Part shown: piece after piece, positions 1 through 64,000 of the stretch
How positions within the stretch are numbered: position 1 is the first letter of the stretch
Layout of the letters: each line of letters begins with the position of its first letter
NCBI GenBank assembly: GCA_965246715.1
Contig: CBDFFH010000027.1
Coordinates: forward strand, 145,861 to 209,860
Source: Chamaesiphon sp.
Lineage (GTDB): Bacteria; Cyanobacteriota; Cyanobacteriia; Cyanobacteriales; Chamaesiphonaceae
DNA length: 64,000 nucleotides
Direction of reading: 5' to 3'
Position numbers and translations under genes: made by a program
The notes under the pieces: model-generated
What the model saw: only the letters and a program-made list of their open reading frames with translations
What the model was told of the DNA's origin: nothing
Databases searched by the model: none

Positions 1-28
1 GCTGTCTTGGATGTATTGCTCAGAGTAA
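1..28 (-). pseudogene. 3' end remnant of an AraC-family regulator gene
   Basis: gctgtcttggatgtattgct is identical to the 3' end of the AraC paralog at ~6509-6528; the sequence upstream is not AraC-like. Confidence 0.5.
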
Positions 29-330
29 TTATTTTCGGGGGAGCAAGAGCACGCTAATTCAGATTTCTGGTTGGGACAATTTGATAATAATCGGCAGGTC
101 TGTTCCAGGATGATAGTTTTCTGCTTCAGACTCCGGTAGATCCCAAGGCACTACTAGTCGATTACTGGCTAACATAGTTATATATGAACTAGAAAATGTC
201 GGTATGCTTTCTGCCCTGACGATCGACCTTGTTTTTGCGACAAAACCATGTTGTCTAGGCTGTACTCGACCCAAAATATAATTTCTTTAGATCGATCGCG
301 GAACTCGACATCACCTTTTTATCACCTCAG

Positions 331-1545
331 ATGCAGTTATCTCAAAAGCCCGGATTCCGATGGCTAGTGCTGGGTGTGGCAACGATCGCGCAAGCAACTG
401 CCTGCTTTTTGGTGCAAGGATTGGGGGCATTATCCAGTCATCTGCAAACCGCGCTCGAACTCAATGCTTTCGAGATTGGATTGCTGGTTTCGGCGGCCCA
501 GATCGTTCCGGTACTGGGGTTGCTAGTTGCAGGCGAACTGCTCGATCGGTTTAACGAACGCCAGATCGTTGGCATCGGAACATTACTGGTGGCGGTGTCC
601 CTCTGGATGGCATCGCTGGCAACCAGCTATGGCAACTTGTTAGTTTGGCTGACGCTAACTGGACTGGGTTACAGCACCGCACAGCCTGGAGGTAGTAAGT
701 CAGTGTCAGGGTGGTTCTCAAAGCCGCAGCGGGGATTTGCAATGGGAATTCGTCAGGCTGGACTACCATTGGGAGGGTCGATCGCGGCGGCAAGCTTGCC
801 GCTCATTGCGACAAATTATGGTTGGCAGGCAGCGTTTAAAGTCGGAGCAGGAGTCGCCTTGGCAGGGGCAGTAGTGTTTATTCTGGTTTACCGATCTCCG
901 CCGGAGAATGCAGTTTCGGCTTCTACCTCTCAACCAAATGTGCGATCAACTTGGCGCGATCGTTTGGCACTGTTGAGATTGCCTCAGATGAGAAATATTA
1001 TTTGCTCCGGTGTCTCACTGATAGCAGCTCAGTATGGAATCGTCATTTTTCTGGCATTGTACTTGCATGAGCGATTCAGGATCTCGATCGAGACCAGCAT
1101 TGTGATGCTATTTATCGCTCAAGGTGCGGGAGTAGTCGGACGAATTGCCCTGGCCAGGTGGAGCGATCGCAGCCAACAGGGACGGTTTTTTCCAGTCTTA
1201 GTGAGCATTGTCGCGGTACTTCTAGGCTTGATGCTGCTGTTAATACCACTGACAAACTCTGTCATCGGATTGGCGGTGCTGTCGATCTGGCTGGGTTTTT
1301 TTGGGTTTGGCTGGTATGGCCCGTGGGTGACTTACGTGAGCGAATCAGCACCACCGTTGCGGGAAGGGTTTACGCTGGGTCTAGCAATGGCAATCAATCA
1401 AGTCGCAGTAATCGGCAGTCCGCCATTGCTAGGGTGGTTACGGGATGCTACGGGCAGTTATACAGCCAGTTGGTTACTCCTTATCGTCATGCTGCTAGCT
1501 TCGTTGTTAATGGTAACGCGGCAGCATGTTCGTTACCGTCATTAG
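331..1545 (+). CDS. MFS transporter
   Basis: 404 aa with ~12 hydrophobic segments and MFS motif-A-like GELLDRFNER. Confidence 0.9.
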   Translation: MQLSQKPGFRWLVLGVATIAQATACFLVQGLGALSSHLQTALELNAFEIGLLVSAAQIVPVLGLLVAGELLDRFNERQIVGIGTLLVAVSLWMASLATSYGNLLVWLTLTGLGYSTAQPGGSKSVSGWFSKPQRGFAMGIRQAGLPLGGSIAAASLPLIATNYGWQAAFKVGAGVALAGAVVFILVYRSPPENAVSASTSQPNVRSTWRDRLALLRLPQMRNIICSGVSLIAAQYGIVIFLALYLHERFRISIETSIVMLFIAQGAGVVGRIALARWSDRSQQGRFFPVLVSIVAVLLGLMLLLIPLTNSVIGLAVLSIWLGFFGFGWYGPWVTYVSESAPPLREGFTLGLAMAINQVAVIGSPPLLGWLRDATGSYTASWLLLIVMLLASLLMVTRQHVRYRH

Positions 1546-1569
1546 TTCTATGCTTGACCTCGCCAGCCA

Positions 1570-1589
1570 GTAGGGTGGGCAGTGCCCAC
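1570..1589 (+). repeat. REP-like GTAG palindrome
   Basis: GTAGGGTGGGCAGTGCCCAC: GTAG foot followed by a GTGGGCA/TGCCCAC hairpin, just after the MFS stop codon. Confidence 0.5.
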
Positions 1590-1650
1590 GAGCAAATTCT
1601 GACGGAGCAATGATTTCAGATTGTTATTGCGATCGCTATTCATTCACTCG

Positions 1651-1672
1651 TTGGCATCGCCTACCGAAGGTA
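1651..1672 (+). repeat. 22-nt double-hairpin insert at a CG^ATCG site
   Basis: tcg-TTGGCATCGCCTACCGAAGGTA-atcgc. Confidence 0.8.
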
Positions 1673-1689
1673 ATCGCAATAGCTGAGAT

Positions 1690-1811
1690 TGATACTCGCT
1701 CGATGCTCTATTGAGAAGATTCTCTAACTGTTTTAATACTTCAATAACATCGTCAAAATTAGGTGCGGTGCCAAGCATTATCCCTTGCATCGATCGATAA
1801 TCTCGCTCCAA
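1690..1811 (-). pseudogene. C-terminal fragment resembling an AbiEii/AbiGii nucleotidyltransferase toxin
   Basis: LERDYRSMQGIMLGTAPNFDDVIEVLKQLENLLN resembles the C-terminal helix region of that family; it is cut off by the MITE at 1812. Confidence 0.5.
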
Positions 1812-1950
1812 TAGACCTCCTGCGAAAGTCCGAGTTCGATCGGCACAACCTATAATTATCAACACGTTTAGCTAATCTTCTATTGTTAGCTAACAATGCT
1901 CGAAATGCTTGGTATTAAAGGATAGTTAAAACACTTTCGCAGGAGGTCTA
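1812..1950. mobile_element. MITE-like element (139 bp)
   Basis: Perfect 18-bp terminal inverted repeats TAGACCTCCTGCGAAAGT (1812-1829) and ACTTTCGCAGGAGGTCTA (1933-1950); no internal ORF. Confidence 0.75.
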
Positions 1951-2059
1951 ATGATTTTAATAAATCATCATATGACACGATGTAGTAGCTGGAAAGTCAT
2001 CGATAAGGTTTGGTCAGATAACTTTGCCATCGATTTAAAATGAGTATTCTGGAATACCT

Positions 2060-3100
2060 TTAAGTATTCGGAGCAGTTAACCAGTTGTGTTGATAAAGAT
2101 GGTTCCAAGCAGTGCGAAGGTGGCTAACCTTGAAGATATTCCGTTTGCGTTCGCTCCACTCTTGAACTAACTCGATCGCTCGATCGCAGTCAATTGCCGC
2201 TTGCGGATCTTCTTTTGCGACCCAGTGGACTGTTGCCAGCATTTCCATTCCGTAGGGCGTTTCAAAGCCAACAATCAGGTTACTAACACGCTCTAAATGT
2301 GAATGAGATTCTTCACAACCCAAGAGAAATGCCTGCGCTTCTTCTCTTCCTGCGGGTAAAACAGCGATTTGAGAGTTTTGGGATCGATCTCCGTAACCTT
2401 TGATAAAATGTCCTTCAATTGCTTGCAGTACATGATTCAGGTTGTCAGCATAAGGCCCATACCGATCTTTTTGATAACGTAGTTTTAAGGGTTCACCTGC
2501 TTCTTGTAGGAAGTAAGCAAGTTTCTGAATCTCTAATTTGGAGAGACTGTAACCTGGAACACCGTATAAATCCAATAATCGAACGAATAAAGCACGAGGG
2601 CGGGTCATATTCGCCTTTTTAGTGCCAGCTTTCATCTTGTCCGCAGGTACGCCGCTAGGCTCGAAAATGATTACTTTAACTTCTGGTAAATTCTCAAACG
2701 CTTTGACGATCAGTGGCTTAACATCATTCCAATCCAGTCCACCGTTACCACAACCAAGAGGTGGAATGGCGATAGATTCTATGCCCAGCCGTTGAACATC
2801 TGTTGCTAATGCTTCCAGTCCAGACTGAATATCATCAATTCTCGATTTTTCTTTCCAGTGACGTTTGGTAGGGAAGTTGATCGCATAGCGGGGGAAAAGC
2901 TTACCCGTTGAGACGATGAACATCTCTCCTGGCTTGACTTCCTTTGCTGTGCAAGCCTTTTTGTACTCTTTGAAAACTTCAGGAAAGACCTGTTTGAACT
3001 GCAAAGCAATACCTTTACCCATTACGCCAACACAATTAACCGTGTTAACAAGGGCTACAGCATTCTCATCAAGGATGTTGCCTTGCTTAAATTCAATCAT
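2060..3100 (-). CDS. darG: Macrodomain antitoxin DarG (DNA ADP-ribosyl glycohydrolase)
   Basis: NTVNCVGVMGKGIALQF, INFPTKRHW, SIAIPPLGCGNGGL, plus the DarG C-terminal KLAYFLQ...YGPY; lies directly downstream of darT. Confidence 0.93.
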   Translation of the reverse strand: MIEFKQGNILDENAVALVNTVNCVGVMGKGIALQFKQVFPEVFKEYKKACTAKEVKPGEMFIVSTGKLFPRYAINFPTKRHWKEKSRIDDIQSGLEALATDVQRLGIESIAIPPLGCGNGGLDWNDVKPLIVKAFENLPEVKVIIFEPSGVPADKMKAGTKKANMTRPRALFVRLLDLYGVPGYSLSKLEIQKLAYFLQEAGEPLKLRYQKDRYGPYADNLNHVLQAIEGHFIKGYGDRSQNSQIAVLPAGREEAQAFLLGCEESHSHLERVSNLIVGFETPYGMEMLATVHWVAKEDPQAAIDCDRAIELVQEWSERKRNIFKVSHLRTAWNHLYQHNWLTAPNT

Positions 3101-3151
3101 GATTATCACCTTGTTCGTACAAAAGTACTAATACAAATATTTTATCAATTA

Positions 3152-3781
3152 TTAGTAATACCAACTAGAGTAAACCTTCACAGGGGGGCAGTAGTTAACA
3201 TTTTGCAACAATTCTTCAACTTTTCCTTTCATTTGGGGGTTGATTACACCAATCTCTCGAATCAGATGCCACGGACAAATTTGATGAACCAGAAATTCAG
3301 CTTGTCTCCTACACTTACGGTTAGGGTCATCTTCTGTATCAAACCAGTACCTCGATTGCATCAAGTTCCAGTCAATTACATCATCTAAGGCATTCAGATC
3401 GTTGTAAAAAGAGGAGTATCCCATAATGGCATGACCATCGGTAAATGCAAACTCGATCTCTGTCAATGAGATGGATTCAGCCTCACAAACAAAATAGATG
3501 ACTGGATTTTGACCGTCTTGATAACCTGCAACATTGCCCATTTTAATGGTGTAGAGCATTGGAGATCGTGGGGCAAAGTAGAAAGGTACATAGTCGTGCA
3601 ACACTCCCTTTGCACCGCAGGGAACCTGAATAGTAGCTCTTCTATCTTGAATGCTTTGATGGGCTATATCTGCATAATTAATCTGTTGCCGATCGAGTGT
3701 ATTCTTAGCCATCAACCCCCCCGCATCAATAATCGATTGTAGGTTTCGGAGATGCGTTATGTGATAGATAGAGGTAGGCAT
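3152..3781 (-). CDS. darT: DNA ADP-ribosyltransferase toxin DarT (DUF4433)
   Basis: YHITHLRNL, HDYVPFYFAPRSPMLY, FTDGHA and the catalytic RRQAEFLV. Confidence 0.93.
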   Translation of the reverse strand: MPTSIYHITHLRNLQSIIDAGGLMAKNTLDRQQINYADIAHQSIQDRRATIQVPCGAKGVLHDYVPFYFAPRSPMLYTIKMGNVAGYQDGQNPVIYFVCEAESISLTEIEFAFTDGHAIMGYSSFYNDLNALDDVIDWNLMQSRYWFDTEDDPNRKCRRQAEFLVHQICPWHLIREIGVINPQMKGKVEELLQNVNYCPPVKVYSSWYY

Positions 3782-3828
3782 CAGAATTTTGGCTACTATG
3801 ACAGGTTTTAGATTAGCAACTTATAAAT

Positions 3829-3860
3829 GTTGAGTTTCGCTAATGCTCTACCCAACCTAC
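3829..3860 (-). repeat. REP-like GTAG element
   Basis: Minus strand reads GTAGGTTGGGTAGAGCATTAGCGAAACTCAAC, an imperfect hairpin with a GTAG foot. Confidence 0.5.
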
Positions 3861-4308
3861 AACTTTTTTGTCCTGATTCACCGCTTAGCAACTCCCCGTG
3901 AGTAGTCGCCAGAGCTAACTCTCCTTGCACCAAATCGGCCTCTAAAGCTGATAATTCTTCAGCTTTGCGCTATAACTCCTCTAGCTCTGGGCTAAGTGAG
4001 ATGACTAATCGATCGCTCATAACTAGATCCAAGACTCCGAAACATAGAATTAAGGTATGTGCGATATACCCAAACTTAGTATGCCCAAAATCTAGATCTG
4101 TAGTTCAATTAAGATGAATCCCGACAATCTACAAATATTGCAATCGGGAGCCTTTTGCCCACTTATTGCCGATCGACAGTTTACGCTCGATTACCTCCAG
4201 TACGCTACGCGAACGCATATATGGTGCTTAATCTAAGGCTGAAGCATGGCTTGACAATTAAGCAAATGCTAAAGTATCCTTTAGTTAAGCATTTGCTTAA
4301 TTATCTCT

Positions 4309-4632
4309 ATGAGTCGATCGACTGCCAGTACCGACATTTTTCAAGCGATCGCCGATCCCACTCGGCGGGCGATTCTGGATCGTTTGCAGTGTGGCGAGCA
4401 GCCTGTCAAGCACCTTGCGGAACCCTTCGCAATGTCTTTACCTGCCATTTCGCAACACTTGCAAGTCTTATCCGCAGCGGGATTAGTCATCCAGCACCGC
4501 CGGGGACGACAGCGCATCTACCGACTCAATCCAGCATCCCTCAAGCCAGTATCAGACTGGTTAAGTCAGTACGAACAGTTTTGGACGGCAAAACTGGATG
4601 CTTTAGGAGAGTATCTGGAGGAACAACTATGA
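4309..4632 (+). CDS. ArsR/SmtB family transcriptional regulator
   Basis: FQAIADPTRRAIL...SLPAISQHLQVL...GRQRIYRL; upstream palindromic TTAAGCAAATGCTAAA / TTAAGCATTTGCTTAA operator-like boxes. Confidence 0.92.
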   Translation: MSRSTASTDIFQAIADPTRRAILDRLQCGEQPVKHLAEPFAMSLPAISQHLQVLSAAGLVIQHRRGRQRIYRLNPASLKPVSDWLSQYEQFWTAKLDALGEYLEEQL

Positions 4633-5582
4633 ACCAGGAGATGGAGCTGGAAACATTTTATCCCCATCCACCGGAGCGCGTGTGGCAGGCATTGACCGAT
4701 CGCCGTGCTTTGAGTGTCTGGATGATGAACAACGATTTTGAAGCTTGCTTGGGGCATCAGTTTCGGTTTGAAAGTTGTCCGCTACCAGGTTTAAAAGTCA
4801 CAATTTACTGCCAAGTGTTAGAAGTGGAAGCACCAAAACGCCTAGTTTATAGCTGGAAAGAGCATCCCTCGGATATAGCGTCACGAGTAATCTGGACATT
4901 ATTTCCAGTCGAAGGCGGCACCCAAGTCCGACTTCAGCATCGAGGTACAGGTGCTGTGTCAATTCCTGTATTTGGGCGGCCAATCGCCGATCGATCTCGT
5001 AGGGAGATTGACTCTCAATTCACATCTGGGACAGCGATCGCACATCCCTTCCAGACAGCCGCTTCTACCTCAAAAGACGGCTTACATCGATATTCGGGAT
5101 TCCCGAACTACCAAATCAACTGGCATTACTGGTTGCACCAAAAATTACCTGGAGTATTAACTATGAGTTCAAATCAACAGCTTCTGCAAAGTTTATACGC
5201 AGCCTTCAATAACCGCGAGCTGGAAACAATCATCTCGGTGATGCACCCAGAGGTGAAATGGGCGAACGGGGTAGAAGGCGGTTTCGTCTATGGACGCGAC
5301 GCGGTGCGCGAATACTGGACTAATCAATATAAAGTTATTCAAGTGCAGCTTGAAACCTTAAAGTTTGAGACGGATGAAAAGAATCGCAATGTCGTTACCG
5401 TTCATCAAATCGTCAGAGATTTACAAGGCAATCTGCTTGCGGATATGACAGTTAAGCAAATCTTTACCATTGAGAATGATGCGTTGGCACAGCCCCTCTG
5501 CAAGAGGATCGTGCTTTATGAAATTGGCGAAACTGAAACCATCCAAGAGATGATTCAACAGACGAAAGCTGCCAACGATTGA
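4629..5582 (+). CDS. SRPBCC (AHSA1-like) domain read in frame into a SnoaL/NTF2-like domain
   Basis: ATG at 4629 overlaps the arsR stop; PPERVWQALTD motif; a second ATG at 5163 with a GGAG RBS starts the SnoaL part (LYAAFNNRE...GRDAVREYW). Confidence 0.8.
   Translation: MNQEMELETFYPHPPERVWQALTDRRALSVWMMNNDFEACLGHQFRFESCPLPGLKVTIYCQVLEVEAPKRLVYSWKEHPSDIASRVIWTLFPVEGGTQVRLQHRGTGAVSIPVFGRPIADRSRREIDSQFTSGTAIAHPFQTAASTSKDGLHRYSGFPNYQINWHYWLHQKLPGVLTMSSNQQLLQSLYAAFNNRELETIISVMHPEVKWANGVEGGFVYGRDAVREYWTNQYKVIQVQLETLKFETDEKNRNVVTVHQIVRDLQGNLLADMTVKQIFTIENDALAQPLCKRIVLYEIGETETIQEMIQQTKAAND
5484..5507 (+). repeat. 24-nt double-hairpin insert (in frame)
   Basis: gcg-TTGGCACAGCCCCTCTGCAAGAGG-atcgt; adds LAQPLCKR to the protein. 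Confidence 0.8.
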
Positions 5583-5621
5583 GCAAAGCCCACACTTCGC
5601 GAACGATGATGTTTCGGCGAT

Positions 5622-5643
5622 TACCTCCGGTAGGCTTCGCCAA
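5622..5643 (-). repeat. 22-nt double-hairpin insert
   Basis: Minus strand: tcg-TTGGCGAAGCCTACCGGAGGTA-atcgc. Confidence 0.85.
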
Positions 5644-5870
5644 CGATCGAGCAGGGATCGATCGAAGCCATAGAAGTCTGTCCACTTCCAGCGTCCGGCT
5701 CTGGTGCCTAAAGTCCGCGCTCCAGCGATCAAAGGCACGACAACATCTATAGAACCCATTTAAGATCTTTTTAGGCGAGGGCTGTTGTCGTTACAATTTT
5801 ATTTACAGATAATATCCCGATTTAGGGTGATATCAAGAAACTTTCTGGATATCATCCCGATTTCCAGGAA

Positions 5871-5906
5871 ATAGGCGGAAAGTTTCCATATAATAAGTAG
5901 TCAGGC
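5871..5906 (+). other. attI-like integron site (relic integron A)
   Basis: ataggcggaaagtttccatataataagtaGTCAGGC closely matches the site beside intI at 22677-22711 on the minus strand. Confidence 0.6.
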
Positions 5907-5956
5907 TAACAAAAACACCCGTCCGCGCGACTACCTACTGATAATGGAGCCAAGAA

Positions 5957-6169
5957 ATGACGACTGAGCCAAATGTGAAGGGGCCTGCTGCTTATTTTCC
6001 GTCAATTGAGAAGAAATACGAAAAGCCAATGAGCTACTGGTTCGCGCTCGTAGATGAACAGAGCGGTCTAAAACACATGGAAATCGTGAACTGGCTAAAG
6101 TCCGAGCATGGAATGGGGCATGGCTACGCAAACGCAGTAGTTGCTTACCACCTTGCCAAGAAGTCATAA
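5957..6169 (+). CDS. DUF4287-like small protein (integron cassette gene)
   Basis: GPAAYFPSIEKKY...KHMEIVNWLKSEHGMGHGYANAVV; lies between the attI-like site and an attC. Confidence 0.85.
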   Translation: MTTEPNVKGPAAYFPSIEKKYEKPMSYWFALVDEQSGLKHMEIVNWLKSEHGMGHGYANAVVAYHLAKKS

Positions 6170-6183
6170 CATGGTGCGGATTT

Positions 6184-6241
6184 GCCTAACTCTTCTTTGC
6201 CGCCGAACGCTTTCGACGGCGGCTGACCTCTGACGTTAGAC
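6184..6241 (+). other. attC site
   Basis: R'' GCCTAAC ... R' GTTAGAC, 58 bp, internal GCCGCCG/CGGCGGC stem; R'' is complementary to the cassette start GT(C)AGGC. Confidence 0.75.
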
Positions 6242-6611
6242 AGACAGATGTTCAGTAGCTTTTAACTTTCACTGTTTGTTCCTATAACTAATTCAAGTTT
6301 GAGATCGCGCATTGCTCAAGAGATCTCAAATAGGTTCTATATATTTAGCTTTGTCAGATGAGGGTGGGCAAATTACTGGTAAGTACTGGTCTAATTCCAA
6401 AATCGATCGACCTTCAGAACTTTCAACAGATATGGATTTGGCCGAACAATTAGTAGCTAAGTGTCATGAGCCAACCAAAATCTAAACACCAAAACCGATC
6501 GCGTTCTTGCTGTCTTGGATGTATTGCTTCGGAGTAATGGACACCAGCCGCTTGAAGTGCGAACCAAAGTGGCTTTGACTCACAAATCCAGTTTCAATAG
6601 CTACACTCTCG

Positions 6612-6636
6612 TTGGCGAAGCCTCTCCTTCAGGAGA
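6612..6636 (+). repeat. 25-nt double-hairpin insert
   Basis: tcg-TTGGCGAAGCCTCTCCTTCAGGAGA-atcga. Confidence 0.85.
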
Positions 6637-6732
6637 ATCGATTTCTTTTTTCTAAGTAGACGTTTTGCCTGTAAAATTCGCAATTGAATTTGATAAGCGT
6701 GCGGCGGCATTCCAAAAGTTCTGCTAAAAGAT

Positions 6733-6754
6733 TACCTCCGGTAGGCTATGCCAA
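6733..6754 (-). repeat. 22-nt double-hairpin insert
   Basis: Minus strand: ccg-TTGGCATAGCCTACCGGAGGTA-atctt; removing it restores HLNRSF. Confidence 0.85.
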
Positions 6755-7323
6755 CGGTTGAGATGAAAGGAACTCAAATTCGCCACCTGTGCCAATTGCT
6801 CTAACGATATTTCTCGATTGTAATTATCTTCTAGATAGTCACGAACGTGATGGACAGGCTGAATTTCCGTTTCTAAATTGGCGAGATCCGGTGGTTTTTC
6901 TGAATAGCGGAGAATTAATTGTGCTAACAAATCTAGGGTCAATGTTTGTTGTTCGAGACCAGAGGTAGATCGTTCGATGGCTTGATGAACTCGAACGAAT
7001 TGGGTATTAAAGTCGCCGTCATGGACTAATGGCAGTGGGAAAAGTGGCAGATCTGTCTCGCGTCCCGCAACTTCTGTCGCCACTTGTTGAAGTAAATCTA
7101 TACCCACCCGTAGCCCGCGAAAAGTGCCGCTCCGCTCGCTAGGAGCATCGACTTGATGCAATTCACCTGGCTGTGTCACAACTAAGGTTTCTGAGGACAC
7201 GCTGTGGATCGTGCCTCGGTAGTTTAACTGCCAGCCGTTACCCTGTCTAAGGTTAAGCTCCAGTTCTTCATGAAAATGGCGGGGCAATGAAAAGCTTTTA
7301 CAAGTATTCTGAAAGAATTCGAT

Positions 7324-7345
7324 TACCTCCGGTAGGCTACGCCAA
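7324..7345 (-). repeat. 22-nt double-hairpin insert
   Basis: Minus strand: tcg-TTGGCGTAGCCTACCGGAGGTA-atcga; removing it restores LPSIEF. Confidence 0.9.
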
Positions 7346-7434
7346 CGATGGCAGGTATCGCGATCGCCAAAGTTTAGGACGTAATAGATCTTCTTTCATC
7401 GGCAGATTTGCTTTCATAAATAGATTTAAGGAAC

Positions 7435-7809
7435 TCAAGTTTGTGCCAGCACAAGTGACTTGTTAAACTGCCGCAGGGGTTCAATTTTGACTGGCAGTTT
7501 CTCTCCTAACCACAGAGCATAATCTGTATGGTCTGCCACTGCATCTCCCGTATTAGGGTGAATGAGAATATCTAAGTTTTCGCGGTGCAGCATTAGCCAA
7601 GGCACGACCTTATCGAACTGATCTAAGGCAAAAGCAGCCTGGTACATCGACTTTGGATGAGGGCCGATCGGTCGATCGTGCCAGCTTCCCAACTGCACTT
7701 CAAAGCGATCGCCTAATCCATACCGCACACGCTCTGCCATCTCGCGGGTCGTGAGGTCGTAATAAATATGGGCATGAAAGCTGGTAATTTCAGCGGTGTG
7801 TTCCAGCAT
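7435..7809 (-). CDS. DOPA 4,5-dioxygenase family protein
   Basis: FHAHIYYD, PIGPHP, ILIHPNTG...DH...WLG motifs. Confidence 0.9.
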   Translation of the reverse strand: MLEHTAEITSFHAHIYYDLTTREMAERVRYGLGDRFEVQLGSWHDRPIGPHPKSMYQAAFALDQFDKVVPWLMLHRENLDILIHPNTGDAVADHTDYALWLGEKLPVKIEPLRQFNKSLVLAQT

Positions 7810-7882
7810 GTATTTTAATTTTGCCGATTTTGGATGTTATGACTTTCTGGTTAAGAACGAACGTGCCTATAACCTAACAAAT

Positions 7883-8731
7883 CTAAACACTGAAACTTAT
7901 CATGTTCTTGCTGTCTCGAACGTATTGCATCGGCGTAACGAAAACGAGCCGCTTGAAGTGCGTTCCAAAGTGGCTTTGACTCGCAAATCCGGTGGCAATG
8001 GCTACTTTTTCGATCGATAGCTCCTGTCTGAGTAGCCTTTTTGCTTGCAATATTCGCACTTGAATTTGATAAGCGTGCGGTGGCATTCCAAATATTTGGC
8101 GAAACGAGCGATTGAGATGAAACGAACTCAAATCGGCAATCTGTGCTAGTTGCTCTAGCGAGATCTCTCGACTGTAATGGTCTTCGAGATACGATCGAAC
8201 GCGCTCGATGGGCTGACGTTCTTGTCCTAATCTAACCAGACAAGGTGGATTGTCAGCACAGCGCAGAATCAATCGTGCTACCAAATCCTGGATCGTAGTT
8301 TGTTGTTCGAGTTGAGAACCCGATTGCGATATGGATTGATGAACTCGCACGATTTGGTGAGTGAGATCGCGGTCGTGGACTAACGGCTTCGGAAAAAATG
8401 GCACCGCTGTTTTGTGTCCAGCAATTTCTAGAGCAACTTGTTGAAGTAAATCTAGATCGATCCGTAGCCCTCGAAATGTACAGTCTCGCTCGCTCATCCA
8501 ATTAGCATGATGGACTTCGCCAGGTTGTGTCACTACTAAGGTATCTGACGGAACGCTATACATCGCGCCGCGATAGTTAAACTGCCACCCGTCACCTTGT
8601 CTAATGACAAGCTCCAGTTCCTCATGAAAATGGCGGGGCAATGAAGCGGCTTTAGAAACACTATGCACCAACTCGATCGATGGCAGGTAGTGCGATCTCC
8701 AAACTCTAATGTGTGAGTGATTTACTTTCAT
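7883..8731 (-). CDS. AraC-family transcriptional regulator (intact copy)
   Basis: N-terminal cupin (PRHFHEE) and C-terminal double HTH (GFASQSHFGTHFKR). Confidence 0.93.
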   Translation of the reverse strand: MKVNHSHIRVWRSHYLPSIELVHSVSKAASLPRHFHEELELVIRQGDGWQFNYRGAMYSVPSDTLVVTQPGEVHHANWMSERDCTFRGLRIDLDLLQQVALEIAGHKTAVPFFPKPLVHDRDLTHQIVRVHQSISQSGSQLEQQTTIQDLVARLILRCADNPPCLVRLGQERQPIERVRSYLEDHYSREISLEQLAQIADLSSFHLNRSFRQIFGMPPHAYQIQVRILQAKRLLRQELSIEKVAIATGFASQSHFGTHFKRLVFVTPMQYVRDSKNMISFSV

Positions 8732-8836
8732 AGGTGATGTTTCTAGTCGGATCGCTCGTCAGTGCCAGGGCGGACTGCTGCGACATCGCGGTAATTTACA
8801 GAGGATGCTGTCGCTGGCTTGGAGTAGGGCAGGGTT

Positions 8837-10282
8837 TTACTCGACAATTTGAGCTTTTGCCCCTCGGCAGTCTGTTTCCCTCACTACAAATAAGGCAACC
8901 AGTAGTCCGACGATCGCGAAACCAACACTACCGATCTCTGCGGCTCCAAATCCTGCGGTCAATGCGATTCGCCCCGCATCTGCCACTCCATCCAACTGAG
9001 CGAGCCTTGCCTGCGTTCGAGCCGTTGAGACGGCAATCAGGATGGCGAGTCCCAACGCCGCTCCAATCTGCTGTGAGGTGTTGAGTAATCCAGATGCCAT
9101 CCCTTGTTCGCGATCGCTAATGCCCGCCGTCGCCGCGATCGTCACCGAAACCAGAGTCATCACGAAGCCCAAGCCAATGATGACCGTACCGGGCAACAAA
9201 TCCCGCACGAAGTTGCCCTGCACCGGAATGCGGCTCAGGTGTAAGAGTCCGACTACTACCAGCGTTATGCTGCCTGTCAGCGTCGTTTTGATGCCAAATC
9301 GGGTCGCACTTTGGGACGCGATCGGGGCAGCAACCATCGAGGCGATCGCATGGGGCAAAAATGCCAGTCCGGTTTGCAGAGCCGAATAGTGCAGCACCTG
9401 CTGCATGTACAGGGTCAAAATGAAAATCGTCGAGCCGATTGCGGCGTTCATGAGTAGTCCAATCAGATTTGCCCCAGTTAATGTTTGCAAGCGAAAGATA
9501 TCCAGTGACACGAGCGGATCTTGAGCATGTGCCTCAATCCAAACAAATGCTGCCAGTAGTACCAGCGCGATCGCAAATAAAATCAACGTTGGCGCAGAAC
9601 TCCAGCCCGATCCACTCGCTTGCTCTAACGCGTAAACCAGCACCACCAGTCCAGATGTCACCGTCACTGCCCCCAGGAGATCGATTTTATGGCCGCTCGA
9701 TCGCGCTTGGCTTTCTGGCAGCAGGATTGGTGTGAAGAAAAGGGTCAACAAGCCGAGTGGCACATTCACAAACATCACCCATCGCCAGCTCAAGGCATCC
9801 GTAAGAATGCCACCGAGTAATACACCCACCGCAAACCCACCCGCCGAGATCGCCCCCCAAACACTCAAAGCACGATTCCGAGCTGCTCCCTCAGCAAAAG
9901 TGGTAGTCAGAATCGAGAGGGCTGCTGGAGAAACGATCGCCGCTCCCAGTCCTTGCACGGCACGAGCCACAACCAGGATCGCTTGAGACTGAGCTAGACC
10001 CCCGATTAAAGAAGCGATTGTAAACAGTCCCAACCCGATCGTCAAGACGCGTCGCCGCCCAAACAAATCTGCCGCTCTACCGCCCAGCAGCAAAAAGCCG
10101 CCAAACGCGAGTGAATAAGCACTGACTATCCACTGTAAATTTTGCTGCGAGAAGCCCAAATCACGCTGGATGGAGTGGAGTGCCACGTTGACGATCGAGA
10201 AGTCGAGTACCATCATGAACCGAGCCGCACAGAGCAGCAGCAGGATCGGCCACGAGCGAGAGTTCGGTGTAGTTTGAGTCAT
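8837..10282 (-). CDS. DHA2/EmrB-type 14-TM MFS transporter
   Basis: LDFSIVNVAL, GGRAADLFGRRR, WRWVMFVNVP. Confidence 0.92.
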   Translation of the reverse strand: MTQTTPNSRSWPILLLLCAARFMMVLDFSIVNVALHSIQRDLGFSQQNLQWIVSAYSLAFGGFLLLGGRAADLFGRRRVLTIGLGLFTIASLIGGLAQSQAILVVARAVQGLGAAIVSPAALSILTTTFAEGAARNRALSVWGAISAGGFAVGVLLGGILTDALSWRWVMFVNVPLGLLTLFFTPILLPESQARSSGHKIDLLGAVTVTSGLVVLVYALEQASGSGWSSAPTLILFAIALVLLAAFVWIEAHAQDPLVSLDIFRLQTLTGANLIGLLMNAAIGSTIFILTLYMQQVLHYSALQTGLAFLPHAIASMVAAPIASQSATRFGIKTTLTGSITLVVVGLLHLSRIPVQGNFVRDLLPGTVIIGLGFVMTLVSVTIAATAGISDREQGMASGLLNTSQQIGAALGLAILIAVSTARTQARLAQLDGVADAGRIALTAGFGAAEIGSVGFAIVGLLVALFVVRETDCRGAKAQIVE

Positions 10283-10396
10283 TTGAGATTACTAATTTGG
10301 CAACTCCTCGGAACGTTGATTTACAAAGCATGAACGGTCGAATTTAGAACTCGAAATCTCAAGCCTGGTTGGAGGTTCGGGCGATCGAAATCTCAG

Positions 10397-11137
10397 TTAC
10401 ATGTTTGCGCCGCCATTGGCACAAATATCTTGTCCGGTTAACCACCGCCCTTCTTCGCTTACCAAAAATGCCACCACGGCTGCGATGTCTTGGGGCGTTC
10501 CGACGCGATTGAAGGGAGAACTGGCAGCGGCTCGCTGCTGCACTTCTGGCGGCAAATTGCCAAACATTCCAGGAATTGTGGGACCAGGCGTGACGGTATT
10601 GACGGTAATGCCGCGAGATCCAACTTCCTTTGCCATCACGACGGTAAACAGCTTGATGGCTGCCTTACTCGCTGTATAAAGTGCCATCCCCGATTCAGGA
10701 TAAAAGGTGGTCGAAGAGGAAATATTAACGATTCTGCCACCGTCATTCATGTGTTTAGAGGCTTCCTGCAACGCAAACAAAACGCCGCGAACATTCAGGT
10801 CAAATACTTTGTCGTACTCGTCTTCAGTCACATCCGAGATCGCGCCCATAAAACTCATGCCAGCATTGTTAACCAGAATATCGATGCGACCAAAGTGCTG
10901 CATCGTCTCAGCGAACAGACGGCGAATATCCGCCACCTGACTCAGACTGGCTTGGATTGCCACGCTCTTACTACCCGCTGCGGCAATCGCCTCTACAACT
11001 TCATTGGCTTCCCGTTCACTGCCAGAATAGTTGATGACCACCGTTGCCCCGTCGCGTCCCAACTGTTCCGCAATGCCTCGCCCGATGCCGCGCGACGAGC
11101 CAGTCACGATCGCCACTTTTCCAGTTAAAGGTGCCAT
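10397..11137 (-). CDS. Short-chain dehydrogenase/reductase
   Basis: TGSSRGIG, NNAG and YTASK motifs. Confidence 0.93.
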   Translation of the reverse strand: MAPLTGKVAIVTGSSRGIGRGIAEQLGRDGATVVINYSGSEREANEVVEAIAAAGSKSVAIQASLSQVADIRRLFAETMQHFGRIDILVNNAGMSFMGAISDVTEDEYDKVFDLNVRGVLFALQEASKHMNDGGRIVNISSSTTFYPESGMALYTASKAAIKLFTVVMAKEVGSRGITVNTVTPGPTIPGMFGNLPPEVQQRAAASSPFNRVGTPQDIAAVVAFLVSEEGRWLTGQDICANGGANM

Positions 11138-11218
11138 AAATGATTGTCCTCTATGTTAATTATTCAGCCGCTTGCACGAACGGCGATCGATCGGATGATT
11201 GACAAAGATCGCCAGAAA

Positions 11219-12112
11219 TTAAATTTTTGAAAGCACATCAATCGCGCTCGTCCACCGGACATCGGGATAGCGGTCATTATCCAGGGGTGTATTCTGGACG
11301 CTGAACATACTGTATAAATACTGCTTGAGTTGCCAGCTAGAATATACTTCTTTTTCTCCTTCTGGGTGAGCAGCGCGATCTTGTTTATTTAAGGTAGAGA
11401 AATCTACCAGACTGCCCATTGGAATGAGCTTGAATTCTGTCTTTTTAACTTCTTTGCCGATTGCCACCAATTCGTTCGGGCTAATTTGGAAACTGGCAAT
11501 TCGCAGAATTTTTGGAGTTGAGACATCGATCGCGGCAGCGGCAGTATAATCTGCCGTATTATCCATCGTTGTAAAGTCGATTTTCCAGTCGGGATTATCG
11601 CCCCAATAGCCGACGCTGTGATTTTTTACATCATAAAGCGGCGTGTTAGAGTTCAAAATTTCATTGGCAAAAGCTCCGTTCAAGATCGAAGTGGCTGCGA
11701 TCGAGGATTTGTCTAGATATTGATGAAACTCTTTTCGGAGATCGAAATTTCGATTTTCACCTGTGGGCAGTTTGGTAAAGTCAGAAGCAAAATCCGAGGG
11801 AATAAAGCGCGGTACACCTGCTGAGATTGCTGCATCCAGCAGTTTGATTTGCGAGTCAACAATTGTCTCGTGCAGTCCTGCCAAAGCCGAAACCACACAC
11901 GATGTGCCTTGACAGGCTTGTTTGAGTTCCTCGACATCCGACAGATCGACAGTAATTACTTTCGCACCGAGTGCGGTTAGTTTGGGGATTTTTTCCGGTT
12001 CGCTACCGTTGCGGACGATGGCGCGAACTTCTGCCCCTCTGGCTATCAATGCTTTAATGATTCGTCCGCCGAGATTACCCGTTCCACCTGCTACTAAAAT
12101 TGGCTGATTCAT
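11219..12112 (-). CDS. NmrA/isoflavone reductase-like NAD(P)-binding protein
   Basis: GGTGNLG Rossmann motif and RFIPSDF. Confidence 0.88.
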   Translation of the reverse strand: MNQPILVAGGTGNLGGRIIKALIARGAEVRAIVRNGSEPEKIPKLTALGAKVITVDLSDVEELKQACQGTSCVVSALAGLHETIVDSQIKLLDAAISAGVPRFIPSDFASDFTKLPTGENRNFDLRKEFHQYLDKSSIAATSILNGAFANEILNSNTPLYDVKNHSVGYWGDNPDWKIDFTTMDNTADYTAAAAIDVSTPKILRIASFQISPNELVAIGKEVKKTEFKLIPMGSLVDFSTLNKQDRAAHPEGEKEVYSSWQLKQYLYSMFSVQNTPLDNDRYPDVRWTSAIDVLSKI

Positions 12113-12465
12113 GATGTTTTGCACGTTTAAGTTTAAGGCTATATAATCGAACCTGTCTTCAGCTTAATGAACTTAATCGGCGAAATCTATCACGTTCTTG
12201 CTGTCTTGAATATATTGCTTAGGAGTGATACAAATCAGTCGCTTGAAATGTAAACCAAAGTGGCTTTGCGAGTCAAAGCCAGTTTCTGAGACGACTCGAT
12301 CGATCGACCAGTCTTGACTGAGGAAACGTTTTGGTCGGTGAGATCGCGATCGTGGACTAACGGCAGCGGGAAAAATGGCAGATCTGTTTCGCGTCCAGCA
12401 ACTTCGATCGCCACTTGTTGAAGTAAATCTAAACCGATCCGCAGTCCTCTAAAAGTGTAATCTCG

Positions 12466-12492
12466 TTGGCGGAGGCTCTTGCCTGAAGAGTT
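12466..12492 (+). repeat. 27-nt double-hairpin insert
   Basis: tcg-TTGGCGGAGGCTCTTGCCTGAAGAGTT-atcag; removing it restores ADSTDRDY. Confidence 0.75.
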
Positions 12493-12681
12493 ATCAGTCG
12501 AATCCGCCTGATGTGCTTCGCCCTGTTGTGTTATCACTAATGTATTTGCTGGCACGTTGTGAGTCGTGCCTCTGTAATTAAACTGCCAGCCGTTACCCTG
12601 CTTGATATTTAGCTCCAGTTCTTCGTGAAAATGACGGGGCAATGAATGAGCACTTTGACCAGCACTATGCAATAACTCGAT

Positions 12682-12703
12682 TACCTCCGGTAGGCTACGC
12701 CAA
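12682..12703 (-). repeat. 22-nt double-hairpin insert
   Basis: Identical to 7324-7345 and at the homologous codon (PS^IE). Confidence 0.9.
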
Positions 12704-13123
12704 CGAGGGTAGATAATGCGATCGCCAGATTCGAGTACGTGACTGCTGTGCTTTCATCGGTTATTTTAGGTACTAGTGGGAGGGCAAGGGGAACGCATCA
12801 AAATGGGATCTATTTCGATCGAATTTACCCATAAAGATTTACCTGCTTTTCGATCTCGATCGCAAATTTAATTAGGGTACTGCGAATTGCAATATGATAA
12901 TTAGCTATATTTGTGCGTATCTTGTGTCATTAAAACTCTTGATACTTATCTGTAATTTGTAAAACTACAATCTAACTGTAAACCAAGTTAGATCTAAAAT
13001 CACTCTGTCGAAAGTACTGGTTTTATATTTACAAGCAAACATAAAACTAAACACACAAATTATTGCAGATGGCCAAAAATATTTATTGAAACCCCGCCAA
13101 AAATTTAGGAAACTCCTGTCGTG

Positions 13124-13846
13124 TTATCCGCGAGATTGAGGAATAGGATTGCGTCTGGTGTACCAAGCGTGCATCAGCAGATTTTGAAAGAATAGTACAG
13201 GTGAGTCGAATCCTCCTACTGCAATAATTGAGGCAACTTCTGACGGTGGTAGCACAGCCACATCGCGACCATAGGCGGCACTAATTTTAGCCCGAACCAT
13301 TTCAATTGGCATCCCAGCAGATGCCATTATCCGCAGCCAAATATCCAGAAGTTCTGGATAGGTTAAAGCAGATCGATCGTAAGCAAGATCGGCATTAATC
13401 ATATACCCCTGAGAGCGCAGTCTTACAGCAATCTGATGAAAAAAGTTGCGCCGTTCCTCTGGTTGTAATAAGAACTGAGACACAAACAGGCAAGTTGCTG
13501 CATCAAATGTGTCCGATCCAGGTAGTGAATCAAGATAACCTTCGTAAAAAGTACAGCGGGAAGTGATGCCAATATCTTCGACCCGCTGGCGACAAATATC
13601 CAGCATCGGTGCCGCAGGCTCTACCAATGTGAACCGCCATTGAGGAAAGGCTTGGGCAAGATCGATTACTTCTGAACCAGTGCCGACACCAACGCAGAGG
13701 ATCTGGGCATCGCTTGGAAGTTCGGACAATATCCTACGCATGAGAAAATTCAGTGCATCGCGTGTCGGCGCAAACACGGCATTCCCTTTGTCATAGGAAG
13801 AAGCCATTTGCCGATCGAACACAATAGCTGATTCTTGATTTGTCAT
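13124..13846 (-). CDS. Class I SAM-dependent methyltransferase
   Basis: ILCVGVGTG motif I and FDAATC; likely start MTNQES. Confidence 0.88.
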   Translation of the reverse strand: MTNQESAIVFDRQMASSYDKGNAVFAPTRDALNFLMRRILSELPSDAQILCVGVGTGSEVIDLAQAFPQWRFTLVEPAAPMLDICRQRVEDIGITSRCTFYEGYLDSLPGSDTFDAATCLFVSQFLLQPEERRNFFHQIAVRLRSQGYMINADLAYDRSALTYPELLDIWLRIMASAGMPIEMVRAKISAAYGRDVAVLPPSEVASIIAVGGFDSPVLFFQNLLMHAWYTRRNPIPQSRG

Positions 13847-13937
13847 AATAAAACTAATAGTCAATCTAGTTTTACCATAGCGACTAGATCGACTATGGGC
13901 TACCAAATTATTGCTCAGTTTGTCAAAAACTTGCCCA

Positions 13938-14056
13938 TCAACCTTTCCGATACATGTTAGGTGTGCCTGTAGTAAATCGACAAAACGTGGCGGCAAAGTG
14001 GCTTTGACTCGCAAATCCAAGCTGATAACTAATATCGCTAATGGGTAATTGCGTCA
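13938..14056 (-). pseudogene. AraC C-terminal HTH remnant
   Basis: QLPISDISYQLGFASQSHFAATF...TPNMYRKG*. Confidence 0.7.
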
Positions 14057-14265
14057 TAGGGCACTGGTCTGTTAAAGAGGGAGAGATGAAAAGCTGCGCT
14101 GAGTCAAGAGTTCATGGATAGAAAATGGGCGAAGAGAGTAACCCATCGCCATTGAAGGAGTGACACATTTGCCAAGACCCCAATGCGGTTTAACCCAGAT
14201 TTTGCCAGAAATTCAAAATAAGGAATTTCTGGCAAGGTAAGCATAGCTCATATTACTTAATAGAG

Positions 14266-14389
14266 TTGACAAACCAGTCATAACAGGCTAAAAGTAAGAC
14301 AAGCCCATAAAATAGCCCACGTAGTTATTTTAAATGGCTGTAAGCCTTGTATGACAAGGCTTGTGACTCTATTAGCACTACTTTGGGGT
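14266..14389 (+). repeat. Left copy of a ~124-bp inverted repeat with att core and arm-like sites
   Basis: Ungapped inverted match to 15702-15825; contains AGCCCATAAAATAGCCCA and the core CACTACTTTGGGGT. Confidence 0.9.
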
Positions 14390-15522
14390 TGTAGATGGCT
14401 TGTTCCAATATCAACAAACAAACATTCACTGCCGATCGCGTGAGCGTAAGTAGATAACATCATGCGCTTATCATGTCCAGTCTGTTCTGCCAGTGCGATG
14501 TAATTAGCACCGTTATGAAGCGCATGAGAGATGGCAGTGTGTCGAAGATTGTATGGTGAGCGATATTCGATCTGGCAGCTTTCAAGTATGGTTTTCCATG
14601 CTCTTCTTCTAAACGTATGGTCATTGATGGGCAAACCTTTGGGGCTGGGAAATACCAGATCGTCCGGCTGTGGCGATAGTCGATTGAATCTGGCTACCAA
14701 CATCGCTCTCACATTCGGCGGTAACTGGATAGTGCGATGCTTTCCCGTTTTGGTGCCCTTTTGGTTTTGATGGCCGCGAGAGATGGATTCCCCGATCCAT
14801 ACTGTGCTGTAGTCCGAACCTAGATGCTGCCATCGCAACCCTGCAACTTCGCCAAATCTGCAAGCAGTAGAGGCGAGAAAGATGATGAACTCAGTGTAGT
14901 GAGAGTAATATGGATCGATCGCGAACGCTGAGATAATCGCTTGGAGTTCGGCAATAGTGAAGGGTTTCTTCTGTTGCCGATTTGGGGCTTTGTGACCCCT
15001 GGTAATCGTAGTGGTTAAACAACACTCCCAGGGATTAGATTCGGCAACGTGGTACTTTCCCTTAGCCCAATCCCAGCAAGCTTTTAAATAGTACAGATAT
15101 GATTTGACTGTCTTACTTGATGCCGATTCCAACCATTTAGTGACCAGATCCTTTGCTACAGGCTCAGTCACTTTCTCGGCAGGTTTATCACCGAGTAACC
15201 GATCGAGTTTGGACAGGATCGCTTTAAGTCTTAGCCCCGATCCGTGAGTTATTCCCCGCTCTTGTTGATGGAAGGGAATATATTTCTCAAATAGTTCGAC
15301 TGCACTAATAGCCGTGGGATCGTTCCCAAGCTTGCGAGGTTTGTATCTGAATAGTGTAGTATCGAAGTTTCCGTAGTTGATGTCTTTCTCGATCTGTGCC
15401 ATCTTCATCTTGGCAGCAGACATCCCCACCGGATTATTGTGTTTGGGCAGACTGAAGCTATAGGGCTTGCCATCGTGCGAAAACCTGATAAGTAGGCTAT
15501 TGCCGCGTTTTTCAATGTGCAT
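14278..15522 (-). CDS. Tyrosine recombinase/integrase with an N-terminal Arm-type DNA-binding domain
   Basis: TACRFGE (R), YNLRH (HxxR variant), TGH and Y; N-terminal beta-rich LLIRFSHDGKPY; the C-terminal tail runs through the att repeat. Confidence 0.92.
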   Translation of the reverse strand: MHIEKRGNSLLIRFSHDGKPYSFSLPKHNNPVGMSAAKMKMAQIEKDINYGNFDTTLFRYKPRKLGNDPTAISAVELFEKYIPFHQQERGITHGSGLRLKAILSKLDRLLGDKPAEKVTEPVAKDLVTKWLESASSKTVKSYLYYLKACWDWAKGKYHVAESNPWECCLTTTITRGHKAPNRQQKKPFTIAELQAIISAFAIDPYYSHYTEFIIFLASTACRFGEVAGLRWQHLGSDYSTVWIGESISRGHQNQKGTKTGKHRTIQLPPNVRAMLVARFNRLSPQPDDLVFPSPKGLPINDHTFRRRAWKTILESCQIEYRSPYNLRHTAISHALHNGANYIALAEQTGHDKRMMLSTYAHAIGSECLFVDIGTSHLQPQSSANRVTSLVIQGLQPFKITTWAILWACLTFSLL

Positions 15523-15666
15523 AAAAACAGTGGGTGAAATGGTGGGCGACGTACCAGCCAAACCACGCAAAACAGCACATTATTTTGAGTGCATAGACAC
15601 GAAAAAGCGGCTGTTAAGAAATGGTTGGTTTCCTAAAAGCTTTGCCAGCAATATGTTTCAATCAAA

Positions 15667-15715
15667 TCGGAACGAGAGGATTTGAACCTCCGACCCCTAC
15701 TACCCCAAAGTAGTG
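15667..15715 (-). tRNA. 3' fragment of tRNA-Pro(GGG), serving as an att site; not a full gene
   Basis: Anticodon arm CTACT-TTGGGGT-AGTAG, T-arm GGAGGTTCAAATCCTCT and acceptor 3' strand CGTTCCGA; the D-arm and 5' half are absent. Confidence 0.85.
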
Positions 15716-15825
15716 TAGCTAAAGATATAAGCCTTATCTTCCAAGACTTCCAGCCATTAAAAATAACTACATGGGCTATTTTATGGGCTAGTCTCATTTT
15801 CAGCCTGTTATAGTTGGTTTGTCAA
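15702..15825 (-). repeat. Right copy of the ~124-bp inverted repeat
   Basis: Inverted counterpart of 14266-14389. Confidence 0.9.
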
Positions 15826-15838
15826 GTTTATTCACACA

Positions 15839-15879
15839 GCGATAATCGATCGATAGAGCAACAAACCGATCGATTATCG
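15839..15879. terminator. Hairpin built on CGATCG sites (possible terminator)
   Basis: GCGATAATCGATCG ... CGATCGATTATCGC, 14-bp stem. Confidence 0.4.
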
Positions 15880-16046
15880 CCAGCTATCTGTCAAATTCGA
15901 TCCGCTTTCTCGGTTCGTTCTGTTTTTGCTTTTTCCTGGTAGCGAAGCTTCTCTGGATCGAGCGTTCCCAGTCGATTGCGACCGACATTAACCGTGTCGT
16001 CTAATGGCGATCGTGTTCGGTAAAGATAGACGAGAAGACTCACAAC

Positions 16047-16101
16047 ACTTGACATCTCTTACATTACTTTAGATAATAAAGATAACTTGACATCTCTTAC
16101 A
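16047..16101 (+). promoter_or_regulatory. Sigma70-type promoter with a 17-bp direct-repeat operator
   Basis: TTGACA(16049)-N17-GATAAT(16072); ACTTGACATCTCTTACA at 16047 and 16085. Confidence 0.7.
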
Positions 16102-16112
16102 AGGAGATTTTT

Positions 16113-16682
16113 ATGGTTGTTACTCTCGATCCGCAAACAGCGCAACACCTCGAAGCTTATCAAGCTCTCAGTTCTACCGAGCGCGAACTTGTGACCCAAG
16201 CCCTCGAACGAGTTGCCAGTAAAGAAACATCAGATCCCGCGATCGAGACTCTAGCAGAATCGATCGCTGGCAGATCCTTTACCCGCACCGAACGCATCCA
16301 ACTAGAAATAGAAACCCTCAGCAGACATTTCCAGCACCGCCGCCAACTGCTCGATACAGCTATTAGTGCTAGCCATGTGGCACAGATCTTGGGCACTTCT
16401 CGCCAAACCCCTCACGATCGGGTTGGCAGTCAATCCCTAATCGCTATTAAAGAAAACGGTAAATTCTGCTTTCCAGTTTGGCAGTTCGACCCGACAGGAT
16501 CGGATGGGGTTATCGATGGCTTGCCAGATATCCTCAAGGCTTTGCAAGTATCCGACTATAGCAAGCTCAATTGGCTGACTCGCCCCAACCCCTATTTAGA
16601 CAACCTCACCCCAATTGAGGCTCTGAAGCAGGGAGAAAAAGAGCGTGTCTTAGCCGAAGCTAAGGCGGTAGGAGCGATCTGA
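16113..16682 (+). CDS. Antitoxin of a RES-type TA pair (MbcA/ParS/Xre-like C-terminus)
   Basis: FPVWQFD, WLTRPNPYLDNLTPIEALK; coupled to the RES gene. Confidence 0.8.
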   Translation: MVVTLDPQTAQHLEAYQALSSTERELVTQALERVASKETSDPAIETLAESIAGRSFTRTERIQLEIETLSRHFQHRRQLLDTAISASHVAQILGTSRQTPHDRVGSQSLIAIKENGKFCFPVWQFDPTGSDGVIDGLPDILKALQVSDYSKLNWLTRPNPYLDNLTPIEALKQGEKERVLAEAKAVGAI

Positions 16683-17311
16683 TGGTTCGGATCGCTCTGC
16701 CACCTCCCTCAAAACCTCCTTCCCCCTCGTTCCGTACCCTTGCGGCTGGTACTAGCATCCTGCGGATTTTCGATCCTACCCGCTACGGCACTACCGCTCT
16801 AACTTTCCGTTATTACGGGCCGATCGGTCGATTCGACCACCAACGTCCCTTGCCTAAAGGTGGATGTACTGAGGATTTAAAACGCGGTATCTCCTACGCT
16901 GGGTTGACTCTCTCTTGCTGTCTGGTTGAGTGTTTTGGCGATAGCGGAGTTATCGAACTCAAAGGACAACAAATCGGTCGCATCCAGATCGAGCGCGAGC
17001 TTAACCTTCTAGACTTGAGAGGGAATGGAGCGATGAGGGCTGGCTCCGTCGCGGCTTTGGCTAAAATTGCCGATCGGCAGATCTCTCAAGAATGGTCGCG
17101 CTACTTTTACGAACGAACGGAATTGTATGGGCTAATAGATGGTATTAGCTACTTCAACGCTCACAATGATGAGGAAGCATTTGCTTTGTACGAACGAGCG
17201 CAATCTGCCTTGGTTTGCCCAGATTCTCAAATTCTATCCTTAAATCATTCCAGTCTTCGTCCTGCCATTCAACAAGCATCTCTTGCCAACCATTTGGACT
17301 TTCTACCGTAA
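16682..17311 (+). CDS. RES domain toxin (NAD+ phosphorylase-like)
   Basis: GRFDH, YAG...CLVECF, LLDL, DGISY, ALYER. Confidence 0.85.
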   Translation: MVRIALPPPSKPPSPSFRTLAAGTSILRIFDPTRYGTTALTFRYYGPIGRFDHQRPLPKGGCTEDLKRGISYAGLTLSCCLVECFGDSGVIELKGQQIGRIQIERELNLLDLRGNGAMRAGSVAALAKIADRQISQEWSRYFYERTELYGLIDGISYFNAHNDEEAFALYERAQSALVCPDSQILSLNHSSLRPAIQQASLANHLDFLP

Positions 17312-17344
17312 CGAGCGAATTAGCATCGATCGGATGGCGTGGTA

Positions 17345-17465
17345 TTCATGTCCTTTGACAAGTACTAGTATTTTTGTTCTATAATAAGTTGGAAATCTAA
17401 TTGCTTGCGATCGAGATGAATACGTTTACCCTCCATAACGCGAAATCCCAGTTCTCCAAATTATA
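17345..17465 (+). repeat. Duplicated promoter plus phd 5' remnant (copy of ~35260-35380)
   Basis: Shares tactagtatttttgttctataataagtt...aaatcccagttctccaaatta with the other copy; contains a LexA-box-like AGTATTTTTGTTCT. Confidence 0.85.
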
Positions 17466-17550
17466 GTTATTAGCAGTAATTAGATCGGTTTGGCTCGAAC
17501 GATCGATCTTCACTCAATCGGTTAGCTGAATCCTCAGTTCACCTAAATTT

Positions 17551-19728
17551 ATGCGAAATCTGTTGATTGTTGAATCTGCTGGCAAAATCAAAAAGCTTAG
17601 GAGTATCCTCGGCTCTGACTGGGATGTCAAGGCATCGATCGGGCATATTCGCCAACTTGCTAACGATGGGGATGGTGCGTTAGGCTTCGACCTGGGTGCA
17701 GATACGATCGACTGTCGCTACATTCCCCGCGACGAAAGAGCCAAACAAACGATTGCCGGACTCATTGCCGCAGCCAAGCAAGCGGATCGAGTCTTCATCG
17801 CCTCAGATCCAGATCGAGAAGGTGAAGTAATTGGCTGGCATATCGCCCAGGTATTGAAACTCAAACAGCCCCAGCGGGTTGTCTATCAGGAGATTACTGA
17901 GTCCGCAGTCAAAAAAGCGATCGCCAGCCCTCGCTCCCTCGATATGGCTCTAGTAGAGGCGGGTAGGTGTCGCGATTGTCTAGATAAATTGGTCGGCTAC
18001 AAAGGCTCGCCCCTCATCTGGCGACTCAATAACGGGGCGAAAAGCGTCGGTCGTGTACAGTCCGCCACCCTGCACCTAGTCTGCCAACGAGAACGAGAAA
18101 TTCAATCCTTCATACCACAAGATTATTGGTCGGTATTTGTAGACTATGCCGAAGGATTCAGAGCCTTTTACAACGGAACTGCTCAAGTTGTCTCACCAAT
18201 AGCAGAGGAGGAAACTAGCGACGATGCTGGAGCTTCCGAAAAAGTCGCTGAATCGACGCGGGTATTGAGTCAGGCTGAAGCCGAAAGATTGGTGGAAATT
18301 GGAAAATCTCACCCCCATCAAGTTAAGACGATCGAAGGTAAACTCGCGCCCAAAAAGCCTCCCGCTCCATTCATCACCTCGTCACTGCAACAAGCCGCAG
18401 GTTCGCGCTTAAAGTTCAGCCCCGAACATACGATGTCAGTCGCCCAGAAACTCTACGAGGCTGGGTTGATTACCTACATGCGGACTGATTCGGTCGAACT
18501 CAGTCAGGACTTTTGCACCGCTGCACGGGAATGGCTGCTCGCTCACGATAAAGATAATGTACCTACAAAAGTTGCCAAACAGCGCAGTTCCAAAGACGCT
18601 CAGGAAGCCCACGAAGCGGTTAGACCGACCGATCTAACAAAAGCTTCAAGCGACCTCAAACAGCAGCTTTCCGAAGATGAATTCGCATTATACGTGATGA
18701 TTTGGATGCGATCGATCGCGTCTCAGTGCAAACCCGCACAGATTCGCAAAACCACGATCGTCACTCAGTCTGGTGAGATTCAGTGGCAAGCCAGAGGGCA
18801 AATGCTGGAATTTGCAGGCTATGCCAAATATTGGAAGGATATCAGCGGCGATGCCGTATTGCCTAGCTTGCAACCCCAGCAACCGCTTACCGCAGCAAAC
18901 GTCAGTCACGAGCAGAAGCAAACCCAACCACCGCCACGCTATTCCGAGCCAAAACTCGTCCAACTGATGGAACGTAAGGGTATCGGTCGTCCTTCTACTT
19001 ACGCGCCTACTATTGCCACGCTCAAGCAACGTAATTATGTCGAACTAGTTAAGAGTAAAGTGCAGCCGACGACTGTTGGTTTGCAAGTGGATGATTTTCT
19101 GATGCAAGCTTTACCAGAGTTGATTCAATCGGAATTTACGGCGGGGATGGAAACCCAACTCGATGCAATTTCCAAGGGGCAGCAAGAATGGCAAAGTTAT
19201 CTAATTGAGTGGAACCGGAGCTATTTCGCGCCAGCGTTGAGTAAAGCTACTAAGAATCTACCAGAACAGGATTATGGATCGTTCCAGGGTAAGGAGCTGG
19301 AGAAATCGCGCTCGAAATGTCCGACTTGTAGCAAGCCAATGTCTAAAGTACCGACCAAGAAGGTGAAGAAGGGCTATTTTCTCAAGTGTGAGGATGGCTG
19401 TAAAGATACTGAGGGCAAAGGGTTAGTAATGTTTTGGTCGGATCGATCGAATGAATGGCAAATTCCGCAACCTAAAACCGAGCAGTCATCTCCAGCGAAA
19501 CTTACCGAACATCCTTGTCCAGTTTGCCAGAAGCCGCTGGAAGAATACAGCTACACGAAGGATGGACAAGCCAAGTCGATGTTACGGTGTTCGGATGCAG
19601 CAGCTCGAACCAAGCCCAAACACAAGGATGTCGCTTATTTTAGGGGGAAAGAGGGGGTGTGGTGGAGTCCAAAATTGGGTAATCTCGGTGCGGATGCTGC
19701 TAGATCGAGCCAGGTAAAAGCACCATAG
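17551..19728 (+). CDS. topA: Type IA DNA topoisomerase (plasmid/ICE type) with C-terminal Zn fingers
   Basis: LLIVES, SDPDREGE, GRVQS, ITYMRTDS, EAHEAVRPT, GIGRPSTY. Confidence 0.95.
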   Translation: MRNLLIVESAGKIKKLRSILGSDWDVKASIGHIRQLANDGDGALGFDLGADTIDCRYIPRDERAKQTIAGLIAAAKQADRVFIASDPDREGEVIGWHIAQVLKLKQPQRVVYQEITESAVKKAIASPRSLDMALVEAGRCRDCLDKLVGYKGSPLIWRLNNGAKSVGRVQSATLHLVCQREREIQSFIPQDYWSVFVDYAEGFRAFYNGTAQVVSPIAEEETSDDAGASEKVAESTRVLSQAEAERLVEIGKSHPHQVKTIEGKLAPKKPPAPFITSSLQQAAGSRLKFSPEHTMSVAQKLYEAGLITYMRTDSVELSQDFCTAAREWLLAHDKDNVPTKVAKQRSSKDAQEAHEAVRPTDLTKASSDLKQQLSEDEFALYVMIWMRSIASQCKPAQIRKTTIVTQSGEIQWQARGQMLEFAGYAKYWKDISGDAVLPSLQPQQPLTAANVSHEQKQTQPPPRYSEPKLVQLMERKGIGRPSTYAPTIATLKQRNYVELVKSKVQPTTVGLQVDDFLMQALPELIQSEFTAGMETQLDAISKGQQEWQSYLIEWNRSYFAPALSKATKNLPEQDYGSFQGKELEKSRSKCPTCSKPMSKVPTKKVKKGYFLKCEDGCKDTEGKGLVMFWSDRSNEWQIPQPKTEQSSPAKLTEHPCPVCQKPLEEYSYTKDGQAKSMLRCSDAAARTKPKHKDVAYFRGKEGVWWSPKLGNLGADAARSSQVKAP

Positions 19729-19820
19729 TTCGATCGCAATTATTAAGATCGAGCATATAACCAAAAGTAAAATGTTATCTCTCTAACAAAATACTATTGC
19801 GGAAACAATGGGAGCAAATT

Positions 19821-20201
19821 ATGATAGTTACTCAAGCTCAAATCATCGAACTAGAAGAGCGACTCAGACAAGCAATGCTGCATTCTGATGTTGCCGAACT
19901 AGATGATTTAATCGCCCCCGAACTGCTGTTTACAAATCATCTGGGGCAAATTCTTAGTAAACAGGAAGATCTTGATGCTCACCGTTCTGGGAAACTTAAT
20001 CTTACCGAAATTACACCATCAGATCGACAGATTCAACTCAATCATGGGTTTGCAGTTGTTTCTGTTTTAATGCACATATTAGGCAGCTATGAATGTACCC
20101 CAGTCGAGCAAGATATTCGATTTACCCGTGTTTGGGCGATCTCTACTAGTGGCTCGATTCAAATTATCGCAGGTCACACTAGTGCGATTCCGCCACACTG
20201 A
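19821..20201 (+). CDS. DUF4440/NTF2-like protein
   Basis: LEERLRQAM..SDVAELD.L, RFTRVW, IIAGH. Confidence 0.85.
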   Translation: MIVTQAQIIELEERLRQAMLHSDVAELDDLIAPELLFTNHLGQILSKQEDLDAHRSGKLNLTEITPSDRQIQLNHGFAVVSVLMHILGSYECTPVEQDIRFTRVWAISTSGSIQIIAGHTSAIPPH

Positions 20202-20218
20202 TATTAGAATGAGGTGAT

Positions 20219-20641
20219 ATGCCAAAATCGACGATCGAGTATTGGAACCCATTGCATCAAGCACATAAAACCCTGTGGAAATCGATCGCAGGGCTTGAAG
20301 AAATGGTAGAAGAACTGACTCTCAGCATAGATATTGAAACTGGTGAATACACCCGCTTGACTCGGTTTTATCCTGGTGCTGATACGACTAGTTTCGGTGC
20401 CAAAAGTCATGCTTATCCTGAAGAGATTTTAATTGTCAGCGGTCGTCTTTACGATCTAGCTTTCGACATGTGGCTAGAGACTGGACATTATGCCAGTAGA
20501 CCACCTGGAGAGATTCACGGGCCATTCAAAACCGATCTTGGTTGTGTAGTTTTTGGAGATATCTTTTCCAGATCGAGTCCAGGAATAGCGAGTGAAAGTT
20601 CAGTATCAAAATTAAGTTTGGTCGATCGATCGAATGTATAA
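20219..20641 (+). CDS. Cupin (ChrR-like) protein; probable +1 frameshift near 20550
   Basis: SHAYPEEILIVSG, SRPPGEIHGPF; removing one T gives VVLEISFP. Confidence 0.8.
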   Translation: MPKSTIEYWNPLHQAHKTLWKSIAGLEEMVEELTLSIDIETGEYTRLTRFYPGADTTSFGAKSHAYPEEILIVSGRLYDLAFDMWLETGHYASRPPGEIHGPFKTDLGCVVFGDIFSRSSPGIASESSVSKLSLVDRSNV

Positions 20642-20664
20642 GCATTAATATCGATGTGATGTCG

Positions 20665-20688
20665 TTGGGCTTTGCCCTGCCTTTGGCA
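20665..20688 (+). repeat. 24-nt double-hairpin insert
   Basis: tcg-TTGGGCTTTGCCCTGCCTTTGGCA-atcga. Confidence 0.75.
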
Positions 20689-20773
20689 ATCGAACAGCCA
20701 AGATAAGCGGCGGCACGAGTTTTTGAGTCATAAATAGAGTTTTGGAGCCGTCCGCTGCAAGCCCTGATTATGC
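20689..20773 (-). other. attC site (degenerate)
   Basis: Minus strand GCATAAT...gcagcggacggc...gccgccgctta...GTTCGAT. Confidence 0.6.
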
Positions 20774-20823
20774 CTCGTTGCTTCCAGAGATAACTGAAAG
20801 ATCCACATTTCCTATTTTTAAAT

Positions 20824-21177
20824 TCATGACTCGTATCCCAAGGTTAGCAAGACCACATCTTCCAATTGAGCTATTATTTCGGGACTCAGTTGTCCTAGTG
20901 TACGAATTAAACGAGTTTTATCGAGCACTCTCATCTGAAAACATAGGGCAACAGAATCTTGGCTGAGTCCACCATTACCTTGTTCGATGAGTAAACATAT
21001 TGGCAAGGCGGCTCGGCGTTGGTTGGTGGTAAGGGGAATGGCAATGATCGTGGTGGAGAACTTGGAAACAAGGTCATTTTGGAAAATGATGACGGGGCGA
21101 ATGCCCGCTTGTTCGGAACCTTGAGTTGGATTGAGGTCGGCTAGCCAGACTTCACCCCGTTTAAGAGGATGAGTCAT
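20824..21177 (-). CDS. mazF: MazF/PemK family toxin
   Basis: RGEVWLADLNPTQGSEQAGIRPVII, IAIPLTT. Confidence 0.92.
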   Translation of the reverse strand: MTHPLKRGEVWLADLNPTQGSEQAGIRPVIIFQNDLVSKFSTTIIAIPLTTNQRRAALPICLLIEQGNGGLSQDSVALCFQMRVLDKTRLIRTLGQLSPEIIAQLEDVVLLTLGYES

Positions 21178-21414
21178 AATTGGTCTTCCTGATGGAGCAT
21201 TACTGCATAGTCATTCATGCCTACTTCGGCAAAGGTGCGATCTTCAGTCAGCAAACTCCGTAAACAGGTCAGCCAGTTGCATTGGATCGAGGACAACCCG
21301 ATTACGACGCTGATTACGAAACTTTAAGAAAGCAATAAAATCAGCCACTTGCTGGATTTGATTGTGAGTCAGTCGATCTAAGTCTTGTTTGAGGGCTTCA
21401 GTGCTTACAGGCAT
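21174..21414 (-). CDS. Cognate antitoxin (DUF2281-like), frameshifted near 21247
   Basis: QQVADFIAFLKFR; the shifted frame continues EDRTFAEVGMNDY...QL* and overlaps the mazF ATG. Confidence 0.7.
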
Positions 21415-21459
21415 AGGAAGAAAAAACATTCACTGTCTCCTCCATTATAGTAAGAGATC

Positions 21460-21548
21460 GCGAAACGCCCCCGTTCACCCGCCACTAGTAACCTTTCATT
21501 CTCAACTAACTACCTTAATACGGTCGGTGTGCAACGGGATTGTTAGAC
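21460..21548 (-). other. attC site
   Basis: Minus strand GTCTAAC (contains the stop of the upstream gene) ...CCCGTTGCACACCG...CGGGTGAACGGG...GTTTCGC. Confidence 0.75.
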
Positions 21549-22502
21549 CTTCAATATGTTTGTTGCTATTTGCTGCGCCACGTCTTGATTTTGCCAGTAG
21601 CTCCCATGAGCACTGCCCCCATTTGCTAAAGCCAAGAAAGTTTGTCGAACAGGAGGTAGTTGCGCGATGAATTCCCAAAAACCAGAACCACGAGTGAGAA
21701 CATCTTCTACTTGAACATAATTCTCAGAGCCAACAATTAATTTATTGATTACTTTTTCTAGTGGCCAAGCAATTGGATCGCCAGGATGAATGAAATTGAG
21801 CCAAGGCAGCCTATTATCTCCCTGTGCAAGATTCTTCAATAAATTCTCTAAGCCTGGGCTTAAATCATGAGTACTCTCATGATTTTCATTTTTGCCACTA
21901 ATAGTAATCAGGCTAAACAAAGCAATTGGAGAACCCATAGTTTGAATGCTAGCCAGTCGAATACCTTGCCCAGGATCTTCCCCTATTCCATAAAGTCGAT
22001 CTCGGATAGATTTTACACTTTGATAGCCAGAAATTTTTGGATCATCCCAACGACTAGCAAACAAAATATCGAAGAGTATTACTGTTCCCCAACTGTGAGT
22101 TACTAAATGTAAGCGATCTTCTCCTAGCTTGTAGTCCTTTAAACCTTTAAAGATCTGTTCTTTGAGTTGATCTGCTGCCATAGAGCCAATCAGACGACTG
22201 ATGTAAAGACCTGCATCTCCCACAAATTGCAATAGTTGACTCTTGCGAAAATCTTGAAACCAAACTTGGCTCCACTTGGAAGAGCCTTTCAAACTTGACA
22301 GTAGTTCTGTTAAAGCTGCCCGATTAACATTACCCCAGTAAAGAGGCACTTTAATACAGTTACGATGGGAAGATTTCTGCTGAACTACCTCAACGATCAA
22401 CTTAAACAGCTTGTCAGCATAGGTATAAATCTGTTTCTCTTCATTTTCCTGTGATTCCCGTACATTTACACCATGCAGAAATAGCACATAATCTTTTGAC
22501 AT
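21543..22502 (-). CDS. Alpha/beta-hydrolase-fold protein (integron cassette)
   Basis: FLHGV, VTHSWG nucleophile elbow, TMGSP, HPGDPI, AHGSYW; AT-rich. Confidence 0.8.
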   Translation of the reverse strand: MSKDYVLFLHGVNVRESQENEEKQIYTYADKLFKLIVEVVQQKSSHRNCIKVPLYWGNVNRAALTELLSSLKGSSKWSQVWFQDFRKSQLLQFVGDAGLYISRLIGSMAADQLKEQIFKGLKDYKLGEDRLHLVTHSWGTVILFDILFASRWDDPKISGYQSVKSIRDRLYGIGEDPGQGIRLASIQTMGSPIALFSLITISGKNENHESTHDLSPGLENLLKNLAQGDNRLPWLNFIHPGDPIAWPLEKVINKLIVGSENYVQVEDVLTRGSGFWEFIAQLPPVRQTFLALANGGSAHGSYWQNQDVAQQIATNILKV

Positions 22503-22533
22503 AGCTAAATATACCTCTTTATAAATCTAAGCA

Positions 22534-22621
22534 GGCTAACGATCGAGCTGAACCGCAACGCCGTCTTGCGCCGCCGTGCGGTTAGCGATAGGCGTTGTCG
22601 GTTCCAGCGACCTTGTTATCC
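22534..22621 (-). other. attC site
   Basis: Minus strand GGATAAC...gctggaaccgacaacgcc...ggcgttgcggttcagc...GTTAGCC. Confidence 0.8.
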
Positions 22622-22676
22622 CGCAGCGTTCCAGAGATTTTAACATATACTAAAAAATTATATGTTACGCTGTCGG

Positions 22677-22711
22677 CGATAACTATTATTAGGCGGAAAG
22701 TTTCCGCCTAT
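22677..22711 (-). other. attI-like site (integron B)
   Basis: Minus strand ataggcggaaactttccgcctaataataGTTATCG, divergent from intI and ahead of the first attC. Confidence 0.7.
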
Positions 22712-22833
22712 TCAGCCAAATTCGGGTAGATAGACTGAAAAATTCAGCATATTCCCCATATAAAAGCAGAATGTTTCTGCCGATCATCATATTTAAGGTG
22801 GATCTGCTGAATTTTTCAACATATTGTAATATT

Positions 22834-23245
22834 ATGCAAAATCCCCCGAAGAAGCTTCCAGACCAAGTTAGAGACGCAATCCGTCTCTAACATTATTCCT
22901 ACCGCACAGAAGAAACCTACGTGCAATGGATTGTTCGATACATTTTATTTCATAACAAGCGTCATCCCAAAGATATGGGAGTCCCAGACATAAAGGAATT
23001 TTTGACTCATCTGGCAGTCGAAGGCAACGTCGCAGCCGCTACCCAAAATCAGAACTTCTCAACGCAATTTTATTTCTGTACCGCCAAGGTTTGCAAGCAG
23101 GAACTAGATAGTCGCATTAATGCCATCCGTGCCAAACGCCCACAGCAAATTCCGAGCGTTCTCTCTCCCGACGAAACTGATGATTTATAGCCACGTTCTG
23201 AATCGTGGAGGGCGAGGTGTTGTGAGTCCACTCGTCGATCGTTAA
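22834..23245 (+). pseudogene. intI: Integron integrase with a nonsense codon and a large internal deletion
   Basis: N-terminus DQVRDAIRL*HYSYRTEETYVQWI..FHNKRHP...ATQNQ joined to the C-terminus MIYSHVLNRGGRGVVSPL. Confidence 0.9.
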
Positions 23246-23366
23246 TCACTGCTCAACGACCGATAAATTTAAGTTTGGCTCGATCGCTCGTTTCCCACAG
23301 ATGAGGCAACCGAGCGACATTGGCAACAGCATCCCCGCTTTTAGCCGTTCAACTATTTTGCCGTGT

Positions 23367-24281
23367 TTACGGGTGACTTTCTCGTTCCTTATTTTTTCTT
23401 CGATCGATTTTTTTCGACGTGCTTGCTTTTGCATCTTCACCTGAGATTTCTTTTTGGTTGGCATGGCTATTTTCTGAGGGGATAAACCTAAATTCTCTCG
23501 CACCAAAAGGGTTACTGATTGACTCTTTTCGTTTTTTATCTTGAAAACAATTCCACCATTCCATCTCCGAAATCGTATCTTCAATCGATGTATAATGCTT
23601 GCGATCGCGTAGTTCATTCAATGATGCCTCTTGTCCGAGGTTGATATAGTAATCGACATCCTCCCGATCGAAGAAAAAACTCTCCACCAAATTCTCATCA
23701 AAAGCTCGATCGATCTGCTGCTTGAGTTCGAGCGGAGCGATGAAGGCACTCTCCATGACTAATTTAGTCCAAATATAGGAATATTCTCGTTCGAGTCTGG
23801 TTGAAAAAAGTTCCTCAAAATACTTAATTACAACTTCTCGATCGATCGTCTCTCGAACGACCAAAATAATTAACGAACTGAGCGCAGAACTTCTCACATA
23901 TTCATTCGCTTGCCGATTTTCGATTAGTTGCTGGATCGGTTCGATATTGCCGTCGCAAACACTAGCAAGAATTCTGCCTAAATCCTCCGTGACTAGATCT
24001 CCTGTAACGTCCATTGAGATCTCTCCAGGCACCGAGAAAAACTCGACGATCGGCTGATAAGCTTGAGATTCCCTAAATTGTGCCAGTAAATACATGGCAT
24101 AAATATGTAGGAAATAGTTAGGGCGTTCTGCCAACTCCTCAAGCTTAGATTTCCATTCCCTTAGTGTCGCTAATAATATCGGGGTAATTGCCGTCCGCTC
24201 GGCGATCGCTCGTTCTAAAGCTAGACGAGGAAATGTGCCAGTATAGTTCTCTAGTTCGGCGATGATTTCTGTTAATTCCAT
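23367..24281 (-). CDS. DUF1186 family protein (3' end probably frameshifted)
   Basis: YAMYLLAQFRE, GDLVTEDLGRILASVCDG, NEYVRSSA, EMEWWNCF. Confidence 0.8.
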   Translation of the reverse strand: MELTEIIAELENYTGTFPRLALERAIAERTAITPILLATLREWKSKLEELAERPNYFLHIYAMYLLAQFRESQAYQPIVEFFSVPGEISMDVTGDLVTEDLGRILASVCDGNIEPIQQLIENRQANEYVRSSALSSLIILVVRETIDREVVIKYFEELFSTRLEREYSYIWTKLVMESAFIAPLELKQQIDRAFDENLVESFFFDREDVDYYINLGQEASLNELRDRKHYTSIEDTISEMEWWNCFQDKKRKESISNPFGAREFRFIPSENSHANQKEISGEDAKASTSKKIDRRKNKERESHP

Positions 24282-24408
24282 GATGCCAAGTTTTTGACCG
24301 ATCTTAGCCTACCCGATCGCATCCTTGCTAGGATTAGCAGATGCATGATTCAGATTGTTAAGATCGATCTGCTGGGTTCGTTTCTGTATCTCCTAATCCT
24401 TTACAAAC

Positions 24409-25933
24409 TCACCGACGACGATTCAATCGCTGGATGATGAAAGCTGCGATGAGGCTGGCAGCAACGCCCCAAAGTAATCCATAAAACGGTGCAGTGGCAG
24501 CAATACTTTCCTTACTTTGACCTGGTTCTGGCGGCTGGGCACCGATCGTGCTAGTGGCAACTTGGGTAACAGATAAACCGACACCAACGATGGCAATCAT
24601 TTCACTGTTGAAGCGAGCGAGTTTAGTCTGCTCGACGCTGCTTTCTGCTTGCTCGACGCTGCTTTTTGCTTGTACGATTTTCACGGTGTTATCGATCGCC
24701 TGAAAGAGTTTTTCGAGATAGGTCAGGCGGGGAGCTAAGAACGCATCATCGGCGGCAATTTGCCGAGCGTAGCGATTGGCATGATTATCGCCGTTGAATT
24801 CTTTGAGAAATTTCAGGTCGCTATTTGGGTAGCGAGCAGTCATTGATTTTAATCGATCGCGGTAATTATCGCAGTTTGTGGCGATCGTCCGTCCCTGGTC
24901 GGCTAAATCGATCGATCCTTCGGTATAGGTTTTAAATTGTTGGAGAGTGTGGAGGGAACTGGTTTGCAATTCATCGAGTTGGTGTTTGACGATCTGGCTA
25001 CTAGCAGACTTGGACGATCTGAGACGATTGGGATTGAATCAGAGTGGACAGCGCAGATTCGGTACGATCGCCGATTTGGTGGATCTTAACGACTTCCGAT
25101 GTGAGATTGGCGGCGATCGATTGGCTTTGGGCGTAAGCTGCCCAAATTTTGTGCCGATAGTGGAATAGACGCAGCCAGTCTCCGTATGTGGCGGCGATGC
25201 GAGCGTTGAGGGCGATCTGGTCGCTCTCAGTATGGGGAAAGAGCCAAATTAACACATGCTGGCTGGAACCGATCGCGTCAGTCGCATCGTTAATAGCTCT
25301 GGGATACCTCCACAGTTCGTATAGATCCCCGCCTAATAATTTTCCGCATCCGAGATAGTCGGTATCCCAGTCCCACTTATTATTGGGGTCGGTATTGGGA
25401 AAGGTTTGGTCGTAGCAGATTCGCGCGATCGCTTCTGAATCTAGATCGGGATTGGTGAGAGTCGCCCGCAGCACCCAAGTTTGTCCGAGGGTAAACGTGC
25501 CACCGTGCAGGCGTTTGACAATCTCTTGATGACGATCGCCAAAGGGATTTGTGGCTAAATCTTGCGGATCGAAGTTGTCTTTACCACCCTGACGATCGCC
25601 AGAATAATCGACTAATAGAGCATAGGTATCGTCTAGTTGCACGGGATAGTAATAACCATCTGCCGGATCGCCAAATGGTTCGATCTGCTGGGGGTGCAAC
25701 TCGGTGAAGTGGCTATTAGCAAGTTCGCGAGAGCGAAAATGAGCGAGATCTTTATCTACCCGATCGCCATAAATTTTCCGATAGAAGTTCTTCGCCCGAT
25801 GCTCTGTGGGAGCGGCTGTGCCCACGATCGGGGGCGTGACTCCAGCACTAGAGCTAGATTCTGACTCGCCTAAACCTTGCAACAGATCGTAGAGGTAGAG
25901 ATTGACGGTCGGGTAGATAATTGATTCACTCAT
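24409..25933 (-). CDS. Uncharacterised protein with a coiled region and two C-terminal TM helices; one gene split by a +1 shift near 25012
   Basis: Removing one C joins ORF 25001-25933 to ORF 24409-24969 (QIVKSASSQIVKHQLDELQT). Confidence 0.7.
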
Positions 25934-26306
25934 GGTCGTGTGGCGGTCTGTTGCCAGAAGTATTGTGGCAATGTTTGAGCGGCTTTAATGGGATCGTTAG
26001 CTCTAACGACGGAGTTAAAGTGGTTGAAAATTTCTTTACTATGTTCGGTTTGAATTGTGGTGGGGGTGCGCTGCGATTTGGGTTGGCGAGCAGTTGTTTC
26101 TCGATCGCGTTGACGCTCTCTCGCAGGGGTTGGTAGTCGAGTTCGTCGAGGAAGTCTTGAATCGCGTCGGTGAGTTGGGCGGGGGGAATTTGTCCGAGTT
26201 GTTGGAGTTGGGCGGTAATGGCTGGGGGGAGGGGTTCGGTTTGGTGAGCGAGGGCGGTAATTAGGGAGATGAGGATCTCGTCTTCTGGGGTGATGATGTC
26301 TAACAC
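25926..26306 (-). CDS. Small hypothetical protein
   Basis: Helical N-terminus and Pro-rich tail; overlaps the start of the next gene. Confidence 0.6.
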   Translation of the reverse strand: MLDIITPEDEILISLITALAHQTEPLPPAITAQLQQLGQIPPAQLTDAIQDFLDELDYQPLRESVNAIEKQLLANPNRSAPPPQFKPNIVKKFSTTLTPSLELTIPLKPLKHCHNTSGNRPPHDHE

Positions 26307-26420
26307 GATCTTAAACCTCGCGAATGGAGTCTATTTTTTTATTCTAGAATATTTGTAGTGAGTTGCTTGGTGCAATAGTTTTCAGCGGATCGCAACATCA
26401 AAATTCAGGGAGTTTACCCC

Positions 26421-29400
26421 ATGAACGAACAGCGGCAACAGGATTATTTTGAATTAGTAAATGCTTTGTTGTCATGTGAAAGTGGCAAAGAAACGAGGTA
26501 TTAGCCAGCCAGCCAGAATTGGTGGATGAGGGGCTGGTAACAACGCTCTTAGCTTACGCCCAAATGTTGGAGCAAAACAATGACCCCAAAGCCATACCTA
26601 CCAGGCAATGGCTGACAAACTTTGCTAACCAACTCGCCCAAGTATTGGGACTAAATAGCCCACCTCCGCCTGAAGAATCGGACTCTAGACTCAATTTCCT
26701 GATGAGTGTTCTTCAGGCTGTTGCTGATATTCAAGGTGCTGATAGTCAAGGAAATCCCCGAATAGTAGACTTCCTATTGCGAGCTAATCTTTCCTTGCTG
26801 GATGAAGCACTTATCCCCATCCTAACCACATGGTATCGTCAATCTAGGCTTACCGAGGTAGATGAGGATGGTAAAAATTTTCTTGCAGAAGTTGTGTTTG
26901 TATTTGCCAATCTAATTCGACAATTTCCCTTGGGAAGTCGGTTAATCAATCTGGAAATCGCCATCGCCTGTTATCACTTGGCTCTGGAGGTATATACCCG
27001 CGCTGCCTATTCCGCAGCTTGGGCAAGAACGCAATTGAATCTGGCTATTGCTTATACAGCTCGAATTCGGGGTGAGCGGGCGGAGAATCTGGAAATTGCT
27101 ATCGCCTATTATCGCTCGGCTTTGGAGGTATTTACCCGCGCTGCCTATCCCGAAGATTGGGCAGCTACTCAGAATAGTCTGGCTATTGCTTATACAGATC
27201 GAATTCGGGGCGAGCGGGCAGCTAACCTGGAGGAAGCGATCGCTTATTCTCGCTTGGCTTTGGAGGTAAGAACTCGCGCTGCCTATCCCGAAGATTGGGC
27301 AGCTACTCAGAATAATCTGGCTAATGCTTATCAGACTCGAATTCGGGGCGAGCGGGCAGCTAACCTGGAGGAAGCGATCGCTTGTTATCGCTTGGCTTTG
27401 GAGGTAAGAACTCGCGCTGCCTATCCCCAATATTGGGCAAGAACGCAAATGAATCTGGCTATTGCTTATACAGATCGGATTCGGGGCGAGCGGGCAGCTA
27501 ATTTGGAGGAAGCGATCGCCTGTTATCGCTTGGCTCTGGAGGTAAGAACCCGCACTGCTTATCCCGAAGATTGGGCAATAACACAAATAAATCTGGCTAA
27601 TGCTTATAGAGAGAGAATTCGGGGCGAATGGGCGGCGAATTTGGAGGAAGCGATCGCCTGTCATCGCTTAGCTCTGGAGGTATTTACCCGCACTGCTTAT
27701 CCCGATATGTGGGCAAGGACGCAAATGAATCTGGCTAATGCTTATCAGTCTCGAATTAGGGGCGAGCGGGCAGCGAATCTGGAGGAAGCGATCGCCTGTC
27801 ATCGCTTGGCTCTAGAGGTATTTACCCACGCTGCCTATCCCGAACAGTGGGCAAGGACGCAAATGAATCTGGCTAATGCTTATCAGTCTCGAATTAGGGG
27901 CGAGCGGGCAGCGAATCTGGAGGAAGCGATTGCCTGTTATCGCTTGGCTCTGGAGGTAAGAACCCGCGCAGCTTATCCCGAAATGTGGTCAAGGACTCAA
28001 AATAATCTAGGGATGACATTAATCGATCGAGAGCGTTTTCCAGAGGCGATCGAGTGTTTTCAGTCCGCCCTAGAAATCTACACTCCGCAATCATTCCCGA
28101 TCGATTGTTTCCGAACAGCCCGCAACCTTGGCAATCTCTTATTTAACCAGGGTAATTGGCAACAGGCGATCGATGCCTACGATCTAGCAATTCAATCCGT
28201 CGAAACCTCCTGTAGTTGGTCAACCAGCGAAGACGAACGCCAGCGTGTGATCGGCGAAGCTATCACCGTCTACCAAAACACCATTCAGGCATACATCAAC
28301 CTCGGACAAATCGACAAAGCCATTACCACCAGCGAACGCGCCCGCAGTCGTCAACTCGTTGACTTCATGCAAACCAACGATCTTTATGCCGATGGCGAAA
28401 TCCCTCCCGAAGTGCGAGAACTCCTCGCTAAATATCAAGACATCAACAACCACATCCGAGATTACCAAAACACCAACTCCAGCAATAACCCCGAACAGCC
28501 CGAACCAAATCGAGCCAGCCGCAATAGTGAAACCTTCGCCGCCGATACCGCTGCGATTCTCGCCCTCACCGCTGAAAAAGACCGCATCTGGCAACAGATC
28601 CGCAAAAAAGACCACGAACTCGCCGGACAAATCCAAGTAGCCCCGATCGATCTCCCAACGATCCAATCCCTCATCTCCACCCCCCACACCGCCATCCTCA
28701 GCTTCTACACCACCGACAACGACACCCACATCTTCATCATTGCCCGCAACAGCGAACCCCAAATCCACACCTGCCAGAACTTCCAAGAATGGCTGGGGAA
28801 AACATGGTCGGGTAACTACTCTATTAGCAAAAACATCGATCGATTCAATGCGGAAATCAAGCAAGCCAAACCAGACGCTCTACCAGGGATAGAGGCTGAA
28901 TTAGCTGAATATATTGCCAAACTTAAAACTGATGGACTCTGGAGTGAAAAAAGCTGGCGAGATCTGATGCCAGATACTTCGATCGAGATTTCCCAGCGAT
29001 TGGAATTAGACGCACTAGTTGCCAAACTCCCCAACATCACCGAACTAATTATCATCCCCCACCTCTACCTCCACCAAATCCCCTTTGCCGTACTGCCCCT
29101 AGTTGGTGGCTACCTCGGCGATCGCTTCACCATCCGCTACGCTCCCAGTTGCCAAATCCTCAAATACTGCACCGATCGAACCGCGATCGTCTCACCCCAA
29201 TACGGTACGATCGAAGATGCCGATGGCACACTCCCTGGAGCCGGATTTGAAGGTCATCAAATCGCCGAACTCTTCCAAATTCAGCCAGCATATCGACTGC
29301 GCGGTAAAACCCAAGCCTCCATTCAAAACTACCAACGACTCCTCACCCAAGTCACCAACATCCACTCCAGCCACCACGCATCCTTCAACCTCTCCAACCC

Positions 29401-29980
29401 CCTCGAATCCCACCTCAAACTCGCCGATGGAGTAGTCAGCCTCGGCGATCTCCTCACCAACCGCTATCCCCACCTCAACGAAGTCTTCCTCTCCTGCTGC
29501 GAAACCAACCTCGGTACTACCAACTTCACCGACGATCTCCTCACCCTCGCTACCGCCTTCCTCTGTTCTGGTGCCCGCAGTATCATCAGCACCCTGTGGA
29601 AAGTAGACGATCTCGCTACCTGTATCTTCTCAGTCCTATATTATCGACTCCGGCGCGATGGACTCGATCGATCCACTGCCATCCAACAAGCCCAATTTCA
29701 ACTCCGCAACCTCCACAAAGAGCAAATCAAGCCTTTCCAATCTGAATTTAAAAACTATTACAATGCTCTAAAAGCAAAAAAAGAGCTACTCGAAGTTTGT
29801 GCATTATCTAACGAAGATGTACCTCAATCGATCGATCTTAATTGCGAAGAAATAGAACAAATACTAGAAGGAACAACATTTTTTCGGATGAGCCTTCGGA
29901 GTCTTCTAAACGGCACAGAAGAATACCCTTTCGCCGATCCTTACTACTGGGCAGGTTTTATCTGTCAAGGTTTAGCTTGA
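26421..29980 (+). CDS. TPR-repeat CHAT (caspase-like) protease; frameshift near 26492
   Basis: 40-aa TPR repeats, IIIPHLYLHQIPF, His in IHSSHHA, Cys in FLSCCET, STLWKV, PYYWAGF; upstream ATG (MNEQRQQDY) at 26421. Confidence 0.9.
26950..28010 (+). repeat. Tandem 120-bp coding repeats (~9 units)
   Basis: Recurring NLEEAIACYRLALEVRTRAAYPExWAxTQxNLAxAYxxRIRGERAA. Confidence 0.92.
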
Positions 29981-30029
29981 TACTTTCCTAGATGTATCGA
30001 TCGAGATCCATTATTTGTTTCACCGCATA

Positions 30030-31158
30030 GTGTCTACACCCAAACCAGTCGAGTCAAATGATTCTTCAGTTGCACCCCAGGTTTCACTGACTGGAGTGGT
30101 AGAGCGGATTACCTTTCATTCAGAAGAAAGTGGCTACACCGTCGCTCGCCTCCAATCACCCCGCGCTCGCGAGTTAACCACGATCGTTGGTAACTTCGCG
30201 AATATTCAAGCTGGACAGACCCTCCAACTTCAGGGGACTTGGAAAGAGCATCTTCAATACGGGCAACAGTTTCAGGTTGTTAAATACAGCGAAACTAAAC
30301 CCGCAACCCTGACAGGGATTGAGAAGTATTTAGGTAGCGGTTTGATTAAGGGAGTCGGCCCCGTTACTGCCAAACGGATTGTGGCGCATTTCGCGCTAGA
30401 TACTTTAGAAATTATCGAACAAGATAGCGATCGACTGATTGAAGTTCCAGGCATTGGTAAGAAACGAGTCAAGATGATTCAAAAAGCCTGGGTGGAACAG
30501 AAGGCGATTAAAGAGGTAATGCTGTTCCTCCAAAGTCATGGGGTTTCGACGACTTATGCAGTGAAAATCTTCAAACAGTATGGGGATAAATCGATCTATA
30601 TTGTCACGAATAATCCCTATCAACTATCGGAAGATATCTTTGGGATCGGGTTTATTACCGCCGATACGATCGCCCGAAATTTAGGCGTAGATCCTGCTTC
30701 GACATTTCGCTATCGAGCGGGTATCAAACACGTTTTGGGTGAAGCTGCTGAAGATGGGCATTGTTTTTTGCCTCAGCCGGAATTATTAACAGCGGCAACG
30801 ACTAAACTCATGACTCAAGAACATACCTCGACGGATAATGCGGTACTGGAAGTGTTGAAAGCAATGAGCGTGGAACAGGATTTAATCCTGGAAACAGTTG
30901 AGAAAGTTCCGTTATATTTCCAACCTAGCTTCTTCTACATCAAACAGAATCTCGCCATTTCCATCCTCAAGCTCCTCGAACAGCCTCAATCGGTAGATTT
31001 ACCCCGCGTCCGCAGTTGGATCGATCGATTTACCCAAAGTCAGGGCATCAGTCTTTCGCCCGAACAACAGTAAGCGGTAGAGATGGCGGCAACTCAACGG
31101 GTAATGATTCTCACTGGTGGCCCAGGTTGTGGGAAGACGTTTTGTACGCGCACGATCG
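30030..31158 (+). pseudogene. recD2: RecD2-like helicase, truncated
   Basis: VERITFHSEESGYTV, YLGSGLIKGVG, NPYQL..DIFGIGF; stop at 31071, then [11 protein letters not shown], ending at CGATCG. Confidence 0.88.
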
Positions 31159-31279
31159 CGGCTGCTCCGGCATCTTCTAGCCGTTTGATATTATCTAAAT
31201 CTTCAGACAGGGGGGCGGCGGCTCCGACTACTAAAGGCGATCGCAATTCTAATCCAAGATAAGTTGTAGTTAAGTTCAT
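31151..31279 (-). pseudogene. Dihydroorotate dehydrogenase-like protein, N-terminal fragment
   Basis: [43 protein letters not shown], then homology ends. Confidence 0.75.
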
Positions 31280-31419
31280 CATTTTTCCTCCTCCGAGCAA
31301 TCGTGGATATATTTCTGGAAAAATCGACAGCGGATGGAAATCGGGATCTTGAGAATATCTCCGGTAAGCTCCACGAACGATCGACAAATTATGTTCGATT
31401 GGCAAAGTTTACTGTTCTA

Positions 31420-32709
31420 TTATCTTAGAGCGAGAATAGATTTTGAAACATATTTGACAGGTTTCTTTGTTTTTGTAACCCGACCATCTTCTATCGCTTT
31501 TTTCAACCAATTTTGTAATTGGCTGGGATTAACATCGAGTTTTTCTGCTAGAGATTTTGCATCAACTGGTTGCTGCAAATAAGATAAGATAAATGGCAAT
31601 GCAGCTTCATAGATGTTAGTGGGTGATTTAGTTTCCTCGGTATCCTTATCTTTAGTTCTATCGGTATCATTATCTACCGCTTCAAATCCTCCTATCGATT
31701 GTAATTGAGTAGCAATATTATCTAAAGATAAAGAACATTGAACAGCCTCAAGTGGTACAGATTGTGTACTGATAATTTCTTGCAATCTTTGTTCTAAATG
31801 ATGATGCCAAGGTGCTGGAGGAAATTCTCTAGCTCCTAGTTTAAGTAACTGCTTATTTCCTTGAGATATTTTCCCCTCTGTTTTCACGAATACTGGTATA
31901 CCCTTTTCTAGCTTCAGAGCTTCCACTGCACCCGCCCAAGTACCACCTTTATTGTAGTCTGAACTTACAACTAAAGCATAATCAGCTAGGGCATAAATAT
32001 ATTTATTTCGCCCCATTGCATTACCCACATTAAATCCTGCTTGAGGATCGACAGCGGATACCAAAGTGAGTCTTTGTTCTTGAATTGCCGATCGATATTT
32101 AGCCGAAACAGCAGATTTAGCTAAACTATCAGCTAATATTCCCACCACAGTCCCCCCTGCGTCTATAGCTGCTAGCATCGCGGCTGTATCCACACCTCTG
32201 GCACCACCTGACACAATTTGGATACCATTTCCCGCACAATTATCGGCAACTCTTTTTGTGTATTCAATGTCATCTTCATCCACGTTACGGGAACCAACAA
32301 CAGCTAATCCACCTTGAGATAACAACTTTATATCTCCCACTCCGTATAAAATTGCTGGAGCATTAGCTCCTAGTTGTTGTTTTAATCTCGCTGGATAATG
32401 ACAATCTCCTCTCCCGACAATCCATAACCCTTGACTAGTCCATTTCTCAACCGCCAGAGCCAACATCATCCCTCTTGCCAATAGAGATTCTAGGCGATCG
32501 CGATCTAGTAATTCACAAGTTCGGAGTAATTCTTGTCCGTTTAATTCTAATAGATCTGCCGGACGTAACTTGCGATCGATCAACCACTGAGTTAAGGAAT
32601 TATATTCCCCTAAACTCAAAGGTTGGGAATAAGAATCGCTACTATTGCCAAATCTCGCACAAAGTAGCAAAATAGCCTGAGTATCTGGAGTGAGATGGTG
32701 GCTAGACAT
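31420..32709 (-). CDS. DprA/Smf-like protein (RqlI-like)
   Basis: YPARL, AVVGSR, VSGGARGVD, AMGRNKYIY, GGTWAGA; C-terminal HTH. Confidence 0.88.
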   Translation of the reverse strand: MSSHHLTPDTQAILLLCARFGNSSDSYSQPLSLGEYNSLTQWLIDRKLRPADLLELNGQELLRTCELLDRDRLESLLARGMMLALAVEKWTSQGLWIVGRGDCHYPARLKQQLGANAPAILYGVGDIKLLSQGGLAVVGSRNVDEDDIEYTKRVADNCAGNGIQIVSGGARGVDTAAMLAAIDAGGTVVGILADSLAKSAVSAKYRSAIQEQRLTLVSAVDPQAGFNVGNAMGRNKYIYALADYALVVSSDYNKGGTWAGAVEALKLEKGIPVFVKTEGKISQGNKQLLKLGAREFPPAPWHHHLEQRLQEIISTQSVPLEAVQCSLSLDNIATQLQSIGGFEAVDNDTDRTKDKDTEETKSPTNIYEAALPFILSYLQQPVDAKSLAEKLDVNPSQLQNWLKKAIEDGRVTKTKKPVKYVSKSILALR

Positions 32710-32713
32710 GATT

Positions 32714-34798
32714 TTAATCGGCAGAATTGAGAGAGTTGAGGGCTAATGCGAGGGGAAATACTCGATCGCTACCTGCTTGTCTGAGTAAAGCGGCGATAAC
32801 GGTAAAAGTCCAACCAGAATCTACCATGTCATCGATTAAAAACACTGCTCCTGAGGGCAATTCAGATCGATCGATCTCAAATACTCCATCTAAATTATGA
32901 GCCTGTTGATAACTGTTACCCATATTTTTCTGCGGTTGATTCTCCTGCACTTTTCTCACGACTGGATAGAAGGGGATCTGCAAACCTTCAGCTAACCGCC
33001 GAGCAAAGTCAGGTACTAGATTAGGACGTTTGAGCGAAGGAACGCAAGTCACCCAAGTAGGAAAGGGATCTGGCTGCCATCGTTGAATCATCTCAATTGT
33101 AGCTCGAACTAGGTCATCGTTAAAGGACTCATCCTTGTACTTACCTTGTTTTACCAGTTGACCCCAGCCTTCATCACCCCATAGAGATAAAGCTTTTCCA
33201 CGTTCTGCACGTAATTCTGGTTTAATATTACCTGAAAAGCCATAACTTGCTAATGCACCTGCACTCCATTGTTTCCGAGGTTCGACAATGCGATCGCTAC
33301 GTTTGAGATATTGAATGGCTTGGTTTAATAAAGTCGGTGAATATTTGGTAGGGACTAAATCGCGATCGAGGCACACAGCACATTTAGCACAAGCTTGAGA
33401 ATTTGGATCGTCTAACGCTGTGGATAAAAAGGTCATCAAACATTGTGAACTCGCCATATAATTCTGCATTTGCTGCTGTTCTTGACGACGAATTTCTGTT
33501 AGTTGGTCGATCTTGACTCGATCGAGTTGGTACTCAACTGGGGTAGCATACCATTTGCTATCCAATTTCGTTACTGGGGATGGTGATTCTAAGGATAGGA
33601 ATTTTAATATTTTCCTGATTCTTCCTAATGATAGATTTGTCTTAGATTCCAAAGAAACATCAGATAATCCATTTTCTATTTTCAATGCTTCTATTACTTG
33701 CAAAACATGACCTTGAAGAGGGAAAGCATTTTCAATGAAATAGTTGGCAATTTCGTCATCTTCAGAGCCACTTAACAAAATACCATAGGCTCGATCGACT
33801 GCCCTACCCGCTCTACCAACCTGTTGATAATAATGCACGACAGAACCCGGTCTTTGGTAGTGAATTACGAAACCTAAATCTGGCTTGTCGAAACCCATGC
33901 CTAATGCAGTTGTAGCAACTAGGACTTTAATTTCATTATTGAGTAATCGATCTTCTAACTCTATTCTTAACTCTGGATCTAACTGGCTATGATAGGCTGC
34001 TGCATTAATGTTATGCTGTCTCAACCACTCAGCTACGCGATCGGCATCTCTAACCGTTAATGCGTAAACAATCCCACTACCTGGCAAATTAGGTAAACGT
34101 TCGGCTAACCAAGCCATTCTTGCTGCTGGAGATGGGATGGAGATATTTTGTAATTGGAGACTTTCACGAGTTAACTTGCCTCTAACCGTCCGTAGGCTAG
34201 CACCTAATTGATCTTCGATATCTCTGACCACTCGATTATTAGCTGTAGCTGTAGTTGCTAGTACGGGAATAGTTGGTGGTAAAGCTTGCAAAATTCTCAC
34301 AATTCGGCGGTAATCTGGTCGAAAATCATGTCCCCAATCAGAAATGCAGTGAGCCTCATCAACCACGAATAATCCTATATTTTGAGAGATTGGTGCTAGT
34401 ATATCTTCTCTAAATTTTTCATTTGCTAGGCGTTCTGGCGAGATTAATAAAATATCTACAGTACCAGACAAAACTTTTGACTTAACAGATTCCCACTCAT
34501 CGGTATTACTAGAATTAATTGTCTCCGCTCTAACTCCCATTTTCTCTGCTATGTTAATTTGGTTTCGCATTAAAGAAAGAAGCGGAGAAATGAGTAAAGT
34601 AATTCCCGCGCCTTTCTCTCTTAACAGTTTAGTAGCGAGGAAATAAACGATGCTTTTACCCCAACCTGTACGTTGAACCACTAATAATCGAGATTTATTC
34701 TCTACTAATGCAGAAATCGATTCCCATTGTCCATCTCGGAATTTAGCTGTGGGAGCGTTCAGAGATTGACGCAAAAGTTGTAATGCGTGATTTTGCAT
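32714..34798 (-). CDS. RecQ-family helicase with a C-terminal PRTase domain (RqlH-like)
   Basis: RTGWGKS, DEAHCISDWGHDFRP, QQVGRAGR and the PRPP loop LIDDMVDSGWT. Confidence 0.9.
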   Translation of the reverse strand: MQNHALQLLRQSLNAPTAKFRDGQWESISALVENKSRLLVVQRTGWGKSIVYFLATKLLREKGAGITLLISPLLSLMRNQINIAEKMGVRAETINSSNTDEWESVKSKVLSGTVDILLISPERLANEKFREDILAPISQNIGLFVVDEAHCISDWGHDFRPDYRRIVRILQALPPTIPVLATTATANNRVVRDIEDQLGASLRTVRGKLTRESLQLQNISIPSPAARMAWLAERLPNLPGSGIVYALTVRDADRVAEWLRQHNINAAAYHSQLDPELRIELEDRLLNNEIKVLVATTALGMGFDKPDLGFVIHYQRPGSVVHYYQQVGRAGRAVDRAYGILLSGSEDDEIANYFIENAFPLQGHVLQVIEALKIENGLSDVSLESKTNLSLGRIRKILKFLSLESPSPVTKLDSKWYATPVEYQLDRVKIDQLTEIRRQEQQQMQNYMASSQCLMTFLSTALDDPNSQACAKCAVCLDRDLVPTKYSPTLLNQAIQYLKRSDRIVEPRKQWSAGALASYGFSGNIKPELRAERGKALSLWGDEGWGQLVKQGKYKDESFNDDLVRATIEMIQRWQPDPFPTWVTCVPSLKRPNLVPDFARRLAEGLQIPFYPVVRKVQENQPQKNMGNSYQQAHNLDGVFEIDRSELPSGAVFLIDDMVDSGWTFTVIAALLRQAGSDRVFPLALALNSLNSAD

Positions 34799-35133
34799 CT
34801 AATTTAGTCGATCGACGATCGATGGAATAATGTAATTAATACCTGATGTATTCTTGTATTATTCCCCAATCTCTTTCTAAAATCCAATCCCGCTCGCATG
34901 TATAGCGGCTCATTACGAAAAAACTTTGCAACAGATTAATACGATCCGCTATATTAAATGACACGACAATTGGCGGGGAGACAGCGATCGGCTCTGGGGT
35001 CAAATATGCTGTCATTGGACAAACGACAGCATCGATCGACACAACTGAAGCCCTGGCTAGTTATAGATCTCACGATCGATCGGTAGCTGTCGCGACAACC
35101 TCCGATCGATCGAAATAACAGAGTGGTTTAATA

Positions 35134-35203
35134 GTGTGACGGAAAACTGTCAAGCACGGTTTTGTAGACGAGCGGCTGTCGTGAGATGGTCGCTTAGTTT
35201 AAC
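35134..35203 (+). mobile_element. Group II intron 3' remnant (partial domain V plus domain VI)
   Basis: GTGTGACGGAAAACTGTCAAGCACGGTT (DV-like), then a GAGCGGCTGTC-GTGA-GATGGTCGCTT stem and the end AGTTTAAC. Confidence 0.75.
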
Positions 35204-35331
35204 TCTAATAGGGGTTGAAACAGAGTGCGTATCCTAATGCAGTTCCTAAGACTCTCGATGTCCATATCTTTAACAAAATACTAGTATTTTTGTTCTATAA
35301 TAAGTTTGAAATCTAATTTCTTGCGATCGTG

Positions 35332-35560
35332 ATGGATACATTTACAATCTATAACGCCAAATCCCAGTTCTCCAAATTATTATCCCGCGTGGAGCTAGGG
35401 GAAGAGATAATCATCTGCCAATCGAGGGATCGCGGTGGCTAGGTTAGTACCTGTGGAAAATAAGCGATCGCGCAGTCGCAGTATGGGTGTCGATCGCGGC
35501 TTATATTTTATCCCCTCCAGTTTCAAAAACCCGCTGCCCCCTCATTTATAAACCCGACTT
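35332..35560 (+). pseudogene. Phd/YefM antitoxin, frameshifted
   Basis: MDTFTIYNAKSQFSKLLSRVELGEEIII, then shifted-frame VARLVPVE. Confidence 0.75.
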
Positions 35561-35603
35561 TCCTAGTATTTCAGCCAAACAAGAGTAAGGAACTAGATCG
35601 CGA

Positions 35604-36068
35604 GTGAAAATACTAATCGATGCCCAGTGTTTTTTGTGGTGGTTTGTCGAACCAGATCGCTTGAGTGCTCCAACGATCGCCGCAATCTCTGACGAAACTA
35701 ACTCACTCTGGTTTTCGGTCGCCAGCGTGTGCGAGCTGACGATTAAGGTGTCACTGGGAACGTTATCGCTGCCCGAACCGATCGATTCGTATCTTGCCAG
35801 TCGGATGAAAAAGTTGCGGGCACAATTTTTGGATATTCGAGCGGATCAGGTATTGAAGCTAGCAACATTGCCGCTAGATCGATTCGATCTGATCCTGCTG
35901 GCTCAAGCACGAGTCGAAGGCATGACCCTCGTTACTGCTAATCCAGATCTGGCCGATCGTGATGTGGAAATCCTCCTCAACGACTCGGACGAATGCAGCA
36001 CGAATAGAATATCCGTGAGTCAAAGAGCCAGAGCAGAATTAGCGTCAGGCAAAAGTCTAAATCGATAG
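35604..36068 (+). CDS. vapC: VapC/PIN toxin (possibly degenerate)
   Basis: ILIDAQCFLWW, SVASVCEL.IK, LLAQARVEGMTLVT; the usual HxDPFD stretch is shortened. Confidence 0.8.
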   Translation: MKILIDAQCFLWWFVEPDRLSAPTIAAISDETNSLWFSVASVCELTIKVSLGTLSLPEPIDSYLASRMKKLRAQFLDIRADQVLKLATLPLDRFDLILLAQARVEGMTLVTANPDLADRDVEILLNDSDECSTNRISVSQRARAELASGKSLNR

Positions 36069-36161
36069 TCGGGTACCGTCGCTATTAATTTAAGGAAACT
36101 TGACAGAGATTGCGAGAGCCGACGATCGAACTCAATATCGATCGCCAATGCTTACACCTCG

Positions 36162-36210
36162 AATGGAGTAGTTATTCAGCAATTTAGTTGAATAACTACT
36201 CCATTTTTTT
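36162..36210 (+). terminator. Rho-independent terminator
   Basis: AATGGAGTAGTTATTCA ... TGAATAACTACTCCATT stem followed by a T run. Confidence 0.8.
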
Positions 36211-36496
36211 GTCGATTGTAAAGTTTTGTTCACTGTTGGATTTACTCTTGATTATTTTCAGCAATCGTCTATAATCTCATGCGGATAAAAGAGGAGGTGA
36301 ATTTAACCTGACCAGCTAATCAAGTCAAGTTTATTCTACTCGATATATACCTGTTATTATTCACTTTGCTGTCAACTGAATCTCAGATCGATGGCGATCG
36401 TGGTCTTTTTTTATGCAAAAGTTGTTGCTGTTCGATCGGCAATTGCTCAAACGAATCGAGTCAAAACTTATATTCCTGAAAATATAGAGTGTCATC

Positions 36497-36923
36497 ATGA
36501 ACTACGCTCACTTCACTAAGCAAACCTAGAAATAAAATTTCTTGGAAGTATATACAATATGCCTTGATTTCCTGTTTCTCGCCAATTATTTGGGGATGGA
36601 ACTTAGCTCCTAAAGCTGATGCTGCCCCAATCTATGATGCTTTCGTAACAGTATCGACTACTAAAATTACCACAATAATGGCTGGATTCCCAGTTGCAGG
36701 GCCACTATTTACGACTCTGTTTACTGCAATTGTCAATCTAATTCCCTGGGCTGTACTGCTGATGGTCGGTGGTATTGTCATCTGGCAAGCTTATTTGGGA
36801 TACCAGGAATACGATCGAGAAAACTTTTCTGGGATAGTTAAACCGATGTTAAATATCATCGTCCTGGTAATTCTCGTCATTGCGACAGATAGAATTATCA
36901 ACTTTATATTTACTGGTGCTTAA
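36497..36923 (+). CDS. Putative VirB2-like pilin (frameshift near 36523)
   Basis: First gene of the tra cluster; signal-like N-terminus ending ADA-A and two hydrophobic helices. Confidence 0.55.
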
Positions 36924-36967
36924 TCGAGATAAATATCTAATAGCTGTGACAGCTTTTACCTAATTAT

Positions 36968-37336
36968 ATGGAAAGAAAAACGCGAATCGAAGTCAATAGA
37001 GCATTGAGGCGCAGAGCGAAGATGATGGGCATTCCTCGCGATGTCGCAATAGTTTTGGCACTAATCGTGGTTTTCTGTCTGTTTCTAGGCTACTTGAAGG
37101 TTCCTGGCAATATCGTTACAGCAATTTTCGTTACTTTATTTTTCACAGCCATACTTTCCCTAAAAGATGGAATGGCAGACGTACTAGCCAGAAACAGGGA
37201 ACCAAAAAATTACACTAGAGGGTGCTTAAATTATCGATCGCCACTCTCAGACTTAACTCCTCAGTTGATAGCTCGTTTAATTAAAAAAAGTAACGACTAT
37301 AAATTAATCTCAGTGTTAGGTTTTCGTCTGTTTTAA
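36968..37336 (+). CDS. Putative VirB3-like membrane protein
   Basis: VNRAL..RAKMMGIP followed by two TM helices; directly upstream of VirB4. Confidence 0.6.
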   Translation: MERKTRIEVNRALRRRAKMMGIPRDVAIVLALIVVFCLFLGYLKVPGNIVTAIFVTLFFTAILSLKDGMADVLARNREPKNYTRGCLNYRSPLSDLTPQLIARLIKKSNDYKLISVLGFRLF

Positions 37337-37359
37337 ATCCTTTAATTTATTTATCAGTT

Positions 37360-40151
37360 ATGAAAAATAAGGAAAGCAGTAAATCCCAAAAACAAAAGCG
37401 AGAACTCAGAAAAATAAAGCATAAAGGTTTGGGCAAAAAAAAGAAGCTGCTCTACCCGCTGGAAACCTCCACACATTTACAAAGTATCATCAACTATACC
37501 TTGCCAAATGGTACTCAAGTTGGTGCTTTATTGATGAACGCCAGCGATAAAGTAGACCTTCCAGAATATAAACTGCGATTTATTTGGGAATGCCCAGGCA
37601 TTCACGATGATTTTGGTGAAGTAGCAGCTAAATCTATCGTTAACTCGATCGCATCTCTAGGACACGAATTACCGATCGGCGAGAAGTTGCGTGTTGAATT
37701 TCAATCATTCTGCGATCGTACCGATCGCCTGAATGAATTAATCGCCCAATTTGAAACAGCATCGCCTCAATCTCAGCCATTAATTGCTGAGGAAATGCTG
37801 ATTTTACAGAATCTCGACATTAGCGGTCAACGTCGCCCTCATAAAGTATTTTTGATGGGCACTTTTACCCCTAACTTAGGAGCGCGAGAGCAAAAGCTCA
37901 TCGAGAAAATCATTAAATTTAGTACTCTCTGGTATCAAAGATTGTCGGGTTCGATCGAGGAAGTTCGCCAACAAACGATCGATGCGATTCTACTAAATGC
38001 CTACGAGCAGGGCTTTTTTGAGTGGTCTAATTTATTTAGAGATAAACTTCAGCTCAAAGCCACTCCCCTGTCTGGTGAAGGAGTATGGCAGCATTGCTGG
38101 CAGGAACTCAATCGGTTTAACGATCGCGCCGAACAGATAGAACCAGAGCCAGCACCACAACTAATCGAATTCAATCTGCAAAAAGGCACCATTGGCGAAA
38201 ACGTGCGGACGCGGCTGCATCCAACTAGCGTAATGATGCGCTATCCGTCTGCCGTTCCCTCTTCCAACCGCGATCACATCAAAGTCGATCGTCAATACGT
38301 CGGTAGTCTGCTACTCAAACTTCAACCCAAAGTCTTTGAAGAAGCGGGTAATGAGTCGTATCAAGAAGTTCAACTGCATTATCTATCGAATTTAATGGCA
38401 ATCGGCTCGGCTTACGATTATCGAATCGTGCTGGAGCTATCGCGTCCAGAAGAGTTCGGCGTTCGTTACAACAACCAGCAACTCATCCGCCAGAATCATT
38501 ACCGCAAGAAAGAAACAGAGGAAAAAGGACAAGTTGACGTTTTGGCAGACGAGGAGCTGAAAGAAGCCCTTGAAACCGAGCGGATGTTAATCGGTGGCGA
38601 TACGAGTGTCGAATTTTCGCTCTGTATGTTTGTCTACAGAGAAACTTTAGAGCAGATGCACTTTGCCGCGCGTGACTTCTGCTCGCATTTTCGCTCGCCA
38701 GCAATTGTATTACTCGAAGTAGATACTTCTGATTCGCTGTGGGTATCATCGCTACCATTTTATGCAAAATCGATGCTGGTGGATGTCCGCGACAGGCGCG
38801 ATCGCGAACGCCCTGAAATCGTCGCTGCTTACTTTCCATTGGTAACGACAGTTAACGCTCACAAATCTGGAATCGAATTTATTGCGAATAAAGGAGGTTC
38901 GCCCGTTTATTTCGATCCCTTCACCCACATGGGACACACTGCCATTTGGGGTAAAACTCGATCGGGTAAAACCTTACTCGCAGCGTTCAATATTCATAAA
39001 GCACTCAGTCAAGAAATTCCGGTGACGATTCTAGATCAGCCGCCGACAAAGGAAGCTAGTTCGTTCAAGGCTTTTACCGAACACATGAACGGGGCGTATA
39101 TCGATGTGTTTAACGACTCGATTAATTTCTTTGAGACTCCGCTCATTGCTGAAGATATCGACACAGAGACTCGCGAGGACATGAAAAGGCAGAATGAAGA
39201 GTTTATCCTTCAAATTCTGACTTCAATGGTGTTGGGATGGAAGGGCGAACTGAAGGGCGTAAGTAGCAGTAAGGTCATTTCGATGCTGACAACCGCTCTG
39301 AAAAACTTCTTCAAAGACGAGCGGATTTTGATCCGATACGAACGAGCGATAAACGGGGGGATTGGCTCTATCGCTTGGCAGGATTATCCGATCCTGTCAG
39401 ACTTCAAGAGGTTTTGCACGATCGAACGAATAAATCTTCCAGAGGCAACCTGCTGACGATATCGAGACTCTTGGCACAATTCAATTGCAGCTACAACGGT
39501 GGATCGATGGCTCCTACGGTAAGACTATAAATTCTCCCAGTTCCGTAAAACTCGATAGTCCGTTAATGACGATCGCGATGCGCGGGGTCAGTAACAACGA
39601 TGATGCTGCTGTATTCGGCACGATTATGTACGCAGCGGCAATGCGGCGAGCGATTGCCGCTGCCAGTGGAAAAGGTTCGTTGCTATTTATCGACGAAGCC
39701 TCGATTACCTTCGATCTCGATCCGCTCTCACTCTGCGTCGGGCGGGTTGCAGCAAACGGACTCAAAGCCGGAATGCGCCTGATGATTGCGGCACAGGAGC
39801 CGAGTAGCGTCTTTAATAGCGCGGGTGGGAAGAAAATTAAGGACGCACTTTCATATCACCTCATCGGCAGAATTGGTGACAGTCTCTCCGAGTATTGCAA
39901 TCCCGACTTGCTTGGAGTCCCCGAAGCATTGGCATGTGAATAATGCCAGAAAAGATTTTGAGCCAGATAAAGCCACTTGCTCTAGCCAGTGGTTGCTCAA
40001 AATAGACGATCTGTTTACTCCCGCGCGGATCTATCTCCCGCCCTCGTTGGTGGCTCTCACAGCTAACAATATCGACGAGCAGCAAGAGCGCAAAGCTCGC
40101 GCCGCAGCCACTAACGGTCGGATCGACGAATTAACCCTGATTACTAATTGA
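37360..40151 (+). CDS. virB4: VirB4-like T4SS ATPase (frameshifts near 39450 and 39941)
   Basis: Walker A GKTRSGKT, YPILSDF, Walker B LFIDEA; three contiguous ORFs. Confidence 0.85.
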
Positions 40152-40161
40152 GAGGAAGATT

Positions 40162-41153
40162 ATGATGAAACATATCCTTTATTACTGACGATCGTAGGCA
40201 ATATCATCTTGCTAGTTGCATCGATCTCTGGAGCCAATGCTGCAACCTTGCAACCGCCAGTGACAATTCCAGATTCGATCGCTCCTAGCGATACACCCAC
40301 GGCAAATCCCACCGACCCAACAGCAAATCCTACATTCAACCCCAGCGGCATTCAGTCGATCTTATCGAGCAATGGCAATTTATCTACTGTCTTTAGTGGC
40401 ATCGTTAGTGCATTTCCAGGGCTAGATCCGAATATTGCCTCAGCTCTAACAACTGCATCGAAATATGCACCGATCGCACAAAGCGTACTAGCAGGTCAGC
40501 AACCCACGCCAGCACAAATCGGACAAGTTGCGGCAGGGATGAATGGCGGTACTGGGATCGGGATTAATTTTGGTGCCTGGGGACTAGATGCAGCGGGTAA
40601 TATTCAACCATTAAATCCCGATGGCAGCGTCAAAACCGACGATCCGACAGGCAAAATGATTGCTTATCAGGCGAGTAACCTCCTCAACGGCAAAGGTTTA
40701 GACACCAAAGCTGTCATCGCTCAATTGGATTTAGCTAAATCTAAGTCTGGAGCCAGTGTTGCCGAAGCCAATCGCCAAAACACCAACAAAGCAGTTTCCT
40801 CAATTATGAGTGCGACTGGCGATGCTAATAATTCCACATTGGCGACTGGTGCCGCTCAAGCCGATCTTAGTGCCAAAGCGGGTAGCAGTTTTAACCGGAT
40901 GGGCGCGATGAACAATATGCTCTCCCAAAGTCTGATTATGGGTGCCACTGCAAATACCATCGGGCTGGCTAATTTATCTCAAGGAGAAAATCAAGCCAAG
41001 CACAACGCTCTGGTACAACAGCGGAGTATCGCTGAGGACGAGCAAAAACGAGTTGAAGCAGACATGGATTCCCTCAAAACGACTTATCTTGAAGCTAACA
41101 AAATCAAAGCTCGCGCTCGGTTGTGCGCTTCAAGTAATATTTGCTGGATCTAA
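40162..41153 (+). CDS. Secreted T4SS component, possibly VirB5-like
   Basis: Signal peptide (ANA-A), Ala/Gln-rich coiled C-terminus; lies between VirB4 and the VirB6-like gene. Confidence 0.5.
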
Positions 41154-41179
41154 TTCATAGTGTTCGATTCGATCGAACG

Positions 41180-41220
41180 TCGATTTAAGATATTTGCTAC
41201 GTGTAAATATCTTAAATCGA
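41180..41220. other. Perfect 16-bp intergenic stem-loop inside the tra operon
   Basis: TCGATTTAAGATATTT-9 nt-AAATATCTTAAATCGA. Confidence 0.7.
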
Positions 41221-41254
41221 TAGACAGTCTTTTATTACAGGGAGCAGAGCTATT

Positions 41255-42370
41255 TTGTTTGCCGATATTCTTCACACTACAATCCTAGCCTCAACCGATC
41301 CTGCTGTAATTGCGAGTGAGTACGAACAAGCACTCTTTAAAATAATTAGCATTCTCATCACTGGTAATGCAGCATCGTTTACAGATACTTTTTGGATGGC
41401 AATAGTAGAACCATGTAAGGTTATTGCCGGAGTTGGAGTATTGTTTTGGCTAGTGCCAATTATCCCCGACTTATCTTTCGACAACCTTAAAAATCATCTG
41501 CTGAGGATTTTAACACTACTGCTCATCACATTTATGTTCGTAGGAAATGCTTATGGAGCGCGGGTGTTTGCGATCGGTAACTATGCCCTGATTAGAGGTA
41601 TCGATAGTTCGATCGCCACCAATACAAAATTGCTAGGAAGTGTCAATGCCGAACTTGCGGGGATCAAAACCGACAATGAAACTGTTAAGGCGATTAGTAA
41701 TCAAATGCAAGTCTGCATCAAGTTACCGAAGACTATCGCCGATCCCGATCCCGCCAAGCCAGGAAATGTCATTCCAAATCCAGCATACGTCCAGTGTACT
41801 AAAGATGTAAAGACGATGGTTGTCGCAGCTAAACTATCGGTGGCGAATCCCGAACTTGTCACAGAATTAGCCGATACAGAAGCCAAAATGAATAGTCTCG
41901 TCGATTCGTATGACTATAACAGCGTCTGGAATCAATTTGTTAAATTTGCAAATGACCCAGATAAATGGTTGCGCGATTGGTTGGTTGGTGCAATCTTAGA
42001 TGGCTGGTCTGTGATGATTGGTGAAATAGCTGATGAAGGTTTCATCCTGTCAATTTTGGCTTTACCAATTCCACTTGCATTCTCATTTTTGAATACCAAA
42101 CCACTTGAAATTTGGTTTGCTTCATTGTGGGGATTAGGTATTTTCAAGTTCTCATTAACTATCTTGGGTGCAATGATGGGTTTTATCAACGCAAATACAT
42201 CAGGAAGCCAGCCAGCCTATAGCTTACAACTAGGCTATGCGATCGGCGCACCGATAATTGCTGGAGTAATTGCCAAGGGTGGCGGAGCGGGTATCTACGC
42301 ACTAATGGCTCAACTTACAACCGATCTAATCGGACTTGTAGCACCATCCAAGATGATTCCTAAAAAATAA
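41255..42370 (+). CDS. VirB6-like polytopic membrane protein
   Basis: Several TM helices around a periplasmic loop; position in the operon. Confidence 0.6.
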   Translation: MFADILHTTILASTDPAVIASEYEQALFKIISILITGNAASFTDTFWMAIVEPCKVIAGVGVLFWLVPIIPDLSFDNLKNHLLRILTLLLITFMFVGNAYGARVFAIGNYALIRGIDSSIATNTKLLGSVNAELAGIKTDNETVKAISNQMQVCIKLPKTIADPDPAKPGNVIPNPAYVQCTKDVKTMVVAAKLSVANPELVTELADTEAKMNSLVDSYDYNSVWNQFVKFANDPDKWLRDWLVGAILDGWSVMIGEIADEGFILSILALPIPLAFSFLNTKPLEIWFASLWGLGIFKFSLTILGAMMGFINANTSGSQPAYSLQLGYAIGAPIIAGVIAKGGGAGIYALMAQLTTDLIGLVAPSKMIPKK

Positions 42371-42411
42371 TTATAGTTTCTGCCATCGGATTGTCACTCT
42401 ATTGTAAAACA

Positions 42412-43230
42412 ATGAAAGTCAGACAAATATCAAACTTTGTTCCACAACAAGATGAACATTCATCGGTAATAGTTCTCCACGATTCGAGAGATAATGCACC
42501 AGAGGAATATATTGTAGATAATTCGGAAGTAATCAGCTCAAAAAACATTATTACTGGGTGGAAGATCGCCACAATCGGCTTACTCTTTGTCAATGTTTTT
42601 TTTGGAGTAGCTATTATCGGCATGTTATTTGCTGCCATCTCGCGATCGATGCCAACTTTCATTACTCGTGGTAATGGTGAAACCGAAAATCTGGAATTTT
42701 TCACGGGAACCGATCGGTCGCCAACGCTGATTAAGTTCTTCGCTCAAAAAACCATGAGTGGTATTTATACTTGGCGAAACACGCTACCAGAAAAGGGGAA
42801 TATTCCCGATCCTGGTATCGCTGTCGAAGGCGGAAGAAAAATTCCAACTACTGCATATCGCTATACTCTTGCCTTAGAACCAGAATTTGCTAATAGTTAT
42901 CGCAAACAATTAGGCGAACTCCAATCGATCGTGCGAGGAAGTGGCAATAGTTCGGTGCAAACTGCATACATTATCGAGCAAGTTAGCGAACCAGAATCTT
43001 TAGGCTCTGGGAAATGGAAGGTCAAAGTTGCTGGCACTCAATTAATTGTCAATAGTAGCAACGAGCAACCGACAAAGCTAAACATTAATGTCGAGATGAC
43101 CGTTCGAGCGGTGCCACCACCGCTATTATCGGAAGTCACTCGCAAGTATGAAGATATCGGCATTGCTAAAGCCGCTCAGATCGCTCGTGCTGAGGGGCTA
43201 GAAGTTATCTCAATTACAAATATTAAATAA
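42412..43230 (+). CDS. VirB8-like bitopic protein
   Basis: Single TM followed by an NTF2-like pattern (PESLGSGKWKVKV). Confidence 0.55.
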   Translation: MKVRQISNFVPQQDEHSSVIVLHDSRDNAPEEYIVDNSEVISSKNIITGWKIATIGLLFVNVFFGVAIIGMLFAAISRSMPTFITRGNGETENLEFFTGTDRSPTLIKFFAQKTMSGIYTWRNTLPEKGNIPDPGIAVEGGRKIPTTAYRYTLALEPEFANSYRKQLGELQSIVRGSGNSSVQTAYIIEQVSEPESLGSGKWKVKVAGTQLIVNSSNEQPTKLNINVEMTVRAVPPPLLSEVTRKYEDIGIAKAAQIARAEGLEVISITNIK

Positions 43231-43262
43231 GATTAATCTCACAAAATCCAAGGAATATTTAT

Positions 43263-45455
43263 ATGTCAAATCAAAAGTTAGTACTTGAAGAAGTGTCTCA
43301 AAGAATGGGAATCGAGCTGCCAAAATCTGGCGATTTATCCCAAGAATCTCAAACTAAACCTGCTAGTGCGGCAGACCTAGAAGAAGACTCGCAGCCGCCA
43401 GAGAAAAATCCAAAACTTCAGATCTTATTAATAGGATTGGCACTATTTAGTACTTTAGGTGTTGGAACTATGCTCTTACTGTGGGGTCTAGGCAGTGCCA
43501 CAAATCAGCAAGTTACCAAAAAACCGGATTCTCTAGATAATAGCGAACAAGCTGTTAAATCGACTTCCGAACAGCAAAAAGAAGTTGCCGATTTGAAAAC
43601 TAAGCTGGTGATGGAACAGCAAAAAGCCGATGCAGCACGAGTCGCTGGAGAGCGAGCGAAAGCTTCACCGCCAAGTCCAGCCCCAACTCCTAGCTCTCCT
43701 CCATTGGCAACTCCTCCGGCTGCGACCATAGCAAATAAACCGATCGACAAAATGCAGTCTTCAGACCGAGATAAGGCTCTACTAGCTTCTCTGCAACAAC
43801 AGAAACAGCAGGAACTAACCCAGCTAACATCCCTGCGTCAGTCGCGGCAACAGGAAACATCCCAACTGGCATCACTGCGCCAATCTCTCCAGCAAGAGAG
43901 ATCCCAGTTATTAGCAGCTCGATCCGAAACAGCCAACGAGCGACAAAAGCAAGCTACACTCCGCAGTCAGCGAAATGGAAACTTAGCAAAGACTTTTACG
44001 CCACAACCCGCAAGAGTCGTCCAGAGAAACACGATTGTTGCCAAAACTCAGCCATCCACAATACCCCAAACTGTCGCCCCAAAAAAACCAATCGTTGCTA
44101 AAGCTCAAACACCCAAGATTATCCAGCCCACAGTTACCGCTAATCGGCCTACAGTCCCCCAACAACCCAGGCTTGATTGGGAGCAAGCATCGAGCCTAGC
44201 TAATTATGGTGGTATTTCTACTCCTAACGATGCACCCACCAAGCAAAATCAACCACTCACGCTTGCTGGAGGCAATGCCATGTCACCGATTCTCCGTTTA
44301 CCAGTCGGGGAGGTAGTCTCAGGGAAACTGGTTACACCGTTTTACACATCGATCGGCAATGGGGAAGGGATATCTCAAAATTCTACTAAAGCCCTAGCAA
44401 CAGTGACGATCGACAAAGCGATCGAGGTTGGCTCCGGTTGGCACTTACCAGTCGGTACGGCGATCGAATTTGAGTTACAGATTGCCGATAACGGGATGAT
44501 TCAGGCAATATCGAAAAAAGTTACTTACGGCAATACTCAGATCGATATTCCTGCTGGAGCCTTTGCAATTACTGGTAACGACAACCAGCCTCTATTCGCT
44601 CAAATCAAAGAGGTTAATGGATCGCAGCTTGCCGCAGCCGACACCCGCGCCGCTATCTTCGGAGGCGCGGCTGAAATTGGTAACGTTCTAATTAACAGCG
44701 GCAATAGCAGTTCTGTGAGCGTCGGAGTCGGCACGACGATCGCCACTCAAAATAACGGTAGTCCCAATATTTTAGGTGCCGTATTTAAAGGTGCGTTTAG
44801 CCCGCAAGCTCAAGCTGAAGTCAACCGCGCAAACAGTCTGGCTAACAAATTACAGAAAATGAGCAAAGTGGGCTACTTGCTGCCTGGTACGCCCATGCGC
44901 GTATATGTCGCTCAAGCTGCAACATTCCAAATCCCGATCGATAACAACAACACACCTCAAACTTCGAGTTCAACCCAAAATTATCCACCCACCCCAGCAG
45001 CAAAAGTCGCTCGTTTGGACGCTTCAGCCACTTCTTTAATTGTAGAAACACCACCAAATCCGATGTCTACTCAATCTGTCATTAATTCCAGCGGCTCGGA
45101 TGTCGTTGCACCCAGTCCTTTCTATTCTGCTCCAATTCAGCCAGCAACCTCTCAGCCTCCAGCCCTCACCAACCCTATTTACAGCACTACCCCAGCTCAA
45201 CCAACTTCTCAGCCTCCAGCGATCGACCGTAATTACACTACCGCTCCAACTGAGCTTCCAAAAACTCCAACCCAGCCAGCAACCCCTCCGCCTCCAAGCA
45301 CCAGTCCCGATTTCACGACTACTCCAACTCAACCCCCAGGAACTCCAGATCTGCCAGTAATTTCACAACCGCCAATTCTCAACCCCAATTATCCGTCCGC
45401 GCCAACTCAACCCATGACAGTACAGACTACCCAAGGTGATTATGTTATTAAATAA
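43263..45455 (+). CDS. VirB10/TraB-like protein
   Basis: TM helix, Pro-rich and coiled linker, beta domain (LPVGEVVSGKL...LLPGTPMRVYV), P/T-rich tail. Confidence 0.65.
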   Translation: MSNQKLVLEEVSQRMGIELPKSGDLSQESQTKPASAADLEEDSQPPEKNPKLQILLIGLALFSTLGVGTMLLLWGLGSATNQQVTKKPDSLDNSEQAVKSTSEQQKEVADLKTKLVMEQQKADAARVAGERAKASPPSPAPTPSSPPLATPPAATIANKPIDKMQSSDRDKALLASLQQQKQQELTQLTSLRQSRQQETSQLASLRQSLQQERSQLLAARSETANERQKQATLRSQRNGNLAKTFTPQPARVVQRNTIVAKTQPSTIPQTVAPKKPIVAKAQTPKIIQPTVTANRPTVPQQPRLDWEQASSLANYGGISTPNDAPTKQNQPLTLAGGNAMSPILRLPVGEVVSGKLVTPFYTSIGNGEGISQNSTKALATVTIDKAIEVGSGWHLPVGTAIEFELQIADNGMIQAISKKVTYGNTQIDIPAGAFAITGNDNQPLFAQIKEVNGSQLAAADTRAAIFGGAAEIGNVLINSGNSSSVSVGVGTTIATQNNGSPNILGAVFKGAFSPQAQAEVNRANSLANKLQKMSKVGYLLPGTPMRVYVAQAATFQIPIDNNNTPQTSSSTQNYPPTPAAKVARLDASATSLIVETPPNPMSTQSVINSSGSDVVAPSPFYSAPIQPATSQPPALTNPIYSTTPAQPTSQPPAIDRNYTTAPTELPKTPTQPATPPPPSTSPDFTTTPTQPPGTPDLPVISQPPILNPNYPSAPTQPMTVQTTQGDYVIK

Positions 45456-45972
45456 AATTCCACTTTTAGTACTACTTTCATTTCTACTTTCTAGTCTTCC
45501 TGCTAGGGCTGGTACGGTGTCGCTACAAAGAGAACGTGTAATTGCCAATGTATCGGAAAACACCGGACAGCTACTCGATTGGTCGGCAACCGATCGCCGA
45601 ATCGAGCGGATATTTTTTGACAATCCCGAACGTTTCCGCGATTCATTTGTAATTACTACCGATGGTTGCACTAACAATAAATGTGTCAATGCTTCTCTGT
45701 TAAATATTAGTGCCCGTCCTAGCGGTCGTTATGTGGATGGTTCGCTCAAAGTGATCCTCAACGATCGTTCGGGCAGAAAGCGTGTTTTGACGGTGAATGT
45801 AGTCAAAGTCAAGCAGGTTGATGATAGCGTGATGACATTTTCACCTGTTGCAATTCTCAGCCAACCAAGCTATCGCTCCTCCGTTGGAGGGGCTACGCCA
45901 ACGACAGGATTTTACAACAGAGAGCGAGTTGGTTATCCTAGCTCCAATCGCAAAAGTAGTAATAAACTCTAA
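45442..45972 (+). CDS. Secreted T4SS protein, possibly VirB9/TraK-like
   Basis: Signal peptide (ARA-G) and RIERIFFDNP. Confidence 0.5.
   Translation: MLLNKIPLLVLLSFLLSSLPARAGTVSLQRERVIANVSENTGQLLDWSATDRRIERIFFDNPERFRDSFVITTDGCTNNKCVNASLLNISARPSGRYVDGSLKVILNDRSGRKRVLTVNVVKVKQVDDSVMTFSPVAILSQPSYRSSVGGATPTTGFYNRERVGYPSSNRKSSNKL
45878..45901 (-). repeat. 24-nt double-hairpin insert (in frame)
   Basis: Minus strand: tcg-TTGGCGTAGCCCCTCCAACGGAGG-agcga. Confidence 0.75.
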
Positions 45973-46127
45973 TCCAAATGAACCGAAGAAATTGGCGAGA
46001 GATCCAACTCTTTACTCTTCAAGCGATCGTAATAATCACATTCATGGGTGCTTTATTTGGAGTAATGTCTGGGCTGTATGGGGGACTGCGCTACTTCAAA
46101 CCTAATTATCAACAACAAGCTAAATAA

Positions 46128-46337
46128 ATGATGCAAAGTCGTACTTTTAGACAACATAGCTCGGAGTCAATCGGGCAATGGTTCTACAAACATCGTCGTG
46201 CGATTTTCATAGCTACGATGAGAACTGCGGTTTATTCAACTATTAGCGTAGCTGGTTATCACATTTGCACTGGTAGTGTGAGTATCTTCGTGTTTTTAAA
46301 AGAGTATATATTCCCTATTTTTCAGGAGGTTATGTAA
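46128..46337 (+). CDS. Small hypothetical protein
   Basis: Fills the operon gap and ends over the GGAGG RBS of the next gene. Confidence 0.4.
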   Translation: MMQSRTFRQHSSESIGQWFYKHRRAIFIATMRTAVYSTISVAGYHICTGSVSIFVFLKEYIFPIFQEVM

Positions 46338-46338
46338 C

Positions 46339-47815
46339 ATGATTTATCGCAATCTTTTTTTATCTATTTTATTTAGTACCAGTTATTTGTCGCTGCCAGT
46401 TCGCGCCGACACAACAGTACATCAACTTAGCCAAGAACAACTAGGCACAGTTAAAAAGGCTCTGTCTACAGCTACATTTGCGAATAGTCCGCCGACGACT
46501 ACAGCCGCGACTTATGTTGCCGATCCCCGCATACCGCAAATTCCTAGCTTTTCGTATGCTGAGGGTACGCCGTTGCCTAAAGCCGTTCCTGGTGCGATGG
46601 CATCGATGATGGGGGCGAGTAAGTATTCGCCACAATCGGCAACTACCGATGCAGGTGGCGATCCCAATGCCTTTGCCAACACAAAATTAACGTCCTTACC
46701 CTTTTTTGGCAAATTGCCCTTTGCCTCAGTTGTTGCGGCAAATCCCCAGCTCGCTGAGTTAAAGGTTGGTGATGTTTTTCCAAGTTGGGGTGCAGCCGAT
46801 CCATCCAAATCGGTCGCGGATGTAGCTAATAGCCCTCTGGGGAAAACTCCATTACCCCCTGAAGTTCTAGCCTCTACCCCAACATCAAACCTTCTTGGCG
46901 TTACCGATACTCCATACGGCGACTATCCTGGTATCGGCAAACCACCGCTCGATCCCACCAATCCAGGTGAGACGGTCTATGTTGCCGATATGCCTGGTGT
47001 TTCTAAATTATCCTGGGATAAATTCGTGAAAATTGGTGCCATTCCTTCAGGATTAACGCTATTAAAATTCGATCTCCTTCACTCTGGGCAAAAAGAATTG
47101 AGCGTTGCTAATAGCGATAAAGTTGCCGCAGGAAGTAATAAAGAGCCGAATGCTCCCTGTAAAAATTGCGATGCAGTCGAACTGCTAAGTGCCGTAGCCG
47201 CCAATAGCAATTTAAACCCTTACAACGGGACGATCTCGGCCGATTGGATTGCGGCTAAAAGGTGGCGAAGGATTGCTCGGAGATTTGTTTACTGCTGCTG
47301 GGGTTCGAGAGGATTCAGGGTTTGAAGTCCCATATATCGGTTTTGGAGACTGCGGCTCGAAATGGTCTGCTAGATCGCCTAATGTCCAAGCTGGGACGTT
47401 TCAACAAACACTTAGTTTTCGCTATTGTTATACCCTACCATTTCTCGGATTCCAAGCCACCCCCTATTTTCTCGCTCTGCCGCTACCACTTCCAGCAAAT
47501 GAGAAGCAAGCTAATCTGCTACTGCCAATGAAGGTTAAGCCCGTTGCAAATAAATTGTTTCCATCGCCAACAATTCCATCAGTTCCATCAATTCCTTCGA
47601 CTCCCTCAATAGCTTCAGTTTCACCATCACCAAGGATTTCGCCCACCATTCCATCCGCTGTTGGAATTGACAAAGTAGCCCTATTTGGGAGTGCTACTAA
47701 GAACTCCTATAGTCCGACTTTGAACGTATATTCCGACAGGGGAGCGTCAGCAAAACTACCTGCAATCGTTCGCGTAGCGTCGCCCTTGGTGAATCGTCAT
47801 GAAAAGTTCGGTTAG
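46339..47815 (+). CDS. Secreted Pro-rich T4SS-associated protein (frameshift near 47240)
   Basis: Signal peptide (VRA-D); two overlapping ORFs; CKNC and GGEGLLG. Confidence 0.6.
47769..47792 (+). repeat. 24-nt double-hairpin insert (in frame, compensatory variant)
   Basis: tcg-TTCGCGTAGCGTCGCCCTTGGTGA-atcgt. Confidence 0.7.
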
Positions 47816-48284
47816 AGTCAGATCGACATTTATACTAGCAGCTCTGCTGGCAATAAGTGGGTCTTTTATCGCAATTCGCACAGCCAATTGGATCGGGGAT
47901 AAAATTCATGCCCCCAAAGGTGTTTATTCGATCGCAACGGATATTTCTTCAACCCAAGAAATCGAGCGAGTTATCGATCGCAGTGTATACACTTCTAAAA
48001 GTTTTGTTGTCTCACAAGTTGCCAAGAAGCTTCTCGCAGCGCAGATCGAAAGTGGTGGAACCAAGTTTACAATTTATCGGTTTAATTTCCCGCAAACTTG
48101 TGGCAAAGCTGGTTGCTTGCATGTGGTAGTAGATGAGCGCGATAAACATGCCGTTTCTTTGCAGCTAATCGACCTACCAGACAAATCGTTCCCATTTTCA
48201 TCTGTTAATAAAAAAGGCTGCTTTAATACCAGACAACCAATAAATAACACGATCGACGATTATGAAATCTGTAAGCCAAGTTAG
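47799..48284 (+). CDS. T4SS-associated hypothetical protein
   Basis: N-terminal TM/signal sequence and FNFPQTCGKAGCLH. Confidence 0.6.
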   Translation: MKSSVRVRSTFILAALLAISGSFIAIRTANWIGDKIHAPKGVYSIATDISSTQEIERVIDRSVYTSKSFVVSQVAKKLLAAQIESGGTKFTIYRFNFPQTCGKAGCLHVVVDERDKHAVSLQLIDLPDKSFPFSSVNKKGCFNTRQPINNTIDDYEICKPS

Positions 48285-50278
48285 TTTCATTCCCCCGCCA
48301 CTGCTCAAGGCGACGAAGTTAGATCCCTCGCTATTGGCTATTTTTGGTCTGGGATTGCTATTTGTTATCCTCAGTCTAATTCAGAGCAGAAACGGGAAAA
48401 AAGGGAAAACCGCTACCGCAAGGTGGGCGACTCCCAGCGAGATTCAACGGTGTCGCAAGCTGGCTAAAAGCGCGATCCGCAAACGTAGATTCGATAATGC
48501 TGCTTACTATATTACCGAACCGATCGGTGCGCCAGTAAGCTCCCTAGATCGGGTTTTGGGGCGAAAGTCTGGTACGAATATCATGTTTCCAGAAATCAAT
48601 CGCGGGCTATTTACTTGCGGAGGTACTGGTTGTGGCAAGACTGACAATATCATCAATCCTTGCCTACATTCGGCAATCGCTCAAGGAATGTCGATCGCTT
48701 TATTCGATGGCAAAGGTCGTGGCGGTCAATCCGAGACGTTAATTCCGCTCGCCCTCAGACATGGTTATGAAGTTAGGGTGCTAGCTCCAGGAGATCGAAT
48801 TTCCAACACTTTCAACACTTTTGATTCGATTAAAGACGAGCGAGATGTCGCTGGGGCGCGGGAGCGAGTAGCAGTACTAATCGACAATACCAGCGAAAAG
48901 GACGCGAAGAAGGACTCATTCTTCGATCCTGCGGGATCTTCGGTTTTATCTGGTGCCTTTTTACTGGCTAAGTGGGTTGCCAAAGTTGAAGGAGATCCGC
49001 TGCTCGCCAACATCTTAATGGTAAACCAGATCCTCAAGTTATCAAACCTATCCAAGCGATTGATAGCTGGTCGCGACACCATCGATCCCTGGATCTACTC
49101 TGAATTTGGAATTCTTACGGCGACTGGTAAAAAAGACGGCCAAAATAGTCCTGAAGGCAGTATTTTAGCCACAGCCATTAAAATGCTGGCTCCGCTGGTA
49201 ATACCGAATTATCTCTCGACATTTTGCGGTAAAACTACCTTTCCAGGCTTCGACCCTCAAGATCCACTCAAGGTTGATGGCAAGCAGATGGTCGTCTTTA
49301 TGCTCGATCCTGACAAATGTAGCTAGTACCGTGCCATTGATTGCGATGGCAATCCACCAAGTCGTTGCTTACAACCTCAGAGCTGGACGGCAAGAGCCAA
49401 TGGTGGTTAGTCTCGACGAGTTCCATTTACTGAATTTACCAATCGTTCTAAAATGGTTGGCTGTCGATCGTTACAACGGATCGTCGATTATCATCGGTAC
49501 TCAATACCTAAGTCAATTGGATGCTATCTATGGCAAAGACCGAGCTAGAGGCTTTTTAACTAATTGCAATACTAAAGCATGGTTTAACCCAGGCGATCCC
49601 GATACAGAACGCGCTCTCTCACAAGCCTTTGGAGAGGAAGAACTGGAGTTAAAGTCAAACTCTAAGTCTTACAACTTCGGTAAAAATAGCGGTAACAGTC
49701 GGTCGGTGAACGACCAGTTACATAAAAAGCCGCTAATTGAAGCTCACGTTATCGGTCAATTTCCCAAAGGTAAATGTATCATTCAATCTCCAGGCACGGG
49801 AGACAAAGATAATGTTAGCATCCCGTTCGTCCATCAGTTTAGCTACGATTCAAAGCAGAGTAAAGCTTTTAAGGAACGATCGCTTGCAGATTACAACGCT
49901 ATTAGAGAATTTATAATTAACGAGCGCGATCGCTCTAGACAGATCGATTTCAGTCAGGAACTATTACGATATACACAAATTCTAGAGCGACTATTGCCAT
50001 TAGGTAACGAAGTAGGAACAGAAGATTCAATATCTAACTTCGATCCATTACATGTTGTTGGTAGCGATCTCATCAATTGTTTTCAAGCTTCTGGTTTCGA
50101 TATATCTGAGTATGAAATTGAACAGGAGAAAAAATACCCGATCCCCGCAGATTTAATGGTCAAAGACGAACTCAAACCACTAACGTATACCGATCTCGGT
50201 AGACTCTTAGATTACAACAGAGCGTCGCACGAGAAACCGCCGCCGCCCATCCCCGCCGCTACGGGCGCGAATCTCTAG
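48262..50278 (+). CDS. virD4: VirD4/TraG-like type IV coupling protein (frameshift near 49316)
   Basis: N-terminal TM, ARWAT, Walker A GGTGCGKT, Walker B SLDEF, QYLSQLDAIYG, FNPGD. Confidence 0.88.
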
Positions 50279-50344
50279 ATACTATTTTTAGCTGTTGGCG
50301 GGGATTAGGCTTACGGCTGTCTGATTTTTACTTACCTTAAATTT

Positions 50345-51151
50345 ATGCTAAATGCTGCATCAACTTACGATCGAATTTACGTTAGAACCGACAAGCAATG
50401 TCTATTCGCATTAGATTGTGGGAGTACTTTTTATGTCGATCGCGATCCGCTATTGTCACAAACATATATCTCGATCCATTTAAACGATCGACCGATCTAT
50501 TTCCACGATTTAGTTGCTAATCGCACGGTTGTAGAATGTCCGATCGGGATGGCTATTTATCATAGTCACATCAAACAAATTGAGGATACGAGCGAACTTA
50601 GTGAGTTTAACGAGCGATGTGAGGTGTTTTTTGGCTGGCTGTGCGATGGCGACGGGCAAGAGATCGTACATGATGGCAAATATGACGGAAAACCTTTGTA
50701 TGTCAAGGGACAATACGCGATCGATATTGTCGAACGAGCTGGATATTCTTACTTTTATGACTACCCTCTAGCTGAATATTTATGTCTGCCGTTCGATCCA
50801 GAGAAGCTATATTTTATCCCACCACATTTTGTTAAAGATGAACTTGTCGATCTGTCACCGTCAGGGATACAGAATATTGTCGATTGGAATAGTTCTGTAG
50901 ATATTTGCAATATATTTAGCGAACCAGATCCGATAACTGGTGTCGGTCGTCTTTGTGTTTTTGGTAGCGACATCGAACAGTCTTTAGAGGCAGCAGGTTT
51001 TAGGATCGATTTCGACATTGAAGATGATAAAAAATACTATATTCCCACGAATTTAACGCTCGACGGGCGATCGAGAGCATTTAAAACTGATGATATTTGC
51101 GCTCTGGTTGCATATAACAAGACAAATACTCCCCATCAAGCTCCTTTCTAA
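50345..51151 (+). CDS. Hypothetical protein with two copies of a domain also found at the VirD4 C-terminus
   Basis: Internal repeat visible in the translation. Confidence 0.7.
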   Translation: MLNAASTYDRIYVRTDKQCLFALDCGSTFYVDRDPLLSQTYISIHLNDRPIYFHDLVANRTVVECPIGMAIYHSHIKQIEDTSELSEFNERCEVFFGWLCDGDGQEIVHDGKYDGKPLYVKGQYAIDIVERAGYSYFYDYPLAEYLCLPFDPEKLYFIPPHFVKDELVDLSPSGIQNIVDWNSSVDICNIFSEPDPITGVGRLCVFGSDIEQSLEAAGFRIDFDIEDDKKYYIPTNLTLDGRSRAFKTDDICALVAYNKTNTPHQAPF

Positions 51152-51164
51152 ATCACGAAAATAG

Positions 51165-52726
51165 ATGCAGGAAATTCATAGTCAGTCAGAACGATTATCT
51201 CAGCAGCTCAATCAGGTAGGAGCTAGCGCACTCGCTAATATGATGGCAGCATTAGTTCGGTTATCTAATCGGGAGAAGAACAAAGCTAAATCGCTACAAG
51301 TAACTCGCGCAGCACCTGCTGTTAAATCATTTACAGTATCTCGGACAAATTCACCCGCAGCAACTATGGATTCTGGATTTAAAGTTACCCGAAAAGATTC
51401 TAATCATCTCGATTTCAGCCCTAAGCAACAGGCAGAGCAATCGATCGAGCGGTTAAATAGCCTCCTGCCAGAGCGGAATTACTTTCAGCGCGATCTAGAT
51501 ATAAATGGAACTAAATATAATTTCGAGAAATATCGAGGCAGTGCGATAAATATTCAATCCCAAGATTCTAAACTGTACGCTAAACAGGGCAAAATTAGAT
51601 TTGCAGGAGATGAATCGAGATTAATTAAAGATCTCCCAGAAATCGTGGCGCGGATGGAGCGCGAATTGGATTTAGAACGTCCAAAGCAGATAAATAATCG
51701 CACTGAAGTTTTATACGGTTATGACTCAAATAATAATTTCATTGAAAAGACTCTCTCCCAAAAAGATGCCCTAGCGATTCTCGATCTGATGGAGGGTAAA
51801 GAGGGCACGACTATTGCAGGGGGAGAGAATCTTCTCATCGAATATAACGGACAAAAGCTGTTTGAAACCGACGATCGAGGTGTGGTCATTTACAGTGCTT
51901 ACGATCGCGATCCCGAACTTCTGAGCAGTATTAAACTCAAGGACGAGAAGGGACTGACCGAACTCACAAATTATGCCAAACGCATGGCGGAAAGTCCCGA
52001 TCTGGAGGCTAAAGTTAGCAAAACTGCCAATGTAGTAGTACCAAAACTACCTCAAGCAGTTAGTAGAGTGGCTCCCCAATCCCAGATCGCCAAAACGCTC
52101 GATCGTGCCGAACCGACAACAGAAGTAGATCCCAGTCAGATAGCCAGTGTTACTTACGATCGAGTGTTAAAGTCGGAATTTGCGAAAGTCCAAACCAAAA
52201 AGCTCCAAAAGCATCGCTATCGAGGGATCGGACATTCAAACTCAACCGTCAAACTACTACAGGAACCCGCTCCATTTCTGTTACCCCAAGTGAAGGTAGC
52301 AAACCCGTTCGGATTGGCGAACTCGATAAAGATGGTAACTTTACGCCAGATCCCAAACTTAACGATCCTAACGTTACTAAAGCACTCGATCGAGTCTTGG
52401 CGGCACGAGGCATCGACCCTCAACTAGTTAAAGAAACCCAACAACTTGAAATAGCCGCTCGATCGAAAGATCCTCAATACCTCCCACTCACCCAGGAAAA
52501 CGCGCCCAACCCCACGCCAAGTATTGGCAACTCCCCTGAATTAGCCACTGCTGGTAACGCTCCAAGTGTTAATACACCCAAACCCAAGCCGAAGACTAGA
52601 AATAACTCACCTGAATTAGCTACTGCTGGTAACGCTCTAGAAGTCAGCACGTCCAACTCCACTCTAAATATCGATAATGACTCGCCTGAGTTAGCTTCTG
52701 CCCCTGCCAACGGCTCCAGGCGTTAG
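51165..52726 (+). CDS. Hypothetical protein (frameshift near 52210) with C-terminal NSPELATAGNA repeats
   Basis: Overlapping ORFs; three repeats at ~52529, 52604 and 52679. Confidence 0.6.
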
Positions 52727-52826
52727 CGTTCCGACTCGTGGCGAAAAAGAAGCCGTGCGAGTCCCATCAAGCGGCGGCACTCCCGAAAGATCGCGCCCAG
52801 AACCCAGAAGTATCCCAGAGCCGATA

Positions 52827-54278
52827 ATGTCACAAGATCTTAGCCAGCTAATGTCCCAGCACCGGATAATCTTGGTGCGCTGCAATCCACTCGATCGCGA
52901 ATGGATCGTCAGCACTCATCTGAGCGACTGCCAGCGGTGGCGATTGAATGTGGCGATTGCCAACGATGCGATCGCTTCCCCATTTGGGCTGCTGCTCGAT
53001 GCCATTCGGAATGTAATCGAGGGCAACTTCATTTTTGATAATTACTTAACCTTCGTTGCCACCCTCGCGCCGTGGGAGCGGCAACTCATCTACGAGCAGT
53101 TCGCCGATCTTTACTCCCTGTGCCAGGATCGTTATCGGCTGGTGCTATTACAGACAGACGATACTCCGTTGCCGATCGAATTGGCAAGATTTATCCACGA
53201 ATATCATTGGAAACTGCCGAATGCGGCGGAAATTACCGAGCTATTTGGTGAATACAACTTGAGCCGAGCGAGCGTAATCTCCGACTGGCATCGGGGCTAG
53301 CTTATCAAGATCTCAAGCTCGCACTGCAACAATCGGGTGAGAGTCCAGAACCGGAACTATATTTAGAAACATACCGCAACGCCCGTTTATCTCTAATGGG
53401 GGTTAAATACGATCCGCCTCCAGCTTTTAAAGAAATTGCGGGATTGGATGAATTGGTTCTGGCGATCGATAAGCTGAAATTTAGATTCAGTCAACAGGCG
53501 ATCGATCTTGGGCTGCCATACCCAAAAGGTTGGCTCTTAGTGGGCATACCAGGAACGGGGAAGACTTACTTCAGCCAGATCGATTGCTTCCGCCCTGGGC
53601 TACCCAATGTTATCGCTGGAGATCGATAAAGTCAAAGTCGGCGGTTTGACGGCAATGGCAAGGGTTCTAGAGATCGCTCGTGTCTGCGCTCCTTGTATAT
53701 TTTACATGGATGAGATCGAGAAACTATTTACCAGGGATGATAAGCCGCTCCTATCCTTCTACTATTGACTTGGCTTCAAGATAAAACCTTTCCAGTTTTT
53801 GTCATCGGCACTCTCAATCGGATTGAAGACTTGCCCGTTGAAGCTACTCGTGCTGGTCAGATTTGATGCTGTCTGGGAGGTCGATTCTCCCGATGCCGAA
53901 TCGCGTTTGAATTTATTCTTACTGTTTCTCAAGCGATTCGATTCTAGATTCAAGGACGATCTGGTTTTTGATAAATATGAATGGCAAGGCATTCTCGATG
54001 AAACGATCGAGTATGTCGGTGCAGAAATCGAACAAATCGTTATCGATACAATTGCCAGAGTTAAAGAGTGCGATCCTAACGGCGAAGTCACAGCCAGAGA
54101 TTTACTTGAGGAAGCAATGGAGTTTCATTGCATGTTCGAGCGCAATTCCAAACAAATTGTCACGATCAGAAACTCCATCCGCGAATTAGCCAAGCCCTCT
54201 CATTCAAAAAAACAGAGTATTCTTGCACCTCGGAATTTCGATCCTTACCGACCTGCAAAAATAACCTCATCAAATTAA
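52827..54278 (+). CDS. AAA+ ATPase (Ycf46-like), multiply frameshifted
   Basis: IAGLDEL, PKGWLLVGIPGTGKT, FYMDEIEK in a shifted frame, RFDAVWEVDSPD. Confidence 0.7.
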
Positions 54279-54303
54279 CAAACTACATCATACTTGACGC
54301 AAA

Positions 54304-54951
54304 ATGGTTACACTTAAAAATAAAAACGGTGGTGAACCTAGCAAGTCTCCATTTAATAGTTATCTCGATGCGATCGATCGGAAAGAAGCATTAGCTAATA
54401 TCGACAAGCTCGTTAACAGCCGCGAATTATCTACCGATGATGAGATCTATCATATAACTGGGACTATCGCCCAAATCGAGAAAATTAGCGAGTATCTGCA
54501 TGTGGTTACTTCCGCAGTGCCTCAAGCAATTCAGGTGTTACTTGAAGAGGAGCGGCAACAACGTCAGCTTGCATCTTCAGCGAGCGATACTCGGCAGGAG
54601 CAACTATTTGAAAGACTTGATAAAGACCGCGAAACTTATCGCGACTTAACCAAACAAGCTATCGAACGTAGTGGAAAGAATATTAATACTAGACTCAGGA
54701 GTTTGTGTTGGTGTCTGGGTGGATTCTCAATCGGCATGGTAGCTACGTCATTGCTGGCATATTTTGTAGTCTTTCCTCAACAATTAAGATTAGCCAGAGG
54801 TTCTGATGGCGCGATGTTGGAATGGTTGAGTACAACTGACGGCAAGATTCTTCGTCGTGCTTTTGTGTCTGAGAATAGATCGGTAGAAGAATGTATCCGT
54901 AAAGGGTTAAAAAAGACTGGTAAAACTGTTTGTATGCTGGAGATTAAGTAA
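54304..54951 (+). CDS. Plasmid mobilisation-associated membrane protein (DUF6753-like)
   Basis: Coiled coil plus one TM helix and WLSTTDGK; adjacent to the ParA/MobD-like gene. Confidence 0.45.
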   Translation: MVTLKNKNGGEPSKSPFNSYLDAIDRKEALANIDKLVNSRELSTDDEIYHITGTIAQIEKISEYLHVVTSAVPQAIQVLLEEERQQRQLASSASDTRQEQLFERLDKDRETYRDLTKQAIERSGKNINTRLRSLCWCLGGFSIGMVATSLLAYFVVFPQQLRLARGSDGAMLEWLSTTDGKILRRAFVSENRSVEECIRKGLKKTGKTVCMLEIK

Positions 54952-54952
54952 T

Positions 54953-55843
54953 ATGGGGAGTACCAACAAAGAAGAGCATTCCGATCCAATAGTCGCCGAA
55001 GATTCCAGCATCTCGACGCTACATCTTTGCAATGGATTTTTAGGAGGAGCTGGCAAATCTACGCTCGCACGGATATTTTGCGAACGGTTTATCAAGCTAG
55101 GGCGATTATTTACCTTAATCGATGCCGATCCTAATTATAATGTAGCGCGTGCTTACGATCGAGAAACTGTGGCTCTTTGGCAGCAAAAGGATGTTAAGTC
55201 TTCCATCAGCTCGATTGGTAGTCGATTCGGTCGATCGTTAGCAGATAAAGTGGATGTTGTAAAAGTAGAATCAAACCTACTTAGCGAACAAATTATCTTC
55301 TCTAAAGATGCTAAGTTTAGCTATTTAGGCGATCGCTTATTAGATATTATTTACAGTGTCCAGCGGGATCTAATTGTTTCACTTCCAGCAAACGATGGTA
55401 TCGATCTTTGGCTCGATAGTAATAATATCAATGGGCTGATGGAGAGCGGATCGCCACCATTTAAAGTTGTAAATTGGTGGTGTAGCTTTGGGAGCGGCAC
55501 ATCACAACAGATGTTCGTCGATTTTGTTACCAAATATCCCAATGTTCAGCATGTCTGCGTATTTAACTTAGGTATAACTAGCGCGGTTCCTAACTGGGAT
55601 CGGTTCGATCCGCTACCAACACTAGACAAACTCTCTCAAGATGGAAAAGTTAAGATCGCAAATATCCTGCCGTGGCTCGCAGATCCGGCAATTCTGGAAG
55701 CGGTAGATCTCGGTACGCCGTTACATGAAATTGTCAAGAATGGGTATAACGGGAAGCAACTCAATCCGATCGTGAAACTGAAAATAGATAAATGGTTGGA
55801 GGATAATTGGCAATCTTTTAGGAATACGGGGTATTTGCCTTGA
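54953..55843 (+). CDS. ParA/MinD-fold P-loop protein (MobD-like)
   Basis: GFLGGAGKST, LIDADP, IVSLPA. Confidence 0.7.
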   Translation: MGSTNKEEHSDPIVAEDSSISTLHLCNGFLGGAGKSTLARIFCERFIKLGRLFTLIDADPNYNVARAYDRETVALWQQKDVKSSISSIGSRFGRSLADKVDVVKVESNLLSEQIIFSKDAKFSYLGDRLLDIIYSVQRDLIVSLPANDGIDLWLDSNNINGLMESGSPPFKVVNWWCSFGSGTSQQMFVDFVTKYPNVQHVCVFNLGITSAVPNWDRFDPLPTLDKLSQDGKVKIANILPWLADPAILEAVDLGTPLHEIVKNGYNGKQLNPIVKLKIDKWLEDNWQSFRNTGYLP

Positions 55844-56427
55844 TTAATTATGTTTCGTCAGGGGGAGAATCGGTCGAGCGGGCTTTGCAAACTCTGCTGA
55901 CGTGTTATGGAGCCTCCTATCAACGGCATGTATTTCATAAGCTCCCTGACTGGCAATTAGATGAGTTGATGTGCGACCATCGAGTTCATACGATCGTGTC
56001 TGAGTGCGATCCAGTCAGATTTAATATTTATCTCGAACGTCTACCTCTGAGTATCGATACTCGCGCTCACTGGTGGCAAATTCTCCCCCCATGTCATCGG
56101 GATTTACAAAAGATTGTTTCCTTAGTAGCAGGATTTACTACTAAATATAAGCACTTAAAATACACCTTTTTGTTGAGTCAAGCTTACGCAGCAGACGTAT
56201 GGAAGACGATTTTTACTAGGGTCGATTCTCTGACGCTAAAAACGATCGGACAAAAAAATATACTAGTCAGACTACCCGATATCGATCTTCAAAAACTCAA
56301 TTATACAGCCCACAATCGACAGGTACGCAGTTGTCTGATTTATCCCCGTTCCGATCGATCTACCAATGCTAAAGTTGCCGAGCTTTTGTCCACGATTGGT
56401 CAAGTTCAACCGTTTTTTCATTATTAA
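55840..56427 (+). CDS. Hypothetical protein, probable degenerate paralog of the preceding gene
   Basis: HWW..FTTKYKHLKY aligns with NWW..FVTKYPNVQH. Confidence 0.55.
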   Translation: MINYVSSGGESVERALQTLLTCYGASYQRHVFHKLPDWQLDELMCDHRVHTIVSECDPVRFNIYLERLPLSIDTRAHWWQILPPCHRDLQKIVSLVAGFTTKYKHLKYTFLLSQAYAADVWKTIFTRVDSLTLKTIGQKNILVRLPDIDLQKLNYTAHNRQVRSCLIYPRSDRSTNAKVAELLSTIGQVQPFFHY

Positions 56428-56709
56428 ATTTCATTTTTAATTATTCTCTCGCTGGGTGGTTGATGTGATACGATTTAGTAGTGCCTATGTTGAAAAAAAT
56501 ATTGTTTTTGAGAACGATCGAGTAATCGATTGCGATCGGTACGAGGATGTTTTACTAGACCGAATTATCGCGATCGCATCAATCAAAAACGGGTAGGGCA
56601 GCGGATCGAAAAACAGCATCAAATTTTGGTGTCCTCTGTTAATTATGGGGTATTGCGATCGCTAGCGTTAATATCTATTTTAATTTTGAAGTTTTATTTG
56701 GGGGTTGTC

Positions 56710-57099
56710 ATGACAATTTGGATTAATGATAATTTGCCAGAAAGTTGGCTGTGTCAAGATAATTTGAGCTTGACAATCGTACCGACGACAATTGAAGAAA
56801 TTCGCACTAACTGCTTTAAATACGACTCGCAAGGCGAGGAATCTCCAATAATTACAGCGACAGTAATAATGGGAAATTCAGTTATTTGCGACGCTTTTGC
56901 CAGAGTAATTTGGCAGGGAGAATTAGCGATCCCAACAATTCCCCCCAGTTTGATTTGGTACGATCCGCCAGTTAGTGGAGATGTTGCCTTTTTAGGTATT
57001 GGTGATATCTCGAATAGAGTGTTGGCAGGCTACTCGGACTTTCCTCAAGCTACTTGGCTGAAAGTAACATTCCTCGATCTCGTTAGTGATGAATGCTAG
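56710..57099 (+). CDS. Hypothetical protein
   Basis: ATG at 56710 after a GGGGG RBS-like run. Confidence 0.5.
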   Translation: MTIWINDNLPESWLCQDNLSLTIVPTTIEEIRTNCFKYDSQGEESPIITATVIMGNSVICDAFARVIWQGELAIPTIPPSLIWYDPPVSGDVAFLGIGDISNRVLAGYSDFPQATWLKVTFLDLVSDEC

Positions 57100-57632
57100 A
57101 GATTAGCGGGATGTTGGGGCGGGATTGTTGGTAATTTTCCAATTTTGAGCCATTCAACCATGAGATAGGGATGAACGATTTGTAAGTTATGTGCCGCACC
57201 ATAGTAGAACGAATGACGCTCTGGAATGGCAACCGAGGTGTCTCGCTCGACGATAAAATCTCTAAAATTGGCAGTGACTAAAAAATCTGCCCTACCTCCA
57301 ATCGCAGTTTCGAGAACATGAGCGTCTTCTGTATCTCTCAAAGCAATAACTCCCGTACCGCCCAAAGTCAACTGCGTTCCCAGTCTGGCGTATTCTTCGA
57401 TCGCCATTGTATAGCTGGTAGCGGTTTCTTCGCTCAAGTTTAAATGCTCGATGATGACAGATCTGAGTTCGTCCAACATTCCCCAAGAAATTACCAAGCT
57501 AATCGAGCCAGCCGGAGAATTACCGCTCCTGACTACTTCGACGAGATACTGGGATGCCGTGTTATTTCTACCTTTGCCGTCGGCGAGTAAAGCTGCCACC
57601 CAAATATTCAAATCCAGACACAACCGTAACAT
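57096..57632 (-). CDS. PIN-domain toxin
   Basis: LCLDLNIWVA, DTEDAHVLETA, LVTANFRDF. Confidence 0.85.
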   Translation of the reverse strand: MLRLCLDLNIWVAALLADGKGRNNTASQYLVEVVRSGNSPAGSISLVISWGMLDELRSVIIEHLNLSEETATSYTMAIEEYARLGTQLTLGGTGVIALRDTEDAHVLETAIGGRADFLVTANFRDFIVERDTSVAIPERHSFYYGAAHNLQIVHPYLMVEWLKIGKLPTIPPQHPANL

Positions 57633-57634
57633 CA

Positions 57635-57982
57635 CTATTTTGACTTGGTGATGCGAACGGCAGCGGCGAGAATGTCGTCCTCAGTTGCCAATGGCTCTAG
57701 ATGTTCGAGCTGCATTTGGGCGATCGCCTGTTCGCGCGCTGTTTCGTATTGAAGATCGACGATCGTGCGGCTAATTTTATCCATCAAGGTTTTCAGTTCT
57801 CGATCGGAACCAGTGGTGCTGATTTTCAGCCAAGCTGCTCGCGCTTGTGGGGGAAGTTCGACGAACAGTTCCAACGCCATCGCGACGATTTGCGAGCGGT
57901 TGCGTCGCTCGGATTTCGCGATCGCATCGATCCGCTCGGCAATTTCTGTACTGGTATGGGCAGAGACGGTGGTTGCTGACAT
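57635..57982 (-). CDS. Ribbon-helix-helix antitoxin
   Basis: TVSAH...AERIDAIAKSERRNRSQIVAMAL; directly upstream of the PIN gene. Confidence 0.8.
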   Translation of the reverse strand: MSATTVSAHTSTEIAERIDAIAKSERRNRSQIVAMALELFVELPPQARAAWLKISTTGSDRELKTLMDKISRTIVDLQYETAREQAIAQMQLEHLEPLATEDDILAAAVRITKSK

Positions 57983-58054
57983 GGTTTGGATATATTTCTA
58001 TAGCTCCTATAGAAATTATAGGTAAAATAGGATTAAATTGCCAAGGTATCGAGT

Positions 58055-58336
58055 ATGTCTTCTAATTTACGGGCAGAAAGGATAGATATTCGTCTTTCCG
58101 CAACTGCGAAGAGGTTGTTGCAGGCTGCGGCACAATCTCGTCATAAAACCCTCAGTGAATTCGTACTGGATACCGCTCTGACAGAAGCAGAAAGTACTCT
58201 GGCCGAACGACGACAATTTAGTCTCAACGATGAAGAATGGGATGCTTTCCAGGCAGCTCTTGATGCTCCGCCTCGTACTCATCCCCGTCTGCAACAACTG
58301 CTAAATACGCCCAGTGTGTTCGATCGATGTCCATAG
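58055..58336 (+). CDS. DUF1778 (TacA-like) antitoxin
   Basis: RIDIRLS...LQAAA...TLSEFVL...WDAFQAALDAPP. Confidence 0.9.
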   Translation: MSSNLRAERIDIRLSATAKRLLQAAAQSRHKTLSEFVLDTALTEAESTLAERRQFSLNDEEWDAFQAALDAPPRTHPRLQQLLNTPSVFDRCP

Positions 58337-58842
58337 CCACAGACGATTCTCAGCCAAGGATCGAAAAACTTACATCTGGGCAACCGATCGCCGAATTTGA
58401 TTGTGGAGTAGAGGCACTAAATCAGTTTTTACACCGATACGCATCCCAAAATCAAAAGAAAGATAGTGCCCAAACTTGGCTGGCATTAATTGGCGAACGG
58501 GTGGTTGGTTATTACACTCTAACGGTGGGAGAAATCACGCATTCAGAGTCACCAGAAGGATTGAGTAAAGGGCTGGCACGTTACCCGATCCCCGTGATGA
58601 TCTTGGCGCGGTTGGCTGTAGATAATCGTTTTCAAGGGCAAGAGCTACGACAAGGTTTATTGTTGGATGCTTTGCGTCGAACCGTAAATGCCGCTGACAT
58701 TGCTGGAATTAGGGCGATGCTCGTTCATGCTAAAGATGAGACTGCGGGCAAGTTTTATGGTCATTTTGGGTTCGAGCCATTTCCAGCCTCGCCATTAACT
58801 ATGTATAAGTTGCTCAAGGATATTAGGGCGATGATGGGTTGA
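58327..58842 (+). CDS. GNAT acetyltransferase toxin (TacT/AtaT-like)
   Basis: FDCGVEALN, ILARLAVD, LVHAKDE, FYGHFGF. Confidence 0.9.
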   Translation: MSIATDDSQPRIEKLTSGQPIAEFDCGVEALNQFLHRYASQNQKKDSAQTWLALIGERVVGYYTLTVGEITHSESPEGLSKGLARYPIPVMILARLAVDNRFQGQELRQGLLLDALRRTVNAADIAGIRAMLVHAKDETAGKFYGHFGFEPFPASPLTMYKLLKDIRAMMG

Positions 58843-58944
58843 TGCTATTAGCATCGCTATTCTGCCTTGATAAAGCAAAAAAGTCCAATTTGGAATAGAG
58901 ATTTCTGCTCGATCGTCACACACTCGATAACCAATTTAATCATA

Positions 58945-59270
58945 ATGCCAGAGCTAGATCTTACTCTCATTTCTCCCGATCGCTTGCCCAATGCTGTAAT
59001 CGATTTAGAGCGATTAGTCACCGGACTAACCGTTGCCGTCCCGATTTATGATTTTGCTAGCCACACCCGCACTGGTTCGCGAATTTGCCAACCCGCTTCG
59101 ATTATCATCGTCGAGGGGATTTTTGCTTTTTCTCACCCATTGCTACTGCAACGATTCAACCTCAAGGTTTGGGTGGAGGCTGCCGATTCTACTCGTTATC
59201 AACGGCGTTTGGAGCGAGAGGTCGCACTTAGGGGTCGGGATGTTATTGAGGTTACACTCTCGAGCTGCTC
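58945..59270 (+). pseudogene. Uridine kinase internal fragment
   Basis: PIYDFASHTR, IIVEGIFA, RYQRRLEREV; no P-loop. Confidence 0.7.
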
Positions 59271-59274
59271 TTTA

Positions 59275-60027
59275 CTATTTGAGGATTGGTTGTTTGGCAA
59301 TGGTTTCCAGATCGGCTGACTGTAATAAATCGATCCAATCTTGCTGTAACTGACGATCGTTGGGTTTTTGTACTCGTTGTCGAGCTAGATTAGTTACGGC
59401 ATCATACCAAATGCCCTGCCTGACAACAGAATCGCTCGCACTAGGCAAACTCACCCGCTTTATCCAGCCATCTACATACACTCGATTGGCGGCAGCAGTC
59501 CCACAAGCTACTTTAGCTTTTAACGTCCAATGATAGTCTCGGTCTAATTGCAGCGCAGCTTTGCTGCTAGGGATGGAAACGCCAATAACTCCGACTTGTT
59601 GTGGAGTCGGGATGGGAGCACGGTAGATATCTTCACCCTGTCGATTTTGGAGGGAAAATTCTAGCGATGTTGAGGGTGGAGTAGCTGGGACAAAAAACCA
59701 TAATGTCGGGCGTTCTACGCTAGTCTGTCCCCAAACACTGTGTTCGGAAATTTGAGCTTGGGTACTTATATCTAATGGTGCTAAAGCGACTAAATTCAAG
59801 TCGCACCTGCTGTTACTCATCGAAGCACTAACTGTGCGATTGCCAGGAAAGCCTCTAGCAGGTGGTGAAGGTGGGGGCGGAACGATTTTCTTTTTCTTGA
59901 GCGGTTGAGCCACGATCGGGTCTAGTGGGATGAGGGCGAACGGTGTCGTAATTTCCAGGCTGAGTGCTACGCATAACACAACCTGTAAATATTGAAACAT
60001 TGCTTGATTCGATCGCCGCTGACGCAT
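59275..60027 (-). CDS. DUF928 domain protein
   Basis: RPTLWFFVP, YHW, GWIKRV, GIWYDA, WIDLL. Confidence 0.85.
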   Translation of the reverse strand: MRQRRSNQAMFQYLQVVLCVALSLEITTPFALIPLDPIVAQPLKKKKIVPPPPSPPARGFPGNRTVSASMSNSRCDLNLVALAPLDISTQAQISEHSVWGQTSVERPTLWFFVPATPPSTSLEFSLQNRQGEDIYRAPIPTPQQVGVIGVSIPSSKAALQLDRDYHWTLKAKVACGTAAANRVYVDGWIKRVSLPSASDSVVRQGIWYDAVTNLARQRVQKPNDRQLQQDWIDLLQSADLETIAKQPILK

Positions 60028-60035
60028 ATAGTTCC

Positions 60036-62523
60036 TTACCTAGAATTCGATCCTAAAAAGCTGGGATTAACTAATGAGAATTTAGCGGCACGCATTGAGT
60101 AAATCTTGACACAACCGCCTGTAATTAACAAGCCGCCTAGCGATGGAACTAAAGGCATCCACCAACCATAACTTGCCAATAACCAGATTGCACCACCATA
60201 GCAAATGACTAGCATACTACCAAACAAACTTATTAACAGCCAAGTATTTCGCACTCTCCACGCTAGTACAGCCCCCGTAGTAGCACAGAGTAGAACGATC
60301 GCATTATCGACCCAAAATGGCTGTACCCAGAACAATGGACGACCTTCCAAAGCCGCACTAATAAGTTGGCTAGTCACCTGTGCTTGAAAGAAGACACCAG
60401 GAATATTGCCATAAGGAGTTTTGGCAATATCTCCATAATTATCATCTGTAGTACCGATTAAAACCAGTTTATCACGCACAGCTTGCTGCAACTTATCGGC
60501 GGGTAATGTTAGTACCTCTTGCAGCGACATCGCCGGAATTGCCGATCTTAGGGAATTATCGATCGCGCGATAGTTTACGAGGATTTGATAGCCGCGATCG
60601 TCAAAATCAAATCCTTGATATCCCCCACTACGTGCGGTAAGATATTTGGAAAAATCGGCGATCGATAATTTACGTAAAAATAAATGTTCGCTCGAATTCA
60701 GATTAGAAATATGATGATTCGTACCATTCTTATTCGCAATTTTTTGCTGCCAGAGCAGTGTATCATCGCCAATTCTTAAAGTAATTTGTTGTGGATCGAG
60801 GTATAGATATTCATAGGCTAGCATCATGCTGAGTGCTAAGTCTGAATTGCAGCTAGCTCCAGGTTTAATTGATTTTGTATCCATCGATAATAGCTGTCGG
60901 CGCAAAACACCATCTGAGTCGGCGATCGTATCACCAAAGCCAAATTTACTCGCTGATGGTGGCGGAGCCTCTAGTGACTTATTCGCCATTTCTCCACTTT
61001 TGGATGCACCTGCTGTTTTACAGACCGCAGCTAAATCGCCGGATTTTAAGCTCCTATGAATTTCCGCATATTTAGGATCGATCGCATGATTTAAAAAATT
61101 GTCGATCCCGATAATTCTGGGTGCTAACGGTCTTAATTTAGTGAGTAAGCGATCGAGTGCGGCATCTGACAGCGAAGAACCAGAACTCAAACCTTGTTTG
61201 CGTTGGGTTTCATTATCTGTTGCGGCAATCTCAATTATGAGAATGTTTGAGTCTTTCTGACGTTCGGTAGGGCGCGATCGCATCGTCAGATCGAAGGCTT
61301 GGAGTTCTAGTGGTTGCAAGATTCCCAAATAGCGGATTGCCGCGATCGCGATTGTGGTAATTAAGCTACTAAATAAAACAAGCTTGAGATGATATCGATC
61401 GGTGTTTTTTTTACCCTGCAACTGGTGCCAATTAGGGGGATAACTCGTACCAGATTGATATATTGTTGGAAGCCAAGTAGCACAGGGAAATTTATCTTCT
61501 AATCCTTGGAGTCTCTCGCGCGCTTCACGTACCGACTGATAAAAAGATTTACCTTGGGAATAGAGTTCGAGAAATCCTTTGAGAAAAGTCTGTGCGACGC
61601 GATCTGGTACTGGCTCCCGCATCACGATTACTTGAGAAATTTGCAAATCGGAGAGCGATTTTGCCAATCCTAAGCCATCACAAGAATTAAAAAATAGCTA
61701 TTTTTAGCCCATTGGCGATCGCTTTTTTGAGTCCATAGCGGAGTTCTTCAATACTTAAACTATCGGTCTGATTGAGATAAATTCGACCGGAAGTATTATC
61801 GAGATCGCTAGAACTATGTCCCGCAAAAAATAAAATATCCCATTGCCGATCCCATAACCGATCTGTTAATTGCATTCGCTGCGGTTCGACTAGAAACTCG
61901 ACCTTAGCATTAGGCAGGTTTGCTAATATTTTACGATCCGATCGAGTATCGATCCCTTGACTATTACCGATAATTGCCAAGATCTGTACCTGAGATTTTG
62001 GCACTAGCTCGATTGGGTGGATCGGTTCGAGTTGGGGCGAACTTAAGACTACTTCCGTCGCACTATAACCAGCAAACAAATCGCTAACTTGCCAGGGTAA
62101 GCGGTGGAGTTGCGGATCGTCAATTTGCAACAGAAATCTGACCCGATCGCGTTCGCTAATATTTCTCGCTAAATGTTCGCGAATCTGGTGAAACGATTCG
62201 GCTTTCAACCATCGATTAAAGGAATCGATCGCGCGCTGGGCAGCATTTTGACAGCGTAAGGTCGAATCGATCGAGGAAATATTGGTAATCTGGGCGAGAT
62301 CGGCTTCTAAGCGATGGTTGGTATCGAGATCCCGATAAGTTTGTTGCCAGTGTTGATAGTCTTGCAGCAATTCTAATGCAGGTGGCAGCTCGCCTTTGCG
62401 TTCGCTAGGGTTATTTAGCCAGATCCGATCGTCGATCCAGCGTTCTTCAGCAATTTCTAGAGTTACAGAGTATCCTAGTTCGCTACTACCGTTACCAATT
62501 TTAAGTGTTATTAGTTTATTCAT
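60036..62523 (-). CDS. CHAT + CHASE2 membrane sensor protease (+1 frameshift near 61690)
   Basis: FFAGHS and the restored IFNSCDG (His/Cys dyad); CHASE2 DSDGVLRR and DKLVLIG; three C-terminal TMs. Confidence 0.85.
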
Positions 62524-62564
62524 TACCACTGCCTAAACTGCTTGCAAGATGCGACTGGTGGCAG

Positions 62565-63476
62565 CTAAATTACAAATCGTTCGGTAATTTGTGCCTCGCC
62601 GAGGACGATATTTACCACAAAGTTTTCGCCTACAGTACCTGAAAACTGCAACTGGATCGTGTCATCTGCCGCTCTCGATGTTGTCTCTAAAATGATGCGA
62701 TCTTCATCATCGATAACGCTTAGTTGAAGCTGAGGTGGCAAAGTAATTCGCTCGAATGGATGAACTTGTAAGCGAATTTGAGTGCGATCTGTAGTCGGAT
62801 CTGGTGTTAGCTCGACAACCAAAGCAACTTTATTCCCCTGTAACTGAATGCCGAGATCGAGCACTTTAGCACGGCGAATTGCATTACTTGGTACCGATCG
62901 AAAGGCAAATGCAGAAGTGGGAAATAGCGATTCGACAGTTTGCCATACTCCCTCGATCGTCTCTTGCAGCCAACGATCTAACTTAACTATTGGCTTTGCC
63001 ATCAGGCTATGCAATCGATCGAGTAACGCTTCGGGCGATCGCAGTCGAGCGGGTGAGATCGTCGCTTTAGCATAAGGCATAAATCCCTGAATCGTGGCTG
63101 TGCGTGTCTCTAGATCGAGCCGAACGAACGTGTAACCGATGCGATCGAGCCATACTTCTGGGGGAATCGGATATTCTCGATCTGCTAACGTCACCGGACG
63201 ACATTCTAATTTACCAATTCCTGTTACTGCTAAATCGGCTACATCCATACACATGCTGGCGATCGGATTCCAGCTATCTCCAGCTTGAAGATCGCTCGGA
63301 AATCCCATCATCTCTAAATAATTGTGGACTGTATATACTGCCAGAGTATTCAGAATTATCCGCTTTCTGGTAGCAGGGGGTTGCGACTGAGAAAATCGTT
63401 GGGCAACTTCGATCGCGTCACTTGTGATGGGCAACCGGAGCGCGATATTATCGGGGGTATTAAGATTGTAGGTCAT
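62565..63476 (-). CDS. DUF1822 family protein
   Basis: NTLAVYTVHNYL, GKLECRPV, DRIGY, IQLQFSG...F. Confidence 0.85.
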   Translation of the reverse strand: MTYNLNTPDNIALRLPITSDAIEVAQRFSQSQPPATRKRIILNTLAVYTVHNYLEMMGFPSDLQAGDSWNPIASMCMDVADLAVTGIGKLECRPVTLADREYPIPPEVWLDRIGYTFVRLDLETRTATIQGFMPYAKATISPARLRSPEALLDRLHSLMAKPIVKLDRWLQETIEGVWQTVESLFPTSAFAFRSVPSNAIRRAKVLDLGIQLQGNKVALVVELTPDPTTDRTQIRLQVHPFERITLPPQLQLSVIDDEDRIILETTSRAADDTIQLQFSGTVGENFVVNIVLGEAQITERFVI

Positions 63477-63494
63477 AAAAATATAAATCCTGCT

Positions 63495-64000
63495 TTATAC
63501 ATATCCCTCGGATCGACCAAAATTATGCAAGATCGGCTGACATCTTCGCTGATAAAAAGCACTCAGCGTAGAAATACTAATCCCTAATTCTTGAGAGAGA
63601 CTATTCCAACTGGTTTCTGGCGGCAATCGGCGTAAAATGAGCAGTTGACAGTTAGCCTGGGGATGTCCTGTGATATAGGTACTTCGCAACGTCCCATCAG
63701 TATCAGTTTCTACCCAAGTCTGGAGATCTTTTAATAGTGGCGGAATATCGGGAGCGGCGGGAATGGTGTCGATGACATCGATTAGCTCGCCGTCTGTTCC
63801 CAGCCTGAGCGAATCAGTGAAGGTGCGGATGTTTTCACATCTATTGATGTTTAGATCCTGCACGCGGCGTTTTAGGTAGTTATTCAGCCAAGTAACCAGA
63901 TTAGCGCGGTTGGGATCGTACCTTTGTCCGGTAGTTGCCTCACAAATATTTCGACAAAAATACAGCCAGGTTTGCTGCAAGGCATCTTCATAACCATCGA
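63495..64000 (-). CDS. Sigma-70-like (ECF-type) factor, 5' end outside the window
   Basis: YEDALQQTW...YDP....TWLNNYL; C-terminal HTH with FYQRRCQP. Confidence 0.75.
   Translation of the reverse strand, partial: DGYEDALQQTWLYFCRNICEATTGQRYDPNRANLVTWLNNYLKRRVQDLNINRCENIRTFTDSLRLGTDGELIDVIDTIPAAPDIPPLLKDLQTWVETDTDGTLRSTYITGHPQANCQLLILRRLPPETSWNSLSQELGISISTLSAFYQRRCQPILHNFGRSEGYV

Follow-up and report, generated by a model that had tools for sequence, protein, structure and literature searches.

Double-hairpin elements of 22-25 nucleotides related to SDR5 in Chamaesiphon sp.: insertion at CGATCG and possible movement as single-stranded DNA

The small dispersed repeat 5 (SDR5) of Nostocaceae was reportedly described by Elhai et al. 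in 2008 (Genome Res 18:1484), together with SDR4 and SDR6, which are said to have the same fold and to nest in their own copies. Since that description, the question of how a sequence of 21-25 bases copies itself appears to have stayed open. According to the accessible parts of the cited papers, SDR5 is 21 nt long (PMC13756078), enters HIP1 between bases three and four (PMC4390886, PMC5861425, PMC13756078) and had not been found outside Nostocaceae according to a 2018 paper (PMC5861425). Its function was still called unknown in the excerpts of a 2026 paper, and the accessible portions of the literature examined named no confirmed HIP1-binding or HIP1-cutting protein. The IS200/IS605 and the REP/REPIN systems with RAYTs served as further comparison (available sections of PMC6006769; PMC3116915). 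Small GC-rich two-hairpin inserts are also found among the double-hairpin elements of fungal mitochondria; the accessible part of PMC10085805 calls these potentially mobile, with identical copies across species, and names no enzyme. They are organellar and have no HIP target, and the likeness is one of description only.

Here, we analyzed a window of 64,000 nt from Chamaesiphon sp. (contig CBDFFH010000027.1, positions 145,861 to 209,860), in which an initial annotation had listed 11 copies of a double-hairpin element of up to 27 nt. All 11 were recovered exactly where it had placed them, but the copies in the window measure 22-25 nt, and three additional copies on the minus strand had been overlooked. 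The features are as follows, with G314 denoting a second genome:

1651..1672, plus strand: 22-nt element, hairpin 1 loop ATC, at CG^ATCG, intergenic; a search for a spanning homolog found none
4192..4213, minus strand: 22-nt element, overlooked initially; score 18.8
5484..5507, plus strand: 24-nt element lying in frame within the SnoaL-like domain of ORF 4155-5582
5580..5603, minus strand: 24-nt element, overlooked initially; provides the stop codon of ORF 4155-5582
5622..5643, minus strand: 22-nt element, from the structural scan
6485..7399, minus strand: AraC-family gene interrupted by three elements (AraC pseudogene)
6612..6636, plus strand: 25-nt element in this pseudogene
6733..6754, minus strand: 22-nt element in this pseudogene, right flank ATCT; five empty paralogs
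7324..7345, minus strand: 22-nt element in this pseudogene; four empty paralogs
12466..12489, plus strand: 24-nt in-frame element, old and decayed, lying in a second AraC paralog; score 13
12682..12703, minus strand: 22-nt element in the second AraC paralog; four empty paralogs
20665..20688, plus strand: 24-nt variant with two 4-bp TTT-loop hairpins
25801..25824, minus strand: 24-nt decayed element, in frame in ORF 25001-25933; overlooked initially
45878..45901, minus strand: 24-nt element, right flank AGCG
47769..47792, plus strand: 24-nt element, common to G314

The element consists of TT, a 3-bp hairpin 1 with a GNA loop and a hairpin 2 of 4-5 bp with a triloop, and about 390 copies are present in the genome of Chamaesiphon sp., compared with about eight expected by chance. 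Copies were detected by a scored structural scan in place of a covariance model, which at a score of at least 15 returned 392 copies in the genome and four in a 3 Mb control; a strict structural scan gave 251 matches and none in 6 Mb of fifth-order Markov sequence. The catalogue, whose scan is blind to 21-mers, contains 239 copies of 24 nt, 94 of 22 nt, 40 of 25 nt, 17 of 23 nt and two of 26 nt. More than 100 variants occur, hairpin 1 and hairpin 2 types combine freely between copies, and an Rfam search of the window returned no match. A sister subfamily, which has hairpin 1 in common with the element, uses G^A as its insertion point outside HIP, within hairpin loops including those of other copies, a nesting that resembles, in description only, the one reported for SDR4 and SDR6. 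Loop inversions of the kind that template switching typically leaves are present in the MITE hairpins of the genome.

The suspected kinship to SDR5 was borne out. Elements of 21 nt in GCG^ATCGC were found in Nostoc sp. MG11 (52), Nostoc sp. UHCC 0252 (74) and Scytonema hofmanni UTEX 2349 (24), and like the Chamaesiphon element they combine a hairpin 1 of the form GGC-GNA-GCC with a second hairpin that has a triloop; the same three genomes also carry 24-nt forms like those of Chamaesiphon. Because this 21-nt form of Nostocaceae agrees with it in hairpin 1 and in the position of the cut, and fits SDR5 as cited, the element is, as judged from sequence, to be classified as a 22/24-nt variant of SDR5, matched by citing descriptions and not by a published consensus. 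It also has the SDR5 register, with a boundary set by empty paralogs. In contrast to SDR5, it is 22-25 nt instead of 21 nt long, starts with TT and not mostly with TA, has a hairpin 2 of 4-5 bp closed by T-A without a spacer, targets a hexamer with T preferred at -3 instead of an octamer, and is abundant in a lineage outside Nostocaceae. Across the phylum, 83 of the 301 genomes and 58 of the 131 genera contain the family, some single matches possibly being due to chance; named genera with matches are Chamaesiphon, Phormidesmis, Leptolyngbya and Phormidium. Chamaesiphon polymorphus had no octamer-flanked 21-mers. Carriage on viral contigs was rejected, as a second stem was present in 5 of 118 matches, none of them in HIP-rich DNA, which indicates chance. 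In a literature search that mostly did not extend to subscription papers, we found no description of the family in Chamaesiphon and no paper naming an enzyme.

The elements insert at an exact site, without duplication and repeatedly in independent events. Among 118 copies with a spanning paralog, 84 have an empty one (over 20 of these are repeats of one MITE site), and 34 independent clean empty/filled pairs were obtained. Comparison of 32 G314 copies with their orthologs here revealed 22 empty sites, six filled and four other. Both the empty paralogs and the G314 orthologs agree with the earlier claims of mobility and of a missing target duplication. Of 12 loci homologous to the window site at 5484..5507, 10 lack an insert and two carry the same element, and a paralog on contig C20 carries a different, 22-nt element at the site of the 6612 copy. 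The 12466 copy appears as a 24-nt gap in comparison with its paralogs, is shared with C20:80595 and is followed by GTTA and not ATC. For the 12682 copy, contigs of the sequencing runs X1 and X3 omit the 22 letters, strain and paralog not being separable as their source; the run search returned no RNA run among the carriers listed. Removal of the elements had been said to restore the AraC reading frames, and deleting the 6612, 6733 and 7324 copies indeed leaves a sequence that matches the intact AraC neighbour without interruption over 282 aa. In the second paralog (12682 and 12466), the frame is restored over residues 1-128 only, because this gene also carries a deletion. The AGCG flank at 45878 likely reflects a base change after insertion, since the G314 ortholog reads ATCG.

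To define the target, 317 independent copies were used for site statistics. The proposed site CG^ATC was found for 259 of them, and the usual target is the longer hexamer CG^ATCG (237/317). The enrichment of CGATC over chance is clear: 205 of 364 double hairpins after CGTT end in ATC, compared with 0-4 after seven other 4-mers. With no flank selection applied, the ATCG that follows the cut on its 3' side shows 75-92% conservation per position. On the 5' side, T at -3 is present at 61% of the element sites and 40% of all CGATCG sites (p 8e-12), a preference that was replicated in G314 (87/142, p 4e-7) and has no mirror at +5 in the 237 hexamer sites, where C at +5 reaches 38%. No flank conservation was detected beyond -5, and the idea of an extended palindrome or hairpin loop as target was rejected, as no pairing extends past the hexamer. 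The full octamer GCGATCGC does not serve as the target in Chamaesiphon sp. The relaxation noted by the initial annotation mostly mirrors the host's HIP form, because same-type 24-nt elements in Nostocaceae occupy the full octamer (23 of 26, with a search pattern that allowed neither C at -3 nor A at +5).

This agreement with the host's HIP form, octamer in Nostocaceae and hexamer in Chamaesiphon, is what would be expected if the host HIP machinery were parasitised: a nickase at methylated CGATCG (the mismatch-repair nick proposed by Elhai) or a topoisomerase would open the site, and the oligonucleotide, stable in its folded form, would be captured and ligated without a dedicated transposase. 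Directed HIP1 cutting could partly explain the precision of SDR5, as the accessible text of PMC4390886 has it; genomes with fewer than 500 CGATCG sites have almost no copies (one copy in five GGCGCC-HIP genomes), and no Y1 set tracks the element. HIP abundance is nevertheless insufficient, as genome G195 has 27,679 CGATCG sites and no copy. Retargeting in seven GGCGCC-HIP genomes was rejected, with hairpin-1 counts at or below control in six; in the G437 genome (48 versus 66 overall) no element family was seen among 150 of 247 matches listed. Furthermore, the sister subfamily uses G^A outside HIP, G at -3 is disfavoured (19% of the hexamer sites versus 30% background), opposite to a G-methylC nick model, and the release of the donor is left unexplained. 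We consider this explanation unlikely.

The structure of the element is conserved by covariation on the strand starting with TT, as had been proposed from compensatory changes. In 104 distinct 24-mers, gathered without a pairing test, five informative stem positions are Watson-Crick in 85-96 sequences (shuffle maxima 52-79); the outer T-A pair is nearly invariant and uninformative. The loop of hairpin 1 is GNA in 218 of 260 copies, and hairpin 2 has 5 bp and a triloop in 108 of 158 24-mers and 4 bp and a triloop in 57 of 65 22-mers, 56 of which read C(GNA)G. GCGNAGC is present in 163 of 237 copies. According to the accessible part of PMC13037366, this motif forms a DNA mini-hairpin of extraordinary stability that resists nucleases; SSB bound a related mini-hairpin poorly, and the RNA 8-mer was much less stable. 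A single-stranded intermediate, DNA or RNA, had been suggested from the GNA loops; the single strand is supported, and the choice leans to DNA without being settled. Single-stranded DNA is favoured by the GCGNAGC mini-hairpin, the near-universal triloops and the one-sided target preference. Nearest-neighbour energies neither separated the strands nor exceeded those of shuffles, and no guide-like covariation or pairing between the variable loop and the flanks rose above the null. A bias to the G-rich strand (GC skew) in the Chamaesiphon sp. genome (189/317, p about 0.001) was not replicated in G314 (106/210; 2.4 of 6.28 Mb), where strands are mixed without a replichore pattern (best two-segment split p 0.64). 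A search for a clear dnaA in both genomes, which would give the fork direction needed for a comparison with the lagging-strand-template bias of IS200/IS605 elements, found none.

An RNA copy, in which a folded transcript is written into a new CGATCG by a reverse transcriptase or RNA-templated repair, is reportedly close to the idea of the original SDR authors. Stem mismatches on the TT strand are more often G-T than A-C (29 versus 10, p 0.003), an excess that speaks for action on one strand in the DNA model and fits RNA wobble equally well; RVT_1 matches number 22 in the genome. Error-prone copying would go well with the high diversity of the loops and with the free reassortment of the hairpins, and four of ten loops in the 23-nt class are GNRA. 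In contrast, the loops are overwhelmingly DNA mini-hairpin triloops, only one of 21 four-base loops in the 25-nt class is GNRA and UUCG does not occur. With no link to the coding strand (52/109, p 0.70), no Rfam match in the window and exact ends lacking tails or duplication, RNA copying seems quite unlikely.

Alternatively, the element could spread without excision if a filled CGATCG site were copied into another one through recombination or template switching, the covariation then reflecting quasi-palindrome correction and not recognition. Both flanks are fixed and common to donor and target, the MITE hairpins carry inverted loops, and 23 MITE-borne copies have a common altered first flank base with differing, compensated stems. 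However, the common flank comprises only 2+4 bases, and the loops of the element are not inverted, GNA staying on the TT strand. Junction mismatches were mildly raised in Chamaesiphon empty-filled pairs and not raised in those of G314, and flank co-conversion was not shown in either. This route is thus very doubtful.

No mobilising enzyme was identified among Y1 transposases, RAYTs and the integron integrase, and co-occurrence with HUH/RAYT genes, a suggested check, was not supported, as no tested set tracks the element as a required partner. Y1_Tnp was detected in 35 of the 36 genomes that have the element and in 39 of the 44 that lack it, with no match in G232 (153 copies); RAYTs occur in 34 of 36 and 39 of 44, with none in G151 (107 copies), some element-rich genomes without Y1 or RAYT being drafts. 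A class-1 Y1 protein of the Chamaesiphon genome (22/38 versus 10/42) had no counterpart in four genomes of Nostocaceae that carry 90-215 copies. Three of six Y1 genes have a copy within 500 bp, compared with 7.6% of random spots, two of them being paralogous loci. Action in cis near REPs was rejected in the absence of enrichment (7/317 versus 2.5% of sites, degenerate REPs being missed), as was a mother element whose two hairpins would enclose a gene: 64 left halves lacking a perfect right half, with about 50 bases read, looked decayed or nested. By eye, five clustered genome loci and six of nine tandem-copy metagenome loci had no common neighbour gene, and no circular form was observed.

Integron crossover sites resemble the G^TT left junction and the G^AT target, and cassettes recombine as folded single strands, which would fit an integron-type tyrosine recombinase handling the folded strand. 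This is extremely improbable and largely refuted: the integrase stayed below the TIGR02249 cut-off in all five element-rich genomes, the element is far shorter than attC, and most copies have no terminal G. Like IS200/IS605 and REPIN, the element shows hairpin recognition on one strand, no target duplication, precise ends and a base preference 5' of the cut. Its 3' flank is strongly read, whereas the target of IS200/IS605 (IS608) is defined only 5' of the cut. No clear cognate gene emerged nearby or by co-distribution, Y1 and RAYT genes being near-ubiquitous. IS200/IS605 ends carry, in the accessible sections of the sources, subterminal hairpins of 20-25 nt with a guide tetranucleotide 5' of the hairpin foot; the Chamaesiphon element reaches this length only as a whole and lacks a guide, its hairpins spanning 9-14 nt with only TT before hairpin 1.

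If both strands were cut in a staggered fashion, AT would be duplicated, and the duplex circle on which recombinases act cannot be formed from 22 bp. Single-strand chemistry is favoured on both counts, as no AT duplication occurs. We tentatively prefer, as a serious possibility short of a probable one, non-autonomous SDR5-kind elements of 22-25 bases, inserted at G/A of CGATCG, that move as single-stranded DNA by means of an enzyme encoded elsewhere. On exposed single-stranded DNA, the TT strand would fold into two abutting mini-hairpins and bring the ends together. A tyrosine cut-and-join enzyme, most plausibly of HUH type, would nick at G^TT and at the 3' end, reseal CGATCG and close the element into a dumbbell circle of 22-25 nt, and the reverse reaction would insert it at G^A of single-stranded (T)CGATCG. 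Replication would then carry the insert over to the second strand, and at the donor site the old copy would persist on the strand left uncut. The bolder form, with closed single-stranded dumbbells of 21-25 nt capped by GNA mini-hairpins and mobilised by an undescribed enzyme that recognises CGATCG and cuts and pastes single strands, is possible although rather unlikely.

Genic copies are scarce (109/392, compared with 1013/1500 sites), and 85 of the 109 are 24-mers, 83 of them stop-free. This deficit and the share of 24-mers point to selection that would clear most genic copies and spare in-frame, stop-free 24-mers. The element is thereby a steady source of gene knock-outs (22-mers) and of in-frame insertions of eight residues (24-mers). 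The analysis extends the range of the family well beyond Nostocaceae and defines the recognised structure and a strand-specific target. If the dumbbell reading is true, these would be among the smallest transposable DNAs, with two hairpins that reassort as modules and write 8-residue loops into proteins, and the element would serve as bait for the protein that processes HIP1, long sought, and would provide an insertion chemistry that is precise and leaves no scar.

All 11 element copies of the initial annotation were recovered in place, and three additional ones (4192, 5580 and 25801) bring the total in the window to 14. In the genome holding the window (G000; 6.1 Mb, 55 contigs), a strict structural scan detected 251 elements versus 0 in a 6 Mb Markov control, and a scored scan detected 392 versus about 8 expected, with lengths of 24 nt (239), 22 nt (94), 25 nt (40), 23 nt (17) and 26 nt (2). 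CGATCG occurs 28,367 times in this genome and GCGATCGC only 2,803 times. The copies are clustered: of 317 independent ones, 95 lie within 1 kb of another copy, compared to 34 on average when random sites are taken.

The window itself is a conjugative island, in which the 58 ORFs scanned (of 90) include genes for VirB3, TraG/TraD, a topoisomerase and an integrase. It also carries DarT/macrodomain, RES/Xre, MazF-like and PIN genes (2060-3781, 13124-21177, 35604-56427), and its coupling protein is apparently split over two ORFs (48262-50278). Elsewhere in G000, an array of small genes, several of them toxin-antitoxin-like by eye, lies at C2:235000-245600 (locus L001:5000-15600). A repeated spacer of ~200 bp, headed by a GTAG-tagged REP-like hairpin, separates these genes. 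The array looks cassette-like and contains 17 element copies, 16 on the same strand and many inherited with the spacer. No strong dnaA match was found in the whole genomes of G000 and two others, G314 and G011 (best PF00308 match partial, E ~1e-8), and these may therefore replicate without DnaA.

The elements are real, mobile and structurally defined. An empty paralog exists for 84 of the 118 copies that have a spanning paralog in G000, and 34 cases were left once duplicates and poor flanks had been taken out. The element at 5484 is missing from 10 of 12 homologous loci, and at site 6612 the paralog carries a different element. Empty-site orthologs, on which the proposed mobility depended, were found as well: in G314, sampled as 210 independent copies in 2.4 Mb, 32 copies have an ortholog in G000, of which 22 are empty, 6 filled and 4 other. 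Taking out three inserts gives back a full AraC frame, and target duplications are absent. Genic positions account for 109 of 392 copies versus 1013 of 1500 sampled sites. Most genic copies are 24-mers (85/109), 83 of these 85 are stop-free (expected stop rate 16%), and no coding-strand preference was observed among genic copies (52/109).

A MITE family ending in AACTCACGTTA, which we take to be Nezha-like, is present on many G000 contigs (e.g. C16:21835, C12:143706). At one site, ~30 of its copies are empty and 23-25 filled, the stems of the filled copies differ in a compensated manner, and the hairpin loops of the MITE itself show inversions. Junctions are otherwise clean, but 23 element copies at one MITE site have C at flank position +1, where all empty copies have A; this is probably a single old change spread by the MITE.

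On a single strand, the layout is CG, TT, hairpin 1, hairpin 2 abutting without spacer, and ATCG. Hairpin 1 consists of GGC or CGC, a loop, and GCC or GCG; among 260 independent copies, the loop is GNA in 218. Hairpin 2 has 4 bp and a triloop in 57 of 65 22-mers (56 of these C-GNA-G), and 5 bp and a triloop in 108 of 158 24-mers (loops TTT, GAA, TCT and others). Conservation of structure through compensatory changes was borne out by 104 distinct 24-mers gathered without any pairing test: Watson-Crick pairs occur in 85-96 of them at five informative positions (shuffle maxima 52-79). Kinship among the copies inflates this significance, but a single position can show as many as four pair types. 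The outer T-A pair is almost invariant. The same hairpin 2 is found with both hairpin 1 stems and every loop, suggesting that modules are exchanged or that double changes recur; free combination of hairpin 1 and hairpin 2 variants is seen in the catalogues of G000 and G314. Folding energies of the element were uninformative; excerpts of PMC13037366 describe the stability of GCGNAGC as unexplained by standard models.

CG^ATCG is the site of 237 of 317 independent copies. Among these 237, T is enriched at position -3 (61% versus 40% in the background) and A depleted (4% versus 15%), a T preference repeated in G314. No mirror image was seen at +5, indicating that the CGATCG palindrome is read on one strand. 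G000 targets showed no extended palindrome beyond the hexamer and no covariation between element and flanks. Nostocaceae 24-mers lie in GCG^ATCGC in 23 of 26 cases, so that the insertion context goes with the HIP form that the host uses. Abundant CGATCG seems to be required but is not enough: five GGCGCC-HIP genomes with 103-437 CGATCG sites hold 1 copy in all, and genome G195 holds none despite 27,679 sites. In control counts of GCTAGC, all element-positive genomes have >500 sites and many element-free ones strongly avoid it (2-100 sites), perhaps because of their restriction load or because they exchange few genes.

A smaller subfamily has its insertions at G^A outside HIP contexts, often in hairpin loops, those of its own kind among them, and nests in other copies:
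G000 C20:17512, C5 and C51:3892: non-HIP subfamily examples, hairpin 2 = TCTGC-loop-GCAG
Read as its reverse complement, a REP-like hairpin that borders class-1 Y1 transposase genes (~246 copies in G000) is similar to this hairpin 2.

Insertion of 22 bases is blunt and duplication-free, the target is read on one strand and the mini-hairpins are of DNA type, all of which speaks for single-stranded DNA; we tentatively favour movement in this form by a dedicated enzyme. The two abutting hairpins would bring the element ends together, so that excision could yield a small closed dumbbell. HUH enzymes perform such cut-and-join chemistry (PMC6006769, in excerpt), making a candidate HUH enzyme our best guess for the mover. 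The suggested co-occurrence with HUH/RAYT genes did not emerge, as Y1_Tnp is present in 35/36 element-positive versus 39/44 negative genomes and RAYT in 34/36 versus 39/44. A class-1 Y1 of G000 is present in 22/38 versus 10/42 (nominal p 0.003, a difference in which kinship and genome size are confounders); it is missing from genomes G111, G205, G232 and G258. No integron integrase was detected in the five element-rich genomes tested, and copies showed no proximity to REPs. Capture of the folded element by a host nick comes next, and we consider it unlikely. An RNA route appears more doubtful, and recombination or template switching is the least probable of these routes. Three results are neutral to the favoured model or speak against it: a G-rich-strand bias of copies in G000 was not repeated in G314, the G-T mismatch excess on the TT strand suits RNA and DNA equally, and reverse transcriptases are many in G000. 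One reverse transcriptase domain lies in a 1326-aa frame at C43:22760, with several more such genes nearby on C43.

The pattern was found in 83 of 301 phylum genomes (maximum 215 copies, controls near zero). A GTDB search with the 22/24-nt pattern, covering 3 of the collection's 64 parts, gave 121 loci; of the 80 matches listed, 46 are from Chamaesiphon and 27 from cyanobacteria of other genera, the remaining 7 being of other origin or without a label. For C. minutus, TCGATCGA is given as the dominant octamer (excerpts of PMC4390886). On these two grounds, G000 is probably a Chamaesiphon. Exact variants common to G000 and the G314 part examined number 29, and 24-mers of the same sequences are present in Nostocaceae (G512, G514), hinting at horizontal spread. 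On G314 contig C1, the stretches 1.0-1.5 and 2.0-2.5 Mb exceed 3-6 Mb in copy density by a factor of 2-5, and plasmid-sized contigs of G011 also look copy-richer.

A 21-nt form with the same hairpin 1 in GCG^ATCGC has 52, 74 and 24 copies in named Nostoc/Scytonema genomes, and none in Leptolyngbya PCC 6406 or C. polymorphus. Excerpts of citing papers (PMC4390886, PMC5861425, PMC13756078) describe SDR5 as inserted between HIP1 bases 3 and 4, carried by a few heterocystous strains and of unknown function; it is given as 21 nt long (PMC13756078) and as absent outside Nostocaceae (PMC5861425). By length, site and lineage, matched to the descriptions in these citing papers, we infer the 21-mer to be SDR5. 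With this identification, the suspected kinship is upheld: the window's elements belong to the SDR5 superfamily and work like SDR5, but differ from it in length, octamer and lineage. The elements are of a kind already known but neglected; what is new, as far as our literature searches reach, is that the range is wider, that the mini-hairpins bear a DNA signature and that the target is strand-specific.

Follow-up and report, generated by a model that had tools for sequence, protein, structure and literature searches.

Facing P ends of two tRNA-Pro ICEs across the integrase gene of a third element in Chamaesiphon: a probable one-off product of off-target recombination

In a 64,000-nucleotide stretch of a Chamaesiphon sp. 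assembly (hereafter the window), the P ends of two tRNA-Pro ICEs appear to face each other across the integrase gene of a third element. We consider it highly probable that this arrangement arose through a one-off off-target recombination event, and we predict that it is a static scar and not a switch. For the more specific proposal that the event was an integration, with an incoming attP circle, the chances seem about even.

The inverted repeat and the integrase gene within it

Positions 14266-14389 of the window match the reverse complement of 15702-15825 at 102 of 124 positions without gaps (111/136 if the alignment is extended), in agreement with an earlier note on this DNA that had described an ungapped, imperfect inverted repeat of about 124 bp. 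The second-longest inverted repeat among those listed for the window measures 36 nt, and the match therefore lies far beyond chance. The tandem AGCCCA motifs that the same note had seen in each copy are present as AGCCCA-ATAAAAT-AGCCCA at 14302-14319 and 15789-15772, and both copies terminate in a 14-bp core of the same letters. Its proposal that this core is a tRNA-Pro anticodon arm is borne out by the match to an intact tRNA-Pro(GGG) gene, which we located outside the window in the same assembly (C9:16761-16834); within the 64 kb no intact tRNA was found. The left core (14376-14389, plus strand) comprises the anticodon stem and the 7-nt loop (14383-14389) and is identical to the core of the C9 tRNA. 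Between the two cores lie the integrase gene, a P' arm and a 3' part of tRNA-Pro(GGG) on the minus strand (15715-15667), which includes the right core (15715-15702) and is identical to the C9 tRNA over all 49 nt. The core is thus an anticodon stem-loop and the element carries a tRNA 3' half, as is characteristic of tRNA targeting.

The enclosed gene (14278-15522, minus strand) encodes a predicted tyrosine integrase of 414 aa, read from an ATG at 15522, with Pfam matches to Arm-DNA-bind_2 (PF12167, 24.1 bits against a cut-off of 22) and Phage_integrase (PF00589, 67.6 bits); its arm-binding domain belongs to the class that we call type B. The predicted catalytic residues R222, K258, Y324, R327, H350 and Y359, assigned by motif from the translation, are all present. 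The first catalytic His of lambda-type integrases is replaced here by Tyr (Y324), a substitution that occurs in some cyanobacterial integrases. Upstream lies the P' arm (attL-type) of the integrase's own element (15523-15666, minus strand), which carries a type B arm repeat at 15546-15525 and is 96% identical to the P' arm following the intact tRNA-Pro in C9. The gene's own downstream neighbours are gone; a C9 integrase gene, 95% identical to the enclosed one, is followed by a TrwC relaxase. Lambda-type heterobivalent integrases combine an N-terminal arm-binding domain with C-terminal core-binding and catalytic domains (PMC2951348, bioRxiv 2023.11.06.565760), and the enclosed integrase resembles them in having arm-binding and catalytic domains and a 7-nt overlap that corresponds to the anticodon loop. 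Judged from its sequence, it is a tRNA-targeting heterobivalent tyrosine integrase of an ICE, all four features tested for this assignment having been found.

The integrase frame has no stop before the left core, as had been reported; it continues stop-free through the core and terminates at 14278, and its final 34 residues are supplied by the core and the left arm. Where related integrases stop can be seen from the homologue in G015:C171 (372 of 381 residues identical), which ends after SHLQPPI. The earlier note was also correct that the flipped state would have an alternative C-terminal tail. The frame of this tail is likewise open, as far as the same stop, in three of eight other type A arms to which no integrase is fused (C5, L041, L047), so that a similar tail after a flip would follow from arm homology alone, with no need for selection.

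Arm types and the origin of the outer arms

A short tandem repeat stands directly before the integrase start codon and recurs in the P arm. We typed this arm repeat in 46 distinct core-to-int loci (from L001-L189 and from the assembly studied here, G000). On a quick tree of 52 residues of the N-terminal arm-binding domain, with motif classes set after inspection of the table and with non-independent relatives among its 46 rows, the arm repeat followed the domain, needing 10 changes for 10 states (nine types and one unclassified) against a mean of 28 and a minimum of 25 after shuffling. The tRNA target needed 14 changes for four states on the same tree. We regard this covariation as a strong description, not a formal test. 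At least nine arm-repeat types are present, and the tRNA target (Pro, Val, Thr, Ala) is reassorted among them; in this reassortment of arm type and tRNA target, the cyanobacterial family is unlike lambda-type systems.

Whole elements lying on one contig had matching arm types in seven of seven cases with both motifs readable, namely G020 Thr, G020 Val, G001 Thr, G003 Ala, G011 Thr (with a degenerate P repeat), G036 Pro and the Val element on C5 of the assembly studied here; a same-contig pair in G003:C198, whose P' motif was unreadable, was left out of this count. At P-core-P' junctions with both motifs readable, the arm types were mismatched in 16 of 16 cases, and these junctions therefore appear to be joints of stacked elements and not attP sites. 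A 13-nt match to the Val core inside the G020 element, with neither a tRNA half nor an arm repeat adjoining, was attributed to chance.

In the window, the two outer arms belong to type A, and type B is represented by the enclosed integrase together with its P' arm; the same type A/type B joint is found at tRNA-Val in G020. We had considered the right copy as a true attP and dropped this reading after arm typing, given its type A P arm and type B P' arm. Its order (P arm, core, tRNA 3' half, P' arm, int), in which the two arms derive from different elements, is that of a tandem junction. Across the Pro-core sites of this genome, three of three P arms are type A and three of three P' arms are type B, a pattern that may reflect hybrid elements, unassembled ends, or an arm specificity looser than the covariation implies. 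The specificity that we infer is drawn from covariation among related genomes. Given the pattern at the Pro cores, the type B integrase could tolerate type A arms in this genome, which counts against our preferred reading.

The left P arm (14266-14375, plus strand) appears to be an attR-type end; the cargo and backbone of the ICE that it terminates lie to the left. It is identical at 103 of 110 positions to an arm in G020, at 102 to the arm in C5 and at 88 to the right arm; together with its outer flank it matches G005:C142 at 92% over 177 nt, there on a tRNA-Val core. The right P arm (15716-15825, minus strand), a putative attR-type end belonging to a second ICE, which extends rightwards, is identical at 107 of 110 positions to G005:C204, where the same end is 97.7% identical over 1.8 kb and is followed by a tRNA 3' half and then by no recognisable arm. 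Because each arm is closer to arms in other genomes (103-107 of 110) than to its partner, separate origins are indicated. On sequence grounds, then, the two repeat copies are the P ends of two different ICEs and not a matched pair belonging to the enclosed integrase.

Conjugation backbones (relaxase, coupling protein, VirB3-like; Pfam) point at both arms and are collinear with a 95-kb element in G020. The left backbone (C27:116291-123962) is oriented towards the left arm and starts abruptly at an IS5 copy (C27:115372-116294), on the other side of which stands an oppositely oriented backbone. The segment expected next beyond the IS5 occurs in two copies in the assembly, neither of which adjoins that IS5, and is absent from the continuation of the left backbone. 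The terminal genes of the right ICE, annotated with Pfam, are an Xre/RES toxin-antitoxin-like pair and a DNA topoisomerase (16113-19728, plus strand), and the topA region also adjoins P arms in elements of G015 and G020. The right backbone (35199-56440, plus strand) includes genes for VirB3-like, ParA-like and type IV coupling proteins, the last at 48262-50278.

This coupling protein gene is split into two ORFs by a frameshift or a sequence error, and the copy at C27:9684-11720 is a single ORF of 679 aa. A 118-bp direct repeat (86%; 17347-17464 and 35263-35380) flanks about 18 kb of cargo that is missing from G005:C204, and in C27 this repeat also stands at the end of every copy of the backbone. 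The cargo of the left ICE (4188-14019) holds repeated AraC-like, NmrA, SDR, MFS and methyltransferase cassettes with common intergenic repeats, and a TPR-CHAT protein of 1153 aa with 138-bp tandem repeats is encoded at 26519-29980. Two further type A P arms, with tRNA 3' halves (Pro and Val) and truncated integrases of other arm types, occur at C5:216776-218018 and C37:52042-53044. The 3' end of C24 is 98.75% identical to C27:164637-165036 in the topA region, and its 5' end overlaps the 3' end of C5; C24 is either one more copy of the element or a different path through the assembly. No contig-end overlaps connected C27 to C9 or C5, and the chromosomal B' flank of tRNA-Pro was not located in this assembly, synteny with relatives being poor.

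The left junction and the order of events

Immediately beyond the left core, positions 14390-14400 (plus strand) form the X' half of a putative pseudo-attB and lie in what remains, behind the int body, of the coding sequence of a paralogous integrase. The same letters run uninterrupted in relatives: the empty site is found in five of their loci (L001, L005, L024, L048, L053) and also at C9:15424 of the assembly studied here, and in loci of the G015:C171 type the DNA behind the int body continues into this remnant. Contigs of runs X16, X17, X18 and X6 depart from the window sequence at 14387 and continue into the uninterrupted site. Two tRNA-Pro integrase genes with large internal deletions, L048 (G011:C3:72013-72528) and L051 (G012:C449), retain the att arm and the pseudo-site.

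On the opposite strand, the remnant resembles the tRNA core at four of five positions of the right stem and five of seven of the loop, the final three bases among them. The window has the P arm and the entire loop fused to the right half of that site, which places the crossover, in all probability, in those final three bases (14387-14389), where the anticodon loop ends on its 3' side. This join would have cost int its stop codon and added the 34 extra residues. Tyrosine integrases that target tRNA genes have been described as cutting at the borders of the anticodon loop, which constitutes the 7-nt overlap (PMC8371274). The same point bears on whether the left junction is an assembly chimera, for which the contamination of the assembly (2.69%), its many repeated ICE parts and the lack of an independent contig bridging the junction might speak. 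We nevertheless consider a chimera very improbable, as the joined sequences have only about 8 bases in common and meet at the loop edge, where such integrases cut.

We propose the following history. The tandem junction of the right copy, as its anatomy shows, formed at tRNA-Pro as one ICE inserted in front of another and left a type A P arm, core and tRNA 3' half ahead of a type B P' arm and type B int. Behind that int, on the opposite strand, the integrase remnant offered a pseudo-attB sharing most of the right stem and the last three loop bases with the tRNA core. A type A ICE may then have recombined at this site, the likeliest substrate being its incoming attP circle; the product would be P-core-X', with the int stop lost. 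Such an ICE could have recognised the site because the catalytic halves of type A and type B Pro integrases hardly differ (59/60 and 60/60 over alignment columns 241-360). Finally, the remote end of this ICE, which would have held both the reciprocal junction and the type A integrase, may have been lost in an IS5-bounded rearrangement or may be unassembled; the abrupt start of the left backbone at the IS5 copy makes this a likely reason for their absence.

A matching opposite att junction, which the earlier note had named as the sign of an independent island, was sought and is absent from this assembly (55 contigs) and from 39 family genomes. With this reciprocal junction absent and the backbone cut at IS5, secondary-site integration is something we infer, and the catalyst is likewise presumed, as neither a type A integrase nor a type A P' arm is present in the assembly. 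The limited agreement between pseudo-site and tRNA core, at only five of the seven overlap positions, also counts against off-target integration, since identity of the overlap is normally required for recombination (bioRxiv 2023.11.06.565760). By a crude site score, the pseudo-site reaches 18/23 and 14 other sites in the genome reach 17-18/23. That the site used nonetheless lies 1.3 kb from the true core favours a local event.

This proximity is one reason to weigh the main rival, a local inversion that came first, which we regard as possible but rather unlikely. The core of the tandem junction would have recombined in cis with the pseudo-site and flipped int once, and a second type A ICE would then have integrated at the regenerated core. 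The predicted starting state has a counterpart in C5, where an arm like the left one precedes a type B P' arm and int. The inversion would, however, require a hybrid site to recombine with an attB, which is neither of the standard substrate pairs, attP x attB and attL x attR (PMC4111918). Moreover, the assembly lacks the X-core junction in which, on this account, the right ICE should terminate at its far end, and the outer flank of the left arm matches a different element (that in G005:C142). Like off-target integration, local inversion would be a one-off history, with the events in the other order, and the assembly cannot separate the two orders.

Invertibility of the cassette and ICE stacking

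Inverted cores around an integrase gene invite the idea of inversion, and the earlier note offered two interpretations: an invertible integrase switch, or a related element integrated at a secondary site in the int 3' end. The second fits our results, with the site lying in the paralogous-integrase remnant that is uninterrupted in relatives; the first is not supported by them. In lambda-type systems, the N-terminal domain must bind arm sites for the intasome to assemble (PMC2951348). Since the arms here appear non-cognate and the substrate pair would be non-standard, the enclosed integrase would not be expected to invert the cassette.

A selected, programmed switch that toggles int expression or the C-terminal tail would account for the two inverted cores, and a sigma-70-like -35/-10 match is present in the right arm only (15825-15796). 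The promoter scan of the region gave five matches against 3.9 expected from shuffles and hence no enrichment. Covariation assigns the arms to type A and the integrase to type B, the arms appear to have come from separate sources, only int would move, and the tails, whose frame is open in unfused arms too, differ little. The layout is also unique among the genomes searched: the left-junction pattern was found in one of 39 family genomes (many of them incomplete), namely the one studied here, and one of 26 integrase loci with enough flank had, behind int, a long copy of the upstream att region in inverted orientation, six loci having been excluded for short flanks and two others having matches of only 15-17 nt. 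We therefore hold a programmed switch to be highly unlikely. Known switches such as fim (FimB/FimE) and hin have a dedicated recombinase, conserved near-identical sites and a regulated output. The present locus shares with them a recombinase gene near or within inverted sites; unlike them, it gave no sign of a dedicated recombinase, of conserved near-identical sites or of a regulated output.

Flipping might instead occur reversibly as a by-product, if type A and type B integrases together, or type B alone, took the right hybrid site as attP and the left as attB, with the pair regenerated each time. The full 7-nt overlap is now common to both sites, the cores are identical and the right stem has one mismatch; the predicted catalytic residues are intact, the two integrase types agree closely in their catalytic half, and a crossover in the core would leave no sequence trace. 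Against this, the assembly contains no type A integrase and a single orientation of the cassette, and nothing but int would move. We consider such flipping improbable. Among contigs of eight public runs, none spanned the cassette or the left junction; run X15 yielded an 'opposite strands' joint of 36 letters. Metagenome scans returned no stretch with the left junction and are uninformative, since the uninterrupted int-end control also returned none.

Tandem arrays, entry at secondary sites and hybrids have been described for ICEs and IMEs such as SXT/R391, ICEBs1, ICESt1/3 and SGI1 (PMC5812530, PMC2297512), and the present locus resembles these in stacking at one primary site and in the use of a look-alike secondary site. 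It differs from them in that the secondary site is the remnant of a neighbouring element's integrase gene, inverted and 1.3 kb from the primary core, and in that two P ends enclose one int with the reciprocal end missing. A literature search, which covered few subscription papers and no supplements, returned no published description of this layout, of the family or of arm-domain shuffling. As a long shot, the accident may have created a self-regenerating invertible cassette that flips only when another ICE, of type A, contributes its integrase to a mixed intasome. In a wider sense, the arm codes of these cyanobacterial ICEs, at least nine in number and interchangeable, would let different elements stack at one tRNA without mutual excision. 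Were the cassette to flip with mixed integrases, cross-talk between stacked ICEs would be demonstrated.

The feature is real and most likely a one-off product of known ICE behaviour, and the arm-code pattern is the more useful lead. As a well-resolved case of probable off-target ICE recombination, the locus illustrates that inverted att repeats around an integrase need not mean a switch. In this family, the integrase N-terminus apparently reveals the type of arm repeat, and every tandem junction observed joins different arm types. The family may thus offer a naturally occurring series of integrase/att pairs that are possibly orthogonal, and a way to test directly how islands stack at one tRNA.
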